Source of the DNA: a bacterium
GTDB lineage: Bacteria; Hydrothermota; UBA3073; JACQXS01
DNA: 60,740 nucleotides
Assembly (NCBI GenBank): GCA_030605695.1
Contig: JAUWHX010000013.1
Coordinates: forward strand, 1 to 60,740
Direction: 5' to 3'
A model generated the notes under the pieces. That model saw only the letters and a list, made by a program, of their open reading frames with translations, made no database searches and had not been told where the DNA came from. Of the stretch, positions 1-60,740 are shown one piece after another. The number at the start of each line of letters is the position of its first letter. The stretch's first letter is position 1. A program made the position numbers and the translations under genes.

Positions 1-415
1 TCATCTCCCGGAAGTTCAACAAGAGTTATCTTTGGGGTCGCCTTTTCTATAAACTCGCTTATAAACTTCTTATTTCTCCTGAAGTTCGGGAGTTCAAGAA
101 GATAGAGCCAGCGAGCATGCGATGGATTCTCCAAATCCAACATAACCTCAATGGGCTCTTTTCTGACTTCATTTAAGGTTCTCAACAAGGCACTTCGCAC
201 CGAGAATGGCGAAATCCAATAGCCCTCCCATTTCTTCAGAACTATCCAATAGACAGTTGACAGTTGAGAGTTGAGAGTTGACAGTTTTTCGAACTTACGG
301 AATTCCTCAAGACTATGTGCGGCAATATACAGTTTAGTGGGGAAAACTTTTGAGATAAGCTTAAGTTTATCAAGATTCTCGGTGGTGGGGAATTCCTCAA
401 AAAAACTTATCCTCA
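1..415 (-). CDS. hypothetical protein, C-terminus cut by window edge (MRISFFEEFPTTENLDKLKLISKVF...)
   Basis: Read manually on the minus strand from ATG 413-415 to the window edge. Absent from the ORF track because no stop lies in the window. Carries an in-frame 5x7-nt array at 252-286. Confidence 0.5.
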
Positions 416-424
416 TAAAATAAC

Positions 425-456
425 GGGTAGAGGCAGGTTTCAAGCCCGCCCCTACC
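425..456 (-). terminator. imperfect GC-rich hairpin downstream of trxA, followed by a T-rich run on the minus strand
   Basis: gggtagaggcagg / cccgcccctacc arms with two mismatches. The minus strand then continues cgTTATTTTA. Arms resemble the GTAGGGG...CCCCTAC palindrome family. Confidence 0.5.
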
Positions 457-470
457 ATTTATCCTATAAA

Positions 471-791
471 CTATAATATAGCATCCAACTTCTTCTTGAA
501 CTCCTCCTCAGGCAAAGCTCCCACAAGTTGGTCAACTGGCTTACCGTCCTTAAATATAATACTCGTAGGAATACCACTTATTTGGTAAGTCCCTGCCGTT
601 TTTCTGCCTTCCTCCACATTGAGCTTGCAAACCTTAACTTTTCCCTCGTATTCCTCAGCAAGCTTCTCTACCACTGGTGCCATCATCCGACACGGCATAC
701 ACCAGGGAGCCCAAAAATCCACAAACACAGGAATCTCGGATTTAAGAACCTCTTGCTCAAAATTATCATCATTAAGCGTAATCTCATGCAT
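471..791 (-). CDS. trxA: thioredoxin
   Basis: 106 aa with WAPWCMPCR active-site motif (CMPC variant of CGPC). Overlaps the trxB stop by 8 nt. Confidence 0.93.
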   Translation of the reverse strand: MHEITLNDDNFEQEVLKSEIPVFVDFWAPWCMPCRMMAPVVEKLAEEYEGKVKVCKLNVEEGRKTAGTYQISGIPTSIIFKDGKPVDQLVGALPEEEFKKKLDAIL

Positions 792-1710
792 CTTTCCTCC
801 TTTCTATATATTTTTCTACTGCAAATGCAGCAAATGCTCCATCACTCGCCGCACTCACAATCTGAAAAAATGGTAATGGCTTACTTCTTGCATCACCAGC
901 TACAAATATACCAGGAACCGAAGTCTCCAAAAGTTCATTAGCAATTATATATCCATTGGGGTCTAAATCAACTGTTTCTCTAAGCCAATGAGTGTTGGGT
1001 TTAATACCTACATAGATAAAAACTCCTTGTGCTTTTATAACTTTGGATTCTCCTGTTTTTCTATCCTTTATAGTAACTCCTGTTACACCGGTTTCTCCAT
1101 CTATGCTAACCACCATTTGTCCGAGCAAAATCTCTGCTCTTGATTCTTTGCGAATTCTTTCCTGTAGTATCTTTTCTGCTGTTATATACTCTAAGAACTC
1201 AACGAATGTGATGCTGTTCGCAAATTTAAGCAAAAAAAGCCCCTCTTGAATTCCTGAATTCCCACATCCTACCACCACTATATCTTTGTCTCTAAATAGA
1301 GGACCGTCACACACAGCACAATAAGATACACCTCTTCCTGTGAGTTCCTTTTCTCCTGGAACCCCTAATTTTTTATGCTCAGTCCCTGTTGCAATTATTA
1401 TTGCCTGCGAGACATACTCATTAGCATTTGTCTTTACAAGCTTGTCCTCATCAGTTACCTTTATTGAAATTACTTCTTCATTTGCAAACTCCACTCCAAA
1501 TCTTTTTGCCTGTTCTTCCATCTTCTGCATAAGCTCCATACCTGAAATCCCTTCAGGAAAACCAGGATAATTTTCTATCAAGTTTATCGTTGCTGCAAGT
1601 CCTCCCGGAAGCCCTTTTTCAATAAGCAGTGTGTTAAGACCTGCTCGTGCTGCATAAATCCCAGCACTCAGCCCCGCAGGCCCTCCACCTATTATAATTA
1701 AGTCTTTCAT
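784..1710 (-). CDS. trxB: thioredoxin-disulfide reductase
   Basis: GGGPAG FAD motif, CAVCDG redox centre, GCGNSG NADPH motif, 308 aa. Confidence 0.93.
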   Translation of the reverse strand: MKDLIIIGGGPAGLSAGIYAARAGLNTLLIEKGLPGGLAATINLIENYPGFPEGISGMELMQKMEEQAKRFGVEFANEEVISIKVTDEDKLVKTNANEYVSQAIIIATGTEHKKLGVPGEKELTGRGVSYCAVCDGPLFRDKDIVVVGCGNSGIQEGLFLLKFANSITFVEFLEYITAEKILQERIRKESRAEILLGQMVVSIDGETGVTGVTIKDRKTGESKVIKAQGVFIYVGIKPNTHWLRETVDLDPNGYIIANELLETSVPGIFVAGDARSKPLPFFQIVSAASDGAFAAFAVEKYIERRKDA

Positions 1711-1719
1711 AAGTTTATA

Positions 1720-1775
1720 GGGTAGATGAGAGCCTCTGCTCTCATCAGAGTTGAAGCAGAGACTTCAACCTACCC
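1720..1775. repeat. Y-shaped nested palindromic element
   Basis: Outer stem GGGTAG/CTACCC encloses two perfect hairpins: atgagagc-ctct-gctctcat (1726-1745) and gttgaag-cagaga-cttcaac (1750-1769). Confidence 0.6.
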
Positions 1776-1790
1776 GTTGTTTTGAACTTT

Positions 1791-2789
1791 TCAAGTTTTT
1801 CGTTTCCTTAGTAGCCATATAAAAAATGGAACGCCAAAGAGTGCAGTTATCACTCCGACTGGCAATTCAAATGCTAATATATTTCGTGCAACAATATCTG
1901 CCACAAGAATAAGTGTTACTCCGACCAATGGACTAAACAAAAGAAGCACTCTATGGTCTGGTCCCACAATTCTTCTTGTAATATGAGGCACCATAAGTCC
2001 AATAAATCCAATTGCTCCACAAAAGGAGACACAAAGTCCAACAAGAATAGAACTGTTAATAAATATCTCTTTTTTTAAATGCTCCACATCTACCCCTAAT
2101 GTCAATGCCTCTTCTTCTCCAAGTGCAAGAATATTTAGCTCTCTTGCTCTTCGCATAATCAATCCTGAAACCAAAATCCCTATCCCAAAAACAACCCAGA
2201 ATACCCGAAAGCTCATAGCTCCAAAAATCATTCCAAGATGTCCCATAAGCAAGTAAATCATCTCTTGAAGGTCTCGCCCTGCAAGTGACATTACAAGCAT
2301 CACAACGGATGAGGCAAACATTCCAACTACAACACCTGAAAGCAAAAGTGTATCCTTTGGTATCCTTCCTCTAAATGATGCAAGCTTATAAACTGCGAAC
2401 ATACAAATAAGAGCTCCCAAAAACGCAAATGGAGAGATAGGCAATTTCAGAAGAACAGCTAACACCGCTCCCATACAAGCTCCTCCTGATATACCAAGAA
2501 TATATGGGTCTGCAAGTGGGTTCTGAAGTATTCCTTGCAAACTTGCTCCTGATATACTAAGTGAAATTCCAGCAAATATACCAAGAAGCAATCTTGGAAG
2601 CCGTATGCCAAAAATCACTTCTCGTGGAACTTGAAACCCCATTGGTCCAAGAGCTAAGGACAAAAAGCAAACACCTAAAAAAATAATGACCAAACTAAAA
2701 GTCTTTATTAAAGTTATGGGTTTACTCATTGAATTAGACAAGTCAGCATATACTTCCTCATAATTCCTCCTTATGGCTTTAAGTACCAC
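1791..2789 (-). CDS. FecCD/BtuC-family ABC transporter permease (iron-siderophore/B12 type); no ATPase or binding protein adjacent
   Basis: 332 aa polytopic protein with typical C-terminal ELPVGVITALFGVPFFIWLL region. Start may be the internal MSKPITL (about 2729). Confidence 0.8.
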   Translation of the reverse strand: MVLKAIRRNYEEVYADLSNSMSKPITLIKTFSLVIIFLGVCFLSLALGPMGFQVPREVIFGIRLPRLLLGIFAGISLSISGASLQGILQNPLADPYILGISGGACMGAVLAVLLKLPISPFAFLGALICMFAVYKLASFRGRIPKDTLLLSGVVVGMFASSVVMLVMSLAGRDLQEMIYLLMGHLGMIFGAMSFRVFWVVFGIGILVSGLIMRRARELNILALGEEEALTLGVDVEHLKKEIFINSSILVGLCVSFCGAIGFIGLMVPHITRRIVGPDHRVLLLFSPLVGVTLILVADIVARNILAFELPVGVITALFGVPFFIWLLRKRKT

Positions 2790-3643
2790 TTGTTAGTACC
2801 ATCTCTTTCAATAATAAAATAGCCATCTTTATCGTAACCTACAAAATACTCTCCATCTGGAGACCATTTAAAAGTGCCTCCAGTATTTATATCCAATGTA
2901 TCCACATTGTCTGTGCTTAAAGAAATAAGTCTTACCTTTCCGTTTAATCCATTGCCTATACCTATAGTATCTATTGCATCGCTCCAATCTGGAGACAATA
3001 CACGAGACAAAGTATAGTCCTTTATCAAGGCGCCCGACGTGTCTACAATTTTAGGCCCTGAGGAGTACACTATCTTTCCTCCATCGGGAGACCAGGCAGG
3101 ACTGCTACCATCTGAAACTATTTTATGGTCTTCACTTCCATCACTATTCATAATCCATAATCCTTGGTCAGGTTTTTGATAAACAAGTTTAGAAGCATCA
3201 AGTGAAAAATCAGGGTCTCGCCCGGAGCCAATTTCTTTTTTATTTGTTCCATCTCGCTTAATTACATACATCACAGGATAATGCTCTCCACGATTCCAAT
3301 CTTCTATACTAAATACTATCCAATCACCCGCACTTGATGAGCTAATTCCACCCAACTGAGGACCATAATCAAATGTATTTTCTTTAATTGTAGCAATTTT
3401 CTTAAGTCCTGAACCATCATTATTTATCTCATAAACTGTTATTTTTTCATTGCCTCCTGCTTGAGCATTACCTGTTATTGTCTTCTTTATTTTCTGCACA
3501 TGATAATGTTCTAAAAACACAATTTTCCCATCGGATGTCCAGTTAGGTGCTTGCCATACTGTGATTTTATCTTCCCACTGTTTTTGACAATTGCAACCAA
3601 ATAACATAGAAATCACAAGTGTACTTAGAAGAACCTTTTTCAT
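2771..3643 (-). CDS. TolB-like PD40 beta-propeller lipoprotein
   Basis: Lipobox LFGC, repeated WSPDG-type PD40 motifs, GGAGG RBS upstream. Confidence 0.65.
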   Translation of the reverse strand: MKKVLLSTLVISMLFGCNCQKQWEDKITVWQAPNWTSDGKIVFLEHYHVQKIKKTITGNAQAGGNEKITVYEINNDGSGLKKIATIKENTFDYGPQLGGISSSSAGDWIVFSIEDWNRGEHYPVMYVIKRDGTNKKEIGSGRDPDFSLDASKLVYQKPDQGLWIMNSDGSEDHKIVSDGSSPAWSPDGGKIVYSSGPKIVDTSGALIKDYTLSRVLSPDWSDAIDTIGIGNGLNGKVRLISLSTDNVDTLDINTGGTFKWSPDGEYFVGYDKDGYFIIERDGTNKWYLKP

Positions 3644-3668
3644 AATTTTACCTCCAATTTATTTAATA

Positions 3669-3697
3669 TGTGTCTATCTGCGTTCATCTGCGGTTAA
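3669..3697 (-). repeat. 29-nt intergenic motif TTAACCGCAGATGAACGCAGATAGACACA (copy 1 of 3)
   Basis: Near-identical copies at 15092-15120 and 23179-23207. Each lies just 3' of a stop codon, in the same orientation as the upstream gene. Confidence 0.7.
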
Positions 3698-3727
3698 TAC
3701 ATTGTTTGGAATTTGACATTCCTTATT

Positions 3728-4672
3728 CTAATGTCTAAAGTGTCTTGTGTGGGTGAGTATCATTGCAACTCCCTGCTCATTGCAAGCATCTATTACTTCC
3801 TGGTCTCTTATAGAGCCACCCGGCTGAACTATTGCCTGTATTCTTTCTTTTGCCGCAAGGTCAACCGAGTCTCTAAATGGAATAAACGCATCAGATGCTA
3901 TTACTTTTGGATTCTTCTCAAGAAGCCCGAAATCCTTCATATTCTTGAATGCAATCTCAAGTGACCCCACTCTATTAGGTTGCCCACAACCCATACCAAG
4001 TGTCATTTGGTCTGTGGTAATACACATTGCATTTGACTTCACAAACTTCACAACTCGGAACCCAAATTCCATCGCCTTGCGTTCCTTCTCTGATGGCTTT
4101 CTTTGAGTTACAACTTCCCATTTGGAGAAATCAGTTGGCTCAATATCACTGTCTTGCAATAATATTCCTCCATTTATCCATCTTAATGTGCGATGTGAAA
4201 GCTCTTTTTCCATAGGAAGTTGCAATACTACTACTTTCTTCTTTTTTGCCAATAATTCTTTTGCCTCGGGAGTATAACCTGGTGCAATTATTGCACTTAT
4301 GAATATTTTAGCAATCTCCTCTGCGGTAGCACTGTCCACCTCTCTATTGAATCCAACAATCCCTCCAAATGGAGAAACAGGGTCTCCAAGATACGCATTT
4401 TTATATGCCTCAACTATGTTATCATTTATGGCAATACCGCAAGGCGTAGCATGCTTCAAGATACAACAACAGGGTTCATCAAAACTCCGAATCACACTCA
4501 AAGTAGCATCAAGGTCAAAGAAATTATTAAATGAAATCTCCTGTCCTTGTAATTTCTTAGCATCAAGCAAAGAGAGCCCATTATATCCTATTTCTTTATA
4601 AACACCTGCACTCTGATGAGGGTTCTCACCATATCTCAAATCCATTACTTTTTCATAATTTAATTTCAACAT
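3728..4672 (-). CDS. purH: AICAR transformylase domain of PurH, encoded as a separate ORF
   Basis: MDLRYGENPHQ motif, 314 aa, own GGAGGAAAA-ATG ribosome-binding site. Confidence 0.88.
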   Translation of the reverse strand: MLKLNYEKVMDLRYGENPHQSAGVYKEIGYNGLSLLDAKKLQGQEISFNNFFDLDATLSVIRSFDEPCCCILKHATPCGIAINDNIVEAYKNAYLGDPVSPFGGIVGFNREVDSATAEEIAKIFISAIIAPGYTPEAKELLAKKKKVVVLQLPMEKELSHRTLRWINGGILLQDSDIEPTDFSKWEVVTQRKPSEKERKAMEFGFRVVKFVKSNAMCITTDQMTLGMGCGQPNRVGSLEIAFKNMKDFGLLEKNPKVIASDAFIPFRDSVDLAAKERIQAIVQPGGSIRDQEVIDACNEQGVAMILTHTRHFRH

Positions 4673-4696
4673 TTTTCCTCCAGCGTTGTATGGAAG

Positions 4697-5251
4697 TTAT
4701 TTCCCAGCAGTAAAGAAACTAACTATGCTTTCGTCAAATGAACTGGTTAATTTAAATGCTTCTTTTGCAAACTCAAACCTTGTTTGCTCTGAAATTTCGC
4801 CTTTCTTCTCAAACTCCTCAATAACTCTCTCATATTGCTCAGGATTAGTGATGCAAGTTACATATTTATAGTTCTTGGCAGTCGCCCGAATAAGAGTAAC
4901 TCCTCCTATATCAATGGTTTCAATTCCCGGAGAGTCCTTAAATGGATAAAGATTGCAAACAACAATATCAATCAGAGGAATATCAAGTTCTTTAAGTTCC
5001 TCCAGATGTTCTTCTATTCCTCTATTTGCAAGGATAGCACCAAGAATTTTAGGATGCAAAGTCTTTACCCTTCCTCCAAGAATTTCAGGAAACCCAGTAA
5101 CCTCTGACACAGTTTTACATTCTACTCCTTTGGATTTCAGGAATTTTTGAGTCCCAGAACTCGCGATAATTTGAAACCCAAATTCAGAGATTTTCCTGGC
5201 AAACTCTAAAATTCCAGTGCGGTCTGAAACACTGATAAGAGCATATTTCAT
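4697..5251 (-). CDS. purH: IMP cyclohydrolase (MGS-like) domain of PurH, encoded as a separate ORF
   Basis: 184 aa N-terminal PurH-like sequence ending in TAA. Same frame as the downstream ORF, 8 codons before its ATG. Confidence 0.85.
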   Translation of the reverse strand: MKYALISVSDRTGILEFARKISEFGFQIIASSGTQKFLKSKGVECKTVSEVTGFPEILGGRVKTLHPKILGAILANRGIEEHLEELKELDIPLIDIVVCNLYPFKDSPGIETIDIGGVTLIRATAKNYKYVTCITNPEQYERVIEEFEKKGEISEQTRFEFAKEAFKLTSSFDESIVSFFTAGK

Positions 5252-5322
5252 TGTAAAATATCTTCTCGTAAAATTTGCAACTTGTCAAGTCTAAAAGCAA
5301 TTTTATATTCGGACATACAGAG

Positions 5323-5420
5323 AATTAGAAATTTATGGAAATTAGTAGAAATTTAGTAGAAATTACTCTCTTGCTCCTACAAATTTCTATTAGTTTCTAC
5401 AAGTTTCTATCAATTTCTAT
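5323..5420. repeat. long imperfect inverted repeat built from TAGAAAT/ATTTCTA words (hairpin family A, copy 1)
   Basis: Left arm 5323-5365 and right arm 5378-5420. A related copy lies at 31123-31209, sharing tatggaaatt.gtagaaatt ... gctacaaatttctatta.tttcta. Confidence 0.7.
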
Positions 5421-6917
5421 CTATCTCAACTTTACAATCTTTGTTGGTTTACATCCCTGTGCTTTCAGAAAATAAATACCAGCTTTTAAGGTCTTACCAA
5501 TAGTTATTGGATTTTGATTTATCAGGTAACTTGAGATAAGTCTGCCAGAAAGGTCATAAATCTGGATACTTGCTTTCCTGGTAGCTTGTTCGCAGAATCC
5601 GTTGGAATAGCTCAATAGCTTTATAGCTGTCTTCTGAGTGAATGGATTAGGATATACCTCTACTTGCAACTTGTGACTTGTTACTTGTGGCTTGTGTTCT
5701 TCTATTCCAAAGTCCAATGGCTCACTCAAAAAGGGCTCATAATACACTATCCCCCTTGTAGAATCATCATAAAAGTCCCAGATTTTCATATCAATAGTAT
5801 CATTACTCGCTGTCCCCCAGTAATTATTCCGAGCATCTATATCAAAAGAAAAATTATTATACACGACGTAACCAATAGCATAAATGTTATTACTGTCAAT
5901 AAGTGCACTATCCGAACTTGTACCTATGTATATCGCAGATTCTGTTGTATCAGTTATAGTATTATACTTAATTGTAGGTGTACCATCATTACTATAGATG
6001 CTACCACCATAGTCAGCAGAGTTACCTGTAATTGTATTACTGGTTATTGTGGATGAACCATTACTATAGATACTACCACCACGATAATCTGCAGAGTTGC
6101 CGGTGATAGTATTGCCGATTATTGTAGCTGAACCAGAACTACAGATGCCACCACCATAGTCAGCAGAGTTACTTGTAATTGTATTATCGGTTATTGTGGG
6201 GAACCCACGAGTACAGATGCCACCACCATAAGAACTACCACCACCAGAATTTGCAGAGTTGCCGGTGATGGTGTTACCAGTTATTATAGGTGAACCAAGA
6301 AAACTCTTGATGCCACCGCCACCCCAATAAGCTGAGTTGTCTGCAATAGTATTGCCAGTTATTGTAGGTGAACTATAATAACTATTGATACCACCACCCC
6401 ACTCAGCATAGTTTCCTGTGATGATATTTCCAGTAATCATGAGTGAACCATAACTAAGAATGCCACCACCAAAATTAGCAGAGTTGTTAGAGATGATATT
6501 ATATTCTATCACCAGTAAGCTTGCAGTAGAATCAAATATAGCAGATTTTCCGGCATACTCAATTCTACAATAACATAGACTACCAGCAGATGCGTCTTTA
6601 AACCAGAGCCGAGACCATCTTTTTGTGGTATCCAGAGCACTTATCAGGATTGAATCACTCTCAATCCCAAGAGCATTTAGAGTTCCATATATCATTATAT
6701 ATTTCATTGAGTCCAGCCGAACCTCCACCCCGGGCTCAATTGTCAGGATAACCAACGAATCCACATATACATTTTCCTCAACAACATAAGGGCTGTTAGC
6801 TTTTGTCCACGCGGTATCTGATGTAATATGCCCACTCACATAAGTAGTATCTGCATATACCACGCTATGCGAGATGTTACCAATTATAGCAAACACTACA
6901 AACATAAATTGCTTCAT
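5421..6917 (-). CDS. secreted right-handed beta-helix repeat protein with T9SS C-terminal sorting domain
   Basis: Signal peptide, many ITGNTITGNSA repeats, C-terminal YPNPF...IYDLSGR...GIYFLK motif, AGGAGG RBS. Confidence 0.8.
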   Translation of the reverse strand: MKQFMFVVFAIIGNISHSVVYADTTYVSGHITSDTAWTKANSPYVVEENVYVDSLVILTIEPGVEVRLDSMKYIMIYGTLNALGIESDSILISALDTTKRWSRLWFKDASAGSLCYCRIEYAGKSAIFDSTASLLVIEYNIISNNSANFGGGILSYGSLMITGNIITGNYAEWGGGINSYYSSPTITGNTIADNSAYWGGGGIKSFLGSPIITGNTITGNSANSGGGSSYGGGICTRGFPTITDNTITSNSADYGGGICSSGSATIIGNTITGNSADYRGGSIYSNGSSTITSNTITGNSADYGGSIYSNDGTPTIKYNTITDTTESAIYIGTSSDSALIDSNNIYAIGYVVYNNFSFDIDARNNYWGTASNDTIDMKIWDFYDDSTRGIVYYEPFLSEPLDFGIEEHKPQVTSHKLQVEVYPNPFTQKTAIKLLSYSNGFCEQATRKASIQIYDLSGRLISSYLINQNPITIGKTLKAGIYFLKAQGCKPTKIVKLR

Positions 6918-6921
6918 AATA

Positions 6922-7590
6922 TTACCTCCTTTTGTTTTTCAAACTTGATAAATATATTAGCTCTAATTCTTTTGAATTAATTGCATCCTCTCCCCCATTC
7001 CTCAAACATTCAAGTGCAAGAGAAGCAATCCATACTCCTCTTGGAGAATCTGGATTTGGAGAGATAAAGTGTGCTCGCTTGCCAAGTTTTTTCTGTATCA
7101 AATCCCGGTAAATCTTTACTCCATTTCCCACAAATATATGTTCACCTTTAAGATTTTCAAGAAACTCCTCTATATCCACTGCCAAATAAGAAGTAATCCT
7201 CTTTCCATCTGGCTCATAACTTGCAGTATAAACATTCCCACTCCTGGCATCTAAAATAGGAGTAATCTTGTGTTGTGCAAAAGGAATACCAACAACAAAA
7301 GCATCAAGAGTCGGGACTCCAATAACTGGCTTCTTAAACCCCATTCCAAGTCCTTTTGCAGTAGCCAGCCCTACTCTGAGTCCAGTAAAAGACCCAGGAC
7401 CTATACTTACACCAATCCCATCAATCTCCTCAGGATTCGGCACTCGTTTTCTTATTATCTCAATAATATTTTCACTCTCAGGAACACCTGAATTTATATA
7501 ATAATCAAAAAACACTCTATCATTGACTGTTGACTCTATAACACCTATTCCTAATGCGAAAGTTGAAGTCTCAATACCCAATATTCTCAT
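6922..7590 (-). CDS. tsaB: tRNA t6A37 biosynthesis protein TsaB
   Basis: MRILGIETST start. The track ORF extends to 7665 through intergenic repeat words, so I chose the internal Met26. Confidence 0.8.
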   Translation of the reverse strand: MRILGIETSTFALGIGVIESTVNDRVFFDYYINSGVPESENIIEIIRKRVPNPEEIDGIGVSIGPGSFTGLRVGLATAKGLGMGFKKPVIGVPTLDAFVVGIPFAQHKITPILDARSGNVYTASYEPDGKRITSYLAVDIEEFLENLKGEHIFVGNGVKIYRDLIQKKLGKRAHFISPNPDSPRGVWIASLALECLRNGGEDAINSKELELIYLSSLKNKRR

Positions 7591-7648
7591 TGCTTTCAAG
7601 TCAAAAAACGAGCTTCGTGGTAATGGTTCGTGTCCGTAACAGTCTTTT

Positions 7649-8089
7649 CTACAACCACGAACCACAGTTACGGTTCACGAGTATTTCTCTTGTATTCTCA
7701 CTCAATACTTTAAGTTCAATGCGGATAGAATTTTCAGGGAGTAATCCTTTTGCCTTTTCCGCCCACTCTATAACACATACACCTTGTCCATAGGATTCTC
7801 CGAAAGAGCCAAAAAACTCCTGAATCCCAAGAGCCGTGATATCATTCAAATTATTTACTCTATATAAGTCTATATGATAAATAGGGAATTTACCTTTATA
7901 TTCATGCATAAAGACAAAACTTGGGCTCTTAACTTGCTCCTTGCATTCCAACCCTTTTGCAATTCCTTTTACAAGGACAGTCTTTCCTGCTCCAAAATCT
8001 CCATACAAAGCTATAATATCCCCTTTTTTAAATTTCTTGCCGAGTTGTTCCCCAATTTTCTTTGTTTCTTCTTCACTGTTGGAAATCAT
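7649..8089 (-). CDS. tsaE: tRNA t6A37 biosynthesis ATPase TsaE
   Basis: GDFGAGKT P-loop, 146 aa. The last ~10 codons (LVNRNCGSWL) run into heptamer-word repeats. Confidence 0.85.
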   Translation of the reverse strand: MISNSEEETKKIGEQLGKKFKKGDIIALYGDFGAGKTVLVKGIAKGLECKEQVKSPSFVFMHEYKGKFPIYHIDLYRVNNLNDITALGIQEFFGSFGESYGQGVCVIEWAEKAKGLLPENSIRIELKVLSENTREILVNRNCGSWL

Positions 8090-8123
8090 ATTTTTAACAT
8101 ACCGATGTTTCCGAGAAAATCAA
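8087..8123 (-). promoter_or_regulatory. putative leaderless sigma70-type promoter of tsaE
   Basis: TTGATT(8118-8123)-16-TATGTT(8096-8101)-6-ATG. Confidence 0.45.
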
Positions 8124-8245
8124 GAAAAAAGATTCACTGCAGAGAACACAGAGTTTACAGAGAATTGAAAAATTTAAGATTTAAAGATTGCAGATTGCTA
8201 TTGTGGGGGGGGTGAGTTCAAGGGTTCAAGGGAATTGAGAAATTA

Positions 8246-9046
8246 TTACTTTATTGCATCTCTTAAAAGCTGAACGCCTGAAGAATCACCCAATAACATA
8301 AGAGAATGAGCGGCTTCAACTCTTACTTTCCAGCTTTTATCAAATAAACTTTCTTTTAAAATAGAGATAGCCGAAGAGTCGTCTATCTCACCAAGGGCTC
8401 TTGCAGCAGCAGCTCGAACATTAGAATTATCATTTTTTAAAGCATCTTTTAAAAGAGGAACAAATCTTTTATCCTTAAGCCCTCCAAGAGCTTCAATTGC
8501 AATCTTTTTTTCTTGAATATCAGCAGATAAAACACCATTCTTTAGTGTCCTGCGTGCAACTTGTTCTGGAGCACTTACATAAATACACCACCCAATCGTA
8601 CCTATTACTACAATTGCCCCTATGATTATCCACAATATTTTCATACCCTTTCGAGACTTATGAAGCATACTCCTTGCTTGAACAAGCTTAGGATTAATTT
8701 CCTCGGTAAGGCGAGGATTAAGTTTTATCACTTCTTCATATATATGGACGGCTTCGCTCCATTTGCAAGCAATAATAGCTTCTTCCCCCTCATTTATTTT
8801 ATCAATGATTACTTGCTCTTTGGAAGTTACACGTTCAAGATGTTCAAGAATCTTGTCCTGAGGCACCGGAAGTTCAAGTGCACGTTTATATTCTTCGGAT
8901 GCTTTTGCATATTCAAATTGGGCTTCAAATTCAAGCCCATTTTTTATAAATTCATTTACTTTCTCATACTCTTTGATATCCACACCACAGTTTCCACAAT
9001 AAGTCCAATCTTCTAATATATCGATTCCACAATAGAGGCACTTCAT
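8246..9046 (-). CDS. zinc-ribbon / coiled-coil / single-TM / HEAT-repeat protein
   Basis: N-terminal CxxC...CxxC ribbon (MKCLYCG...YCGNCG), one TM (ILWIIIGAIVVIGTIGW), C-terminal PBS-lyase-type HEAT repeats. Confidence 0.7.
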   Translation of the reverse strand: MKCLYCGIDILEDWTYCGNCGVDIKEYEKVNEFIKNGLEFEAQFEYAKASEEYKRALELPVPQDKILEHLERVTSKEQVIIDKINEGEEAIIACKWSEAVHIYEEVIKLNPRLTEEINPKLVQARSMLHKSRKGMKILWIIIGAIVVIGTIGWCIYVSAPEQVARRTLKNGVLSADIQEKKIAIEALGGLKDKRFVPLLKDALKNDNSNVRAAAARALGEIDDSSAISILKESLFDKSWKVRVEAAHSLMLLGDSSGVQLLRDAIK

Positions 9047-10164
9047 TATTTTACCTCCTTCTTAATTCTTAGTATGCTCTCCGAAGCGGCAATTCTTACT
9101 CTTGCATCAGTATCATTTTTCATCATATCTTCTAATACTGGAATAATACTTTTATCTCCAATTTTTCCAATAGCTTTTATTGCTTTGTATCTTATACCTC
9201 TACGAGAGTCCTTAATAGCATTCTTCAACTCACCTATGCCGGCTGGGTCTCCTGCCTCTGCCAATGCAATCGCTACTTTGAGTTTTTCATCTGCGGAGCC
9301 AGAAGCAAGTAATTTACGAAGAAGTGAAATACTCCTTTTATCTCCCATCTTCGCAAGTGTAAAAGCAGCTTCCCGACTCACACTACTTTCTTCGCTTCCA
9401 AGTAATCTCCTCAATGGAGGGATGGAAGTAACTCTTCCAACTCTTCCTAATGCTTGTATTGCTTTGATTTTTTCTCCAACCTCTTTCCCCTCAAGAGCTG
9501 AATGCAACACCTTTAATCCTTCTTCCTCACCTATCTTTGCAAGAGCTTCAGCTGCCTCACGTCTTACTGCAGGTTTCTTTTCTTTTAAGTTTTCTTTCAA
9601 AAGAGAAATTGAACTTTCTTCTTTTATCTCACCAAGAGTTTTAATGGCTGAAACTTTCATTGCCTCCCTTTCTTTTTTATTCAAAGAAAGAGGCGGTGGA
9701 GCAGTTCCTACACCTTCTTTTTCCGCAATTCTGATTTCTTCAAGCTCTAAACCTTTCTTTTTCTTGCCTTCCTTTCTTTTTCTTGCCAATTCAGCTCTTT
9801 GTTTAGCTCCCGAAGGCAATTCTTTAAGCAAAGGAGCAGGTGTTTCCATACGCTTTTCCAAAGTATCTCTTTCAAGTGAAATACCCCCCTTTTCTCCTCC
9901 AAACCGTGTAGATGCAATACCTTTAGTATAAACTTTCTTTCCCATAATATCCTCAGATAGAGTTTTCTCCTTTTGTGATTTTTCTTTCTTAAATGCTTTC
10001 TTTTTGGCCTTAACTTTACTCTTGAGCGATACAGTAGTATCGGACTTTTCCTTCTTGGATTTCTTTTTCTTGGATTCTTCCTTTGCCTCTAATGTAAAAG
10101 ATAGAAGACAGAAGACAAGAGACAAGAGACAGAAGACTTTTATTTTGCTGATTCTGTATCTCAT
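9046..10164 (-). CDS. secreted or anchored Lys-rich HEAT-repeat protein
   Basis: Signal-like N-terminus, KKKSKKEK-rich linker, about 6 HEAT-like repeats (ALG.IG...IP.L). Stop and start overlap the next gene by 1 nt. Confidence 0.7.
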   Translation of the reverse strand: MRYRISKIKVFCLLSLVFCLLSFTLEAKEESKKKKSKKEKSDTTVSLKSKVKAKKKAFKKEKSQKEKTLSEDIMGKKVYTKGIASTRFGGEKGGISLERDTLEKRMETPAPLLKELPSGAKQRAELARKRKEGKKKKGLELEEIRIAEKEGVGTAPPPLSLNKKEREAMKVSAIKTLGEIKEESSISLLKENLKEKKPAVRREAAEALAKIGEEEGLKVLHSALEGKEVGEKIKAIQALGRVGRVTSIPPLRRLLGSEESSVSREAAFTLAKMGDKRSISLLRKLLASGSADEKLKVAIALAEAGDPAGIGELKNAIKDSRRGIRYKAIKAIGKIGDKSIIPVLEDMMKNDTDARVRIAASESILRIKKEVK

Positions 10165-10183
10165 ATTGTATTTTCTTCTTTTA

Positions 10184-11746
10184 TTATATAAACTCGAAAA
10201 TCAATTTGCAAGTATTTAATTTCAAAATTTCATCTTTATCTTTTATCAGTTCTTTTAATACAGGCATAGCTTTTCTTTTACCACATTTAAGCATCACAAG
10301 ACCTGCATATAAACGTTCATACTTCTCTGTGGAATTTAATGCTTTTTCAACTTCTTCCATCACTGTTTTATCTTCAAGTTCCATCTTTGAAAGTGCTCCC
10401 CAACATCTTCTTCTTATAATATTTGCAGATGGACTAAATTCAACAATATCTTCATCTCCTCTTCTATTAATTATCCCCTTAGCAATATAAAATCCATTAA
10501 TTTCAGGTATTTCCTTAACTTTCATCATTGTTTGAGACTCACCATTCATAAATTCTTCCCACAGGATTCGAGATATAGCCACCGAGTCTTGCGGAGTTAA
10601 ATCAGTGCTAAATTCATTTAATAAAAAAGCAGTAAGAGCTCTTATATCAGTCGCAGAGTCCCAAAGCAAGTCTTTTACCAAAGGAACCCAACTTTCCTCA
10701 TGCCACCCCATCATCCTTTTATTTCCAAGTAAATATATGGCATATAATCCTTTAACTCTCTTCTCATACAATTCGCTCTTTAATATCTCTTCTATTGTTG
10801 GTATACCTACTGAATACCCTAAATTGAATAACAAAACTGCAGACGCTATCCTCAAACTTTCATTATTCTCATTCAAATAAACTACGAGTTCCGGAATAAT
10901 TGTAGTATCACCAAAATCTACCGCACACCAAGCTGCAGCAATTATAGAAGCTACACTCCTTTCTTCGTATATTATCTCGCTCAACTTTTTCACAGATTGA
11001 ACCTCACCAAGTCCAATCAAAGCTGATAAAGAATAAACTCTCTTTTTTTCATCGCCACTATTTGTAAGCACCTCAAGTACCGGAATACCAGTCTTATTTC
11101 CACGCCAACCTAATATAAGAGCGGATGAATTCTTTATCTCCAAATTCTCTGAACCTAAAAGTGTCTCAAGCCCTCTTTTTGCCATATAAGAAAGTGTATT
11201 AGTATATCCGAAAAAAGTGCCTACTAAACCAACAATAATTAAAATCCCAATTCCTAAACATATTTTTTTAAACTTCCATTTTAGATGAATTTCAACTAAC
11301 TTTAATTTATTCATTATATCTTCATCATTAGGAAGTAATTCCTGAACCTTGAGAAAGGATTTCTTTGCTCGCACAAGATGAGTTTTGAAATATTGCTCCC
11401 CCTTATATCGTTGTTCATCTATTATCTTTATCTTCTGAATTACGGCATCCAATAGTTTCGACGCCTCCTCAAGCATCACAGGAGGACCTTTTATCTCTTC
11501 GTACCGAGCTTTAGCTTCCTCGTATTTCCAACTTTGTTCAAGTTTCTTACCATCTTCTAAAAGTTTTTTGCCTTCTTCATATTGAGCTATATCAAGACCA
11601 CAAGACTCACAAATATCCTTAAGAAAAGGTATTTTTCGCTTGCAACCGGGGCACTCCTTAAGTAAAAGAGTTTCACAATAAATACAATATTTCACACCTT
11701 CAGGTAATTCCCGTTCGCACTTTGGACATCTTATCACTTTTTCCAT
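10184..11746 (-). CDS. double zinc-ribbon / coiled-coil / single-TM / HEAT-repeat protein
   Basis: CPKCERELPEGVKYCIYCE...CPGCKRK...CESCG ribbons, one TM (ICLGIGILIIVGLVGTFF), HEAT-like C-terminal half. Confidence 0.7.
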   Translation of the reverse strand: MEKVIRCPKCERELPEGVKYCIYCETLLLKECPGCKRKIPFLKDICESCGLDIAQYEEGKKLLEDGKKLEQSWKYEEAKARYEEIKGPPVMLEEASKLLDAVIQKIKIIDEQRYKGEQYFKTHLVRAKKSFLKVQELLPNDEDIMNKLKLVEIHLKWKFKKICLGIGILIIVGLVGTFFGYTNTLSYMAKRGLETLLGSENLEIKNSSALILGWRGNKTGIPVLEVLTNSGDEKKRVYSLSALIGLGEVQSVKKLSEIIYEERSVASIIAAAWCAVDFGDTTIIPELVVYLNENNESLRIASAVLLFNLGYSVGIPTIEEILKSELYEKRVKGLYAIYLLGNKRMMGWHEESWVPLVKDLLWDSATDIRALTAFLLNEFSTDLTPQDSVAISRILWEEFMNGESQTMMKVKEIPEINGFYIAKGIINRRGDEDIVEFSPSANIIRRRCWGALSKMELEDKTVMEEVEKALNSTEKYERLYAGLVMLKCGKRKAMPVLKELIKDKDEILKLNTCKLIFEFI

Positions 11747-11762
11747 TACAGCTTAATCCTTT

Positions 11763-14084
11763 CTATTTTAGAGCTATAGATATAACATCAGCTACTCTTT
11801 TTACAAATTTAAATTTAATTCCTCTACTCACATACGCTGGAACTTCTTCTAAATCCTTGCGATTCCATTCAGGAAGAATTACTGTCTTTATCCCTGCCCT
11901 CTTGGCTGCTATTACTTTCTCTCTTATGCCTCCTACTGGCAAAACTTTACCATGAAGTGTTATTTCACCTGTCATCGCTATCCCCGGATTAATTGGCTTG
12001 CCTTTTAACAATGAAACAAGTGCAGTTACTATCGCTACACCTGCCGAAGGACCATCTTTTGGTGTAGCTCCCTCTGGGAAATGAATATGAATGTCAGTAT
12101 TATCAAAAAAGTTTTCTGCCACTTTTAATTTCTTGGCAAAACTCCGAACATAAGAAAGAGCCGCCTGAGCTGATTCCTTCATTACATCTCCGAGCTTGCC
12201 TGTTAAACTAATCTTACTTTCGCCCTTCATTTTTATCGCTTCAATAAACATAATTGTTCCACCATAAGGAGTATATGCAAGTCCCGTTGCTACACCAATT
12301 TCCCCTTCCATTTCACGAAGTTCATGGAAAAACTTTGGTGGACCAAGAAATTTTAATAAGCTTTTTTTATTTATTATAGTTTTATTAGCTTTTCCACTTG
12401 CTACTTCTTTCGCAACTTTCCTTATGCAACTTGCAATCTCACGCTCAACATTTCTTACACCTGCCTCACGAGTATAACCTTGGATTATCTCTAAAATAGC
12501 ACTGTCTGTAAATTTTACGTATTTCTCAGAAAGCCCATTTTCTTTTACCTGTCTTGGAATTAGCCAGTTTTTTGCTATTCTGATTTTCTCCTCAGCAATG
12601 TAACCTGGCAAGTTTATTACCTCCATTCTGTCCCTTAAAGCTGGTAAAATAGGGTCAACTATATTCGCTGTCGTTATGAACATCACTTTTGAAAGGTCAA
12701 ATGGAACATCCAAATAGTGGTCCGAGAAATGCTTGTTCTCCTCAGGGTCAAGTGCTTCAAGCAAAGCTGCTGCAGGGTCTCCCCTAAAATCAGCTCCTAT
12801 TTTGTCAATTTCATCTAACATAAAAACAGGATTTTTTGAGCCGGCACGATTTATCTGCTGAATTATCCTACCAGGAAGTGCTCCTACATAGGTTCTACGA
12901 TGACCCCTTATTTCAGCTTCGTCGCGAACACCCCCGAGTGAAAACCTCACAAACTTTCTACCAAGTGCCCTTGCTATTGACATACCCAAGGAAGTTTTGC
13001 CTACCCCGGGAGGTCCAGCAAAACATATAATCGGTCCCTTAGTGTCAGTCTTTAATTTACGAACCGCCAGATATTCAAGCATTCTCTCTTTTATATCTTT
13101 AAGGTCATAATGGTCCTCGTCAAGTATTTTTTTTGCTCTTTTTATATCAAGATTATCTTTACTCTCTTTCTTCCAGGGTAAAGAAGTCAGCCAGTCTAAA
13201 TATGTTCGGCAAACCGTATATTCAGCCGCCGCAGGTGGAATACGTTCAAGTCTATTAACTTCTTTTTCTGCCACTTCTTTTGCTTCTTTCGGTAATCCAA
13301 CTGTTTTTATCTTCTTCTTAAATTCTTCAATCTCCACTGTTCGGTCATCTTTCTCGCCAAGCTCTTTCTTAATTGCTTTTAGTTGCTCCCTCAGAAAATA
13401 TTCTCGTTGACTCTTGCCAAATTCTGTCTTCACATCTGACCTTATTTTTTCACCAAGTCCCAAAATGTTTTCTTCTTTTGCAAGTATGGGAACAAGACCC
13501 GCTAACCTCTCTTTTGGGTCACAAATTTCAAGCAACTCTTGTTTCTCTTTTGCTGAAAGATTCAAATTGCTTGCAACTAAATCTGCAAGTTTTCCAGGCG
13601 AACTTATATTCATTGCACTTATCTGAAGTTCTTCGGGAAGATAAGGAGCACGTTTTACAATCTGCTGAAATGCGTTCCCTACACTTCGCACCAATGCCTC
13701 AAGCTCTAAATCTTTCTTCTTCTTGGTTTTCTCTCTGAGTGGTTTAATCTCTGCCTTCATAAATGGGTCTCGTTCTATAATCTTTTGAATCTTTATCCTT
13801 TCTACCCCTTGAATAATTATACGAACAGACTCGTCAGGAAACCTGAGCATCTTCAACACTATGCTCGCCACCCCTATATGATAAAAATTATGTTCATCAC
13901 GTTCATCAAGCTTAGGACTCTTGAGTGTAAAACTACCTACTATTTTATCCTGAGTAGCAAGAACCCAATCTATCAACTTTATACTTCTCTCATCTTTTAC
14001 AACAAGAGGAACTATCATACCCGGGAAGACAACTAAATCTTCTACAGTTAAAACAGCTAAACGCTTTGGTATTCGCCTCTCCAT
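11763..14084 (-). CDS. lon: ATP-dependent Lon protease
   Basis: 773 aa with GPPGVGKTS Walker A and PKDGPSAGVA catalytic Ser motif. Confidence 0.95.
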   Translation of the reverse strand: MERRIPKRLAVLTVEDLVVFPGMIVPLVVKDERSIKLIDWVLATQDKIVGSFTLKSPKLDERDEHNFYHIGVASIVLKMLRFPDESVRIIIQGVERIKIQKIIERDPFMKAEIKPLREKTKKKKDLELEALVRSVGNAFQQIVKRAPYLPEELQISAMNISSPGKLADLVASNLNLSAKEKQELLEICDPKERLAGLVPILAKEENILGLGEKIRSDVKTEFGKSQREYFLREQLKAIKKELGEKDDRTVEIEEFKKKIKTVGLPKEAKEVAEKEVNRLERIPPAAAEYTVCRTYLDWLTSLPWKKESKDNLDIKRAKKILDEDHYDLKDIKERMLEYLAVRKLKTDTKGPIICFAGPPGVGKTSLGMSIARALGRKFVRFSLGGVRDEAEIRGHRRTYVGALPGRIIQQINRAGSKNPVFMLDEIDKIGADFRGDPAAALLEALDPEENKHFSDHYLDVPFDLSKVMFITTANIVDPILPALRDRMEVINLPGYIAEEKIRIAKNWLIPRQVKENGLSEKYVKFTDSAILEIIQGYTREAGVRNVEREIASCIRKVAKEVASGKANKTIINKKSLLKFLGPPKFFHELREMEGEIGVATGLAYTPYGGTIMFIEAIKMKGESKISLTGKLGDVMKESAQAALSYVRSFAKKLKVAENFFDNTDIHIHFPEGATPKDGPSAGVAIVTALVSLLKGKPINPGIAMTGEITLHGKVLPVGGIREKVIAAKRAGIKTVILPEWNRKDLEEVPAYVSRGIKFKFVKRVADVISIALK

Positions 14085-14190
14085 AAAAATTATATTAAAC
14101 CACAGAGGTTACAGAGAACAGATATTCCTTCCCTTATATTTTTTACCTCTGTGTTCTCTGTCGCAGACTCTGTGAGTGGTTCATTTCTTA

Positions 14191-15081
14191 TTACCTCATC
14201 AAAATGAGCTTCAAAGTGGAGTTTTCCTCTTTTCCACTCAATTTAGCAAAATATATACCTCCCGGCAAAGGAGTTCCGTCTTCACCTCTCCCATCCCATT
14301 TTACATTGCTAATTGCTAATTGATTATTGATAATTGGCAATTTCCTTACAACCCTACCGCAAACATCAAGAATTTCAAGTTTTGAATCTTTTAACTCTGA
14401 ACTCTCAACTCTAAACTCTGTACTCCTAATAAATGGATTCGGATACGCCTGCAATCTATAATTTGCAATTTCATTATCTTCTTCCTCAATTCCAGTCCCT
14501 CCTGATATATAAACATCATCAATCCCAAAATACGCATTAGCTCCGGCCATACTGATTGACGACCCTCCTCCTCCATGACACACAAATTTAATACCACTTA
14601 CAGTATCATTATAGATTTTCTCCCATTTTGTCCATACTGAAACTTCGTCACTTGTATCTGGATCAGAGGGGCCAGCATTCACTTGTCTTCCCCACTCTTT
14701 TTTCCATTCTCCACTTACTTTAATAAAAATCTCAACTCCAGCACCAGCGCACCCTTCATCAGTACATACAGTAGCTATATAATATTGATAATATATTCTA
14801 CAAGTGCAATTTTCTGTTTCCTTTACTTCTTGATATACTCTTGCTGTTCCACCACCACCAGCTCCTCCTCCTGCCGACATGTAACAACTTCGCGGCGACG
14901 AATGCCATTTAGATGAATCTGCTCTTACATATGCAATACCGGGCAACAATTTGTAGAATGTATAAACTGTCCACCCTGTATCCCAGGGAGTCATATCAAA
15001 AGATGGATTAAATACAAGGTTCTCAGCAGATAAAGAACCTGTAAAAATAACTAACCCTATAAAAATCAATACTCTCTTCAT
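14191..15081 (-). CDS. secreted protein with CBM-like N-terminal domain and T9SS C-terminal sorting domain
   Basis: Signal peptide plus YPNPF...WDGRGEDGTPLPGGIYFAKL C-terminus. Two in-frame 5x7-nt arrays lie in the sorting domain. Confidence 0.7.
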   Translation of the reverse strand: MKRVLIFIGLVIFTGSLSAENLVFNPSFDMTPWDTGWTVYTFYKLLPGIAYVRADSSKWHSSPRSCYMSAGGGAGGGGTARVYQEVKETENCTCRIYYQYYIATVCTDEGCAGAGVEIFIKVSGEWKKEWGRQVNAGPSDPDTSDEVSVWTKWEKIYNDTVSGIKFVCHGGGGSSISMAGANAYFGIDDVYISGGTGIEEEDNEIANYRLQAYPNPFIRSTEFRVESSELKDSKLEILDVCGRVVRKLPIINNQLAISNVKWDGRGEDGTPLPGGIYFAKLSGKEENSTLKLILMR

Positions 15082-15091
15082 CTTAATAATC

Positions 15092-15120
15092 TGTGTCTAT
15101 CTGCGTTCATCTGTGGTTAA
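15092..15120 (-). repeat. 29-nt TTAACC(G/A)CAGATGAACGCAGATAGACACA motif (copy 2)
   Basis: One mismatch relative to 3669-3697. Lies just 3' of the hsp20 stop. Confidence 0.7.
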
Positions 15121-15124
15121 TATA

Positions 15125-15487
15125 CTATTTTTTCTTAAATGTTATCTTGTAAATCCCGTTCATACTTTTTAATTCCGCTTTCTTTCCTTCTATTGGAGTT
15201 AAAAGCTTTACATACCTTGAGAAAGTCCCGAAATGCAGTTCCATCCCATGACAGTTCTTTGAACCGCTTCTAATAGGGGAACGTCGCTTGCCCCATATAT
15301 GCAAAACATTATCGTGGTCTAATGAGAGATTTATATCTTTTGCCTTAACTCCCGCAAGTTCAACAAGCAAAATCACCTCTTTCTCTGTCTCATATATATC
15401 AATCGCTGGATTCCATACTTCCGTGAAAAGAATCTTATCAAGAAACTTATCTGATTCTTTGTCAATATCTTTAACTTCTTTAATCAT
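15125..15487 (-). CDS. Hsp20/alpha-crystallin small heat-shock protein
   Basis: 120 aa with PAIDIYETEKEVILLVELAGVKAKDI alpha-crystallin core. Confidence 0.8.
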   Translation of the reverse strand: MIKEVKDIDKESDKFLDKILFTEVWNPAIDIYETEKEVILLVELAGVKAKDINLSLDHDNVLHIWGKRRSPIRSGSKNCHGMELHFGTFSRYVKLLTPIEGKKAELKSMNGIYKITFKKK

Positions 15488-15522
15488 TGTTAGTATTTTA
15501 CTTTAAATTCTTAAATTGTCAA
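15485..15522 (-). promoter_or_regulatory. putative leaderless promoter of hsp20
   Basis: TTGACA(15517-15522)-16-TAAAAT(15495-15500)-7-ATG. Confidence 0.55.
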
Positions 15523-15531
15523 GGAAAAAAC

Positions 15532-15650
15532 GAACCACGAATTACACGAATTAATCGAATGGACACAAATAGCATAAAAGAATTTATAAAATAAGAAATT
15601 AGTGTAATTTGTCTAATTCGTGTCATTCGTGTTTATACTTTCATAGTATA
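15532..15650. mobile_element. MITE-like hairpin element made of CACGAAT words (family B, copy 1), flanked by a 13-nt direct repeat
   Basis: 18-bp inverted repeat, 17/18 matching (15536-15553 vs 15614-15631). Direct repeat tcaaggaaaaaac at 15519-15531 and 15651-15663. Related copy at 35391-35492 shares the ctttcatag motif. Confidence 0.5.
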
Positions 15651-15695
15651 TCAAGGAAAAAACTGATCTAACCACAGAGAAAACACAAGGAAGAA

Positions 15696-16646
15696 TTATT
15701 TAATAAATGAAGAGATAGCTCTTGATTCAAGGAACTCGGAACCGGAAGTTATTATTAAACCTGGAATCCTCAAACTATCTAATAGTGCGATTCCCTTTTC
15801 AGGACCAAGCACAAAAATCCCAGTAGAAAGTGCATCTGCAAATCCCGCATCATCTGAAATTATAGTCACAGAGATACACTCCCTTGCAGGCAAGCCGGTC
15901 AGGGGATTCAAAATATGATGATACCTAACCCCATTAAGTATAAAGTATTTCTCGTAATCTCCTGATGTAGCTACAGCCTGATTCTTAAGCTCCAGAACTT
16001 TCATAATTCCAGTTCCTCTTGGGTCTTTAATCCCTATACTCCAGATTCGGTCTCCAAATACTTTTATGTCTCCTCCTGCATTTACAAGTCCTGCTTTAAT
16101 GCCCGCTGATTTTAGTTCCTTAATTGCAAGGTCAACTGCATATCCTTTAGCGATACCAGATAAATCAAGCTTCACTTCAGGTTTCCCAAATTTTATTTTA
16201 GAGCCAATCAGCGTCACTTCCTTATAGTTTATTGAAGGAAGCATCTTTTTTATCTCCTCTTCTTCAGGAACACATTGACTCTCAAAATTACCCCATAACT
16301 CCATTACTGGACGGATTGTTATATCAAAAGCTCCGTTAGTCAAATCTCCTATTTCTATACCTTGTTTTATAATATGAAGCACTTCTTCCGAAATTTCGCA
16401 AACTTCACCTTTATTTATTCTTGCAATATCTCCTGAGCCAGCCCAACTTGCAAGACTGTCTATTCGTTCCATAATCTTAAAAGCTCTATCTATTGCTTTG
16501 CGAGGCGGTATTCTCGCAATAACTTTTATCTCACAGCTCGTGTTCATCAGCCATCTGGTGGCAGTGAACTCTTTTTCTCGCAGGAAAAAGATGACTAAAA
16601 GTGCAAATATAATTAAACTTCCTATAATCCAGATTCTCTTATTCAT
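15696..16646 (-). CDS. apbE: FAD:protein FMN transferase (ApbE family)
   Basis: N-terminal anchor and GIAKGYAVD motif, 316 aa. Confidence 0.85.
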   Translation of the reverse strand: MNKRIWIIGSLIIFALLVIFFLREKEFTATRWLMNTSCEIKVIARIPPRKAIDRAFKIMERIDSLASWAGSGDIARINKGEVCEISEEVLHIIKQGIEIGDLTNGAFDITIRPVMELWGNFESQCVPEEEEIKKMLPSINYKEVTLIGSKIKFGKPEVKLDLSGIAKGYAVDLAIKELKSAGIKAGLVNAGGDIKVFGDRIWSIGIKDPRGTGIMKVLELKNQAVATSGDYEKYFILNGVRYHHILNPLTGLPARECISVTIISDDAGFADALSTGIFVLGPEKGIALLDSLRIPGLIITSGSEFLESRAISSFIK

Positions 16647-16652
16647 CTTAGA

Positions 16653-17570
16653 TTACTCTACCTCAATCTTTCCGTTCCTGATATATGCCCATAGCATCTG
16701 CGGAGTATTAAAACCAAACCCCACATTTCCCTTTTTATCTATTCCTATTAGTCCGCATTTGCAATTATACTGGTTAGCAAGTTTCAACGCTAAATTTATT
16801 GCTTCCTGTGCTTTCATAGATTTCATTGCATCACAAACAGTCTTGGCAAGGCACAACTTGATAATACATTCACCGTGTCCTGTGCAAGATATAGCTCCAG
16901 AGTCACAGGCATAATTTCCTGCACCTATTATAGGCGTATCTCCAATTCTGCCGGGAAGATGCATAAACATCCCTCCTGTACTTGTTGCTGCCGCAAGCTT
17001 CCCTTCTTTATCAATCGCACAAGCTCCTACGGTTCCATATTTCTCAGTGGGTAGGTGAAAGCCTTCGCTTTCGCTATATTTATCCATAAGTTTTTTAAGC
17101 CCCGGCAAATACTCCAGAGGTTTATCCTCTTTTAATTTCTTTATTCCCTTTTCAAGCATTCTCTTTCTCCTTTGAGTCACAAGATTATACTTTGGGAAAC
17201 CCATAAGTCTTGCAAATCTCACAGCCCCTTCTCCTGATAAAATAATATGGTCTGTTTCCTCCATCACCTTTCTTGCAACAAGTATTGGGTTTTTCACTTC
17301 TTTAATGCAAGCAACAGCTCCAGCTCGCAAATCATCACTCATAATAGCGGCATCTAATTCTACTTCCCCTTCAATAGAAAGGGTAGCACCTGTTCCTGCA
17401 TTAAACCAGGGACTATCTTCAAGCTCAACCACTGCACGTTCTACTGCATCAAGAGCCGAACCATTATTTTTAAGAATTTCATAACCAAGCTCACAAACTT
17501 TAGCCATTATTCCCTTGCGTTTCTTGAAATTCTCTATTTTCCCGGCTCCCCCGTGGATAATAATTACCAT
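16653..17570 (-). CDS. isoaspartyl peptidase / plant-type L-asparaginase (Ntn hydrolase)
   Basis: MVIIIHGGAG start and GTVGACAID nucleophile motif. The track ORF's 5' extension to 17657 was rejected because it crosses the promoter region. Confidence 0.85.
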   Translation of the reverse strand: MVIIIHGGAGKIENFKKRKGIMAKVCELGYEILKNNGSALDAVERAVVELEDSPWFNAGTGATLSIEGEVELDAAIMSDDLRAGAVACIKEVKNPILVARKVMEETDHIILSGEGAVRFARLMGFPKYNLVTQRRKRMLEKGIKKLKEDKPLEYLPGLKKLMDKYSESEGFHLPTEKYGTVGACAIDKEGKLAAATSTGGMFMHLPGRIGDTPIIGAGNYACDSGAISCTGHGECIIKLCLAKTVCDAMKSMKAQEAINLALKLANQYNCKCGLIGIDKKGNVGFGFNTPQMLWAYIRNGKIEVE

Positions 17571-17607
17571 TATCTTGATAATATTACTCTGATTATTGAA
17601 AATGCAA
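17568..17607 (-). promoter_or_regulatory. putative leaderless promoter of the asparaginase-apbE operon
   Basis: TTGCAT(17602-17607)-18-TATTAT(17578-17583)-7-ATG. Confidence 0.5.
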
Positions 17608-17625
17608 CAAAAAAAGTCAAAACAC

Positions 17626-17663
17626 TTGACAAATATGTTCTCTATTATATAATTCAAGAAATG
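17626..17663 (+). promoter_or_regulatory. putative leaderless promoter of gcvPB
   Basis: TTGACA(17626-17631)-16-TATAAT(17648-17653)-7-ATG(17661), with no Shine-Dalgarno sequence. Confidence 0.6.
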
Positions 17664-19118
17664 AAATTGAGTTTTGAATTATCCAAAAAAGGAAGAAAGG
17701 CATATAGTTTGCCTCCTTTGGATGTTCCTTTGACAGAAGAATTGCCGAAGGAATATTTGAGAAAGAGTTTGCCGAGGTTACCTGAACTCAGTGAGCCAGA
17801 TGTTATTCGTCATTTCACAAATCTTTCTGGTCTAAATTATCATATAGAACGAGGAATGTATCCGCTTGGCTCCTGCACTATGAAATACAACCCAAAAATA
17901 AATGAAGAATTCGTCCGACTATCTGGACTTGCGAACTTACACCCTCTACAGCCAGAAGAAACCGTTCAAGGAGCACTCACAATTCTCTATGAGCTTCAGA
18001 ATTATTTAGCTGAAATTAGTGGAATGGATGAGGTATCGCTTCAACCAGTTGCAGGAGCTCATTCAGAACTTGCATCCCTTTTAATCGTGCGTAAATACTT
18101 TGATAAAAAGGGAGAGAACCGCACGAAAATTCTTGTCCCAGACTCATCACATGGGACAAACCCTGCCTCATCAGTGCTTGCTGGATTTAAACCTGTGGAA
18201 GTAAAATCTGATGCTCGTGGACTCATTGAGCTTAAAGCTCTATCTGAATTGATGGACAAGGAAGTCGCCTGCGTAATGCTGACCGTTCCAAATACACTTG
18301 GATTATTTGAGCAACAGATTGAGGAGATTGCGAGAATCGTTCATCAGAGTGGAGGGATTCTGTATCTTGATGGAGCTAATTTAAATGCATTTTTAGGAAT
18401 TGTAAAGTCCAGAGATTTAGGATTTGATATGATACATTTTAATTTGCATAAAACATTCGGCACTCCACATGGAGCAGGAGGGCCCGGCGGAGGAGGAATA
18501 GGAATTGTCCAAGAGCTTTCTCCATTTTTGCCAGTGCCAAGAATCGTCAAAACACCGACAACCGATAACCGACAACCGATAACCGATTCGTATGAGTTAT
18601 CTTATGATTTTCCAGATTCAATAGGCAGGGTTCATGGATTTTATGGAAACTTTGGTGTTTGCGTGAAAGCTTATGCTTATATAAGAATGCTGGGTGCTCA
18701 GGGAATGAGAGAAGTGTCTGAAAATGCGATATTAAATGCAAATTACTTGATGTCGGAGCTAAAAAAGTATTATGAGCTTCCATACAAGGGACCCTGTATG
18801 CATGAGTTTGTTCTCTCTGGAGACCGACAGGCAAAGCTTGGAGTTAAGACTCTGGATATTGCAAAGCGGCTTCTGGATTATGGGTTTCATCCGCCGACAA
18901 TTTATTTCCCTCTGATAGTGCACGAGGCATTGATGATTGAGCCCACAGAAACAGAGAGCATCGAGACATTAAATGAGTTCAGGGATGCGATGATAAAGAT
19001 TGACGAGGAGGCGCGGACTAATCCGGAGATAGTAAAAAGTGCTCCTCATAATACACCAGTCCGCAGACTTGATGAAGCACGAGCAGCAAAGGAATTAGAT
19101 GTCAACTTTTATAAATAA
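17661..19118 (+). CDS. gcvPB: glycine dehydrogenase (decarboxylating) subunit 2
   Basis: NLHKTFGTPHGAGGPGGG PLP-lysine region. Start set at MKLSFELSKKG. An in-frame heptamer array lies at 18554-18588. Confidence 0.9.
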   Translation: MKLSFELSKKGRKAYSLPPLDVPLTEELPKEYLRKSLPRLPELSEPDVIRHFTNLSGLNYHIERGMYPLGSCTMKYNPKINEEFVRLSGLANLHPLQPEETVQGALTILYELQNYLAEISGMDEVSLQPVAGAHSELASLLIVRKYFDKKGENRTKILVPDSSHGTNPASSVLAGFKPVEVKSDARGLIELKALSELMDKEVACVMLTVPNTLGLFEQQIEEIARIVHQSGGILYLDGANLNAFLGIVKSRDLGFDMIHFNLHKTFGTPHGAGGPGGGGIGIVQELSPFLPVPRIVKTPTTDNRQPITDSYELSYDFPDSIGRVHGFYGNFGVCVKAYAYIRMLGAQGMREVSENAILNANYLMSELKKYYELPYKGPCMHEFVLSGDRQAKLGVKTLDIAKRLLDYGFHPPTIYFPLIVHEALMIEPTETESIETLNEFRDAMIKIDEEARTNPEIVKSAPHNTPVRRLDEARAAKELDVNFYK

Positions 19119-19131
19119 TTAACAGGGAATA

Positions 19132-19440
19132 ATGAGTATTCGGGAGAGTTTAAAGCATGCATTTTCAGTATCAAGGGAAGAAGAGAAACTTACCGAAGAA
19201 GAGGAGAACCTGCTCAAGAAACTCGCAGAGGAAATAACAAAACGGAAGCTTGACATCATTGCAATCACTTTTCTTGAGTCGGTGAAGTGTATGAATTACA
19301 TTGGCTCGCAGGTGATGTTATTCTTCAAGCCAATAGTGGAGACTATCTTTCCAACCAGGATATATGCTGATATACAGAAAATACTGGAGAAAAGACCGAG
19401 TATCGAGTATCTGATAAGGAGAATAGAGGAGAAATGTTGA
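19132..19440 (+). CDS. hypothetical small protein (102 aa, acidic helical N-terminus)
   Basis: ORF only, with a weak RBS. Not GcvH: I saw no lipoyl-lysine motif. Confidence 0.4.
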   Translation: MSIRESLKHAFSVSREEEKLTEEEENLLKKLAEEITKRKLDIIAITFLESVKCMNYIGSQVMLFFKPIVETIFPTRIYADIQKILEKRPSIEYLIRRIEEKC

Positions 19441-19460
19441 AAACACAAGATTACAATATA

Positions 19461-19628
19461 AAAGATAGGGGTATCCGTATGAGAGATACTGGTGTCAGTA
19501 TAAGAGATACTGGTGTCAGTATAAGAGATACGGATGTCAGTAGAAGAGATACGGATGTCAGTATAAGAGATACGGATGTCAGTAGAAGAGATACGGATGT
19601 CAGTAGGAAGGTAGGGGGATTCCCCCTA
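19461..19628 (+). repeat. tandem array of 6 full plus 1 degenerate 21-nt units (AGAGATACGGATGTCAGTAKA) followed by hairpin TAGGGGG-att-CCCCCTA (family E, copy 1)
   Basis: Units hand-indexed at 19482, 19503, 19524, 19545, 19566 and 19587. Hairpin at 19612-19628. Second copy at 41705-41805 on the opposite strand. Confidence 0.85.
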
Positions 19629-19683
19629 GTATACTGGGGGAAACTCCAAATAACTCGCAGAGAGGTCTGCGAAAGGAGGTATT

Positions 19684-20856
19684 ATGAGTAGATTTTTGAT
19701 GGTATTGGGTGTAATCTTTATGGTTACCCCAATCAGAGCTGAGAAGCCATCGAAACTTGGCAAGGTGAAGATTGAGATTGAGGCATTCGAAGACCGCACT
19801 ATCTATGCAAAGACTCGGATTGTGCCACTTAAGAATCTACGGGCTTCAGAGATTGAGCCATTCATAAGGTCAAGGTTATCTTCGTATGGGGCGGTGCAAG
19901 TCAATGATGCGGCTAATACATTGATAATTACGGATATGGAGCCAAAGCTATCTGACCTTGTGAAGCTGGTTAAAGGGCTGGATGCCAAAGGGATTAAGGA
20001 ATTCGTGCGGCTTGAGACCCAGACCCTTCATCCAAAATATGTGCTTCCATCCAAGCTTGATTCTATTCTTATAAGGAATTTATCGCCTGATGGGTCAATT
20101 TATGTGGATGACGACCTGAATGCAATTATGATAACAGATGTGAGTTCAAGGATTGAGCGTATAAAAGAGATTCTTGCAAAGCTTGATGCTCCACCCAAAC
20201 AGGTGTTGATTGAAGGCAAACTCGTGGTAGTAGATTCAGAATACTTGCGCAAGCTTGGTTTACATCTCCCATCAGTTATTCAGGGTGCTTTGGAAAGAAC
20301 AAACATTGGTGTATCTCTCCACGAGCAGACATACAAACGAGATTATGACGATGATGAGGATGACTACAACAGAGACTATGCCCATACTGATGAAATATAT
20401 AATGTAAATGCAAATGTTTCAATAGACTTGCCAACTCTTATCTCACTTATTGACCAGTTTGTTGAGGAAGGTGGCGCAAATATCACATCGTTCCCAAGTA
20501 TTGTAATTCAGAATAACAAGAGGGGAGAAATCTATATTCCAGACAATGTTAGACTTTCTCTCTTGCCTCATATAGGAGCAGGTGATTTTACAAACCTTGA
20601 TTTGGAATTCAAGGCTGGGGGAAATGGTGTCAATACTACTGTTATGGTGAAAGATGGCAAGACATTTGCACTTGGGGGGATAGAATATATACAGGAAAGT
20701 GTTGTAGAGAAGGGAATACCGATATTGCGGTCTATTCCTCTTTTGGGATGGCTATTCAAAAGAGAAACAAAGGTAACAACGAAAAAGGAGCTTGTTGCTC
20801 TGATAACGCCACATATTCTTGAATTCGGTGAGTCGCCAAAGATAAAGAAGAAATAG
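19684..20856 (+). CDS. short secretin-family outer-membrane protein (two N-domains plus compact secretin C-domain)
   Basis: Signal peptide, NolW-like N-domains (ANTLIITDMEPKLSDLVKLVKGLD; LNAIMITDVSSRIERIKEILAKLD), C-terminal IPILRSIPLLGWLFK...ELVALITPHIL, AGGAGG RBS. Confidence 0.7.
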   Translation: MSRFLMVLGVIFMVTPIRAEKPSKLGKVKIEIEAFEDRTIYAKTRIVPLKNLRASEIEPFIRSRLSSYGAVQVNDAANTLIITDMEPKLSDLVKLVKGLDAKGIKEFVRLETQTLHPKYVLPSKLDSILIRNLSPDGSIYVDDDLNAIMITDVSSRIERIKEILAKLDAPPKQVLIEGKLVVVDSEYLRKLGLHLPSVIQGALERTNIGVSLHEQTYKRDYDDDEDDYNRDYAHTDEIYNVNANVSIDLPTLISLIDQFVEEGGANITSFPSIVIQNNKRGEIYIPDNVRLSLLPHIGAGDFTNLDLEFKAGGNGVNTTVMVKDGKTFALGGIEYIQESVVEKGIPILRSIPLLGWLFKRETKVTTKKELVALITPHILEFGESPKIKKK

Positions 20857-20877
20857 AGATATGACAGGAGGCATAGT

Positions 20878-21957
20878 ATGATTAAGCGAACGGCTTTTTA
20901 TGAGAAGCATCGGGAAGCAGGTGGGAAGATTGTTCCATTTGCTGGATTTGAGATGCCGATACAATATAAGGGAATAATTCAGGAAGTCAAGCAAGTCAGG
21001 ACTAAAGCAGGTATATTTGATGTCTCTCATATGGGGAGAGTTGAAGTTAAGGGACCCCAGGCAATTGAGTTTATTAGTAAGATAACTGTAAATGACCCGA
21101 GTAAGCTTGATGTCTGGCAAGCTCAATATTCTTGTATGTGCTATCCAGATGGTGGGATAGTTGATGATATACTTATTTATCGGCTTCCTGATAAGTTTTT
21201 AATTGTAATAAACGCAGCAAATAGAGATAAGGATTGGGATTGGATGGTAGAGCATAAGATTGAAGGAACTGATATAATAGATGTAAGTGATGAATCTGCT
21301 CAACTTGCGATTCAAGGTCCGGAAGCAGAGCGTGTGGTTCAGCCACTTGTGGATATAGATTTATCAGAAATGGGATTTTATTGGGGAGCGAATTGCAAGG
21401 TGGCAGGAGTCTCGGCATTTATTTCACGGACAGGATATACGGGAGAAGATGGATTTGAACTCTACTTTGATCCAAAACATTCGGAAATCTGGGATAAGAT
21501 ATTAGAAATAGGAGCTGAGCCAGTTGGACTTGGAGCAAGAGATGTCCTTAGACTTGAGATGAAATACTGTCTTTATGGTAATGATATAGATAAAACTACA
21601 ACTCCACTGGAGGCAGGACTTGGATGGATAACGAAACTTGATAAGTCGGATTTTATTGGCAAAGATGTATTGGTTAAACAAAAAGAAGAAGGTGTGAAAA
21701 GAAGACTTGTAGCTTTTATAATGGAGGGAACGAGAACTATTCCTCGCCAACACTACAAGATATCTGTTAAAGGTAAAACAGCAGGAGAAGTAACGAGCGG
21801 TAATTACTCACCATCAATAGATAGGTTGATTGGACTTGGGTATGTGAATGTTCTTTATAACAAGATAGACACGGAGATAGAGATAGAATGTCGTGGCAAA
21901 TTAGAAAAGGCGAAGATAATAAAGCCACCGTTCTATAAAGATGGGACGCGGAAATAA
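20878..21957 (+). CDS. gcvT: glycine cleavage system aminomethyltransferase
   Basis: FAGFEMPIQY and RTGYTGEDGFE motifs, AGGAGG RBS. Confidence 0.93.
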   Translation: MIKRTAFYEKHREAGGKIVPFAGFEMPIQYKGIIQEVKQVRTKAGIFDVSHMGRVEVKGPQAIEFISKITVNDPSKLDVWQAQYSCMCYPDGGIVDDILIYRLPDKFLIVINAANRDKDWDWMVEHKIEGTDIIDVSDESAQLAIQGPEAERVVQPLVDIDLSEMGFYWGANCKVAGVSAFISRTGYTGEDGFELYFDPKHSEIWDKILEIGAEPVGLGARDVLRLEMKYCLYGNDIDKTTTPLEAGLGWITKLDKSDFIGKDVLVKQKEEGVKRRLVAFIMEGTRTIPRQHYKISVKGKTAGEVTSGNYSPSIDRLIGLGYVNVLYNKIDTEIEIECRGKLEKAKIIKPPFYKDGTRK

Positions 21958-23176
21958 TATCTTAATTATATCCCCTTGGGCAGATGATTGGGATCTTGAG
22001 AGAGTCATTGGAACTCCAAAAGTCGGAGTATTAGTAAAGGGATTTCTTGATAAGGGATTTAAAATACACCTCCTGATACCAAAGGAAGAAGGGTTTACAA
22101 ACTCAACTCTTGCAAATCTGAGGGTTTCTCCTATTCCTATTTATAGACTTCCAAAAATTAAGTTCCTTTCGCTTGGTCTTTACTTAATTGATTATCTGAT
22201 AGTCAATTTTAGATTTATGACTTATGGGGCAAAGATATTAAGGGAGCACTCCTTTGATGTTATCTATGGAATTTCAAGTTCCCTTGGGTTAGCTATTTAT
22301 TGGCTTGGATGGAAATTTCATAAGCCGACTATTTTAAAACTTGTAGGTCTCGGTGCATTATCTCCAATAAGAAGATATAACTTAATTCACTGGTATGGGT
22401 ATATTCCTGAGGTTATCGCTTATAAGCTAAAATTTGATAAACTGGTTATAGTTGACGATGGAACTCAAGGAGCTAAGGTTGCAAAGTATTTTAAGACACC
22501 TGAAGAAAGACTTTTGTTTTCTCCGCAACCAATAGATAGGAATTTAGAGCATATAGTTCCTACACAAGAGTTGAAGGAGAAATTGGGATTTGAGCAAAAT
22601 GATTATATTGTTCTATTTGTGTCAAGACTTGTGCGGAATAAGGGTGCGGATATTGCAATTCGTGCAATGAAGCTCGTAATTCAAAAAGAGTCAAGAGCAA
22701 GACTTCTTATAGTTGGAGATGGGTCTAAAAGGAAAAAGTATGAGGAATTGGCAAAAAAACTTGGTATATGGGAATACACAAGATTTATAGGAAGTGTAAA
22801 GTATCAGGAAGTATGGAAATATTATGGGATAGGAGATGTGCTTATCTCAGCTAATCTTGTATCTAATTTATGTTTGCCTGTGATAGAAGCTATGGCAAGC
22901 AAAGTTCCTGTGGTTACAATGGATATAAGAGACACGGAAAAATTCATAAAAGATGGAGAGACAGGATTTCTTGTGAGATTTAAGGGACAGGGGATACCCC
23001 TTAATGCAAGTCTGGAAACTTGCCGGGAAATTGCAGATGCAGTTTGTATTTTATTAAAGGATGCAAATCTGCGGGAGAAAATAGCCAATAAAGCAAGAGA
23101 ACTTGTCTTGAAACAACTTCCTGATTGGGATAAGTGGATAGAGACAGAGGTTAAATTAATTAATTCGTTAAAATGA
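21941..23176 (+). CDS. GT4-family glycosyltransferase
   Basis: C-terminal EAMASKVPVV...GETGFLV motif, 411 aa. Confidence 0.75.
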   Translation: MGRGNNILIISPWADDWDLERVIGTPKVGVLVKGFLDKGFKIHLLIPKEEGFTNSTLANLRVSPIPIYRLPKIKFLSLGLYLIDYLIVNFRFMTYGAKILREHSFDVIYGISSSLGLAIYWLGWKFHKPTILKLVGLGALSPIRRYNLIHWYGYIPEVIAYKLKFDKLVIVDDGTQGAKVAKYFKTPEERLLFSPQPIDRNLEHIVPTQELKEKLGFEQNDYIVLFVSRLVRNKGADIAIRAMKLVIQKESRARLLIVGDGSKRKKYEELAKKLGIWEYTRFIGSVKYQEVWKYYGIGDVLISANLVSNLCLPVIEAMASKVPVVTMDIRDTEKFIKDGETGFLVRFKGQGIPLNASLETCREIADAVCILLKDANLREKIANKARELVLKQLPDWDKWIETEVKLINSLK

Positions 23177-23178
23177 TT

Positions 23179-23207
23179 TTAACCGCAGATGAACGGAGAT
23201 AGACACA
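23179..23207 (+). repeat. 29-nt TTAACCGCAGATGAACGGAGATAGACACA motif (copy 3)
   Basis: Begins 3 nt after the GT4 stop. (C/G)AGAT recurs about every 10 nt and continues into 23208-23240. Confidence 0.7.
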
Positions 23208-23330
23208 GATTGCAAGATTCAAAGATTAGAAAATTAAAGGTTGAAAGACGAAAAGGTAAAAAAGAATCTGCAATCTCCAAATCTTTGTGACCTTTGTGTT
23301 CTTTGTGGTTTATAATTTTGTAGGATATTG

Positions 23331-24824
23331 ATGAGAGTAATTAAAAATACTTTCTTTTTATATTTATCTCTTTTTGGTGGGTTTATCCTGACTTTTCTCC
23401 AACTCAAGATATTATTTCTGTATTTTGAGCCTCGCGTATTAGGGGAGTTTTTTACTGTAGTTGCTTTTAGTAGAATTGCGGCAGGAGTTATTCTTTTAGG
23501 AATTCCATTTGTCTTGACAAGATATTTGCCGAAATTTCATGCTAACAAAGAACAAGCCAAAATGTTCTCTCTACTATTATTATTGGTTTTTAGCTATATC
23601 GTGCTGGCTCTTTTGATGTATTTACTAATTTCTCTTTTCGGAAGCAAATTATGTGTCTCCATATATAAAAATGAGGTTATTGGAGAATATGTGAGCTTTG
23701 CGTTTTTTGTGTTTTCAGTAGTTACATTTTTCTCAATTATATTTATGTCTTTCAACGGTTTAAGGAAAATGCATTTGAGTACTGGATTAAACCTTTTATA
23801 TTTATTTCTTTTGACTTTCTTGCTTTTTGTATTTCGTGAAATACTATCAATCTCACTTGTTCTCGAAATTTACTTAATTTCAGTAATTCCAAGTATTATT
23901 ATTGGAATACTTTTGTTATGCAGAGAATTTAGAAGACTAAAATTAGTAAAGTTTAATTTGCTCATCAAAGAAATATTTCCTTACTGGAAATATGCTATGG
24001 GGCTTGGGGTTTTATCACCACTCTTTACTTACCTTGACCGCTTAATAATTGGCTGCTTTTTATCAATGCCGATGGTTGCTCTTTTTACTGTGGCATCTAA
24101 AATAAAAGGATGGATTGGTCGGATACTGGATATTCCTATGGAAGCTTTGAATCCAGAAATAAGTCATTCATGGGAAAAGGGAAACAAGAAAGTATTAGGT
24201 GAAGATTTAAAATTGATTATTAAATTACTCTTTTTATTGGGAGTTATGGTGACTACACCTGTTTTGATTTGTGGAAAAGAAATTATCAATATCGTAAGTA
24301 CTCCTGAATACATTGGTGCCCGGGTACCATTATGGTTTTTGGGAATTTCAATAATTTTTTCATGTATATATGTGCCAATAGCTTCAGCAATGCGGTCTAT
24401 AGGCAAAATTTCACTCTTTTTTCTCACAAATATAATCTGGATTTTTGTATATGTGAGTTCTACTATTGGACTCATCAAGCGATTTGAGATTGCTGGAGTT
24501 GGGACAGCATATTTACTTGCCTCAATTGTAACTTTAATTTTTAATCTCGGATATGTAGCAAGATACCATACAGCTTTAGATATTGATTTGAAATTCTTCT
24601 ATAAAATAGTAAGTTTTAGTTTAGTATTTGGATTACTTGCCTATTTCATTTCTGGATATGCTTTTGGACCTGATTGGTGGAGATTTGTAATGTCAGCTTT
24701 ATTTGTAGCGTCAGGGTATTTATTATTTTTATCTCGTGCCAATCTTTTTTCAAGATATGAGAAAGATAGATTGCAAGTTTTGTTTGCCGGTAAATATGGA
24801 TTCATGAGGAGACTTTTAACCTAA
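23331..24824 (+). CDS. polysaccharide flippase (MOP/Wzx-like)
   Basis: About 12-14 TM helices, 497 aa. Start is ATG 23331 or TTG 23328. Confidence 0.7.
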   Translation: MRVIKNTFFLYLSLFGGFILTFLQLKILFLYFEPRVLGEFFTVVAFSRIAAGVILLGIPFVLTRYLPKFHANKEQAKMFSLLLLLVFSYIVLALLMYLLISLFGSKLCVSIYKNEVIGEYVSFAFFVFSVVTFFSIIFMSFNGLRKMHLSTGLNLLYLFLLTFLLFVFREILSISLVLEIYLISVIPSIIIGILLLCREFRRLKLVKFNLLIKEIFPYWKYAMGLGVLSPLFTYLDRLIIGCFLSMPMVALFTVASKIKGWIGRILDIPMEALNPEISHSWEKGNKKVLGEDLKLIIKLLFLLGVMVTTPVLICGKEIINIVSTPEYIGARVPLWFLGISIIFSCIYVPIASAMRSIGKISLFFLTNIIWIFVYVSSTIGLIKRFEIAGVGTAYLLASIVTLIFNLGYVARYHTALDIDLKFFYKIVSFSLVFGLLAYFISGYAFGPDWWRFVMSALFVASGYLLFLSRANLFSRYEKDRLQVLFAGKYGFMRRLLT

Positions 24825-24825
24825 T

Positions 24826-26661
24826 ATGCCTGGAGTTTTAGGAATTATTCCAAGTAGGGGCAGTTCGCGAACTGCCCCTACAATAGAAAATATGATTAAT
24901 TCACTAAAACATTCTAAAGAATATAAAGTAGATCAATACAAGAAGGAATCTTTCGCTATAGCAAGAGTGCATCTTGGGATATTCAATCCCGAGCCACAAC
25001 CAATATTTAATGAAGATAAGAGTCTTTGCATATTTATGGATGGCAAGATTTATGGCTACAAGGAAAAGATACTTGAGCTTAAACAAGCTGGGCATAAGTT
25101 CAAAGTTAATAATGAGCCTGAATTTTGCTTGCATTCTTATGAGGAGTACGGGAAGAAATTTGTTAAAGAGCTAAACGGGATTTTCCTGATAGTTATTTAT
25201 GACTTTAAAGAAGAAAGTTTGTTGATTGCTAACGATAGATATGGTTTAATTCCTCATTATTATGCGGTAAATAATAACAGATTCTTATTTGCTCCTGAAA
25301 TAAAAGCAATTTTTCAGGATAAAACTTTTAAAAAAGAACTGAATGATGAAGCAATCGCGAATTTTTTTGCTTTTATGGAACCTCTTGGAGATAAGACTTT
25401 TTTGAAAAAAGTTAAAATACTCCCTCCGGGGTCAATACTTATTTACGAGGGAAAGGAAATAAAAACAGAAAGATACTGGAATTTTAGGTATAATTCAGAT
25501 TATAGTATTACTGAAGAAGATTTTGCAAATCGGTTAGTAGAAACTTTCAAGAGAGCTGTTAAGATACGAATTGAAGATAATTATCGTTACTGTGTTTCTC
25601 TCTCAGGAGGGTTGGATTCGAGGTCAATTATTGCTGCAATAGATAGTAAGAAAAGAAAGGATATTTACGCATTTACTTTTGGGCCGTTGGATTCAGACGA
25701 AGTTAAAATTGCTAAAAAAGTAGCAGAAAAATCAGGGACACACTTTCTCCATAGAGATATTCCTCCTAATATGATTATAGACAATGCAGAGGAAAACGTA
25801 TGGCTTAGCGAGGGAAAAGCCAATATAGGAAATAGTTTTATTTATCCTCTACATAAATCAATTAGAGATATTGTAGATGTAGTTTTTGATGGATACGAAT
25901 TGGGTGTCTTACTTGGAGGACAGTATTCCACCCGAAAAGTATCTGGATGCAGAAATAGAAAAGCACTTATTAACAGACTAATTAAACGAAGGATTTTTTC
26001 AGAAGAAAAGTTTAAGGAACTTTTCACTGTTAGTTATTACCCAAAGGTTAAAGAAAGAGCATTGGAGTCTTTTGAAAAAGAATTTGATAAAGCTAAAAGT
26101 GATTCTCTCGGGAACGAGTGTGACAACTTTTTCTTAAGCACTTATACTAGCTTCTCTGCTCCAATAGGAGAGGTTTTAACAAGAGATGCAATAGAAGTTT
26201 CATTCCCCACAATTGATAACGATTTCATAGATATTATACTCAAAATTCCTGCCAAATTCAGATTAAATCACAGAATTTATCGCAAATTCCTGAAAAAGCT
26301 ATCTCCAGAATTGGCTAAAATACCTTATAATAAAACAATGGTGCCTGTTGATGCACCTTTATTTTTATGGAAAGCTGGTATGGTTTATCAAATCGGCAAT
26401 GAGAGAATCAAGAAACTAATGCGGAGACCTATCAAACGAAGCTATGTAAATTTTGATGAATGGCTCCGCGTAAATAAAAGATGGAAAGATTACTTTAGAG
26501 ATTTATTATCAAGTAAAGATGCTCTCTCTCGTGAATATTTCAATCAAAAGTATATTGAGAAGCTAATCCGGGAGCACGAACAAAACAAAAAAGACAACTC
26601 ACAGAAACTCTTATATCTTGCAACCTTTGAGCTTTTCTTGAGAAAGTTTCAAGAAAAATAA
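24826..26661 (+). CDS. asparagine synthetase B-like amidotransferase lacking the N-terminal catalytic Cys
   Basis: SLSGGLDS PP-loop and AsnB-like N-domain, but the protein begins MPGVLG instead of MCG. Confidence 0.8.
   Translation: MPGVLGIIPSRGSSRTAPTIENMINSLKHSKEYKVDQYKKESFAIARVHLGIFNPEPQPIFNEDKSLCIFMDGKIYGYKEKILELKQAGHKFKVNNEPEFCLHSYEEYGKKFVKELNGIFLIVIYDFKEESLLIANDRYGLIPHYYAVNNNRFLFAPEIKAIFQDKTFKKELNDEAIANFFAFMEPLGDKTFLKKVKILPPGSILIYEGKEIKTERYWNFRYNSDYSITEEDFANRLVETFKRAVKIRIEDNYRYCVSLSGGLDSRSIIAAIDSKKRKDIYAFTFGPLDSDEVKIAKKVAEKSGTHFLHRDIPPNMIIDNAEENVWLSEGKANIGNSFIYPLHKSIRDIVDVVFDGYELGVLLGGQYSTRKVSGCRNRKALINRLIKRRIFSEEKFKELFTVSYYPKVKERALESFEKEFDKAKSDSLGNECDNFFLSTYTSFSAPIGEVLTRDAIEVSFPTIDNDFIDIILKIPAKFRLNHRIYRKFLKKLSPELAKIPYNKTMVPVDAPLFLWKAGMVYQIGNERIKKLMRRPIKRSYVNFDEWLRVNKRWKDYFRDLLSSKDALSREYFNQKYIEKLIREHEQNKKDNSQKLLYLATFELFLRKFQEK
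24854..24881. repeat. perfect 28-bp palindrome GTAGGGGCAGTTCGCGAACTGCCCCTAC inside the asnB-like CDS
   Basis: Hand-checked as two perfectly complementary 14-nt arms. Encodes SRGSSRTAPT in frame. Confidence 0.9.
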
Positions 26662-26662
26662 C

Positions 26663-26690
26663 TTGACAAAAGTAAATTGGGAAGTATAAT
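26663..26690 (+). promoter_or_regulatory. sigma70-type promoter with short SD-containing leader
   Basis: TTGACA-16-TATAAT, then AGGAGG and ATG at 26708. Confidence 0.6.
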
Positions 26691-26707
26691 ATGAAAAAGG
26701 AGGTAAA

Positions 26708-28021
26708 ATGAAGAAAGGATTGTTTTTCTTTATGTGTGTTTCTTTAGTTGTTCCTGGAGTCTGCAAAAGTGGTTCTAATTGCTGGGTTGCTAATTATGGT
26801 GATTCTACAGTTGTGAAGCTCAGAGCAACTGGAACGAGACTTTGCGAACTTGATGCAGTAGGATTAAGTTTAGAGCCAACGTCATTAGATATAGATCTTC
26901 AAACTGGATGGTGCTGGGAAGCAAGCACTTATATGAATAGAACCCACAGAATTTCCCCTGATTGTGATAGTGTTAAGGAACATACTTTCGCAAATGCGAA
27001 TCCATCTACTCCCTGTGTAGATGGAAATGGATATTGCTGGTATGTTTTTATGTACACCAAAAAGTTAGTGAAGGTTGACGAAAACTTTGCTATAATTAAG
27101 GAAATACCTGACCCCGGCCTCGGCATGTTTGTTTTTCCCACTGCCGCTGCTATAGACCTTGGAGAGCAAGCTCTTTGGGTGACTGAAAATGACCAAATGG
27201 AGGGACAAGGATCTATATCAAAGTTTTTATGCTCCGGGACCACTTATCAATTCAGAAAATCTGGATTTAAGGTATCTTACTTAGATGTTGACCAAGCCAC
27301 TCATTACTGCTGGGTAGCTGACAATGGAAATAATCAAGTAGCAAAAATCTCCTCAGACGGAAACACAATAACAAGATTTGATGGATTCAACGCACCTTCC
27401 TGTGTATCAGTTGACCCATATACCCATTGCTGTTGGGTTGCTGATGAATTAAATAATAGAGTAGTGAAACTTTCAGAAGCAGGAGTAGAACTTTGTGTGT
27501 CAACTGATTTTAACCATCCTTTTGCAGTAGCAGCGGACCCACTGGACCACGGCTGTTGGGTTTCTGACAAAGGTAATAACAGAGTAGTAAAACTTGATGC
27601 TGACTGTGGGACTTCATTTACAGTTCCAGGATTCCTTAAACCAGCTGGACTTGCTATAGATACTATTGCAGTTGGAATTGAAGAATCTGAAAGGATTACA
27701 CCAAATAGTTTTTCTCTCTTACAGAATTATCCTAATCCATTTACTCAAAAAACTGTTATAGAGTTTACCGTTCACGGGTCACAGTTCACAGACAAAAACC
27801 GCCAACCGTTAACTATCAACTGTCAACTCAGAATTTATGATTTGACGGGGCAACTGGTCAAAACCCTTTTTGACTCTCAACTCTCAACTCTTAACTCTCA
27901 ACTTTCTGTAAGCTGGGATGGGAAAGATGAATCTGGCAAGAAAGTAGCAAGTGGAATTTATTTCTATAAATTAGGGACAGATAACTATACAGCAACAAAG
28001 AAGATGCATTTGATAAGGTAA
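26708..28021 (+). CDS. secreted NHL/beta-propeller repeat protein with T9SS C-terminal sorting domain
   Basis: Repeated CWV(A/S)D.GNN.V.K motifs and a YPNPF...IYDLTGQLV...WDGKDESGKKVASGIYFYKL C-terminus. Confidence 0.75.
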   Translation: MKKGLFFFMCVSLVVPGVCKSGSNCWVANYGDSTVVKLRATGTRLCELDAVGLSLEPTSLDIDLQTGWCWEASTYMNRTHRISPDCDSVKEHTFANANPSTPCVDGNGYCWYVFMYTKKLVKVDENFAIIKEIPDPGLGMFVFPTAAAIDLGEQALWVTENDQMEGQGSISKFLCSGTTYQFRKSGFKVSYLDVDQATHYCWVADNGNNQVAKISSDGNTITRFDGFNAPSCVSVDPYTHCCWVADELNNRVVKLSEAGVELCVSTDFNHPFAVAADPLDHGCWVSDKGNNRVVKLDADCGTSFTVPGFLKPAGLAIDTIAVGIEESERITPNSFSLLQNYPNPFTQKTVIEFTVHGSQFTDKNRQPLTINCQLRIYDLTGQLVKTLFDSQLSTLNSQLSVSWDGKDESGKKVASGIYFYKLGTDNYTATKKMHLIR

Positions 28022-28270
28022 TGCAGGCAAGAAAAAAGATTTAACCGCTCACAGAGTCTGCGACACGAAATCACGAGTGAACATAAATTATTACAAATTT
28101 GCCTCAGGCGGATAAAAATTTAAAAATTGCTTCTTTGTGCAAAAACTCCACTTTTGTCAATAATAGGAGCAACCTTCCTGTTGTGATAATAACCATTTTT
28201 ACAAAGAAATCAACAGAAAAGCTAAAAAGAAGCTTTACCTATGGAGCAAAATCCACAAATATAATGTTCC

Positions 28271-28339
28271 CAGCATATACAAAGTCTTGGCGAAGCAAAA
28301 ATTTGGGTAAGTGCCATAAGACACGAATCTTTTATGCTG
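28271..28339 (-). repeat. 3' stem-loop element (CAGCATA...TATGCTG family, copy 1)
   Basis: cagcata/tatgctg plus aaag/cttt with a 3-nt bulge. Directly 3' of the minus-strand gene ending at 28353. Relative at 41829-41878. Confidence 0.55.
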
Positions 28340-28352
28340 TGTTAGGCAAAGT

Positions 28353-30053
28353 TTACTGTGCAACTTCATAGACAATGAACTTCTCATTTTTATAAACAAT
28401 TGAAAAGTTCAAAGTGTCCCTTTCTTTGAACATAACCAGGAATGTTCTATGACCGTTTCTTGTCTCTTCATTTGCTATATTGACAAAGTCTGTCTCGGTA
28501 AGATTCTTGAAACCCTCTTTGAAAGCAGTTCCTTCTCTATAGCCCAACTTTTTCATTCGTCTAAACCACTCGTATCCAAAATTAGGATTAAAGTTCATTA
28601 AAGTACCATCTTTCCAATCACCATAGATTGTTCTTTCCGATTCAACCCTAAAGCCTTCAATAGTAGGTGGTACAATGTACATATCTTTAGGACTTGTGTT
28701 TTGCTTTGCCCATATCTGCACATCCAGCCATTTCCCTTCTTGTGCATTATCTATCAAGAAATTACCTTTTTTCAGATAAGCACCGCTACCCAAAACAAGC
28801 ACAATTACAACCAGACTTAAGACAAAGTACTTTGACAGCAAGAACTCTCGCCGATATACGAAATGATAGAATATCAGAAACACGGACAGAGCAAGAAAGA
28901 CTACATATGCATATTTCCACCCTGTCGCGCCATAAAAAATACCAATTGAGACAAAGGCAACTACTAACTTATTAAATATACTCTCTCTGAATTGGATTTC
29001 AGCAAAGAAGTAGTTAGAAAAATAAATCATCGCGAAGAATACAACAAATTGGGAGCTTCTAAGAAATTGAAAATTGAGCACTATGGATAAAGGTACAAAT
29101 TCTGAGAAGATTATGCCAGCTGCACACATTGTAAAGATTGTGGCTGTGAAGGTAACAACAATGCGATGATAATCGGGTTTTGGTCTATGTTTCCAGCTAA
29201 TAAAGAATACACATAAAAGCAACACAGTTTTAAAAAAGACATCTTTCTCCCAGGAAAAAGGAAAAATATGGCCAGGCGACCGTAATCTTAGTAACTCTAT
29301 CCATTTGGGATTGGCATAAAGCAAGTTCAAGGAAACAGGAGAGTGTAGCACTTTCCAAATCAGTATCGGGCTTGACGAGATTATGAGAACGGTAATACAC
29401 AGTAGAAATCTTCTGATGCCTATATCTCTTAAGTTAACAATGGAAGATACAAAGATGATTGCAATTACATAAACTGTAGTCATTGGATGAACAAGAAATC
29501 CAATCCCTTGTAGCAAAAATGAAAGCAAGTATTTTTTCTTGAAAAAGAGGTATATGGAAAAGAGAAGGATTGGGAGAGCTGCAACTCTTGTAATGAAAAT
29601 GCTATCCAGAGTAATTGCACCAGCAAGTGCTCTCTTGGAAAACAGAAGAAAGAACAATGAAAGAAATGCAACCCCTTTCTTTTTGAAAAGAGTTATAGTA
29701 ATCAGGTAAACCCCGAGAAATGTCATATAGATGGCTGTGAAGTAACTCAGAAAAAAGAGTGCAGGAATACTGATATTAAGATATTTGACCAAGAAGCCCA
29801 ATACGTTCCAAAGGTAAGTGTAATAGTAGGGCCTTTGTGTCAAGAGATAGTCGTTAGGGTACAAGTTATTGTTGATAAATGCTTTCAGGAAAGGAATTGT
29901 TATAGACTGATCAGACGTCCCGTACCAATATTGGTTTATACTTAACGTTGATACTATCGTGAAAACCAAAATGGTGAGAGCAACAACAAATACGGTTTTC
30001 CATCTGCTATCGCATTTCAGTCCGTCCATAGTCAGTGTTATTTTCTTGTGCAT
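28353..30053 (-). CDS. large polytopic membrane protein with C-terminal soluble domain (possibly polymerase or GT-C-like)
   Basis: 566 aa with about 13 hydrophobic segments. No motif I can name. Located in the polysaccharide gene neighbourhood. Confidence 0.5.
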   Translation of the reverse strand: MHKKITLTMDGLKCDSRWKTVFVVALTILVFTIVSTLSINQYWYGTSDQSITIPFLKAFINNNLYPNDYLLTQRPYYYTYLWNVLGFLVKYLNISIPALFFLSYFTAIYMTFLGVYLITITLFKKKGVAFLSLFFLLFSKRALAGAITLDSIFITRVAALPILLFSIYLFFKKKYLLSFLLQGIGFLVHPMTTVYVIAIIFVSSIVNLRDIGIRRFLLCITVLIISSSPILIWKVLHSPVSLNLLYANPKWIELLRLRSPGHIFPFSWEKDVFFKTVLLLCVFFISWKHRPKPDYHRIVVTFTATIFTMCAAGIIFSEFVPLSIVLNFQFLRSSQFVVFFAMIYFSNYFFAEIQFRESIFNKLVVAFVSIGIFYGATGWKYAYVVFLALSVFLIFYHFVYRREFLLSKYFVLSLVVIVLVLGSGAYLKKGNFLIDNAQEGKWLDVQIWAKQNTSPKDMYIVPPTIEGFRVESERTIYGDWKDGTLMNFNPNFGYEWFRRMKKLGYREGTAFKEGFKNLTETDFVNIANEETRNGHRTFLVMFKERDTLNFSIVYKNEKFIVYEVAQ

Positions 30054-30135
30054 AGTGAATTTTGCCTAACTTGTTTATATCCACAGCACGAAAATCTAAA
30101 ATTCGTGCTCATTGTTAATCGGTAGCGCAAAGTCT

Positions 30136-31083
30136 TTAAAGCTTTATCTCGGTTAAAATTTCCTTTGCTTCTTGTTTAACCTTTTTTACTTTTGGATTGT
30201 CTGGAAGGTTGAGGATTTCTTCGCATTGAGCTTTGCATCTTTGCGTTTCTCCAAGTTCTATATACGCATTAGCAAGTCCGAGTCTGCAATATCCAATATT
30301 ATAAAAATTCTCTGGTTGTCCGACAAGAGTCAACTCAAGCAACTTCTTATACTCATCCCTCGCAAGTTCCCATTTCCCCATTCCGCAATAACTCTTTACC
30401 CTAATCCACCTGAATGTGCGAGACTCTGGAAATTCTGTCACAAGTTGTGTTGCAACTTGAGATGCTTCGGCGAATCTCTCCTCCTCAATAAGAAGTGACG
30501 AGTAACAAGCAAGGGCAACAATCTTCAAATATTTCCCGTGCTCACAAGCCAATTTAATCTCACTCTCCCAATGTGAATCTTCAGTCCAGGGGATATAAGA
30601 GAACAACCTATGCTTAAAATAATCATATCCAGCAATTCCAATATATGCATCAAAAAGCGAAGAATCCATCTCAATAGCTTTGTGAAATTCCTTAATGCTC
30701 TTTACCACATCCTGAACTCCTGAGAATATATCTTTATGCTGAACTTTATAAAACGCACGAGCCCCATATCCTCCTGCTAACCATAAATGAACTAATGCAG
30801 AAGTATCGCAGGATGAGATTTTACGCTCTGACATCAACACAGTGGTATCAGAGTAAGCGAAGAACTTTTCTTCTAAGCTGTCTGTGGAAAAATCAGCCAT
30901 ATATAAGCCATACAAAGAAGCAAGAAAAAGATAAGGAGCTGGGTCCTCTGGCTTAATTTCTATGGCTTTTCTAAAAATAGTTTCTGCTTCTTCATACTTC
31001 TCGGAATAAGAATAATGTATCCCTTGCTCAATGAGACTATCAAACTGCACATCCGCAGAGAGAAGAAGAAACAAGAATATCAT
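30136..31083 (-). CDS. TPR-repeat protein with signal peptide
   Basis: TPR-like helices. Start set at ATG (MIFLFLLLSA) rather than the TTG at 31092. Confidence 0.6.
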   Translation of the reverse strand: MIFLFLLLSADVQFDSLIEQGIHYSYSEKYEEAETIFRKAIEIKPEDPAPYLFLASLYGLYMADFSTDSLEEKFFAYSDTTVLMSERKISSCDTSALVHLWLAGGYGARAFYKVQHKDIFSGVQDVVKSIKEFHKAIEMDSSLFDAYIGIAGYDYFKHRLFSYIPWTEDSHWESEIKLACEHGKYLKIVALACYSSLLIEEERFAEASQVATQLVTEFPESRTFRWIRVKSYCGMGKWELARDEYKKLLELTLVGQPENFYNIGYCRLGLANAYIELGETQRCKAQCEEILNLPDNPKVKKVKQEAKEILTEIKL

Positions 31084-31122
31084 ACGATTCAATCAACCAC
31101 AGAGGCACAGAAAAATTATATA

Positions 31123-31209
31123 GAGATTAGTAGAAACTTATGGAAATTCGTAGAAATTCATTGTTGCTACAAATTTCTATTAATTTCTATAAATCTCCAC
31201 TAATTTCTA
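31123..31209. repeat. TAGAAAT/ATTTCTA-word inverted repeat (hairpin family A, copy 2)
   Basis: Shares long stretches with 5323-5420, in the same orientation. Confidence 0.7.
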
Positions 31210-31272
31210 ATATTGTTGAATAAAAAGCATAAACATTGTAATCTGTAGTTCGTATTAAAAGTCTTTTTCTTA

Positions 31273-32184
31273 TCATACAATCTTTGGGTATATTATATTG
31301 AATCGCCGTTTGTAATAAATTCTCATACTCAAGAAAACTAAAGCAAGAAGTGGGATGAACCACCAGAATTTAATTCCCACAAGGAGCACAAGAATCGGTG
31401 CCCCAACTCTTATTGAGATAAAGCAAGCTTTTAAATTATGCTTCACAGCCGCCCATACAAAGAGCGGAATCGCCACCAGAGACGCTGTTCCACATATCCA
31501 GTCTCGCAAGTAAATCGATAGCACAAGTGAGATGAGAATAAAAATCGTTGACAGCCAATAAGCTCTTTGCTCTCCCAAGAATATTCCTGTGGTGATTTCG
31601 TTTGCCTGTTTATCGCCTTTAATATCGGGGATTGTTGTGTTTATAAAGACTCCTCCGACAGCAAAGAAATAAGGCAGGGCATAAAGAAGAGTAGTTTTGG
31701 AGAATGGATTAGCAGTTGCCCAGCCAAGCGAGAAAGCAAGTATCCCATACCCTACGGAATTTGACAACAGGTCAAGTATCGGTCTTCCCTTGAAATTAAA
31801 TGGCGGGGCGGAATATAAAATCCCAAGGAGCATAGACAGCAATAGAATAACCCTGAATTCTACGGAAAACGAAATAGCTGATATCCAGGCAATTCCAAAA
31901 AGAGCACTAAACTCTATCCATGCGTGCGATATTTTGATATAGCCCTCAGGCAACAGGTAAAGTTTCTTGTTCACTCTATCGGACTCGATGTCCACGATTT
32001 GATTCAAGATATAAACTCCTCCCATAAGCAGAGTGTATAATACAAAGGCATCCGCAAAATGCAGAGCCGAAGCTTGCCCGCCTGATAACACTTTCCCTCT
32101 ATAAGCCCCAAGCAAGAAGAATGTCCACACAGGCACCCAAAGCGTGGGCCTCAATAGAAATATATAATCAAAAAGGTGTATCAT
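31273..32184 (-). CDS. UbiA-family aromatic/isoprenoid prenyltransferase
   Basis: NQIVDIESD (NxxxDxxxD) and DIKGD motifs, about 8 TM helices, 303 aa. Confidence 0.8.
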   Translation of the reverse strand: MIHLFDYIFLLRPTLWVPVWTFFLLGAYRGKVLSGGQASALHFADAFVLYTLLMGGVYILNQIVDIESDRVNKKLYLLPEGYIKISHAWIEFSALFGIAWISAISFSVEFRVILLLSMLLGILYSAPPFNFKGRPILDLLSNSVGYGILAFSLGWATANPFSKTTLLYALPYFFAVGGVFINTTIPDIKGDKQANEITTGIFLGEQRAYWLSTIFILISLVLSIYLRDWICGTASLVAIPLFVWAAVKHNLKACFISIRVGAPILVLLVGIKFWWFIPLLALVFLSMRIYYKRRFNIIYPKIV

Positions 32185-32230
32185 TTTTTGCCTTTAACCG
32201 CTGATGTCGCAGATACCGCAGATTATTTAT

Positions 32231-32292
32231 CAGACAGAGACAGAGATTTGAGACAGAGTTTCTTCTATCTCTATCTCTATACTCTATCTCTA
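32231..32292 (-). other. purine-arm/pyrimidine-arm hairpin whose mismatches become G-U pairs only in minus-strand RNA
   Basis: gagacagag/ctctatctc and cagagacagag/ctctatctcta pair with C-A mismatches on the plus strand, which are G-U pairs on the minus transcript. Confidence 0.45.
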
Positions 32293-32937
32293 ACTCACCG
32301 TAGCTCTTGCAACCTGGCTAAACAATCCCACTCGCATCTTCTTGTCAAACCATTGCGCCCGATATTCCAGCGCCTCGCCCAAATCAATATCGTGTCTATA
32401 AGGGCTATTAGTGTCATCGCCAACCCACTTCCACTCGCCTCCTCCAACACGATACCAGATTTTCGCCCCTGCTATATTCTCCGGCTTCGCATTCCTCCGC
32501 TCATCTGACGGATTCACCCCAAAATGAATCGTAACCTGCCCCGGTTGTAAATCCAGCTTCAAAAGCGGTGGGTCTAATTCCATCACATATTCCGGCGACA
32601 CAGAAGTCGGCTTTGTATCTCGCACCGTGATGTCAAGAAGCTCTCGCTGGACGTCTGTCAAATCTGGAGTCGCCTGAAGCAGTTTCGTGGCTGTTCTTAT
32701 CAACTTATGGTCATTGGAGCGAGCTCCCTTCTTGGCTTCTATGTCAGCATGATATTGACTTTCTGATTGTTGACTTGCCCGATAGACGAGTTTCCATTCC
32801 GCATAAGCTGCGGTTATTTGGGCAACAAGGTTCTGCGGAAAGCCAACTGCATTAGCGATAGCAGGAAGCTTAAGAGCAAAGTTCTTAAACCACTCATCAA
32901 ACTCCGCATCCTTATACGGAATATAATGTTTTGCCAT
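32290..32937 (-). CDS. hypothetical protein, visibly more GC-rich than its surroundings
   Basis: 215 aa with a helical N-terminal half and a beta-rich C-terminal half (KIWYRVGGGEWKWVGDD...). Tightly packed behind the His/Cys-repeat ORF. Confidence 0.6.
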   Translation of the reverse strand: MAKHYIPYKDAEFDEWFKNFALKLPAIANAVGFPQNLVAQITAAYAEWKLVYRASQQSESQYHADIEAKKGARSNDHKLIRTATKLLQATPDLTDVQRELLDITVRDTKPTSVSPEYVMELDPPLLKLDLQPGQVTIHFGVNPSDERRNAKPENIAGAKIWYRVGGGEWKWVGDDTNSPYRHDIDLGEALEYRAQWFDKKMRVGLFSQVARATVS

Positions 32938-32939
32938 CT

Positions 32940-33443
32940 CTATCTCCTTTTATTCAAAAACTCTATTATCAACAGGGATTTCCAAGAGATTGAAAGAGAC
33001 TTTTTTATCTCTTGTTCTTTATATCTCTTAAGTTCTCTTTCCATCCCTGTCAGCATTTTTTCAAAAGACCTCTGTGAGCCGTTTATACATTCGTGTAATT
33101 CGCTTACACATCCGTGCAAGTCAGTTGCATATCTGTGTAATCTGTTTGCACATTCGTGTGAGTCAGTTACACATTCGTGTAAGTCGCTTGCACATCTGTG
33201 TAAGTCAGTTGCACACCCGTGTGAGTCGTTTGCACATTCGTGCGAGTCGCTTACACATCCGTGTAATCCGTTTACACATTCGTGTGAGTCGCTTACACAT
33301 TCGTGCAAGTCAGTTACACATCCGTGTGAGTCGTTCGCACATTCGTGTGAGCCAGTTACACATTTGTGGGAAAGGTCTCCTGACCTTGAGAATCGAGACC
33401 AGAGGTCTCTCCCACACTGCTTTGAACTCATTAAATCATTCAT
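32940..33443 (-). CDS. His/Cys-rich heptad-repeat protein: about 14 x (S/L)H(E/G)C(V/A)x(D/G)
   Basis: ATGA overlap with the upstream gene and a 2-nt gap to the downstream gene suggest real translation. Caveat: the repeat keeps several frames open on both strands. Confidence 0.5.
   Translation of the reverse strand: MNDLMSSKQCGRDLWSRFSRSGDLSHKCVTGSHECANDSHGCVTDLHECVSDSHECVNGLHGCVSDSHECANDSHGCATDLHRCASDLHECVTDSHECANRLHRYATDLHGCVSELHECINGSQRSFEKMLTGMERELKRYKEQEIKKSLSISWKSLLIIEFLNKRR
33063..33370. repeat. tandem array of about 14 x 21-nt units (TACACATTCGTGTGAGTCGCT consensus)
   Basis: Units hand-indexed every 21 nt from 33084 to 33356, with degenerate ends. Each unit contains ACAC-N4-GTGT. 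Confidence 0.9.
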
Positions 33444-34165
33444 TCCTTTTTCTGCTTCCTTAATTCATTTGCCTTTTTATCAGCTTTATCTGCTTCCTCA
33501 TCCCGACCAAGCTCGCGAAGTACAGCACCTTTGAAACCCCATGCCACAGCATTTACATCATCTTCCTGCTCTAATTCTATTGCCTTCTCAACGACTTTAA
33601 GTGCTTCCTCATTCCGACCAAGACTGTAAAGTGCAACACCTTTGTAAAACCATGCATCAGCATAATTCTGATTTAATTCTATTGCCTTCTTATAATGTTC
33701 TATTGCCTTTTCATTATTCCCTTCCATAAATGATGCCTCTCCAAGTTTCACATAGTCAGAAGGGTCTCCGATGAGTTTTCCAGATTGTTTATCTGCTTCC
33801 TCTAACTTTTGAGCGACCAGTGTCGTAACCATTTTATCAACAGCACTAAGTTCCTTCTTTATCCCCTTTTCTATTCTTGTATCAATCATATCAGGTATCT
33901 TCGTTGCTTCCAATAATTCTGAACTAATTCTCTTTACATCTTCTTCAGTTAAGTTGGGGTTATCTAATTTATCGAGTGATTTTAATTGTGGGTAAATTAT
34001 AAACAGCTTATCTACTACTTTTTCCACTCCTACCAGTTTTTCTTTGATATTTTCTTCTTCCTTTTTCTTCTCTTTTGTTTTTCCTGCATGGTAAATACGA
34101 TACATTACAATTATACCTACTATAGCAATAAGTGATGGTCCCCACTCTGCAAGAAACTCTCCCAT
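33440..34165 (-). CDS. N-terminally anchored TPR-repeat protein
   Basis: One TM (LIAIVGIIVMY), a charged linker, and about 3 TPR motifs (AIEHYKKAIELNQNYADAWFYKG...). Confidence 0.65.
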   Translation of the reverse strand: MGEFLAEWGPSLIAIVGIIVMYRIYHAGKTKEKKKEEENIKEKLVGVEKVVDKLFIIYPQLKSLDKLDNPNLTEEDVKRISSELLEATKIPDMIDTRIEKGIKKELSAVDKMVTTLVAQKLEEADKQSGKLIGDPSDYVKLGEASFMEGNNEKAIEHYKKAIELNQNYADAWFYKGVALYSLGRNEEALKVVEKAIELEQEDDVNAVAWGFKGAVLRELGRDEEADKADKKANELRKQKKE

Positions 34166-34200
34166 AGTTTATAGATATGTCATTGCTTTTATTTTGTCAA
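34163..34200 (-). promoter_or_regulatory. putative leaderless promoter of the TPR / HisCys-repeat / 215-aa cassette
   Basis: TTGACA(34195-34200)-17-TATCTA(34172-34177)-6-ATG. Confidence 0.45.
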
Positions 34201-34210
34201 GGGAAAGATA

Positions 34211-35365
34211 TTATATGCTTCGGGGTTTAAGTAAATGGAGTCCAAGTTTCAGGAACCTTGGGCTGAAGGTGATGATATTCTTGATTATCTCAAGCTCGTT
34301 TATCTCGGTAATGGGCTTTCCCTCGAAGTTCTTGACTCCGAAATCAAACAGCAGTTCAAGGTCAGAATCCTTGAGCTTCATAAATACATCCCGCACCTTG
34401 AACTTGAATCTAAAATTCCTGCCCTCTGCTTTGAGCCATTCCTTTTCATATTGCTTGAGTTTAGAGATGTCATTGCTCTTGATTGCACTCGCACAAGATT
34501 TGCCTGCCAACTTGCCCGACAGCAATGCGTTCCCGATTCCGCCTCCTGAAATAGGGTCAACAAGTCGTGCCGCATCTCCAACTATGCAAACATTGTCCTT
34601 GACGAGATTCTTCAGGGCTTTGGACGGAGTTATACTATTGTGTGTGCTCAGGATACTGTATTTCTTGAATCTCCACTCAAGGAGCTTCTCAACGAAGAAC
34701 TTCGGGGGCTTCTTGGTAAGTGGAGGATAAACGCCCACACCCACATTCGCCAAGCCATCTCCTTTTGGAAACACCCATCCGTATCCACCGGGCGCAACTT
34801 CTCTGCCTGTCATAAACTCAACTTCCCCTAAGGTAACATCCACGCCTGCTAACAGATATTCATAAGCAGACCATAAATCCTTTCGCCCGATTCTTGCATC
34901 AATGCCTGCCCACTTTGCCACCCTTGAGCCAATGCCATCAGCCCCGACGATGAACTTTGCTTTGACCTCTCCCCTATTGGTTTGGATACCATTATCAGTG
35001 AGCCCGATTGCCTGAGTGCCGACTCTAACTTCACATCCAGCACTTGCAGCAAGAGCTGCCAGGTCGCGGTCGAATATCTTGCGCTCAAGTATATAGCCGA
35101 CTCCCGGATAGCTAACCTTGAAGCTTCTTCCTGAAGGAGAATAGAAACGAGCTCCCTCAATAGTGGAGGCAATCCAGGATGGTTTCGGAGTAACAAATTC
35201 CGATAGCCATTCCCTTGACATTCCTTCACCACAAGCCAATGGAATCCCAATCTCAAGATGCTCTTCAATCAAGATAGTCTTACACCCTTCCCGAGCGGCA
35301 GTTAAAGCAGTCATTGAGCCAGCAGGTCCCGCTCCCACAACTGCTATATCATACATTTCAGACAT
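34211..35365 (-). CDS. geranylgeranyl reductase-family FAD flavoprotein
   Basis: DIAVVGAGPAGS dinucleotide motif, 384 aa, family-typical length and layout. Confidence 0.8.
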   Translation of the reverse strand: MSEMYDIAVVGAGPAGSMTALTAAREGCKTILIEEHLEIGIPLACGEGMSREWLSEFVTPKPSWIASTIEGARFYSPSGRSFKVSYPGVGYILERKIFDRDLAALAASAGCEVRVGTQAIGLTDNGIQTNRGEVKAKFIVGADGIGSRVAKWAGIDARIGRKDLWSAYEYLLAGVDVTLGEVEFMTGREVAPGGYGWVFPKGDGLANVGVGVYPPLTKKPPKFFVEKLLEWRFKKYSILSTHNSITPSKALKNLVKDNVCIVGDAARLVDPISGGGIGNALLSGKLAGKSCASAIKSNDISKLKQYEKEWLKAEGRNFRFKFKVRDVFMKLKDSDLELLFDFGVKNFEGKPITEINELEIIKNIITFSPRFLKLGLHLLKPRSI

Positions 35366-35390
35366 AAGACTTTAGATAAGAGAAATTATA

Positions 35391-35492
35391 GACACGAACT
35401 ATCACGAACTTTTACGAACACTACACGAACAAGTTTCTTTGCTTTCATAGAAGTTCGTGTTTTGTTAGTCTTCGTTCGTGTGCTGTTCGTGT
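35391..35492. repeat. CACGAAC/GTTCGTG-word inverted repeat (family B, copy 2)
   Basis: Left arm 35391-35430 and right arm 35453-35492, with ctttcatag in the loop as at 15638. Confidence 0.6.
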
Positions 35493-35503
35493 TAAAATTC
35501 TTT

Positions 35504-36463
35504 TTACACAATTTCTATTTTCCCTATATTTGTGGTCTCGCCTATAATCCATTTTTCTTTAATTCCTTCAAATATGGATGGGTCATCTACAACTGCTATC
35601 ATCCCTATGCCCATATTGAAGACCCTGAACATTTCTTCTGTCTCGACATTCCCTTCTTGCTGGATAAACTTAAATATCGGCAGAACTTTCCAGAAGTCTT
35701 TATAAACTTTAGCTCCGATTCCTTGAGGCAAAGCTCTTGGCAGGTTGCCGTAAATACCTCCTCCTGTTATATGAGCAAGTCCTTTTATTTTCTTGAGGAA
35801 GGGAGTAAGCAAGTTCTTATAAGACTTATGTATTTTTAAAAGTTCCTTTCCAAGCTCACATCCTAACTCTTTAATATACATATTAAGTTTAAGTTTCTTG
35901 TCTTTTATAATTTTACGCACAAGTGAGTAACCATTTGTATGCAAGCCACTTGATGGAAATGCCACAAGCTTATCACCGGGAACTATGCTCTTGCCATCTA
36001 TTATATCAGATTTCTCAACTATCCCAGTGATAAAGCCAACAAGGTCATATTCTCCGAGAGCATAAAATCCAGGCATCTCTGCTGTCTCTCCTCCAAGAAG
36101 CGTAATCTTATTTTTACTGCAAGCTCTTGCAATTCCAGTTATTACTCCTTTTTGCTGTTCTATATTTAGCTTGCCAGTTCCTATATAATCCATAAAATAT
36201 AGGGGCAGTGCCCCAGTTGTTAAAATATCATTTATAGAGTGATTTACGAGGTCTTCTCCAACCGTGTCGTGAATCCCGAGCTCAATAGCAATCTTTAATT
36301 TTGTCCCTACTCCATCTGCCGAACTTATGAGACAGGGATTTTTATACCCAGAAGGAATCTCAAATATCCCTCCAAATCCGCCAATCTCCTTGCTCAACTT
36401 CTTAATGTATTCCGTGAATTTGTCAGCCGCCTCAATATCTACGCCTGCTTCTTTGTATTTCAT
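35504..36463 (-). CDS. purM: phosphoribosylformylglycinamidine cyclo-ligase (AIR synthetase)
   Basis: MKYKEAGVDIEAADKF start and SSADGVGTKLKIA motif. Confidence 0.93.
   Translation of the reverse strand: MKYKEAGVDIEAADKFTEYIKKLSKEIGGFGGIFEIPSGYKNPCLISSADGVGTKLKIAIELGIHDTVGEDLVNHSINDILTTGALPLYFMDYIGTGKLNIEQQKGVITGIARACSKNKITLLGGETAEMPGFYALGEYDLVGFITGIVEKSDIIDGKSIVPGDKLVAFPSSGLHTNGYSLVRKIIKDKKLKLNMYIKELGCELGKELLKIHKSYKNLLTPFLKKIKGLAHITGGGIYGNLPRALPQGIGAKVYKDFWKVLPIFKFIQQEGNVETEEMFRVFNMGIGMIAVVDDPSIFEGIKEKWIIGETTNIGKIEIV
36436..36462. repeat. 27-bp direct repeat, proximal copy (covers purM codons 1-9)
   Basis: tatctacgcctgcttctttgtatttca matches 38904-38930 at 26 of 27 positions. Confidence 0.9.
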
Positions 36464-36572
36464 AATGTTTTAAGAATACAATGTTAAGTCTTTTCCTAAC
36501 TTTATTTTTTCATATTCGAATTTCCTAATCGGATGTGAAATATAAAAATATTCTTTAAGTTCGTCCTATTTT

Positions 36573-37475
36573 TTATTCGAAAATCTCTAATAAAATTTCT
36601 TGTAAACGCCTGTCAATATTACCGTTAAAATCTTCACAGGGAATGCCTAAATTTCTAAGAACAGTTAGGAATCTCTTATAACCATTCTTACTTCTTAACT
36701 CAACCCATTCAATTCCTAAACTCGTTAATTGTTGCTTGTTCAAATCTGATAATTTATCTGCTATAAAAACTTTGCTATTCCTTGCTATCACAGCATCAGC
36801 ACTTTCAGGATTTCCTTTGCCCATCAATTTAACTTCACATCTAAATCTTTCTTGTGATTTTGTGTCTAAAAGATAAAAATCTACTTCTCTAAGTGACTCT
36901 GGTAATCGGCTTTGATCAAAATATTCACCTGAAACATTAAAAAGCATACAAAGGGTTCTCATAAGATATTTTTCTACCCTTTTCCCAGCAGTACTCCATA
37001 ACCCACCTCGTAATGCTGCCCTTTTTACTGCAAGTGTATTAATAACTATTAAACTTTCACTAACATTCAAATCTACACTAACTCCACGAAATTTTATTGT
37101 CAATGTTATGTTTATGTCGTCGTCACTTTCAACTAAACTATTTATTGCTTGATAAAGCATTTCGTAATGTTCTAAAGACGCATCTATCACGATTTCTTTG
37201 GTCGCAGAATTATACATGTTAGAGATTGTTTTCATGTTTAAGCCAGAGTTTATCGCAATATCTTCTTTAGATAGTTCAGGATTTAATAATTCCTTTTTAT
37301 ACCAATCAACTGAAACCTGTTGATTTTTCAACTTTGCTTCAACGACCTTTTTGAAAAAATCAATCGCGTATTGTAGAAATTCAGCATTAATAAGAGTCTG
37401 AATTTCAATGCGGTAGTCCTGTCCCTTAATCAACTTACAAATAATATTTTTGACAACTTTATCAGTTAATGTCAC
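36573..37475 (-). CDS. putative Type II restriction endonuclease (PD-(D/E)xK-like)
   Basis: EVDFYLL...RCEVKLMGKG fits a D...E-x-K catalytic pattern. Overlaps the methyltransferase stop by 4 nt. Confidence 0.55.
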   Translation of the reverse strand: MTLTDKVVKNIICKLIKGQDYRIEIQTLINAEFLQYAIDFFKKVVEAKLKNQQVSVDWYKKELLNPELSKEDIAINSGLNMKTISNMYNSATKEIVIDASLEHYEMLYQAINSLVESDDDINITLTIKFRGVSVDLNVSESLIVINTLAVKRAALRGGLWSTAGKRVEKYLMRTLCMLFNVSGEYFDQSRLPESLREVDFYLLDTKSQERFRCEVKLMGKGNPESADAVIARNSKVFIADKLSDLNKQQLTSLGIEWVELRSKNGYKRFLTVLRNLGIPCEDFNGNIDRRLQEILLEIFE

Positions 37476-38866
37476 CTAATCCTCCTTTTAGCTAATTCCT
37501 GAAAACTTTCTATATTCAATATATGCAGCTCTTCTTTGTCAAATAATAGTTTATTACCCAATTCCTGTTTTATCCTTTCAACATATCTTTCTTCTTTCTC
37601 AGTTAAAAAGAAATATCTCTCTAATTTCATTGCGGCTTTTCCTAATGTTCCACTACCAGCAAAGGGGTCAAAAACCAAATCTCCTTTATAAGAATAAAAT
37701 TTTATAACCCTATTGCATAATTCTATAGGGAAAACGGCACTATGAACTTTATCAAATGTAGGATCAATTTTCCATACATTTGAGGTTTCATAATCTCCCA
37801 AAACTTTACTTTGTTTAACTGTTCCCCAATTATATCGCCTGATATTCCAATCTAAAAGTTTGTCGGTTTTCTTCCTATAGACCATTATATATTCAGTTAA
37901 GGGATTTGGTTTATAGGCTAATGGTTTTCTGTGTTGTAAAAATCCTGCGTTACGGTTTTTAACACTTGCTTCCGGTTTTGCCCAGATTATATCATCAATA
38001 AATTCCCATCCCATTTGAACCAGATATGGATGAATGTCAAAAGGTATTGGATATCGTTTGCTTGAATGTTGCCTACTGATTCTTGGAATGATAACCGGTG
38101 AAGTATTTAGAATAAAAAATCTCCCTTCTTTTGTAATCCTATAAATTTGTTTGAATACACTCGCCAAAAAATCAAGGTATTTTTTATAACTTTGATATAT
38201 CGAATAATCTCTTGCATTATAATAAGGTGGAGATGTAAAAGTCAAATGAATAGATTCATCAGGGACATCTTTTAAAATATCTCTGACATCTCCCTGAACA
38301 ACAACATTTTTCATAAAATCAGGACATTTTGTATGCTTTATGCTTGAACCTGAAGTCATTTTTCGAGGAAAGAATTCCTTTTGAATCACAGACTGTATCA
38401 TTTCATTTGGGTGATTACTCAATTTTTTAAGTTCTTCTTTAACCATTATATTTGATTTAAAAACCAACAATGCACGGATAACTTGTAATACAATTTTAGG
38501 ATCTAAATCATTTAACATCTCTATTAGCAGTGGGATTGCTTTTGATGAGTGCATCCTACCAATGCTTGAAACAGCTTCTCGTCTTACCGTAGAATCCGGG
38601 TCATTTTTTGCAACTTTTGAAATTATTTCCAGATAAGAGGTGTCTCTTAACTTACCGAGATTTTTTACTACCCAGAATCTTACTTGAGCATTTCTGTTTT
38701 CAAGTAAAAAAGTGAGGTTTTTTCCATCAAAATCCGAAGGCAAACGACCAAGACTTTCCAGCAGAAATAAAAGTGTACTACCATTATCCTTTTGCTCCTG
38801 TATAAGTTTATATAACACTCCAATATTATTTATTTTTAATTCATTTATATATTCTCTTGTTACCAT
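37472..38866 (-). CDS. DNA methyltransferase (beta-class, TSPPY motif IV before FAGSGT motif I; probably N4-cytosine) with an N-terminal HEAT-repeat domain of about 170 aa
   Basis: HLTFTSPPYYNARDY, then DPFAGSGTLG. N-terminus has VRFWVVKNLGKL...DPDSTVRREAVSSIGRM...LNDLDPKIVLQVIRAL. Confidence 0.8.
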   Translation of the reverse strand: MVTREYINELKINNIGVLYKLIQEQKDNGSTLLFLLESLGRLPSDFDGKNLTFLLENRNAQVRFWVVKNLGKLRDTSYLEIISKVAKNDPDSTVRREAVSSIGRMHSSKAIPLLIEMLNDLDPKIVLQVIRALLVFKSNIMVKEELKKLSNHPNEMIQSVIQKEFFPRKMTSGSSIKHTKCPDFMKNVVVQGDVRDILKDVPDESIHLTFTSPPYYNARDYSIYQSYKKYLDFLASVFKQIYRITKEGRFFILNTSPVIIPRISRQHSSKRYPIPFDIHPYLVQMGWEFIDDIIWAKPEASVKNRNAGFLQHRKPLAYKPNPLTEYIMVYRKKTDKLLDWNIRRYNWGTVKQSKVLGDYETSNVWKIDPTFDKVHSAVFPIELCNRVIKFYSYKGDLVFDPFAGSGTLGKAAMKLERYFFLTEKEERYVERIKQELGNKLLFDKEELHILNIESFQELAKRRIR

Positions 38867-38903
38867 AATATTTCCAGGTAATTACAAAAGTCATTACCCA
38901 TTT

Positions 38904-38930
38904 TATCTACACCTGCTTCTTTGTATTTCA
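38904..38930. repeat. 27-bp direct repeat, distal copy (fossil purM 5' end; supplies the TGA stop of the JAB gene)
   Basis: tatctacacctgcttctttgtatttca. Confidence 0.9.
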
Positions 38931-39440
38931 GCGACTTAATCCTGTTGCACTTGGACATATTATTTTTACAGGTTTCCACTTATTTCTCCCAGACAAAATA
39001 TGAGCTCCAAGCTCAATCGCATATTCCCCTAAAGTTCCTTTTATAATGCCTTTTTTAGTATGATGCCAAGGAACATCTTTAGTTTTATCATTAACGGCTA
39101 CGATGAGATAAACATTACCAGACTCCATATCTGCAACATCTTCTCCTGAAGGAGTTGCCTTAGCTTTAGAGTCTCCCCACTGAGTATGAGAATGAAAATC
39201 ACCTATTAAATTAATTGGCATATGCTCAAGAATATTCTCCATTCGCTCGGAACTCCTTGATTTAGGAGCTACCCAAGAATATCCTTTAACTGCCGTCTGA
39301 TAAGGAATGCCATATTCAACTACAAAACCATCCATACTTCTATAACCAAGCAAAAGTCCAAGAGTTTCATGCCTATAGACTTCAATAGAAGATAAAATCA
39401 TAGACAGAAAAGCACGTTCTTTTATATGAACAGTCTTCAT
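38928..39440 (-). CDS. JAB/MPN-domain metalloprotease-like protein
   Basis: E (HETLGLLLGY) ... HSH ... SGED, a JAMM-like motif with a longer than usual spacer. 170 aa. Confidence 0.6.
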   Translation of the reverse strand: MKTVHIKERAFLSMILSSIEVYRHETLGLLLGYRSMDGFVVEYGIPYQTAVKGYSWVAPKSRSSERMENILEHMPINLIGDFHSHTQWGDSKAKATPSGEDVADMESGNVYLIVAVNDKTKDVPWHHTKKGIIKGTLGEYAIELGAHILSGRNKWKPVKIICPSATGLSR

Positions 39441-40016
39441 CTAAAACTTTACTCCTCCGGCAAAAACAAACTGACTCCAACTTCCTTCGTCTGGAAAGAT
39501 TACTCCCCAACCAACCTCACCAAAGAAAGTAGGACCTCTAATTGAGCATTCCATTCCTCCAAAAAGGTGAAATCCAATCCATGTATCTAACTCACTATTA
39601 GTTTCGCCATTAACTTTTACTTCTGCACTGCAAATATGGATTTCAGGGGCAGCCCCTGTATAAAATTCGATAGGAGAAAGTATATACCAAGTGTTCTTGT
39701 ATCCAAAATTCACTTTGATATCTCGTCCTGAAATTGTGATATGCACAATTTCTTCCCCTAAATCCCATATCTTTTCCTCCGTATGCCAACTGAATTCTAC
39801 TTCTGTTCTCAAGGCAAATGGTATCATAGGTAAAGGTAAAGAAAGTTCTATTAATCCTCCGATAATAGGCCAAGTCTCGGATTTCGAACTCCCATTATCA
39901 GAAGTATTGAACACCACTCCTCCTTTAAATCCAAAACGCGGTCTTTGAGCATCTGATGTCGCAAAATTCAGTCCTATTATACTAAAAACTAATACCCATT
40001 TCCTCAAACTCCACAT
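39441..40016 (-). CDS. small outer-membrane beta-barrel protein (paralog of 40446-41042)
   Basis: Signal peptide, alternating beta pattern, C-terminal GGVKF. Confidence 0.6.
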   Translation of the reverse strand: MWSLRKWVLVFSIIGLNFATSDAQRPRFGFKGGVVFNTSDNGSSKSETWPIIGGLIELSLPLPMIPFALRTEVEFSWHTEEKIWDLGEEIVHITISGRDIKVNFGYKNTWYILSPIEFYTGAAPEIHICSAEVKVNGETNSELDTWIGFHLFGGMECSIRGPTFFGEVGWGVIFPDEGSWSQFVFAGGVKF

Positions 40017-40064
40017 CTTAACCTCTTTCTTTCAATAAAATAGCAGAGAATACCAAAGAATCTC

Positions 40065-40415
40065 TTATTTCTTGGTAGTCTTTGTAGCTTTTGGCTTTGC
40101 AGCTTTTGGCTTCGTGACCTTTGGCTTTGTGACCTTTGGCTTTGTGGTCTTTGGTTCTTTCTTCAGTTCTTTTTTTGCTTTTTCTTTTACAGACTTTGCG
40201 AGCATTGACTTTTTACGAGCGGCGGTATTGAGATGAATTACTCCCTTTTTCCGTGCTCGGTCAATGGCAGAATAAGCTTTATCCAGATTCTCCTGTGTCT
40301 CAGATTTTTTCATATCCTTTATCGCACTCTTCATTTCAAGCTTAACCTTGCGATTCCTGAGTTTTCTTTTCTTATTCTGCCTCGCTCTCTTTATAGTTGA
40401 ACTATGTCGTAACAT
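40065..40415 (-). CDS. rpsT: 30S ribosomal protein S20 with Lys/Pro-rich C-terminal extension
   Basis: STIKRARQNKKRKLRNRKVKLEMKSAIK core, GGGAGG RBS, tail KPKVTKPKVTKPKAAKPKATK. Confidence 0.88.
   Translation of the reverse strand: MLRHSSTIKRARQNKKRKLRNRKVKLEMKSAIKDMKKSETQENLDKAYSAIDRARKKGVIHLNTAARKKSMLAKSVKEKAKKELKKEPKTTKPKVTKPKVTKPKAAKPKATKTTKK
40082..40156. repeat. 5 x 15-nt tandem repeat encoding the KPK(V/A)(T/A) pentapeptides of the S20 tail
   Basis: Hand-indexed units start at 40082, 40097, 40112, 40127 and 40142. Confidence 0.85.
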
Positions 40416-40445
40416 CTATCCCTCCCTTTTTAGATACTTTCTCAT

Positions 40446-41042
40446 CTAAAATCTTATTCCCAAAATAACCATTAACTGTGTCCATAAACGTTTCTCCTGA
40501 AAGACATCTCCTCTAAAGATTTTTCCTCCTCCAACCTCACAAAATAAAGCATATCCACTAATCAAGTATTCTCCTCCTCCAAAGAGATGTAAGCCGACTC
40601 CCATCTCAGAGTTATCAACAAGTGAATCAGGGTATTCTTCTTGAATCCAATAATAGTGTATGCCGGGACCTACTCCCACATAAATTCCTACACAAGAAGG
40701 TATTTCACCTCCATAAACACCTGCCGAAGAAGCTATCTCATAAAGATATTCAACTCCCAATCCTAATTGGATATCTACTTTTGTAGTTTTAATTTCTTCT
40801 TCCTTTTGATGAAAACCACCTCCCGCATCTCCCCTAAACCCAAAAGGGGAGTCTGGTAACTTATAGTCTAATATCACCCCAAAATTAGGCCAAATCTCAG
40901 ATTCTGACTCTTCACTAAAGGTTTGAAGCACTGCTCCTCCTTTGATTCCAAAAGAAACTTGAGCACTTGCTATTTCATAACTGCATAATATTATACCCAC
41001 AGCCAAAATATATTTTCTTAATATGAGTACCTTTTCCTCCAT
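40446..41042 (-). CDS. small outer-membrane beta-barrel protein
   Basis: Signal peptide, FGIKGGAV start similar to the FGFKGGVV of its paralog, C-terminal LGIRF. Confidence 0.6.
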   Translation of the reverse strand: MEEKVLILRKYILAVGIILCSYEIASAQVSFGIKGGAVLQTFSEESESEIWPNFGVILDYKLPDSPFGFRGDAGGGFHQKEEEIKTTKVDIQLGLGVEYLYEIASSAGVYGGEIPSCVGIYVGVGPGIHYYWIQEEYPDSLVDNSEMGVGLHLFGGGEYLISGYALFCEVGGGKIFRGDVFQEKRLWTQLMVILGIRF

Positions 41043-41612
41043 TTAAACTTTAGACACAAATGAATTGCCGTCAACATAAAATCTTAACTTTTCAGTAGTG
41101 CCCTGCTTAATTCCTATTCTCGGACAAGCTACTATCGTAAGGGCAGTTCGCGAACCATCCCTACCTTCTTCAATTCTTAAATTAGAATTAACCATATCAA
41201 CCTTATTTTGAGACCTATCTACCCCAAAAGCTTGAGTTAGTCTTGCCGGCCCGTTAGTTAAATTTTGCATTTTTCTTCTCTTTTTCATTAACTCTATTCC
41301 CTCCAATGGCTCAACTGCTCTTATCAAGACTGCTCGAGCTTCGCCATCTTTTCCTGTAACCACATTAAGCATATAGTGCATTCCATAAGTGAAATAGACA
41401 TAAGCATAACCCGGAGGTCCCCACATTGCTTCGTTCCTCAGAGTCCTTCTTCCTTTATAAGAATGAGAGGCAGGGTCAAGCTCTCCGTAATAAGCTTCGG
41501 TCTCAACTATCATTCCTTTAGTCACTCCCTCCGCAGTATTATGAACAAGCACCTTCCCCAATAACTCTTTAGCCACCTGAGCCGTATCTCTAATATAAAA
41601 TTCTCTTATCAC
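41043..41612 (-). CDS. mpg: DNA-3-methyladenine glycosylase (Mpg/AAG family)
   Basis: FYIRDTAQVAKELLGKVLVH and YFTYGMHYMLNVV motifs. GTG start. Confidence 0.85.
   Translation of the reverse strand: MIREFYIRDTAQVAKELLGKVLVHNTAEGVTKGMIVETEAYYGELDPASHSYKGRRTLRNEAMWGPPGYAYVYFTYGMHYMLNVVTGKDGEARAVLIRAVEPLEGIELMKKRRKMQNLTNGPARLTQAFGVDRSQNKVDMVNSNLRIEEGRDGSRTALTIVACPRIGIKQGTTEKLRFYVDGNSFVSKV
41137..41164. repeat. imperfect copy of the 28-bp GTAGGGGCAGTTCGCGAAC... palindrome inside mpg
   Basis: gtaagggcagttcgcgaaccatccctac, encoding GRDGSRTALT in frame. Confidence 0.8.
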
Positions 41613-41704
41613 TCTTTTTTTGTAGGAGCAACTTTTAGTTGCGATTTATATTGTCGCAGATGGAATCTGCTCCTACATAATTTATACCGCTTCCCCCAGT
41701 AAAG

Positions 41705-41805
41705 TAGGGGGAATCCCCCTATCTTCATACTGACATCAGTATCTTTTCCACTGACATCAGTATCTCTCATGCTGACATCAGTATCTCTCATGCTGAACTC
41801 CGTCA
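41705..41805 (-). repeat. family E element, copy 2: hairpin TAGGGGG-aat-CCCCCTA plus 3 full and 1 degenerate 21-nt units
   Basis: Units spaced 21 nt apart (41729, 41750, 41771, 41792). Core GATACTGATGTCAGTA matches copy 1. Lies 5' of mpg in the same relative orientation as copy 1 to the secretin gene. Confidence 0.8.
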
Positions 41806-41828
41806 TAGCTATGCGATGTTAACGTTTC

Positions 41829-41878
41829 CAGCATATCTGAAGGTGAAGCGACTAACGGAAGCAAAACCAGATATGCTG
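41829..41878 (-). repeat. 3' stem-loop element (CAGCATATCTG / CAGATATGCTG, perfect 11-bp stem), copy 2
   Basis: Directly 3' of the mscS-like gene. Flanks and loop (gcgaagc/ggaagc aaaa) resemble 28271-28339. Confidence 0.6.
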
Positions 41879-41914
41879 TGTTATATCTGAACTTTGAATA
41901 TTTATCTCTACTTT

Positions 41915-42967
41915 CTATGTCTTATTTAAATACAGTGTCTGAGTTGGGTAAGCAAACTCAACTTCTCGTTTCTCAAGTTCCTCTTTAATTGCAAAGTTAA
42001 TTTCTTGCTGAATATCCATATATTTATTGTAATCACTGCTCATAACATAAAAAACTACCTCAAAGATAAGCGAAAAATCCCCATAAGAGAAGAAATGTGC
42101 CCTGTCAAAAACTGCATCCTCAGTATTTTTTATAATATCTGTAATTATCACTGGTATTTCTTTTAACTGTTGAGAAGTGGTTTGATAGGTAACCCCAAGT
42201 TTAAAAACTACACGACGCTTCTCCATCCTTTTATAGTTACGCACGCGTGAATTGGTAAGGTCAGTATTGGAAAAAACCAATTGTTCTCCACCCAGACTTC
42301 GCACTCTTGTTGTCTTAATTCCAATATACTCAACAGTTCCCAGATACTCTCCAACGATGATAAAATCACCAATCTCAAATGGGCGGTCAAAGAATATAGA
42401 AAAGTAGCTAAATAAGTCTCCCAAGAATGCCTGTGATGCCAGAGCAATTGCCACACCACCAATGCCAAGACCTGCAATCACTGTGGAAATCTTAAAGCCA
42501 AAATTATCTAAAAGAAAAACGAGAGCAAGTCCCCAGATAACTACTTTTACTACTGTAAGCATTCCCTTGAGCGAGCGTTCTCTGGCTTTATCCTTTTCCT
42601 TTTTCAACCAGTAATTTTCAATGGTATATTCAATCAATGCTATTAAAAAGCGGATACCGAAGAATGTTAGAAGAACTATGCCTATGATATTTACTGCTTT
42701 ACTGAATGTTGGGTTTAATGTTAGCTTGCAAATACTTAGATAAAAAGCCCCATAGTAAAGCAAAGGAATTGCTGTTCTCTCAAAGGTATGAATCAAAAAG
42801 TCGTCTATGGTAGTGGCGGTTTTCTCTGCCCATACTTTAAGACGAGCTAAAACAATACGCCTGAATATCCGTACAAGAATGATGCAAGCAAGAAAAACTA
42901 AAAGGCAAATAAGATAATCTAATACACTATTCTGAAAAAATACTCTCTGCATAATCTCTTGAAACAT
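41915..42967 (-). CDS. MscS-family mechanosensitive channel
   Basis: IGDFIIVGEYLGTVEYIGIKTTRVRSLGGEQLVFSNTDL beta-domain. ATG with AAGGAG RBS preferred over the GTG at 42973. Confidence 0.85.
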   Translation of the reverse strand: MFQEIMQRVFFQNSVLDYLICLLVFLACIILVRIFRRIVLARLKVWAEKTATTIDDFLIHTFERTAIPLLYYGAFYLSICKLTLNPTFSKAVNIIGIVLLTFFGIRFLIALIEYTIENYWLKKEKDKARERSLKGMLTVVKVVIWGLALVFLLDNFGFKISTVIAGLGIGGVAIALASQAFLGDLFSYFSIFFDRPFEIGDFIIVGEYLGTVEYIGIKTTRVRSLGGEQLVFSNTDLTNSRVRNYKRMEKRRVVFKLGVTYQTTSQQLKEIPVIITDIIKNTEDAVFDRAHFFSYGDFSLIFEVVFYVMSSDYNKYMDIQQEINFAIKEELEKREVEFAYPTQTLYLNKT

Positions 42968-42983
42968 ATCCACTCTCCTTTAT

Positions 42984-43361
42984 CTATTCTGCCACTGTCT
43001 TTTTTGCCAATCTCCAATGTATAAGAAAGATAGGCATAGCTATAACAAAATATATGAGCATATTGATTAAGTTCTGCCCACCTTCTCGTTTTTCACCCAT
43101 TACAGCGATTTCTTTTTTGTCCTGCCAACGTACCCTGAGTTCTTCATCTGTCAATTGAGATGCGCCTTCGGCTTTCTCCCAGTCAGTTTTGAAGCTCCGA
43201 AATGTAATGACCTTTTCCCATTTCCCCTTAGGCATAGTGAACTCTGGTGAGATAATTTTCACTATTCCATATATTCCCGAACATAGAAAGCCAATACCTA
43301 CTCCCACACAGATGACACACATTATATAAGCATATATTTGTTTTGCAAACCCCTTTTTCAT
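42984..43361 (-). CDS. small two-TM membrane protein
   Basis: ORF with two hydrophobic helices; sits inside an operon. Confidence 0.5.
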   Translation of the reverse strand: MKKGFAKQIYAYIMCVICVGVGIGFLCSGIYGIVKIISPEFTMPKGKWEKVITFRSFKTDWEKAEGASQLTDEELRVRWQDKKEIAVMGEKREGGQNLINMLIYFVIAMPIFLIHWRLAKKTVAE

Positions 43362-43415
43362 TCATCCTCCTTCTTGAAATGATTTTCCCTCATCTTTGTC
43401 AACTACGAGATTCGT

Positions 43416-45146
43416 TCATCCTATCCTATCATCTACATTTGTCAATGATTTTTGAGACTTTTTAATTGCACCCCAGCTTACAATAGCTTCTATAACCATC
43501 CAGATGTTTAATGCCAGAACAATAATACCAATAACAAATAGATGCCACTGATGCCCGTCACAAAATATATTAATGTTTTTAATCATCGCCCAACCAGTCA
43601 TCAGAATCATAAATATCATAGGATATAAAGTATATCCTGTTGGCTTCTTATTCTTCAAAAGATAAACAGTTATTACGAGTAGTGCCAAACCCGCCAGCAA
43701 CTGATTTATGGTTCCAAAAAGGGGCCATAGAATCAATCCTCCCTTGCCACCTCCCTGAGCCATTGCAAGAATAAGAGCAGTAATAATAGCAAATGTAGTA
43801 GCTCCATGTCTTGTAGCCAATGGCTTGATATTGTAGTCTGTTGCGAGTTCCGTGATTACATATCTCTGGATTCTTGTTGCAGTATCAAGAGTAGTTCCTG
43901 CAAAAGAAGCTATAAAAACTCCCATAATAGTTAGAGCTATATTTCTTGGAATACCGTAAGAGTTTAATAGATTAGCCGCTCCATTCATAAATGCACCTAC
44001 CTTTGCACCAAGTCCCGATGCCTCAGCCCATGATACATATTGATAATTCCAGGCACTAACACCCGTGAGAACAGTGCCATCCGGAGTTTTTAAATACATT
44101 CCTATTCCTCCAGCTACTGCAATAATTACCAAAATGGCAAGAACCCCTTCCATTAACATTGACCCATATCCAATAAACTGAGCATCTTTTTCACTGTTAA
44201 GTTGCTTTGAAGATGTTCCAGAACTCACGAGACTATGAAATCCACTAATTGCACCGCAGGCAATAGTAACAAAGATAAATGGCAGGATTGGCGGCGCTCC
44301 TTGTGGATGAAGATTTACAGCCGGTGCAACTATTTTCGGATGAGCAACAAATACACCAATCAGTAAAAGCCCAAGTGCTATAAATAACTCGTGTGCATTT
44401 ATGTAATCTCTTGGTTGAAGAAGTTTCCAGACAGGCATAACACTCGCAATATAAGCATAGGCAAAAAGCACAATGACCCAGAGCGTCAGTGGCTGAAGTC
44501 CAAATAAAGCTGGCATCTTGAGAGGGAAATAAGCTCCAATAATAATTGTAATATACATCATAACTACTGCAATGATAGCGAGTATTGTAACATTTCCCTT
44601 CTTTTTATAAACCTGATAGCCAAGCCACATAGCAATAGGGATTTCCATCCACACAGGAAATACCGAGTGCGGAAACATATCAAACAGAAGAGCAATAATA
44701 AGTCCAAAAATAGCAATGACAATCCAGAGCGAGAAAAAAGTAATCAGCAGCAGGAGAGTTCTCACACGAGGATTGATTATCTGGGCACACAGTTCACCTA
44801 TTGACTTTCCCTGATTTCGAGCTGATATAACGAGCGAGCCAAAATCATGCACAGCACCCATAAATATTGAGCCTAGCACAACCCATATTAGACAAGGAAC
44901 CCAGCCCCAGATTATACCTATTGCTGGTCCTACAATTGGTCCTGTGCCTGCAATTGATGTATAGTGATGCCCAAAAAGAATCTCCCTTTTAGTAGGCAGA
45001 TAATCGGTATCATCTCTGAGTGTATGGGCAGGAGTTTTTGCATCAGGATTAAGCTTAAAAATCTTGCGTGCCAAATATTTCCCGTATGTATTATAGGCAA
45101 TAATATAAAGACCAAACGAAACAACAACAATCAGTATTGAACCCAT
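43416..45146 (-). CDS. cstA: carbon starvation protein CstA (peptide/pyruvate transporter family)
   Basis: 576 aa polytopic protein with a CstA-like N-terminus (LFGHHYTSIAGTGPIVGP). Confidence 0.88.
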   Translation of the reverse strand: MGSILIVVVSFGLYIIAYNTYGKYLARKIFKLNPDAKTPAHTLRDDTDYLPTKREILFGHHYTSIAGTGPIVGPAIGIIWGWVPCLIWVVLGSIFMGAVHDFGSLVISARNQGKSIGELCAQIINPRVRTLLLLITFFSLWIVIAIFGLIIALLFDMFPHSVFPVWMEIPIAMWLGYQVYKKKGNVTILAIIAVVMMYITIIIGAYFPLKMPALFGLQPLTLWVIVLFAYAYIASVMPVWKLLQPRDYINAHELFIALGLLLIGVFVAHPKIVAPAVNLHPQGAPPILPFIFVTIACGAISGFHSLVSSGTSSKQLNSEKDAQFIGYGSMLMEGVLAILVIIAVAGGIGMYLKTPDGTVLTGVSAWNYQYVSWAEASGLGAKVGAFMNGAANLLNSYGIPRNIALTIMGVFIASFAGTTLDTATRIQRYVITELATDYNIKPLATRHGATTFAIITALILAMAQGGGKGGLILWPLFGTINQLLAGLALLVITVYLLKNKKPTGYTLYPMIFMILMTGWAMIKNINIFCDGHQWHLFVIGIIVLALNIWMVIEAIVSWGAIKKSQKSLTNVDDRIG

Positions 45147-46022
45147 TTAATCAGCGAGTGGTAATTTGAATCTTTCAGTAGTTATATCATTCTGATTTAC
45201 CCAACCGGATAGACTATCTGATTTTACTAATACCGCTCCTGGTCCCTCTGCCCAATAGAATTTATCAAATGTTACTTTCCAACCCCTGCGAAGTCCTCCA
45301 ATACATGCAGAGGATTCTTTTTGAATAGCAGATTTAGGGTCAAGATAAACAGGACACCAACGTGTGCAAAATATATCAAAATTTCTGATACAATCCTCTA
45401 CCATCGGAAATCCTGGATAATCGTAACTTGGTTCTACAAAAACCTGAGGAACTTTATATATTTCTTTAGTGCGTGTATTGAAAATAAAAGATTGTCTATA
45501 CAGCATATACCAAAATGTATTTGCTCTGGTTATCAAAGTTATTTCTACCTTGTCAGAAGCAATAACCTTTGTATCAACAAGTACTCCCCAATGGTCAAAA
45601 AGCCTTCTGAAATTTCCATCTCGGTCAAACCCAAGGATAATGAGTTCCGGGTCATCACTCGGACCCGAAAGTCTGCACAACACTTCAGGTCCCATATTGT
45701 TTCTACAACCCTTATCAATGTCTCTAATCTCTATATTTTGAGGTCGTAAAGCATACTCCATATCTGTTACTATTATAGAAGCTTTTGCTCTTCGAAAAAT
45801 CTCTTTAATATCCAAAAGTAATGAATCTTCTGCATTGAGAAGGAGAAATGTTCCATTACCATCTATTATATCGTGTTGTCCTTCATAATATTCTCCAGAA
45901 GCCACATAGAAAAGTACACTTTGACCAAGTGAATATCTGGCAATTATAGTATCTACCTTCTGAGCATAAGTATTCTGAGTTATTACGAAAAGTATCAAGA
46001 AAACTGAAGTAATAAATTTCAT
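45147..46022 (-). CDS. hypothetical exported protein
   Basis: Signal peptide. Overlaps the tyrS stop and abuts the cstA start. Confidence 0.5.
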   Translation of the reverse strand: MKFITSVFLILFVITQNTYAQKVDTIIARYSLGQSVLFYVASGEYYEGQHDIIDGNGTFLLLNAEDSLLLDIKEIFRRAKASIIVTDMEYALRPQNIEIRDIDKGCRNNMGPEVLCRLSGPSDDPELIILGFDRDGNFRRLFDHWGVLVDTKVIASDKVEITLITRANTFWYMLYRQSFIFNTRTKEIYKVPQVFVEPSYDYPGFPMVEDCIRNFDIFCTRWCPVYLDPKSAIQKESSACIGGLRRGWKVTFDKFYWAEGPGAVLVKSDSLSGWVNQNDITTERFKLPLAD

Positions 46023-47197
46023 CTAACTTTTATTTTCAGGAATTTACGCTTGCCTACTTTGAGAATTATATCCTTTTCTATCTCAAGCTCAAGATTGGTA
46101 TCCTTCACAGTAATTCTATCAAGCTTTACTCCTCCTTGCTCAATTAACCTTCGTGCTTCATTTCTTGTTGGTGCAAGTCCTGAATCCACAAGCAATTTAA
46201 CTATCCATATTTTCTTCTCCTGAGGCGTATAGCTTGGAATCTCCGTTGGTAATTCCTTTTTACTAAAAACTTGCAAGAATTCTTCTTCTGCTTTTCTTGC
46301 TTCTTCCTGCGAATGATATATTGACACAACCTCACGAGCAAGCCGAAGTTTTATATCTCTCGGATTTGTGCCTTCCTTTAAATTTCTCTTTATGTTATTT
46401 ATCTCTATCTCGTTAAGATTTGTTGTGAGTTCTAAATACTTGAGAATCAAAGTATCAGGAATAGACATAAGTTTTCCAAACATCTCTTTTGGTGACTCAG
46501 TTATACCTACATAATTACCATAACTTTTGCTCATCTTGCGGACTCCATCTAATCCCTCAAGAAGTGGCATCATAATTGCAACTTGAAGCTCTTGCCCAAA
46601 TACTCTTTGCAGTTCTCTACCAAATAAGAGATTGAATTTCTGGTCGGTTCCACCAAGCTCAATATCAGCACGCACAGCCACTGAATCATACCCTTGAAAA
46701 AGAGCATAAAGCAACTCATGTAAGGCAATTGGCTCATTCTTCTTTAGTCTCTTTGATATATCATCTCTCTCAATCACTTGAGCTACAGTAAATTTTGCGG
46801 CGAGCTTTATTATATCTTCGGAACTGAGTTTGCCAAGCCACTCTGAGTTATATCTAAATTCCGTTTGCTTTTCCTTCAAAATCTTAAATATTTGTGGTTT
46901 ATAATTCTCCATATTTTCCTTAATTTCAGCATCTGTAAGTTGGGGTCTTGTTTTATTTCTACCTGACGGGTCACCGATTTTTGCTGTGAAATCTCCTACA
47001 ATAAGCACTGCCTGGTGCCCCAAATCTTGAAAATCTCTTAATTTCCTCAAAACAACTGCCAGCCCGAGATGGATATCCGGAGCAGTAGGGTCTATCCCAA
47101 GTTTCACTCTTAATTTTTCGCTTCTCTTAAGCTTCTCAAATAATTCATCCTCAGGTATAATTTCAACAGTATTTCTCTTTATCACCTCTATATCCAT
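46019..47197 (-). CDS. tyrS: tyrosine--tRNA ligase
   Basis: HLGLAV (HIGH-like) and KMSKS motifs, S4-like C-terminus. Confidence 0.92.
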   Translation of the reverse strand: MDIEVIKRNTVEIIPEDELFEKLKRSEKLRVKLGIDPTAPDIHLGLAVVLRKLRDFQDLGHQAVLIVGDFTAKIGDPSGRNKTRPQLTDAEIKENMENYKPQIFKILKEKQTEFRYNSEWLGKLSSEDIIKLAAKFTVAQVIERDDISKRLKKNEPIALHELLYALFQGYDSVAVRADIELGGTDQKFNLLFGRELQRVFGQELQVAIMMPLLEGLDGVRKMSKSYGNYVGITESPKEMFGKLMSIPDTLILKYLELTTNLNEIEINNIKRNLKEGTNPRDIKLRLAREVVSIYHSQEEARKAEEEFLQVFSKKELPTEIPSYTPQEKKIWIVKLLVDSGLAPTRNEARRLIEQGGVKLDRITVKDTNLELEIEKDIILKVGKRKFLKIKVR

Positions 47198-47232
47198 AAT
47201 TCCTAATTTATTCCCAAAATTTAATCTGTCAA
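47195..47232 (-). promoter_or_regulatory. putative leaderless promoter of the tyrS operon
   Basis: TTGACA(47227-47232)-16-TAAATT(47205-47210)-7-ATG. Confidence 0.55.
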
Positions 47233-47345
47233 CTTTTTAATTGGGGAACAAATCCGTCAGTCGCTCGTGAAGTCTGCGACAGACTCTGTGAGCTGACGGT
47301 TGACAGTTTAAAGGTTTAAGGGTTGGAACTTCGTGTTATTTGTGG

Positions 47346-48296
47346 TTACTGAAAAAACTGCTCAATACGCTCATTAACTCCTGATTCTACATATCTTGCG
47401 GCTGTGTAGATTGCATTTCTTATAGCTTCTGAATTTGACCTTCCATGACATATTATAGTTACTCCTTTGGTTCCAAGCAAGAGTGCTCCGCCATACTTTT
47501 CATAATTTAGTCTTGAGAAGTGTTCTTTGAAGGCAGTTTTGAGAAGAAAACCACCTAATTTTGCTTTGAATGAACTTTTTATAGCACCTCTTAATGTAGC
47601 TTGAGTCGTTTCAATCACACTTTCCCCAAATTTAAGCATCACATTTCCTACAACTCCATCACACACTACAACATCAGCTATTCCTCTCAGTATATTGTGT
47701 CCTTCTATATTACCCAAGAAATTCAACTCCGAATCCTGCATAAGAGTAAAAACTTCTTTCGTCAATGAGCTTCCTTTACTTTTCTCTTCTCCTATCGAAA
47801 GAATTGCCACAGATGGATTTTTTTTGCCAGTAACTCCTTCTACACATAGAGCTCCCATTACTCCAAATTGATAAAGGTCGTCTGCACGCACCTCAGGAAC
47901 AGCTCCTACATCAAGGACAAAAGTATATCCGTCTTTATTTGGGAAAAATGTTCCGAGAGCAGGTCTCCTCACGCCTTTAATCCTACCAAGCTCAAGCAAA
48001 CTAAACATCACATAAGCACCTGTATTCCCAGCTCCCACAAAGGCATCTATCTGATGTTCTTTTTGGAGCCGTGTTCCAATCGCGATCGAAGAGTCTTTTT
48101 TCTTTCTAAATGCGTCTTGAGGCGACTCATCCATTTTAACTATACTTGGAGAATGTATGATTTTTGATTCGGGGACTTTACCGGCAAGTAGTGATTTATC
48201 TCCTATCAATCGGACATCTACATCTATTCCCTGGATTGCTTCTATAATAACTTGGGGGGCATAATCACCCCCCATAGCATCAACTCCTATAATCAC
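47346..48296 (-). CDS. plsX: phosphate acyltransferase PlsX
   Basis: IGVDAMGGDYAP start, 316 aa. Confidence 0.9.
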   Translation of the reverse strand: MIIGVDAMGGDYAPQVIIEAIQGIDVDVRLIGDKSLLAGKVPESKIIHSPSIVKMDESPQDAFRKKKDSSIAIGTRLQKEHQIDAFVGAGNTGAYVMFSLLELGRIKGVRRPALGTFFPNKDGYTFVLDVGAVPEVRADDLYQFGVMGALCVEGVTGKKNPSVAILSIGEEKSKGSSLTKEVFTLMQDSELNFLGNIEGHNILRGIADVVVCDGVVGNVMLKFGESVIETTQATLRGAIKSSFKAKLGGFLLKTAFKEHFSRLNYEKYGGALLLGTKGVTIICHGRSNSEAIRNAIYTAARYVESGVNERIEQFFQ

Positions 48297-48300
48297 TTCT

Positions 48301-50430
48301 TTATTGAGATAAGATTCTGAATTCTATACGGCGATTTTGGGCTCTCCCAGCTCCAGTGCTATTAGATGCAATTGGCTGACTCTCTCCATATCCACGAGTG
48401 CGAAGCTTTGATGACGAAATCCCATGCTCAACAAGGAACCTCTTCACTGACTCAGCACGAAGAGCCGATAGCTCACGATTGTATGAATCACTCCCAACCC
48501 AATCTGTATGTCCCCCAATCTCAATCATCACTTCAGGATGTTTCTTGAGAAGCTCAACCGCCTCATCAAGAATAGAATAAGATGAGGGCTTAATATCTGC
48601 ACGGTTGAATTCAAATGTAATGCCGTGAAGCACAATCTTCTCTTCCTTCTTGAAAAGCTCGAAATCCCTCACGGTAGTAGCTTCTGGATTGCAAACTACC
48701 ACAACTCCCTCTGGCACATATCCTTTAGACTTCACCTTTACCTGATGAGTTCCTGCAGGAATTTCTGCCTTGTAAGTGCCGGTCTCGGGGTCAGTATGAA
48801 TATCTGGAATCTCTGTTCCTGGGAAACTGATAGTGGCTCCAATACCTTTACGAGAAGAATAGTCAATTGTTTTGCCAGCAAGAGTAGAAACCCGAGCTAA
48901 AGGCGTTAATTCAAAATCCAGGACCGTAGTCTCTCCAGCTTTCAATACTGCTGGATTAGTCTGAGGAGTATAGCCCGATTTTTTCACTCGGACTACATAA
49001 GTGCCAGGAGATATTTCTGTTCTATACACTCCACTTGCATCTGATTTTACTTCAGGAAAATCAGACTCCGGGAAAGAAATAGTTGCAATACATGGTTTGC
49101 GAGAAATCTTATCTATCACTTTTCCAGTCAATATAGAAAGCTTCGTTACTTCTTTACGCCCAAGTCTGAAATTGATAACTTCTGTTGCCCCACTTGTTAC
49201 ATACCTTGTAACTTCAGGAGACTGTTTATATTCTCCTTTCCGTAAAGGAGAAGCATAGATTACAACTTTCCCAGCTGGAATTTCAACCTGGTATCTTCCT
49301 CCTTCTTTAGTTGTTACTGTAGTATCAGCTAAATGAATTTTTGCCAGAACTGGTTTTCCATCGACATTATCCATTACCCTACCTGCAATTATAGTTTTTT
49401 CATCTGGTGGAGGTGGCATAAAATCAAATGCTTGTGAAATAGTAAAGTTAATTGCCCACTGTGGTGCGTTTCCAAAGCCACCTTGAATATGATATTTCTT
49501 ATTACTGAATTCCTTTGGCTCACCAGAAACTCTAAAATCCGGCACAAGGGTCATCCATATATTAGGAGCTGTCTCAAACCTCAAACCTGGAGATATATAA
49601 ATTCCCCCATCATCGTATTTTCCTATTCTATGCTCTCCATATACTTCTATAAATGGGGCAAACTTTGGATAAATTACTTCTACTCCTCCTCCATAAACAA
49701 GTTTACCGCAAACATTTGGATAAGGATAACTAATATATCCAAAATTGAGATGCACAGGAAGTTTTGGCACCTCTCCGAGGTTAAAAGTAAGAAGAGCTTT
49801 ACCCCCAGTAGTTAAACCTCCAGAAGTATAGAAACGGTGAATTCCGCCTTCGCCAAACCTGCAGGGTTCCCCCAATACAGTATCCGCGGCACAGCGTTTT
49901 TCCATCTTTCCTCTGGCTGCACCTGTATAGAAAGAGATCATTGGATAAATTCCAAAATCAACTACTTTTCTTAGTTCAGGAGAAAAAAGGAGTTTTGAGG
50001 GAACAAATTTTCCTCCAATCCATATATCTCCCCATCCATAACTCACAGCACCTGCCCCCTCAGCGTCACCAGAAACTACATTAGCGGTTCTCATCATATC
50101 AGCAAAAAAAGTAGTGTTCAAATTTAAGCTTGCATAATCAGTAAATGAGAATCCTATTCCTATTGGTGCATCTCCAATTACACATCGCCCTTTATCAGTG
50201 ACAGACATCGGATTGCCATTTTTATCCGTTGTTGGTAAAAATTCATCTGGTATAGGATCTGAACTCGTCATCCAATATGCTCTGAGTCCCAAAATATAAT
50301 TAAATCTACCAGCAGGTTCCACTTCTGCTGAGATAATTCTTCTGAGTCCGCGAGTCCCTGTATTATTTGGCATACCCCACATAGGAGTAGCCGTGCAAAA
50401 AACTAATAAAATTAATCCTAATTTCTTCAT
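48301..50430 (-). CDS. OmpA-family outer-membrane protein with a barrel-like N-terminal region and carboxypeptidase-regulatory-like Ig domains
   Basis: C-terminal GGHTDWVGSDSYNRELSALRAESV OmpA motif. Start set at MKKLGLILL with AGGAGG RBS. Confidence 0.8.
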   Translation of the reverse strand: MKKLGLILLVFCTATPMWGMPNNTGTRGLRRIISAEVEPAGRFNYILGLRAYWMTSSDPIPDEFLPTTDKNGNPMSVTDKGRCVIGDAPIGIGFSFTDYASLNLNTTFFADMMRTANVVSGDAEGAGAVSYGWGDIWIGGKFVPSKLLFSPELRKVVDFGIYPMISFYTGAARGKMEKRCAADTVLGEPCRFGEGGIHRFYTSGGLTTGGKALLTFNLGEVPKLPVHLNFGYISYPYPNVCGKLVYGGGVEVIYPKFAPFIEVYGEHRIGKYDDGGIYISPGLRFETAPNIWMTLVPDFRVSGEPKEFSNKKYHIQGGFGNAPQWAINFTISQAFDFMPPPPDEKTIIAGRVMDNVDGKPVLAKIHLADTTVTTKEGGRYQVEIPAGKVVIYASPLRKGEYKQSPEVTRYVTSGATEVINFRLGRKEVTKLSILTGKVIDKISRKPCIATISFPESDFPEVKSDASGVYRTEISPGTYVVRVKKSGYTPQTNPAVLKAGETTVLDFELTPLARVSTLAGKTIDYSSRKGIGATISFPGTEIPDIHTDPETGTYKAEIPAGTHQVKVKSKGYVPEGVVVVCNPEATTVRDFELFKKEEKIVLHGITFEFNRADIKPSSYSILDEAVELLKKHPEVMIEIGGHTDWVGSDSYNRELSALRAESVKRFLVEHGISSSKLRTRGYGESQPIASNSTGAGRAQNRRIEFRILSQ

Positions 50431-50611
50431 TTTACACCTCCTATCTTCCCAAATACTATACCATTTAGCTTTGTCAAGAAAAATATCAGAAAACCTTTTC
50501 CCTCTCACAATTTCAAGAAACTAATGCAAGTTTTGGGTAAATAAACTCGTGAATTTCAAGGAATTACAGCAATTTTTGCCTCAAATTTGAGCAAAGCTTC
50601 AAAGTTTTGAC

Positions 50612-50651
50612 TTGACAGTAAATGATAAAAAGATAATATAAGTTAATTATG
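50612..50651 (+). promoter_or_regulatory. putative leaderless or near-leaderless promoter
   Basis: TTGACA(50612-50617)-16-TAATAT(50634-50639)-9-ATG(50649). Confidence 0.5.
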
Positions 50652-51980
50652 TTCGCAGAATCCGCTGGAAAAGAGAGAGTTATAATTATGGGAGCTGCAG
50701 GAAGAGATTTTCATAATTTCAACACTTATTTCCGTAACAATCCACAATATGAGGTAATAGCTTTCACTGCTACTCAGATTCCAAATATTGATGGTCGCAG
50801 GTATCCAAGCTCATTAGCTGGCAAGCTTTATCCCGAAGGAATACCAATATATCCAGAATCTGAGCTTAAGAGTTTAATCAAGAAGCATCAGATAGACCTT
50901 GTTATATTCTCTTACTCTGATGTTCCTCATCTGGAAGTAATGCACAAAGGTTCGGAGGTCTTAAGCTATGGTGCAAATTATATGTTACTTGGACCACACT
51001 CAACAATGGTTACTTCAAATAAGCCAGTTTTGGCAATTGGATCTGTTCGGACAGGATGTGGGAAATCTCAAACAACCAGGAAAATTGCTAAAATTTTGAA
51101 AAGTTGGGGCAAAAAAGTCGTAGTAATCCGCCATCCAATGCCTTATGGCGACCTTGCTCAACAAGTAGTTCAGAGATTTGCATCTCTTGAAGACCTTGAA
51201 ATATGCACTATTGAGGAACGAGAAGAATATGAATCACACATTGAGATGGATACCGTCGTATATGCAGGAGTAGATTACGAGAAGATTCTTCGTCAGGCAG
51301 AAACTGAAGCAGATATAATCTTATGGGATGGTGGGAATAATGATTTTCCATTTTATAATCCAGACCTCTTTATTGTGGTAACTGACCCATTAAGAGTAGG
51401 AGACGAACTTCTTTATTATCCGGGAGAAACATGTCTGCGGATGGCTTGTGTAGTTATAATAAACAAGGTTGACACAGCAAAAAAAGAGGATATTGTCTTA
51501 TTAAGGGAAAATATCAAGAAAGTAAATCCAGAAGCTCAAATTATTGAAGCTCGAAGCCCGGTATTTGTGGATAATCCGGATAATATAAGAGGTAAAAGTG
51601 TCCTTGTAATTGAAGATGGCCCAACCCTTACTCATGGTGGAATGTCATATGGAGCTGGATTTGTTGCCGCCCAGAGATTTGGTGCCGGCAAAATAGTTGA
51701 CCCAAGACCTTATGCAGAGGGGTCTATATTACACACCTATGAAAAATACAAAAATACAGGTCCTGTACTTCCTGCAATGGGATATAGTCCGAAACAGATA
51801 AAAGAACTTGAGCTTACTATAAACAGAGTCCCCTGTGATATAGTTATAATAGCCACTCCGATTGACTTATCTAAAATTGTAAATATCAATAGACCTTTTG
51901 TGAGAGTTCAATACGAATTGGAAGAAGTAGGCAAACCAGATCTTGAGGAAATATTGAGTGAATGGGTAAAGAAAACTTGA
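50649..51980 (+). CDS. COG2403-like P-loop protein (predicted GTPase / cyclic 2,3-diphosphoglycerate synthetase-like)
   Basis: VIIMGAAGRDFHNFN N-terminus and GSVRTGCGKSQTT P-loop. Family assignment is from memory only. Confidence 0.55.
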   Translation: MFAESAGKERVIIMGAAGRDFHNFNTYFRNNPQYEVIAFTATQIPNIDGRRYPSSLAGKLYPEGIPIYPESELKSLIKKHQIDLVIFSYSDVPHLEVMHKGSEVLSYGANYMLLGPHSTMVTSNKPVLAIGSVRTGCGKSQTTRKIAKILKSWGKKVVVIRHPMPYGDLAQQVVQRFASLEDLEICTIEEREEYESHIEMDTVVYAGVDYEKILRQAETEADIILWDGGNNDFPFYNPDLFIVVTDPLRVGDELLYYPGETCLRMACVVIINKVDTAKKEDIVLLRENIKKVNPEAQIIEARSPVFVDNPDNIRGKSVLVIEDGPTLTHGGMSYGAGFVAAQRFGAGKIVDPRPYAEGSILHTYEKYKNTGPVLPAMGYSPKQIKELELTINRVPCDIVIIATPIDLSKIVNINRPFVRVQYELEEVGKPDLEEILSEWVKKT

Positions 51981-52017
51981 CAATCTTAACTTCGTATATA
52001 TTATAATTTAGATTATG
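51977..52017 (+). promoter_or_regulatory. putative leaderless promoter (long spacer)
   Basis: TTGACA(51977-51982)-19-TATAAT(52002-52007)-7-ATG(52015). The -35 overlaps the upstream stop codon. Confidence 0.4.
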
Positions 52018-53010
52018 GTTAAAGCTTTAATTTCACTTGGTAGTCTTGGTTTTGTTCTTTCAACAATTCTTTCAATTGCTTATGCAAAACTTGCCATAAA
52101 GGTATCCCTTAAAGAGAAGCAAATCCTTGACGCTTTACCCGGTGCAAATTGTGGAGCTTGTGGTTTTCCCGGATGTGAGGGATATGCAAGCACACTCGCA
52201 AAAGAGGAAACTGAAATTGGATTGTGTCCTGTTGGAGGTCTTGACCTATCAACCAAACTTTCCGAGATACTTGGAGTAGAAGCAAAAGAAATTGAGCCAA
52301 AAGTTGCAGTAATTAGATGTAGTGGTGGGATAAATAATACTAAAGAGAAATTTAACTATGTGGGGCTCAAAAATTGTGTAGGAGCCCGACTTGTGGCTGG
52401 GGGGTCAAAGTCTTGTTTATATGGATGTATTGGGCTTGGAGATTGTGTTCTCGTATGTAAATTTGATGCTATTAAAATGGGAGATGATGGACTTCCAATA
52501 ATAAATGACAAAAAGTGTATCGGATGTGGTTTATGTAGTGATGCCTGTCCTCAAAACCTGATTGAACTTCTCCCAAAAGCGGAAAAAATTTATGTGAGTT
52601 GCAGTTCTCCTGAGTCTGCGAAACGAACAAAGCTTAATTGCAAGATAGGGTGCATTGGATGCAAACTATGTGAACGGAATTGTCCGTATAATGCAATAAA
52701 AATTGAGAATGGAATGGCACGAATAAACTTTGAGCTCTGTGAGAACTGTGGAATTTGTGTTAAGAAATGTCCAACCGGTGCAATTGTTGATAAGCTAAAG
52801 TCAAGACCCAAAGCTATGATTGGGATTAATTGTACAGGATGTGGAAAATGTAATGAGGTATGTCCAATGAATGCCATTTCTGGAGAACCGGGTGAACAAC
52901 ATCATGTGGATTTCAATAAGTGCATAGGGTGTGCTCTATGTACAAAAGTTTGCGAATCTGAAGCAATCACAATGGCATTTTCACTTGGATATTCGGTTGC
53001 AAACTTGTAA
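52015..53010 (+). CDS. RnfB-like membrane-anchored polyferredoxin (no other rnf genes nearby)
   Basis: N-terminal TM, LPGANCGACGFPGCEGYA RnfB-type cluster, then several CxxCxxCxxxCP 4Fe-4S motifs. Confidence 0.8.
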   Translation: MVKALISLGSLGFVLSTILSIAYAKLAIKVSLKEKQILDALPGANCGACGFPGCEGYASTLAKEETEIGLCPVGGLDLSTKLSEILGVEAKEIEPKVAVIRCSGGINNTKEKFNYVGLKNCVGARLVAGGSKSCLYGCIGLGDCVLVCKFDAIKMGDDGLPIINDKKCIGCGLCSDACPQNLIELLPKAEKIYVSCSSPESAKRTKLNCKIGCIGCKLCERNCPYNAIKIENGMARINFELCENCGICVKKCPTGAIVDKLKSRPKAMIGINCTGCGKCNEVCPMNAISGEPGEQHHVDFNKCIGCALCTKVCESEAITMAFSLGYSVANL

Positions 53011-53020
53011 AGGAGGTATA

Positions 53021-53587
53021 ATGATTTTACTTTTTTTATTAAACTTAAGTGGCTCAATTGGGCCTACAGCGGGATATTATTTTCCGTCTCTCGATTCAAT
53101 GAACTCATGGTTCTTGGATAAATTTGAGGCGAAAAGTAAAATAGGAGCAAGCGCCACTATTGGAATAGTAGGGAAAGTACGTTTAGCCGGAAATTTCGCT
53201 CTTGAATCTGGGGCAGATTACTTTAAGGCAAAGTCACCTGATGAGGAACGAAGCTTATTATTAGTCCCCATAGATATATATTTAAGTTATAGATATATGA
53301 TATTACCCGGTCTTGTATATTTCTATGTTGGTGGTGGATATAACCTTTGTTTTACTAAATATGAAGAAAAGTCTTATGAAGTAAGTAGCTGGGGCTCAGG
53401 ACCTGTTGCTGAGACAAGTATAGAATTTCTACCAACTTCTAATTTAGGAGTAGAATTATTGGGAGGATACAGATTTGCAATAGCCCCTGATGTGGAACTT
53501 AAAGACGCTAAAAATGAGAATCCTACTATGATTCCAATGAATCTATGGGGTGGATTTCTTAAAATTGTCATCAAACGAGAAATTTAG
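53021..53587 (+). CDS. small outer-membrane beta-barrel-like protein
   Basis: AGGAGG RBS before ATG 53021. The track ORF's 5' extension overlaps the rnfB-like gene and was rejected. Confidence 0.5.
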   Translation: MILLFLLNLSGSIGPTAGYYFPSLDSMNSWFLDKFEAKSKIGASATIGIVGKVRLAGNFALESGADYFKAKSPDEERSLLLVPIDIYLSYRYMILPGLVYFYVGGGYNLCFTKYEEKSYEVSSWGSGPVAETSIEFLPTSNLGVELLGGYRFAIAPDVELKDAKNENPTMIPMNLWGGFLKIVIKREI

Positions 53588-53620
53588 TCCGAAGGATTCT
53601 GTCGCAGACTCTGTAAGTGA

Positions 53621-54262
53621 ATGAGATTTTTCGCAGTTGTATTACAGCTTTTAATCTTCTTTTTCTCTGTCATTGTTCATGAAGTATCTCATGGGTATAT
53701 GGCACTCCGAAAAGGAGACCCGACTGCAAGAGATGCAGGCAGACTTACACTAAACCCTCTCCCCCATATAGACATATTTGGGACAATAATTCTTCCTCTT
53801 ATTTTATATTTCTCAATAGGATGGGTATTTGGAATGGCAAAACCTGTTCCAATAAATCCTTATTACTTAAGAGACCCGAAGCGTGACTTAATGTGGATTG
53901 GAGCAGCAGGTCCCTTGAGTAATATAGGAATAGCTGTTGTACTTGGAGCTTTGCTTAGGATTATAGGGACTGGATTGCCCGTACCTATTTTGCAATTTAT
54001 AGCTTTTGGAGTAATGATAAATCTATTGCTCGCATTCTTTAATCTTATTCCAATACCTCCACTTGATGGGTCAAGAATAGTGCAAGGGTTTCTGTCTTAT
54101 GAAGCACAAGAGAAATATTTGAGTATAGAGAGATTCGGAATTTTTATTGTTCTTGGTTTCGCATTTATGGGAGGTTTTAGGTATATTCTTTTTCCGCTTG
54201 TAAGTTATTCCTTTTATTTCTTAACTGGAAAGCCAATAGGAATCTACTTTGTAAACACCTAA
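53621..54262 (+). CDS. site-2 protease family (M50) membrane metalloprotease
   Basis: HEVSHG zinc motif and a later LIPIPPLDG motif. Confidence 0.85.
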   Translation: MRFFAVVLQLLIFFFSVIVHEVSHGYMALRKGDPTARDAGRLTLNPLPHIDIFGTIILPLILYFSIGWVFGMAKPVPINPYYLRDPKRDLMWIGAAGPLSNIGIAVVLGALLRIIGTGLPVPILQFIAFGVMINLLLAFFNLIPIPPLDGSRIVQGFLSYEAQEKYLSIERFGIFIVLGFAFMGGFRYILFPLVSYSFYFLTGKPIGIYFVNT

Positions 54263-54343
54263 GATTGTTAACCGTGTACTCGTTCCGATTAACGATCTTC
54301 GTTTAACGAATAACGGATTTAAGAATTTTGAACTTTTAGGGAT

Positions 54344-54976
54344 TTATTTTATAACTCCAAGCCAGTCGTGGAGAAGGAATTGGAATCTACCAATTAGAAG
54401 AGATACACGAGCCATCACCGTGTATCCAAATGTAGCTCCAAAAGCAAGCATTATATACCAAACACCTATTCTTGCAACTTTCCCAACTGTTCCTGTATGT
54501 TTAATCGAGAAATAGAAATATATAAGCGTCGTAATCACACCCACAAACATAACAATATTACCAATGATATGAACAGTAGGAGTTATGGATGGTGAGAGCA
54601 TTGCTTTTGTAAGCATTGTTCCCTGCATCTGTTTGAATATACCAGCTTGAAGTGAGAGTGGTATAGCTATACCTGACCCGGTTCCAAGAGCAAATGCCAT
54701 AGGCCATCTTGAGAGCCAAGCATATTTTGGAATAAGCCGTGCAATATATAAAAGCCCCAGACACAATGGTATAAGTAACCAATACTCGTGATGTTGGAGC
54801 GGGACTATAATTTTTGGAGTAACTATATTTTTCCAAACAAGAGGTAAAGCATATCCGAGTGTTGCTCCAATCAATAAATGTTCAGCAAACCTGTAAAACG
54901 GATTATCCTTATAAAGAAAAGAGAAAATACAAAGTGTAAGAAATGCGGCAACCCACACCCAAGGGTCGTGTGACAT
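54344..54976 (-). CDS. polytopic membrane protein (4th gene of an uncharacterised operon)
   Basis: 210 aa, about 6 TM helices. Start overlaps the upstream stop. Confidence 0.6.
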   Translation of the reverse strand: MSHDPWVWVAAFLTLCIFSFLYKDNPFYRFAEHLLIGATLGYALPLVWKNIVTPKIIVPLQHHEYWLLIPLCLGLLYIARLIPKYAWLSRWPMAFALGTGSGIAIPLSLQAGIFKQMQGTMLTKAMLSPSITPTVHIIGNIVMFVGVITTLIYFYFSIKHTGTVGKVARIGVWYIMLAFGATFGYTVMARVSLLIGRFQFLLHDWLGVIK

Positions 54977-55839
54977 TATTTTTTCCTCCTTCTTCCTGCA
55001 AAATATGCTATATTAGCAAGCACTATAAATACTATCATCATAATATGCACCGCAGACTGTGCATCCATTCCAATGCAAGCTGCCTTTCTTGTTTTCAATT
55101 TCAGGTTTTTTTCGACCAGATTTTCATATTCAGCTGCTCCCTTCAGTCCGCCAAGCATCCCGATGAGCTGTTTGGTTTGCAAATACGGATAGTTCTCAGC
55201 TGCCATAACTGCTGTAACCCCTGCTGCCACATTTGCTCCATATCTCTGATTTGCATAAGTAACCCAAGTTCTCGATACACCTCCACCTGAAAAACTTATT
55301 GCAAGTGAAATCTGGTCAAAATTACGAATCTCTCGCATCATTGGAAGAGAATCTATCAGAGTTCCATAATAATCTGTTGGAAAAGTCTTATGAATGTCTT
55401 CTCCGATACCAAGAATAACTAATGCACCTCCAGGAACATACGGCAAAAGAGTATAATCTATCCCTTCCTTCTTCTCAGGAAATTCTCGCTTCACATCTTC
55501 AAGAGCTACTTGTGCTATTCCAATACCCTGCATATATAAGCTCATAAGAATTACTTTTATGTTTCTATTAAAGCAGTGATTTAAGATTGTAATTGTCATA
55601 GGATAAAGTTCCGGGAGCACTGCTGCATCATAATCAAAGGAAAGGAGAACTACCTGTCCATCTGAGGTGTTGTCTATTTTCTCATAGATATTTCTCGCTG
55701 GAGGTGTAGTATATGTTGGAAGCCCAATAGGAATAAGAAAAGGAATTATAACACATATAGCAGTAATTAGATAAATCCATCTCCTATCCATATTCATAAA
55801 TTTATTCAGTAAGTTCATTTTCCAGCTCCTCCAAGCCAT
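54976..55839 (-). CDS. bitopic membrane protein with central soluble domain (3rd gene)
   Basis: 287 aa with N- and C-terminal TM helices. The soluble domain loosely resembles the C-terminal half of the 391-aa protein. Confidence 0.6.
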   Translation of the reverse strand: MAWRSWKMNLLNKFMNMDRRWIYLITAICVIIPFLIPIGLPTYTTPPARNIYEKIDNTSDGQVVLLSFDYDAAVLPELYPMTITILNHCFNRNIKVILMSLYMQGIGIAQVALEDVKREFPEKKEGIDYTLLPYVPGGALVILGIGEDIHKTFPTDYYGTLIDSLPMMREIRNFDQISLAISFSGGGVSRTWVTYANQRYGANVAAGVTAVMAAENYPYLQTKQLIGMLGGLKGAAEYENLVEKNLKLKTRKAACIGMDAQSAVHIMMIVFIVLANIAYFAGRRRKK

Positions 55840-56447
55840 CCACGTTCAATCCCAAGCATTATTTTAAGTGATGTAGCCATTATTCCGAGTCCCACGCCAA
55901 GCCCTATTCCTCTTTGTGCCGCCATATTTGGATACATTAGAATCCATTCAACAAGGTTAGGAAGTTTAAGTTTGATAAATACACTTTCTCCTATTGGAAC
56001 TCTTCCAAACATTACAACAAGAGCCACAATGAGAAGTAAAGTAGCTTCCGGTGTCCTCGCTTTAAAAGACCTGAATGCTGCTGATGCCATATAAAATCCA
56101 AGCAACGAGAACATAGTTGCCTGCATAGTCATCGTCATATACTGATATATTTTCATAAATACAGAGTTTTCTCCAACACCCCATATAAACCCAATAAGAG
56201 CTACAACTATCACAGCAACAAATATTATTATGCTGTATCCCCATCCTTCCCTTTTTCGTCTTATCTTTGTCCAATGAACATGAAATATGGAGTAATATCC
56301 TATAACCAGGGCAGGCACACCACATACTATTAACCAATGCACTACTTCATCAAAAAAGTTCTTTGAGAATCTATGCGGTATAAAGAACTGAATTATCATT
56401 ACAATACCGCCTATAAGACAAAGTTTTAGTGGACCTGCTCTTCTCAT
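55815..56447 (-). CDS. polytopic membrane protein (2nd gene)
   Basis: 210 aa, about 6 TM helices. Overlaps both neighbouring genes. Confidence 0.6.
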   Translation of the reverse strand: MRRAGPLKLCLIGGIVMIIQFFIPHRFSKNFFDEVVHWLIVCGVPALVIGYYSIFHVHWTKIRRKREGWGYSIIIFVAVIVVALIGFIWGVGENSVFMKIYQYMTMTMQATMFSLLGFYMASAAFRSFKARTPEATLLLIVALVVMFGRVPIGESVFIKLKLPNLVEWILMYPNMAAQRGIGLGVGLGIMATSLKIMLGIERGWLGGAGK

Positions 56448-57619
56448 TTAAATAAGTTTATTATAAAATTATTTCCAAGAAGCCCAAAAATAGTGCCGAG
56501 TGCAAGAAATATAAAGATAACAAGTTTATTATAATCCTGTCCCTTAATGCCTCCAACTAATGATGGATTCTTCGAAAGATACGCACTCGCGGCATACAGT
56601 TCTTCACCCATAATCGTATAATCACAAGCAGTAACAAAGAATGGAAGTTGTGTTACAGCATCAGTTCCTGCAATCTGGATTGCTCCTGTGATGTTTCCTG
56701 TTTCTGCCAAAAGAAGTGATTCCGCCCAAAACATACCAATAAAAAGGTTTGTAGCTGGTTTCTCGCGTGTCATAATTCCACATACTCCTGCAGCATAAGC
56801 AAATTGACTGCTGGTCAGGAAAAATACACGGTCTGGATTGTAATAATCAGGTCTGCCCTTTTCAATAGCCGCTTCCCTTACAACTTCCTGTGCTACTGAC
56901 ATAACTATAGGGTCACGATTAGGCACAATAATAGGAGTGTTATACTCTGCGGTCTTTTTTGCTACCTGTGATAAAATATTCATAGATGCAATAGTAGCAA
57001 TATCCGATATAAACGAGGTGCCTGGGACATATAAAACTGGCTTACCCATCTCTGTGGCTCTACCAACTGCTTCTTCAAGAGAATCAAGTCCATCAATCTT
57101 GCGGATAAAGAGTGGTTTCCCCATTTTCGCCTGAAAAACAGCCCAGAAAATCAAGAAGATAAATAGTGGCAAGCCTATCAATACATTCGTCTTTCCTTTA
57201 TGATACCATTGAGGAGAAGAAGAAGTACTGGAAGAAGGAGGAGAAAATTCAGAATACTCATAAGTAGAAGTTCTTCCTCTTACCTTGTAGTAATAAGGAG
57301 TATTGTCTTTCACTCCCCTGTTATCTCTAATAGTAGAAATACCTCTTCCCATATAGCCGACATATTGGTATCCAGTATCTTGAGCTTCAGACCTATATAT
57401 TTCATATCCTGAAAACAGAGAGTTATCCGGAGAGAGATTCCATTGCACAGTAATAGATTTGCCAGCATCGTTTGGAGTATCAAAAGCACGAACATCTAAT
57501 GGAGGAGCAAATTTTTGTGTCAATGGAAGGGTATCAGATTCTTGGGCAAAAAGGGGAAAAGCAAAGAAAAATAAGTAAATAATTTTTATATGCTGCACTT
57601 CTTTGAACTTAATATACAT
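56444..57619 (-). CDS. FN3-domain / Ser-rich linker / TM / soluble domain / TM protein (1st gene)
   Basis: Signal peptide and FN3-like ITVQWNLSPD...GYEIYRSE...YYYKVRGR. Alternative start GTG at 57598 gives MQHIKIIYLFFFAFPLFAQE. Confidence 0.65.
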   Translation of the reverse strand: MYIKFKEVQHIKIIYLFFFAFPLFAQESDTLPLTQKFAPPLDVRAFDTPNDAGKSITVQWNLSPDNSLFSGYEIYRSEAQDTGYQYVGYMGRGISTIRDNRGVKDNTPYYYKVRGRTSTYEYSEFSPPSSSTSSSPQWYHKGKTNVLIGLPLFIFLIFWAVFQAKMGKPLFIRKIDGLDSLEEAVGRATEMGKPVLYVPGTSFISDIATIASMNILSQVAKKTAEYNTPIIVPNRDPIVMSVAQEVVREAAIEKGRPDYYNPDRVFFLTSSQFAYAAGVCGIMTREKPATNLFIGMFWAESLLLAETGNITGAIQIAGTDAVTQLPFFVTACDYTIMGEELYAASAYLSKNPSLVGGIKGQDYNKLVIFIFLALGTIFGLLGNNFIINLFK

Positions 57620-57633
57620 TTTAAACCTGTCAA
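57596..57633 (-). promoter_or_regulatory. putative promoter of the four-gene membrane operon
   Basis: TTGACA(57628-57633)-16-TAAGTT(57606-57611)-7-GTG(57598). The track's ATG at 57619 lies inside this promoter. Confidence 0.4.
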
Positions 57634-57758
57634 GAAAAAAATCTGAGGTTTATTTGAATAATTCCTTTACAAAAATTTGTGATGATTTGATAATGAATAA
57701 CTTTCCAGCAAAATCTCCTACACTGGAAGAAATATCCCTTAATTCTCTTGTGATATTA

Positions 57759-59216
57759 TTACAGAATTTCTCCTCTTTCATACAGAAATACTTGAACTCT
57801 GAAACGAGGGAAAGACCTTTTCAAGAATTTTCTTTTTATCTCATAATCCTCGTTTTCAAAAAATCCGATTGATTGAATACAAGAAAAGTTCCGGTCAAGC
57901 CATTCTTTGAATTCGTAAATTTTCTGGTCATCAGATGAACAAATCCCACTCAAAGGAGTGTGCACAAATATTATCTTTTTTGCATTTACTAACTCTTCTT
58001 GCGATTTTTCAGGATTCCTTGCATCAAGGATTATAAGATTGGGAAGATTACAATACCAAATAAATGCTTGATGATACGAAACTATTTTAGTACCCTGGTC
58101 AGAAAACCCATCTATAATAGTATTTATTTCTCTCCAATTATCTGTAAATCTTTGTAAATGACATTCTCTCTTGGTATAAATATTCTTTATTCCGTATGCG
58201 TTAACTCCTGTAATAAGAATAAGTATTGGAATTATCGCACGCATCCTCATAAATGCGATTCCAATTCCAAGAAGTATATAATATAAGCTCGCTACACCAA
58301 GATAATAATGTGGGAAATTAAGATTTGTGCATATAGGAACCAATGGAATCAAAATAAAGATGAGAAGCCAGAGAAGTTCTTTAATCCATCTTTTTCTAAT
58401 TAAAACTCGGACTCCATAAATTGCACTTATACTGTATATGAAAATTCCTGGAATCACAACTTTTAAATTCCAGGGAAGGATAGTTTGACCAAGTGAAAAC
58501 GAAAAGAAGGTATAGCCCAATTTAGTTAGAAGAGAAGCTGGAACTCTATTAATTGAAATTAATTCAGAAGGTATAACTGCAAACAATTTCACAATCAAAA
58601 ATGAAGATGCTAAAAGAATAATAAGCTGTGAGATAGCCCATTTTTTCTTGTCAATCTTTCTTGAATTTATTCGCAGAATCCCGTGGATAAGCAACCATAT
58701 CCATTCGCACAGCAATGTAAAAAATACCCAAGCTTCTACATAAATACTTATAATTGCAACAATAGTATATATCCATAATTTCTTTACATCTTTAATTACG
58801 AGCAAAAACACCCAAATTAAACTCAAATTAAAAAATAAAAAACAAGGAAACACTCTTGAGATTCTTGAAAAGAGTATAAGAAACGGTGAAATGGCTCCGA
58901 GATATAGAGCTATTAACCCTACTTTTCTTCCGCCAAGTTCTTTTCCAATCAAATAAATAAGCAAAAGTGCAAGAGTTCCAAAAATCACCGATAGCATTCT
59001 TGTAGCACTTTCATGAGTTCCAAACAGTTTTATCCATCCGAAAAGAAACATCCTATATAAAACAGGATGCATTTCTTGTGGTAAAAAATTGAGTCCGGAA
59101 GAAGATATTACTCTTGCCTCGTCTCCAGTGTAGGAATTGCTTCCAAGCATCCAGACTCTTAGGAAAAATCCAAGAAGTATTAGTCCACCAATTAATACTC
59201 TGTGCGAAACCTTCAC
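57759..59216 (-). CDS. GT39/ArnT-like (GT-C fold) membrane glycosyltransferase
   Basis: Polytopic protein with an early YTGDE loop motif. GTG start. Confidence 0.7.
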   Translation of the reverse strand: MKVSHRVLIGGLILLGFFLRVWMLGSNSYTGDEARVISSSGLNFLPQEMHPVLYRMFLFGWIKLFGTHESATRMLSVIFGTLALLLIYLIGKELGGRKVGLIALYLGAISPFLILFSRISRVFPCFLFFNLSLIWVFLLVIKDVKKLWIYTIVAIISIYVEAWVFFTLLCEWIWLLIHGILRINSRKIDKKKWAISQLIILLASSFLIVKLFAVIPSELISINRVPASLLTKLGYTFFSFSLGQTILPWNLKVVIPGIFIYSISAIYGVRVLIRKRWIKELLWLLIFILIPLVPICTNLNFPHYYLGVASLYYILLGIGIAFMRMRAIIPILILITGVNAYGIKNIYTKRECHLQRFTDNWREINTIIDGFSDQGTKIVSYHQAFIWYCNLPNLIILDARNPEKSQEELVNAKKIIFVHTPLSGICSSDDQKIYEFKEWLDRNFSCIQSIGFFENEDYEIKRKFLKRSFPRFRVQVFLYERGEIL

Positions 59217-59253
59217 TTCGAAAGATAATACTGGTAAATAATATTTCTGTCAA
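59214..59253 (-). promoter_or_regulatory. putative leaderless promoter of the GT39 gene
   Basis: TTGACA(59248-59253)-17-TATTAT(59225-59230)-8-GTG. Confidence 0.5.
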
Positions 59254-59272
59254 ACTGTTTATCTTAAAAAAC

Positions 59273-59311
59273 TTGACGAGATTTATTTTTGTGGTATAGT
59301 TTTATACAATG
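59273..59311 (+). promoter_or_regulatory. putative leaderless promoter of psd
   Basis: TTGACG(59273-59278)-16-(TGg)TATAGT(59295-59300)-8-ATG(59309). Confidence 0.55.
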
Positions 59312-60067
59312 GGATTTATTTTCATATCAAGTTTATTGCTATCCTCAATAATTCTTCTTCCTCTTGCAAAGAAATTTGAAATAAGGAAAAAACTTTCTAT
59401 TGTTGGAATTCTGGTAATTAGTTGCTTAGTTGGGATAAGCACTATTTTCGTAGAGATGGTTCGCGAACCGCCCCTATATACAATATTCCTTTTAGAATTA
59501 GGGTTTTTGATTTTATTTACTGGGATTATCGGATTATATCGGTTCTACAGAGACCCTAAACGGATATCACCGGAGGGAGAAAATATAATCCTCGCTCCCG
59601 CAGATGGATTTATAAGATATATAAAACCTGCATCACAAGAAGATATATCAGACTTTGACGGTGCAATTGAACCTAATGGCTGGCTTGTTGGTATTACGAT
59701 GACTTATCTTGATGTTCACATTAATCGTAGTCCTATTGCTGGCAAAGTGTTATTGGCAAAACATACGCAGGGGAAATTTATATCATTAAAAAGGAAAAAA
59801 GCATTAAAAGAGAACAAGCGAGCAATATTAGTAATAGACAATGGGGATTTTAAAATAGGGTTACGCTTAATAGCTTCAAGAATGGTAAGGAAAATTTTAC
59901 TGTGGGTTAAAGAAACTGAATCTGTTCACCACGGAAAACGGATAGGCAAGATTGTATTTGGAAGCCAAACCGATATTATAATACCTGAACTCCCCGGGCT
60001 TAAAATAAATGTGCACGAAGGCGAGCAAGTATATGCTGGACTCACTGTCCTCGCAGAATATCAGTAA
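59309..60067 (+). CDS. psd: phosphatidylserine decarboxylase-related protein (short, membrane-anchored type)
   Basis: LDVHINRSPIAGKV and the C-terminal FGSQTDIIIP (G-S cleavage-site-like) motif. Confidence 0.75.
   Translation: MGFIFISSLLLSSIILLPLAKKFEIRKKLSIVGILVISCLVGISTIFVEMVREPPLYTIFLLELGFLILFTGIIGLYRFYRDPKRISPEGENIILAPADGFIRYIKPASQEDISDFDGAIEPNGWLVGITMTYLDVHINRSPIAGKVLLAKHTQGKFISLKRKKALKENKRAILVIDNGDFKIGLRLIASRMVRKILLWVKETESVHHGKRIGKIVFGSQTDIIIPELPGLKINVHEGEQVYAGLTVLAEYQ
59450..59477. repeat. third, imperfect copy of the GTAG..GGTTCGCGAACC..CCCTA palindrome, inside psd
   Basis: gtagagatggttcgcgaaccgcccctat, encoding VEMVREPPLY. Confidence 0.75.
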
Positions 60068-60075
60068 AACTTCAG

Positions 60076-60740
60076 ATGAATATATGTATGGTAGTTCACG
60101 CTCATTATCCGCATGATGAATCCAGAGTTCAGAGAGAAGCTCTTGCTCTTTCAGAAAAAGGACATAAAGTTGATGTTCTTTGTTTAAGAAAAGGGAAAGA
60201 ACCATCACGCGGACACCACGATGGAGTGAATTTCTACAGACTCCTCGTAAGAAAGCGAACCAATATAAACCTACTTGGTTATTTTATGGAATATAGCTTC
60301 TTCTTTTTGTTGGCAGGATTGAAATTAACTGTTTTATTTCTAAAAAAGGGCTATGGTATTGTTCAAATTCATAATCTTCCTTATGCACTTGTTGGTATAG
60401 CACTCATTCCAAAGATATTTGGTGCACAGATAGTTCTGGATATTCACGACCTTGAGCCCGAACTTTATTCAGCAAAATTTAATATAGGAATACATCATCC
60501 TCTGGTTAAACTACTTCTTGTGATTGAGAAGCTATCTTGTTGGTTTGCAGACCGAGTTTTAATAGTTACTGATATTTGGAGAGAAAAACTATTAGAAAGA
60601 GGTATTGATGAGAAAAAATGTAGTGTATTGATGAATCTTCCTGATAAGCACATATTTAAGCCCATATCAATGAAAAGGAACGATAAATACTTTAATCTCA
60701 TATATCATGGAACTCTTGTAGAGAGATATGGTGTAGATGT
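60076..60740 (+). CDS. GT4-family glycosyltransferase, 3'-truncated by window edge
   Basis: Translated manually: MNICMVVHAHYPHDESRVQREALALSEKGHKVDVLCL... Open to the window end and absent from the ORF track. Confidence 0.7.
   Translation, partial: MNICMVVHAHYPHDESRVQREALALSEKGHKVDVLCLRKGKEPSRGHHDGVNFYRLLVRKRTNINLLGYFMEYSFFFLLAGLKLTVLFLKKGYGIVQIHNLPYALVGIALIPKIFGAQIVLDIHDLEPELYSAKFNIGIHHPLVKLLLVIEKLSCWFADRVLIVTDIWREKLLERGIDEKKCSVLMNLPDKHIFKPISMKRNDKYFNLIYHGTLVERYGVD

Follow-up and report, generated by a model that had tools for sequence, protein, structure and literature searches.

Short in-frame heptanucleotide arrays in genes of a WOR-3 (Caldifarciminota) bacterium, probably simple-sequence repeats

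Heptanucleotide arrays and their host genes

The window analysed here is a stretch of 60,740 nucleotides from an uncultured bacterium of the WOR-3 (Caldifarciminota) lineage. Tandem Repeats Finder (TRF) was run over it for period-7 arrays, and ORF membership was checked separately. The period-7 arrays reported by TRF span 4.0–5.7 copies with 73–92% matches, and nine of the nine arrays listed below, the weak tract at 27797–27831 included, lie inside long ORFs.

252–286, minus strand: heptanucleotide array, 5.0 copies (TRF and translation)
5662–5696, minus strand: heptanucleotide array, 4–5 copies, ACTTGYR on the plus strand (TRF 5669–5696, 4.0 copies; Pfam; translation)
10098–10137, minus strand: heptanucleotide array, 5.7 copies, AAGACAG/AAGAGAC on the plus strand (TRF, translation, Pfam)
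14305–14336, minus strand: heptanucleotide array, 4.6 copies, ATTGCTA/ATTGATA (TRF, Pfam, translation)
14393–14425, minus strand: heptanucleotide array, 4.7 copies, AACTCTS on the plus strand (TRF, translation)
18554–18588, plus strand: heptanucleotide array, 4.9 copies, ACCGACA/ACCGATA, with period-14 substructure (TRF 18554–18587)
27762–27791, plus strand: degenerate heptanucleotide array, 4.3 copies, AGTTCAC (TRF, 73% matches)
27797–27831, plus strand: weak period-7 tract, AACCGCC AACCGTT AACTATC AACTGTC AACTCAG (lag-7 score 19/28; no TRF report)
27873–27906, plus strand: heptanucleotide array, 4.4–5 copies, AACTCTC read sense (TRF 27873–27903, 4.4 copies; alignment)

The array at 252–286 reads AACTGTC AACTCTC AACTCTC AACTGTC AACTGTC in the coding sense and encodes KLSTLNSQLSTV within a partial CDS (3–458) that has no Pfam domain. 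The array at 5662–5696 encodes HKPQVTSHKLQV in a beta-helix protein (5421–6917), as a linker directly ahead of YPNPF, the start of the T9SS C-terminal sorting domain. VFCLLSLVFCLLSF, encoded at 10098–10137, forms the hydrophobic core of an N-terminal signal-like peptide in a HEAT-repeat protein (9046–10164). Two arrays fall within the T9SS sorting domain of the protein 14191–15081: 14305–14336 encodes PIINNQLAISNV shortly ahead of the WDG motif, and 14393–14425, where the gene reads AACTCTS antisense, encodes RSTEFRVESSELK between YPNPF and the ILD/IYD motif. In GcvPB (true start about 17661; stop 19118) the array at 18554–18588 encodes PTTDNRQPITD. The last three tracts lie in the sorting domain of the protein 26708–28021. 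FTVHGSQFTD (27762–27791; AGTTCAC is the reverse complement of AACTGTG) is part of an 11-aa extra segment after YPNPF in the alignment to P0124/L208, NRQPLTINCQL (27797–27831) stands ahead of the IYD motif, and DSQLSTLNSQLS (27873–27906) ahead of the WDG motif.

The translations of 252–286, 5662–5696, 27873–27906 and the signal-like peptide agree with the initial annotation, and its central observation, period-7 arrays lying in frame within genes, is borne out by the TRF positions, the ORF check and the shuffle and Markov controls given below. Two details hold in part. The tract at 27797–27831 retains some lag-7 signal, but its neighbouring units differ at 1–3 of 7 positions. The arrays in T9SS sorting domains do precede the IYD and WDG motifs; the segments they occupy are poorly conserved strand-plus-loop segments, not loops only.

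Enrichment, array size and unit composition

By shuffles, Markov simulations and lag comparison alike, period-7 arrays in the window far exceed chance, and only period 7 is enriched. A first scan found six arrays at period 7, where 20 dinucleotide shuffles gave none, and the remaining periods between 4 and 14 yielded none either. Under a chain definition the window holds 7–8 arrays, where 30 order-2 Markov simulations average 0.23 and never exceed 1, and stretches with at least 19/28 lag matches number 11 at lag 7 against 0–3 at lags 4–13. The enrichment is also lineage-specific. The candidate division WOR-3 clade has 24 chains of at least three units in 170 kb, against 15 in the 1360 kb of 80 other bacterial loci, that is 0.14 versus 0.011 arrays per kb (1.36 Mb, 80 other genomes), an approximately 13-fold difference; in a period-5 control, clade and other bacterial loci do not differ. 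Six of the eight background arrays in an earlier scan came from one Zixibacteria locus. The sister genome L208 carries 8-nt arrays too.

The initial annotation described arrays of exactly five units and offered a short mobile or templated module, or slippage with a fixed size, as their source. The figure rests on hand-picked indexing: copy numbers range from 4.0 to 5.7 in the window and from 3 to 8.7 in relatives. When sizes were tabulated with an unbiased array definition starting at three units, the expected mode at five units gave way to a steady decay, with counts from three units up of 11, 7, 4 and 1 in the clade, 45, 25, 16 and 4 in metagenome loci, and 112, 61, 9 and 6 in viral loci, which lends a fixed-size module no support. 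Long arrays are depleted in ORFs: 52% of the arrays of 3–5 units are located in ORFs of at least 450 nt, compared with 30% of those with at least 6 units and 17% of those with at least 9. About five units therefore looks like a tolerance ceiling within genes. The window alone (n = 7 arrays) shows 4–5 units and no convincing 3-unit arrays. This lack is odd under purely geometric sizes and, with only seven arrays behind it, counts against the explanation favoured below.

Within 28 kb, three genes unrelated to one another carry AACTSTC arrays, read sense in two and antisense in the third, in agreement with the earlier suggestion that a process at the DNA level, not selection on the peptide, generates them. 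This unit is found at 3–5 of the window arrays, and at least five other units are present in the same 60 kb of genome. Outside the arrays, array-unit words are not over-represented in the window. The intergenic hairpins, thought at first to share the vocabulary of the arrays, use 9–11-nt and 21-nt units made of other words. The unit order ABBAA (AABBA as we write it) common to 252–286 and 10103–10137 is present as described, but it is not conserved in the orthologue. Adjacent pairs of variant units are frequent in such arrays at large, where they produce a bump at run length 13; duplication of single units would be expected to give such pairs.

Array sites in related genomes

The gcvPB array at 18554–18588 lies opposite a nine-residue gap in Thermus 1wyt_B. 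In an AlphaFold2 model it is a coil between strands 294–299 and 309–314 (pLDDT about 60) and is thus predicted to form the loop at the tip of a beta-hairpin. At the same site, relatives carry other arrays or none. The array-less relatives hold a two-unit proto-repeat, AAAATCA AAAATAA in L085 and AAAATCA AAAATGA in L086. L003 has (AAAATGC)x4, L087 has five AAAATCC-type units with the same AAAATGA ATAT ending as L086, and in L001 an AAAATGC array is broken by 18 nt containing CAACGGAT. The window unit CAACCGAT (CCGAYAA family) matches CAACGGAT of this interruption at 7/8 positions, an indication that units turned over in place. The inserts at the site measure 30, 33, 36 and 48 nt, all in frame. 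An identical array peptide is common to five strains, and different relatives have unrelated peptides at this site.

In the HEAT-repeat gene, the orthologue of L001 is longer by exactly 21 nt (3 units, 7 aa). The two sorting-domain arrays of 14191–15081 differ from those of L001, the closest relative, by point substitutions only and, although nucleotide divergence is about 10%, have the same number of units; the 14305–14336 array is absent in L003, where the segment is equally long. In homologues of the partial CDS (about 50% identity), 252–286 corresponds to a variable segment of near-equal length, hence no net insertion. The counterpart of 27873–27906 in the closest relative is unrelated, lacks the periodicity and is 2 aa shorter. 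Further arrays in relatives lie in GcvT (7- and 8-nt units) and phosphoglucomutase; outside GcvPB, arrays in housekeeping enzymes occupy stretches missing from orthologues. The boundaries between presence and absence are sharp replacement patches at some sites, whereas gcvPB displays a graded expansion from the proto-repeat. Replacements of equal length and without visible likeness to the ancestral tract were found at gcvT site 4 in L208, in the partial CDS and in the sorting-domain core of 26708–28021. No frameshifted allele was found in the orthologue comparisons, and every length difference preserves the frame.

Origin of the arrays

The arrays are probably STRR-type heptanucleotide long simple-sequence repeats (SSRs) that were born and turned over in place and then filtered by selection. 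Slipped-strand mispairing or short tandem duplication would create and remodel arrays at each site, in a WOR-3 lineage that appears unusually prone to 7-nt arrays. Within genes, selection would spare arrays with an open frame in tolerant protein segments, such as the cores of signal peptides, linkers, loops of hairpins and the less conserved stretches of T9SS sorting domains, which are cleaved off after secretion. Arrays longer than about five units would frameshift too often and be purged, leaving genes with arrays of approximately 28–40 nt. From these data we infer that slippage is the molecular event and that selection sets the size ceiling. Slippage had been one of the two mechanisms offered in the initial annotation, and it fits the gcvPB proto-repeat, which matches the expanded unit of the relatives, as well as the 3-unit orthologue difference; the orthologue comparisons favour slippage in situ. 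Two further observations count against this explanation. Slippage from random seeds does not predict the recurrence of AACTSTC in unrelated genes, and for the equal-length replacements slippage alone would need an insertion plus a compensating deletion.

Among long SSRs of 5–11 nt, heptanucleotides are the most abundant in most surveyed genomes, and polymerase slippage has been proposed as the explanation (Mrazek et al. 2007, summarised in PMC4679880 and PMC4692102). Described heptanucleotide families include the Calothrix STRR (Mazel et al. 1990) and the GGGAATC/GGGGAYT repeats of Xanthomonas and Nostoc (PMC4692102). Like these, the arrays consist of short tandem 7-nt direct repeats, with at least three head-to-tail copies beyond chance (TRF, shuffle and Markov controls, lags), are enriched in a limited lineage, and vary in copy number and unit sequence between close relatives (the HEAT 3-unit difference and the gcvPB series). 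STRR-type long SSRs are mostly intergenic, whereas here all nine window arrays lie in frame within genes, one of them encoding a conserved enzyme; a predominantly intergenic location is the usual pattern in the described families, not a requirement for belonging to them. A literature search found no report of heptanucleotide arrays for WOR-3 (Caldifarciminota). TAACTGA direct repeats are known from marine Beggiatoaceae, Cyanobacteria and some Bacteroidetes (MacGregor 2015, PMC4679880). They are located mainly just upstream of start codons, where a role in translational regulation was proposed, and some sets lie inside ORFs, at the protein periphery, encoding 7-residue repeats (LSVISYQ) (PMC4679880). 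The window arrays resemble them in the in-ORF sets with 7-residue peptide repeats, in having no known dispersal mechanism and in the AACTG common to AACTGTC. They differ in that several units coexist, none lies upstream of a start codon, and arrays occur within conserved domains.

Copying of arrays or units between loci, overwriting a short tract by ectopic template switching, gene conversion or a tiny mobile element likened to cyanobacterial small dispersed repeats, appears unlikely. It would account for AACTSTC arrays in three unrelated genes and both coding orientations, for the ACTTGTG unit of 5662–5696 that also makes up the gcvPB array of relative L084, for the octamer family AGAGTTTA/AAGGGTTC at no fewer than six sites in 3 kb of L208, intergenic and in frame in gcvT, for the same heptamer array at 4–5 dispersed sites in some viral contigs, and for equal-length replacements unlike the ancestral sequence. 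However, more than 80 metagenome AACTSTC arrays are without conserved termini, flanks or target duplications, and AACTCTC is not privileged (44 stretches versus 36 for an arbitrary control unit, and 4 and 12 for two other units). The local proto-repeat explains the gcvPB arrays, and array sizes are continuous, not quantised. With continuous sizes, and with no common flanks or termini among the metagenome AACTSTC arrays, they do not look like dispersed copies of a conserved small mobile element with defined ends (RPE, SDR or MITE-like). Rickettsia palindromic elements and the small dispersed repeats reportedly described in cyanobacteria by Elhai et al. in 2008 are short repeated DNA tolerated in frame within conserved protein genes, where they add lineage-specific peptide segments. 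Both consist of scattered copies of a single conserved element, palindromic or 21–27 nt in length, and are presumed mobile. The present arrays likewise add lineage-specific peptide in frame to conserved genes, but they are made of tandem 7-nt units without conserved ends, at one site derived from a local proto-repeat. Quite improbable is a break-repair filler, in which a break or stalled fork is mended with local loss and reiterative short-template synthesis, leaving a tandem patch of about 30–50 nt of which the in-frame cases survive. Genes that are otherwise 90–97% identical do contain patches as long as the ancestral sequence they replace, or slightly longer, and most hyper-divergent patches that set conserved genes of the window apart from those of L001/L208 are tandem arrays or palindromes. 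Nonetheless, recombination with diverged alleles could imitate patch replacement, and slippage explains the gcvPB proto-repeat series and the clean 3-unit difference more simply.

The initial annotation also regarded the arrays as candidate phase-variation sites, hypermutable tracts that would switch T9SS cargo proteins on and off by frameshift upon gain or loss of a unit. The 7-bp repeats upstream of Haemophilus influenzae hmw1A/hmw2A exemplify contingency loci. Such phase-variable loci are SSRs in coding or promoter regions of host-adapted pathogens (see also PMC8262952). The unit length is no multiple of three, some host genes encode surface or secreted proteins, and the sorting domains of the window's only three T9SS cargo proteins contain or adjoin five or six of the nine arrays; loss of that domain would block secretion. 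Contingency loci, however, are long, near-perfect and hypermutable, with unit number varying between strains and within populations, whereas the window arrays comprise just 4–5 imperfect units (4.0–5.7 copies, 73–92% matches) and are stable or change only in frame. Unit number is held in 14191–15081, the orthologues compared include no frameshift, the gcvPB array peptide is the same in five strains, ORFs are depleted of long arrays, and arrays also occur in gcvPB and, in relatives, in gcvT and phosphoglucomutase, where switching makes no sense. A switching role is thus unsupported and very improbable. Hardly credible is selection for the protein product, by which three 7-nt units yield a favoured 7-residue peptide repeat (e.g. 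LSTLNSQ, with Leu at heptad a/d spacing). AACTCTC arrays give L-x-x-L-x-x-x and are read sense 38:1 in metagenome ORFs, but TGA stops on the opposite strand are enough to explain this bias, and the peptides span less than two heptads. Selection on the protein is largely refuted because the AACTSTC unit is also used antisense, yielding an unrelated peptide at 14393–14425, and because units are replaced at one gcvPB site, with unrelated peptides among relatives.

As slippage-born SSRs filtered by selection, the arrays would represent a new lineage example of already known heptanucleotide simple-sequence repeats. They may accordingly be read as ordinary microsatellites persisting where the protein tolerates them, not as fixed 35-base modules or on/off switches.

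Heptanucleotide arrays and their host genes

The initial annotation had proposed that tandem arrays of 7-nt units lie in frame within protein-coding genes of the window, and direct reading of six regions together with Tandem Repeats Finder on the entire window confirmed that such arrays exist. The array-encoded peptides that it gave were correct on translation. Every array falls within a long ORF; ORFs make up about 91% of the window.

Host genes and period-7 arrays of the window (copy numbers from Tandem Repeats Finder)
3-458, partial CDS without Pfam domain: array 252-286, 5.0 copies
5421-6917, beta-helix protein with T9SS sorting domain: array 5669-5696, 4.0 copies, with a fifth, poorer unit from 5662
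9046-10164, HEAT-repeat protein: array 10098-10137, 5.7 copies
14191-15081, FlgD_ig/Por_Secre_tail protein: arrays 14305-14336, 4.6 copies, and 14393-14425, 4.7 copies
17553/17661-19118, GcvPB: array 18554-18587, 4.9 copies
26708-28021, protein with T9SS sorting domain and a below-threshold match to the Vgb_lyase family: arrays 27762-27791, 4.3 copies (missing from the initial annotation), and 27873-27903, 4.4 copies; weakly periodic tract 27797-27831 (direct reading)

A scoring scan returned six arrays at period 7 and none at the other periods from 4 to 14; the same scan on 20 dinucleotide shuffles returned none, bearing out the expected enrichment over shuffled sequence. At lag 7, 11 scanning windows reached 19 or more matches out of 28, compared with 0-3 at the other lags from 4 to 13. 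Chains, defined as at least three units with neighbouring units differing at no more than one base, numbered eight in the window, and in 30 order-2 Markov simulations their mean was 0.23 and their maximum 1. The shuffle, lag and Markov statistics show that the observation holds and that chance does not account for it.

The T9SS protein of the window falls into a cluster of >90% identity with MCK4306833.1 from a candidate division WOR-3 bacterium, a division that corresponds to the present phylum Caldifarciminota. Syntenic DNA of relatives was retrieved via GcvPB homologues, with nucleotide identities to the window of about 87-94% (loci L001, L002, L208, L209 and L210), 80-85% (L003 and L084) and 62-72% (L085, L086 and L087). 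Chains of at least three units occurred 24 times per 170 kb in this clade and 15 times per 1360 kb in a background of 1.36 Mb, composed of loci from 80 other genomes with a GcvPB identity of at most 60% among the matches listed. A period-5 control was alike in clade and background. In an earlier scan, six of the eight background arrays came from a single Zixibacteria locus. This concentration and the difference in density indicate a tendency specific to some lineages. The Zixibacteria SURF_9 locus carries six heptanucleotide arrays within 21 kb (5598-12041), mostly near gene ends; they include GGCTCTC/GGCTGTC, with the same C/G alternation as AACTCTC/AACTGTC in the window.

The YPNPF signature of T9SS sorting domains was present in only three window proteins, all three of which carry arrays, and such proteins account for five to six of the nine window arrays. 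One of these arrays is located in the linker directly ahead of the sorting domain; the remaining ones are placed either after YPNPF and ahead of the IYD/ILD motif or immediately ahead of WDG. Their proposed placement ahead of conserved motifs was thus right, but the segments take in the domain's first strands and are not confined to loops. Related sorting domains in L208 (11038-11064) and L087 (7536-7556) also carry arrays. T9SS C-terminal domains are removed by cleavage after export. Sorting domains would be favoured hosts because of this cleavage and a weak sequence constraint outside a few motifs.

Array size and turnover among relatives

The arrays had been described as consisting of exactly five units, pointing to a module or slippage of fixed size. 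Copy numbers in the window range from 4.0 to 5.7, however, and chains in the arrays of relatives comprise 3-6 units. In sets that were not pattern-selected, counts from three units upward were 11, 7, 4 and 1 for the clade, 45, 25, 16, 4 and 3 for metagenome loci, and 112, 61, 9, 6 and 8 for viral loci. Since array sizes decay from three units, a fixed five-unit module was rejected; pattern-seeded sets seem to peak at 4-5 units because their selection demanded three perfect units. The share of arrays located in ORFs 450 nt or longer fell from 52% (3-5 units) to 30% (at least 6 units) and 17% (at least 9 units). Genes may hence tolerate arrays of up to about five units, with the caveat that the window holds no convincing three-unit array (n = 7). 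Given such a ceiling, anyone reading mainly coding sequence would come across arrays of "about five".

The most informative comparison is the gcvPB site. The array, at the boundary of the two Pfam domains, encodes a segment that faces a 9-residue gap in the Thermus P-protein (1wyt_B). An AlphaFold2 model of GcvPB shows it, at low confidence, as the coil (residues 298-310) that forms the tip of a beta-hairpin between the strands 294-299 and 309-314.

The gcvPB site in the window and its relatives
L085: AAAATCA AAAATAA, no array
L086: AAAATCA AAAATGA, no array
L087: five AAAATCC-type units, with an AAAATGA ATAT ending identical to that of L086
L003: (AAAATGC)x4
L001: AAAATGC array broken by 18 nt with CAACGGAT inside
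Window: five (CAACCGAY)-type units
L084: (GTYACAA)x4

The series starts with a two-unit proto-repeat and proceeds to expanded arrays, with a new unit taking over in the window. Insert lengths are 30, 33, 36 and 48 nt, each in frame, and an identical array peptide is common to five strains (P0002-P0006). The series is as predicted if slipped strands make arrays expand and contract while units turn over, and insertion of a preformed module does not fit it; with steadily falling counts and a graded series, the fixed-size module is left unsupported.

Further comparisons agree with this. The HEAT-protein array is three units longer in L001 than in the window, a difference of exactly 21 nt, which is the only size of a pure unit change there that keeps the frame. 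Both arrays of the 14191-15081 sorting domain have the same unit number in L001, with point substitutions only, and L003 carries an equal-length, non-periodic segment opposite them. Together with the gcvPB site, these comparisons characterize the arrays as moderately dynamic at species-level divergence and not as hypermutable.

In the sister genome L208, 8-nt arrays of AGAGTTTA/AAGGGTTC occur at no fewer than six sites within 3 kb, including two that form in-frame inserts in GcvT. This protein has 443 aa in L208, compared with 376 aa in the near-identical strain L209 and 359 aa in the window. Another GcvT site carries a heptamer array, AGTCCMC, in L208 and L084, and the phosphoglucomutase gene of L086 contains a perfect in-frame (CTCAAAT)x4.9 array. 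This lineage thus characteristically carries out-of-phase tandem arrays within housekeeping enzymes, which argues against a switch function. The suggestion that the arrays are phase-variation sites is accordingly unlikely: they are not hypermutable, they also occur in housekeeping enzymes, and on comparison they fall outside the contingency loci. L208 further contains a 1.2-kb insertion (2746-3794) that encodes a 242-aa ORF without Pfam domain and has no counterpart in the window between 20857 and 20877. Direct 8-nt arrays of TAAGAGTT/GGAGTTTA, about nine copies each, lie on both sides of this insertion, and the same octamer family makes the in-frame inserts in the adjacent gcvT.

Intergenic hairpins and repeats of other periods

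The 7-nt words had also been said to fill the intergenic hairpins. This shared vocabulary was rejected, since array units are not enriched outside arrays and the hairpins are built from 9-11-nt and 21-nt units. Imperfect long intergenic hairpins at 5326-5421, 31121-31209 and 15533-15634 have arms of tandem 9-11-nt units (TAGAAATTnn versus nnAATTTCTA; CACGAATTA versus AATTCGTGT) and no Rfam match; Rfam and tRNA scans revealed no known RNA family.

Further repeats have a period of 21 nt. The intergenic array at 19457-19605 (unit TATAAGAGATACGGATGTCAG, 7.1 copies), whose unit consists of three dissimilar 7-nt thirds, has 10.9 copies at the corresponding locus in L001/L208 (L001 11800-12042), and the family recurs in opposite orientation 22 kb away at 41720-41796. 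A second array (33073-33368, 13.6 copies) has a small inverted repeat, TTACAC...GTGTAA, in each unit; the candidate ORF across it (32940-33443, minus strand) would encode the 7-residue repeat DSHECxx. The syntenic 21-nt array in L208 (15890-16124) has a very different unit that would encode DGTFLPS.

An asparagine-synthase-like gene contains, close to its N-terminus, the perfect in-frame palindrome GGGGCAGTTCGCGAACTGCCCC (24857-24878), and a related copy is found at 41137-41164. At the same site L208 (~8140-8180) has a different palindrome, GGGACAC...GTGTC, so that one hairpin was exchanged for another inside this gene. A hairpin element resembling REPs or MITEs, GTAGGAGCA...TGCTCCTAC, is located at 41618-41680. 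A related element in L001/L208, opposite window positions 19637-19684 where the window has none, suggests a small mobile palindromic element.

The repeats at 40080-40154 in rpsT (40065-40415, minus strand) were excluded because their period is 15 nt (KPKVT/KPKAT), not 7; they provide ribosomal protein S20 with a C-terminal extension of about 35 aa that is conserved in L208. In the beta-helix T9SS protein, tandem repeats of 72-75 nt and 147 nt (5987-6264) represent right-handed beta-helix repeats (Pfam Beta_helix) and are apparently ordinary protein-level repeats.

Unit recurrence and the origin of the arrays

Heptanucleotides were reported as the top class of long simple sequence repeats (SSRs) with 5-11-nt units in most genomes surveyed, and a link to polymerase slippage was proposed (Mrazek et al. 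2007, as cited in PMC4679880 and PMC4692102). Related repeats have been described: STRR in Calothrix, GGGAATC in Xanthomonas and GGGGAYT in Nostoc. TAACTGA repeats are described in PMC4679880 for Beggiatoaceae, Cyanobacteria and Bacteroidetes, some of them inside ORFs at the protein periphery. The window arrays share with this SSR class tandem 7-nt units beyond chance, lineage-specific enrichment and variation between close relatives, but are distinct in that nearly all lie inside genes and in that their lineage is new; they are probably not small mobile elements. A literature search for WOR-3/Zixibacteria heptamer repeats or the unit sequences yielded nothing relevant. We consider the arrays to be, probably, heptanucleotide microsatellites specific to this lineage that arise by slippage and on which selection acts as a filter inside genes.

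Slippage from random seeds does not predict the recurrence of one unit family, nor does protein homology explain it. AACTSTC arrays occur at 252-286 (sense), 14393-14425 (antisense) and 27873-27903 (sense), with a degenerate version at 27762-27831; outside arrays, AACTSTC words are not enriched within the window. (AACTSTC)x3 was present in at least 120 metagenome stretches with a GC content of 0.21-0.67, among which no shared flanks were found. A universal special status of the motif was rejected, since an arbitrary control heptamer was about as common in viral contigs (44 vs 36 stretches); two other units were found there in 4 and 12 stretches. Some contigs carry a single unit at 4-5 dispersed sites, similar to the dispersed TAACTGA unit of Beggiatoaceae (PMC4679880).

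Some arrays take the place of ancestral sequence at approximately equal length and without residual similarity. This applies to GcvT site 4 in L208 compared with the window and L003, to the partial CDS (3-458) compared with its homologues, and to the sorting-domain core of 26708-28021 compared with the homologous protein P0124, a pair otherwise about 97% identical. For the latter, the window's two other sorting domains offered no convincing donor, and gene conversion from them was rejected. Such replacements could result from insertion followed by in-frame deletion or from recombination with diverged alleles; a templated patch mechanism is kept as a rival. On a further reading, WOR-3 (Caldifarciminota) and some neighbours such as Zixibacteria would possess a distinctive mutational regime that repeatedly overwrites 30-50-nt tracts in conserved genes with 7- or 8-nt arrays from a small genome-specific unit set, by templated copying between loci beyond local slippage alone. 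We regard this regime as improbable. If it were true, the arrays would be very small mobile or templated DNA of a new kind that proteins tolerate, and would steadily supply protein loops specific to the lineage.

Genes are expected to lose microsatellites whose unit length cannot be divided by three. In this case they persist in frame, even in conserved metabolic enzymes of an uncultured phylum, and make 90%-identical relatives differ in hairpin loops, signal peptides and secretion-tag domains. They offer a natural series of slippage making peptide segments and of the limit to which out-of-phase repeats grow before selection acts. For annotators, such tracts are real and not assembly errors, and an out-of-phase repeat in a surface-protein gene is not automatically a phase-variation switch.

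Follow-up and report, generated by a model that had tools for sequence, protein, structure and literature searches.

A restriction–modification gene pair probably inserted with a 27–28-bp target duplication between a JAB gene and purM in an uncultured WOR-3-lineage bacterium

How did a restriction–modification (R-M) gene pair come to lie between a JAB/MPN-family gene and purM, flanked on either side by what looks like the beginning of purM itself? One locus raises this question in the window, by which we mean the whole 60,740-nucleotide stretch of DNA that was analyzed. Our answer is that a foreign 2.44-kb R-M segment, encoding a HEAT-domain methyltransferase and then a CfrBI-family restriction endonuclease, was very probably inserted at the JAB–purM junction, where 27–28 bp of the target were duplicated. 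The features of the locus are collected in Table 1.

Table 1. Coordinates of the R-M insert, its bracketing repeats, and the flanking host genes in the window
Feature	Position	Strand	Remarks
purM (AIR synthase), intact, 319 aa	35504..36463	-	TIGR00878, 339 bits; AIRS and AIRS_C domains; first 28 nt are the proximal repeat
Proximal copy, functional purM 5' end	36436..36462	-	With the A of the ATG, extends to 36463
109-nt orphan tail, endonuclease stop to purM ATG	36464..36572	-	Replaces native purM upstream sequence
Type II restriction endonuclease, CfrBI family, 300 aa	36573..37475	-	PF09516 (RE_CfrBI), 86.6 bits versus cutoff 25
DNA methyltransferase, 464 aa	37472..38866	-	PF01555, 135.8 bits; HEAT_2, 49.3 bits
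37-nt head of insert	38867..38903	-	38895-38867, conserved unit core; 38903-38896 (8 nt), orphan filler
Distal copy, fossil purM 5' end	38904..38930	-	Contains JAB stop TGA at 38930-38928
JAB/MPN-family gene, 170 aa	38928..39440	-	Prok-JAB, 26.9 bits versus cutoff 25

The first-pass annotation had described a 27-mer covering purM codons 1 to 9 on the minus strand and recurring upstream with one mismatch. Both statements are essentially right: the proximal copy, TATCTACGCCTGCTTCTTTGTATTTCA, begins with the second base of the purM ATG (36463-36461) and stops one base into codon 10, and it matches the distal copy, TATCTACACCTGCTTCTTTGTATTTCA, at 26 of 27 positions. When up to three mismatches were allowed, the window contained these two sites and no others; 100 dinucleotide shuffles gave 0 matches, so none is expected by chance, and in the whole 1.98-Mb assembly the 27-mer is likewise confined to these two sites. 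Because the sequence is unique to the locus, the R-M pair did not simply land by chance between pre-existing dispersed repeats. Position 38931, next to the distal copy, is a C where relatives with an uninterrupted junction have the A of the purM ATG; the duplication was probably 28 bp long with this A included. Read in that way, the fossil copy differs by two substitutions, an ATG-to-CTG change that is synonymous in JAB and one other. The repeat is ordinary coding DNA that is single in relatives; it is not tRNA- or att-like.

We looked for the uninterrupted site in relatives, as had been suggested for this locus, and found JAB abutting purM with one 27-mer in two of them. In G002, a genome of the same genus, the junction reads ...GGATTAAATCGATGAAATACAAAGAAGCAGGTGTAGATATTGAAGCGG, with the JAB stop overlapping the purM ATG (ATGA), and the same empty site with the same overlap is present in L118, a metagenome contig from a closer relative whose JAB gene is 89.7% identical at the nucleotide level. 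A collinear 12-kb alignment of G002 contig C32 with the window places the same 28 nt (G002 9457-9484) on both copies of the repeat. The 27-mer occurs once each in G002, G006, G008, and L118, and none of the three genomes is an R-M-less relative with both copies, a finding that would have spoken against insertion. JAB is followed directly by purM in six more genomes of the family or order; JAB orthologues in this position were those of G002, G003, G004, G006, G007, G008, G009, L118, and L119, and the adjacency is kept across the order. JAB is thus the upstream partner of purM in an ancestral, ATGA-overlapped pair. This qualifies the earlier suggestion that the fossil copy now supplies the JAB stop codon: the TGA does lie within the distal copy, but it was not newly supplied, as the overlap is ancestral.

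It is conceivable in principle that the R-M pair is ancestral at this position and that the empty sites are precise deletions, since recombination between 27-bp direct repeats can excise what lies between them and release via repeats is part of the R-M life-cycle hypothesis (PMC2853133). We regard this as highly improbable. It would require independent precise losses in L118, in G002, and in seven more distant lineages, whereas the present distribution is one filled lineage; the insert is compositionally foreign; and an original insertion with duplication would be needed in any case.

We were also concerned that the structure could be an assembly artifact, in which an R-M contig was joined chimerically into JAB–purM via short shared sequence, given that the window belongs to a metagenome-assembled genome that is broken into 93 contigs and 84% complete, and that assemblies often present R-M pairs of this family on short contigs of their own (2.4-2.9 kb). 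The evidence leaves this explanation with next to no credibility. A 6257-bp Logan contig (SRR14876850_16157), built by a second assembler with k=31, which exceeds the 27-bp repeat, has the filled structure with identical junctions at 99.97% identity; moreover, the two copies are distinguishable by one base and each is embedded in sequence that is unique on either side, and a chimera would still require a purM fragment beside the R-M genes. Exact-protein look-ups with the endonuclease, methyltransferase, PurM, and JAB proteins returned one other assembly, the filled SRR14876850, and no population-level empty allele, so the insertion is polarized between species only. A degenerate junction pattern, which fits filled and empty sites alike, had 0 matches among JGI metagenome contigs.

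The interval between the copies (36464-38903, 2440 bp) had been said to hold only a PD-(D/E)xK reading frame and a methyltransferase, and indeed the two R-M genes, in the orientation of the operon, are all that it encodes. The methyltransferase, which like the endonuclease scores above its Pfam cutoff (N6_N4_Mtase), consists of N-terminal HEAT repeats followed by a beta-class N4/N6 methyltransferase domain, with SPPY preceding FDPFAGSGT in its translation, and this architecture is common to all close homologues. The endonuclease gene overlaps the methyltransferase stop by 4 nt and has a GTG start after GGAGG. Its product matches PF09516 over profile positions 3-256 of 257 (E = 2e-24) and has more than 4600 homologues that match over the full length; across 30 of them D199, E214, and K216 do not vary and give a conserved catalytic triad of the PD-(D/E)xK type. 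CfrBI itself, from Citrobacter freundii, recognizes CCWWGG and is paired with m4C methylation. Our system resembles it in the full-length RE_CfrBI match, in the N4/N6 beta-class partner with SPPY, and in having the cognate methyltransferase adjacent as a conserved two-gene unit, a likeness that the profile score places at the family level only. In the genome CCWWGG is only mildly depleted, with 0.71-0.74 of the expected number, and it does not rank with the most strongly avoided sites.

The impression that the interval is AT-rich was borne out. Its GC content is 0.3135 compared with 0.3815 for the genome (z = -2.8), which ranks it within the bottom 1.5% of 3560 equally long stretches of the genome and sets it apart from its flanks; its tetranucleotide distance lies in the top 3.5%, and its GC3 is 0.23-0.25. 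A second contrast with the flanks, namely that the R-M genes lack the promoter layout of their neighbors, found no support: a sigma-70-type scan of 35300-40500 gave 16 sites compared with 18.1 +/- 4.0 in shuffled sequence.

The closest copy of the pair is in G002, at a different locus, with 88% nucleotide identity and 90/86% amino acid identity; DNA homology extends from window position 38895 to 36565 at the same 88%. That copy lies between pyrD and an ATPase gene, where the genome of the window (G000) has an unrelated RQC/HRDC reading frame, and we found no direct repeat flanking it, so a duplication need not accompany the unit. Identity at four-fold sites between the G000 and G002 R-M genes is 0.80 (165/205), higher than the 0.60-0.70 of seven core genes, and vertical inheritance with relocation is therefore disfavored. 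With its G002 copy at another locus, the R-M unit has moved between chromosomal sites within the genus.

The family is not restricted to this genus. At least 580 species genomes from many bacterial and archaeal phyla carry the pair at 63-76% amino acid identity, and among 80 loci in other genomes practically every one keeps the order methyltransferase then endonuclease. Flanking direct repeats were present at 7 of 45 family loci and at 3 of 135 displaced controls from the same loci (Fisher p = 0.003). These repeats are unrelated in sequence and length, one at L098 being 37 bp long. In a search for an empty site matching the L098 repeat, the flanking protein that was used proved to be a multi-paralogue domain, and this locus has no close relative. 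Neither of two vehicles that we considered for the unit found support: a relative is encoded by 1 of 2.9 million IMG/VR contigs, which argues against phage as the usual vehicle, and 21 short contigs (1.7-4.0 kb) holding little beyond the R-M pair had no terminal overlap of the kind a circular or plasmid form would give.

The first-pass annotation had viewed the pair as a discrete mobile unit that needed no transposase or integrase, and the ends of the insert agree with this. We found no terminal inverted repeats, no tRNA or recombinase gene in or adjoining the insert, which has no room for the latter, and no end sequences shared among copies at three sites beyond ~30 nt upstream of the methyltransferase gene and the endonuclease stop; the marks of an IS, transposon, or integrative element were thus absent. 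No homology to the 109-nt tail was found in the sister R-M copies L034 and L036, at 80 other R-M loci, or in the rest of the genome, and the same was true of the 8-nt filler; an Rfam scan of the region including the tail gave zero matches. The competing account is a non-autonomous element mobilized in trans by a transposase or integrase, with the repeat as an unusually long target-site duplication or att-like site, a caveat that was raised for other R-M units as well (PMC2853133). We consider it very unlikely, because in addition to the missing ends and genes just listed, the repeat is coding sequence found once per relative and the repeats at other loci have nothing in common with it.

Another route would dispense with staggered cuts. 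Homology-facilitated illegitimate recombination, known from naturally transformable bacteria, can integrate foreign DNA that lies beside a homologous anchor, needs no recombinase, and can leave short duplications of the target. If the incoming DNA already had a purM 5' segment downstream of its R-M genes, as in a Campbell-type event, one end could have recombined by homology within purM while the other was joined illegitimately 27 nt inside the recipient purM. The final structure would be identical, the orphan tail could be the donor's native purM leader, and since sister R-M copies circulate in close relatives, suitable donors could exist. Nevertheless, we found no donor with such an anchor; R-M genes directly upstream of purM were found in the window genome alone; PurM is 85% identical to its G002 orthologue at the amino acid level with no step in divergence along the gene that would betray a mosaic; the proximal repeat agrees at 28/28 nt with the one copy that L118, the nearest relative, has at its empty site; and the scheme presupposes an earlier insertion beside purM. 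We therefore judge a homology-anchored import unlikely, if less so than mobilization in trans.

We favor insertion with long target duplication, as originally proposed for this locus, on the strength of the empty sites, the double alignment of 28 nt, the synteny, and the composition. On this view, foreign DNA bearing the R-M pair alone entered the chromosome of a WOR-3/Stahlbacteria-related bacterium. It landed at the exact ATGA junction of the JAB stop and purM start, and the purM 5' end (27-28 bp) was doubled, so that a copy now stands at either end of the insert. By this duplication the JAB stop was kept and the purM start left intact; the upstream copy is now a fossil, with ATG changed to CTG and one further substitution. 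As to how the ends were joined, the likeliest routes may be either two single-strand breaks ~28 nt apart, with a linear fragment joined to the ends and the gaps filled in, or template switching during replication; for both, host repair functions would suffice, with breakage possibly the trigger, and a recombinase encoded by the element would be unneeded. The orphan leader, in which no Shine-Dalgarno motif is visible before the purM ATG, would take the place of both the native upstream sequence and translational coupling to JAB, and transcription of purM presumably now passes through the R-M genes or begins after them.

R-M insertion with long target duplication was reportedly described by Nobusato et al. 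in 2000. The precedent against which we compared our case is that of Furuta, Abe, and Kobayashi (2010; PMC2853133), who considered inserts of <20 kb with R and M homologues and no other mobile-element genes, flanked by repeats that align to one sequence in a related genome lacking the insert. Our insert has both genes within 2440 bp, its repeats align to a single sequence in G002, and the repeat is unique. Their requirement of a >30-bp duplication, an operational screen to exclude site-specific recombination, is missed by 2-3 bp, although 27-28 bp is far longer than transposase-type duplications; the duplications in their tables are 46-423 bp, longer than ours (PMC2853133). As in the published cases, a bare R and M pair lies between direct repeats with no transposase, integrase, or tRNA, its GC content is below that of the genome (32% versus 38% for their Haemophilus influenzae type II case), and the repeat overlaps the 3' end of a flanking gene (PMC2853133). 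Our case departs from theirs in its host, an uncultured bacterium of the WOR-3 lineage, whereas theirs were proteobacteria, cyanobacteria, or actinobacteria; the insertion fell on the ATGA stop/start overlap of two coupled genes, and with such a target the duplication preserves both reading frames; and the comparison is between rather than within species. The sister locus in G002 fits their class termed "substitution," being placed between conserved genes with an unrelated reading frame in G000 and no repeat, whereas in the window nothing was replaced and the duplication is present.

Because relatives keep the uninterrupted site, the JAB–purM case adds a clean, new instance to a known, transposase-free mode of R-M gene movement, and it leaves current concepts unchanged. 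In a candidate phylum represented by metagenomes only, one filled and two empty sites, together with the sister copy that a congener has elsewhere in its genome, provide direct comparative evidence for a bare R-M pair moving as a unit. A stop/start overlap of 4 nt was the target, and the survival of both host genes through the duplication illustrates how selection filters such events. A much broader reading, which we offer as speculative and rather improbable, is that the HEAT-methyltransferase/CfrBI-like endonuclease pair is a self-sufficient mobile element across bacteria, CPR bacteria, and archaea, one that would depend on breakage and host repair only and would re-insert within genomes with repeats of variable length (27-28 bp here, 37 bp at L098, shorter elsewhere). 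On that reading, the abundance of the family and its frequent flanking repeats could make it natural material for testing the proposed virus-like life cycle of R-M systems, with its steps of insertion with duplication, amplification, and release. Apart from this speculation, the family, which spans at least 580 bacterial and archaeal genomes and is enriched in flanking repeats, is a tractable set for the study of recombinase-independent mobility.

The first-pass annotation had placed a 27-bp direct repeat with one mismatch on either side of the R-M pair, with only the R and M genes between its copies, and both points were confirmed. The 27-mer (TATCTACGCCTGCTTCTTTGTATTTCA) forms the start of purM (proximal copy), and the second, distal copy, which differs by one G/A, opens with the TGA stop of the JAB/MPN gene. 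These copies were the only matches in the window at ≤3 mismatches and the only sites in the whole 1.98-Mb assembly, and 100 dinucleotide-preserving shuffles gave 0 matches. The insert consists of a 37-nt head, M, R (which overlaps M by 4 nt and starts at a GTG preceded by GGAGG), and a 109-nt tail, leaving no room for a further gene. The HEAT-repeat N-terminal domain fused to M (∼residues 50–165) is kept across phyla in all close homologues.

Features at the JAB–purM site (window coordinates)
Feature	Position	Strand	Description
purM	35504-36463	-	TIGR00878, 339 bits
Proximal repeat copy	36436-36462		27 bp
Insert	36464-38903		2440 bp
CfrBI-family endonuclease (R)	36573-37475	-	PF09516, 86.6 bits
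Methyltransferase (M)	37472-38866	-	N6_N4_Mtase, 135.8 bits; N-terminal HEAT repeats; SPPY before FDPFAGSGT
Distal repeat copy	38904-38930		27 bp
JAB/MPN gene	38928-39440	-	Prok-JAB, 26.9 bits

The chance that this structure is a mis-assembly is practically negligible, since the two copies differ by one base and are each set in unique sequence, and since a separately assembled Logan contig of 6257 bp (SRR14876850_16157) shows the same structure, with the gene order omp2-like gene, S20, omp-like gene, JAB, M, R, purM, and is 99.97% identical to the window over 3937 bp including both repeat copies. GC content of the insert was 31.35% compared with 38.15% for the genome (z = -2.8), within the lowest 1.5% of 3560 genome windows of the same size; its tetranucleotide distance from the genome was in the top 3.5%, and GC3 was 0.25 for R and 0.23 for M. 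The initial impression of an AT-rich stretch was therefore correct, the deviation being moderate. The further claim that the R-M genes lack the promoter layout of their neighbors found no support: a sigma-70-type scan returned 16 promoter-like sites against 18.1 ± 4.0 in shuffles, which is no excess. On the coding strand of the insert, no intrinsic terminator was predicted, and read-through transcription of purM from the R-M genes is plausible.

We searched the JAB protein against 61 related genomes and found orthologues in 32. The predicted empty site was present. In the same-genus genome G002, purM directly adjoins the JAB gene (...GGATTAAATCGATGAAATACAAAGAAGCAGGTGTAGATATTGAAGCGG), the JAB stop (TGA) and the purM ATG overlap, and the 27-mer occurs once. 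The same arrangement (...AAGTAGATGAAATACAAAGAAGCAGGCGTAGATATTGAAAC) is seen in a more closely related organism, on the short ENA contig L118 (JAB 87% identical in amino acids, 89.7% in nucleotides), and purM also directly follows JAB in G003 from the same family, in G004, G006, G007, G008, and G009 from the same order, and at locus L119. A 27-mer pattern search found two copies in the window's genome (G000) only and one each in G002, G006, and G008; the first-pass annotation had counted against an insertion either two copies in relatives lacking the R-M genes or an insert compositionally like its surroundings together with no empty site in any relative, and neither outcome was seen. A history in which the R-M unit was ancestral at this site and was lost repeatedly and precisely in the relatives is very unlikely indeed. 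Along its entire length, the G002 contig is collinear with window 45147-33433: its stretch 8941-9484 corresponds to window 39444-38904, and 9457-10417 to window 36463-35503. The alignments overlap at 9457-9484, so that these 28 nt map twice, to both window repeat copies, the hallmark of a target duplication. These data show that a compositionally foreign segment holding only the R-M genes was inserted at a defined site with a 27–28-bp target duplication. Together with the lack of a recombinase in the insert, these data support the proposed insertion with target duplication and no transposase or integrase.

Elsewhere in the block, two paralogous genes (39441-40016 and 40446-41042; 191 and 198 aa, ∼30% protein identity, signal-peptide-like N-termini, no Pfam match) lie on either side of the ribosomal protein S20 gene. 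Neither occurs on the collinear contig of G002, in which mpg, S20, and JAB adjoin one another; the 12-kb syntenic block therefore contains several lineage-specific indels besides the R-M unit.

In the empty sites, an A (that of the purM ATG) precedes TGAAATAC; the proximal copy also has A and the distal copy C, and the duplicated segment is therefore most simply 28 bp (ATGAAATACAAAGAAGCAGGYGTAGATA). When compared with L118, the proximal copy shows no change over these 28 nt, and the distal one shows two: A to C (CGA/AGA to CGC), a synonymous change in JAB that abolishes the fossil ATG, and C to T at a Gly codon. This distribution fits relaxed constraint on the fossil. The idea that a fossil purM 5′ end now supplies the JAB stop needs a minor correction: the TGA does lie in the distal copy, but it was already inside the first purM codons before the event; the duplication preserved the stop rather than created it. 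In G002, as in the fossil, AGGA stands 9–10 nt ahead of the ATG; purM has lost its native upstream sequence and now lies behind an orphan leader that is AT-rich and shows no Shine–Dalgarno motif. Downstream of purM, between its stop and the geranylgeranyl-reductase gene start (35380-35500), four copies of the hexamer ACGAAC and then four of GTTCGT make up a large imperfect palindrome that looks like an operator array.

As to how the insert ends were joined, we infer that staggered single-strand breaks ∼28 nt apart, followed by end-joining and fill-in, or replicative template switching could have been involved. A third candidate route, homology-facilitated illegitimate recombination anchored in purM, is rather unlikely; it predicts a donor with the R-M genes already upstream of purM, but the search turned up none, and no mosaic step is seen in purM.

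The closest R-M copy is that of G002 (GCA_030592575.1; R 90% and M 86% amino acid identity, 88% nucleotide identity over window 38895-36565). The JAB–purM site of G002 is empty; its R-M copy is flanked by pyrD and an ATPase gene of the ATP-synthase-alpha/beta family, a place where G000 has an RQC/HRDC-domain ORF instead (contig C68:2306-3145). Each congener is thus "empty" at the R-M site of the other. This pyrD/ATPase intergenic site is itself variable, with the sister R-M in G002 (L034:4419-6932) and a 205-aa RQC+HRDC ORF resembling a free-standing RecQ C-terminus in G000. Identity at four-fold degenerate sites between G000 and G002 was 0.80 (165/205) for R plus M and 0.60–0.70 for seven core genes, by which the R-M copies appear younger than the species split, making horizontal exchange a likelier origin than vertical descent. 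Another close copy, the third, at locus L036 (89/84% amino acid identity), lies in yet another context, beside a repeat dispersed in the G000 genome. Its downstream flank (2463-2533) holds GGACGCAGATAAACGCAGATAGAC..., a repeat family common to these relatives that matches many G000 contigs (also C70:15870-15940 and window 3671-3692). The DNA that all three copies share begins ∼30 nt ahead of the M start and ends at the R stop, and they have no common end sequences or inverted repeats. Mobilization by a recombinase acting in trans is quite unlikely. These comparisons place an R-M unit with no recombinase of its own at different sites in close relatives.

REase homologues number >4600 and MTase homologues with the same HEAT-plus-MTase architecture >5600; when each species is represented by one genome, a relative is encoded in at least 580 genomes, with a match in only 6 of 272 genomes within the phylum. 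Among the best 80 loci, protein identity is 63–76% except for the G002 copy (90%), M-then-R order is kept in essentially all, and hosts comprise Bacteroidota, Ignavibacteria, Chloroflexota, Planctomycetota, Cyanobacteria, several proteobacterial classes, Nitrospirota, Cloacimonadota, and Patescibacteria, as well as the archaeal Methanosarcinales, Woesearchaeota, Pacearchaeota, and Altiarchaeales. About a quarter of these 80 loci are contigs <4.1 kb with little beyond M-R (e.g., L046, L051, L054, L056, L063, L093), many of 2.4–2.9 kb and one, of 2573 bp, from the isolate Thermoflexibacter ruber DSM 9560. No terminal overlap occurs in any of them, which suggests that assemblies break where the unit ends, owing to variable context or flanking repeats. 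Only one viral contig in 2.9 million (L117, IMGVR_UViG_3300028840_000732) encodes an REase of the family, 68% identical.

Comparing 350-nt zones on either side of the M-R pair at 45 loci (44 family loci and the window), we found flanking repeats (score ≥15) at 7/45, compared with 3/135 controls displaced by 900 nt at the same loci (Fisher p = 0.003). In L098, from a UBP11 bacterium, a 36/37 direct repeat (2161-2197 and 4532-4568) brackets the R-M genes; it is made up of the ribosome-binding site of M itself plus the first five M codons, recurs 72 nt after the R stop, and may be left over from a tandem or (circularly) permuted form. In L115, a Dehalococcoidia MAG locus (3074-6743), pieces of another MTase gene flank the M-R unit: on one side an N-terminal fragment of 98 aa, which follows an HTH controller-like gene, and on the other a remainder of 170 aa. 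These pieces overlap in the region of motif I (29/33 nt, ∼75% over 75 nt), an ambiguous arrangement that could stem from insertion within a resident MTase gene or from recombination there. The G002 R-M copy has no flanking repeat; repeats are therefore common in the family without being required, in line with what has been reported for R-M systems as a whole (PMC2853133).

The window case fits "insertion with long target duplication." This type was reportedly first described by Nobusato et al. in 2000 for H. pylori R-M genes. Furuta et al. 2010 generalized it, and four of their five operational features are seen here; the duplication, at 27–28 bp, falls 2–3 bp short of the fifth, a >30-bp cutoff set to exclude site-specific recombination (PMC2853133), of which nothing at the window insertion is suggestive. 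Compared with published cases, the duplication is shorter, the host phylum is different, and the target is the stop/start overlap of two coupled genes. The R-M insertion between JAB and purM is thus a well-documented further case of an already known insertion type.
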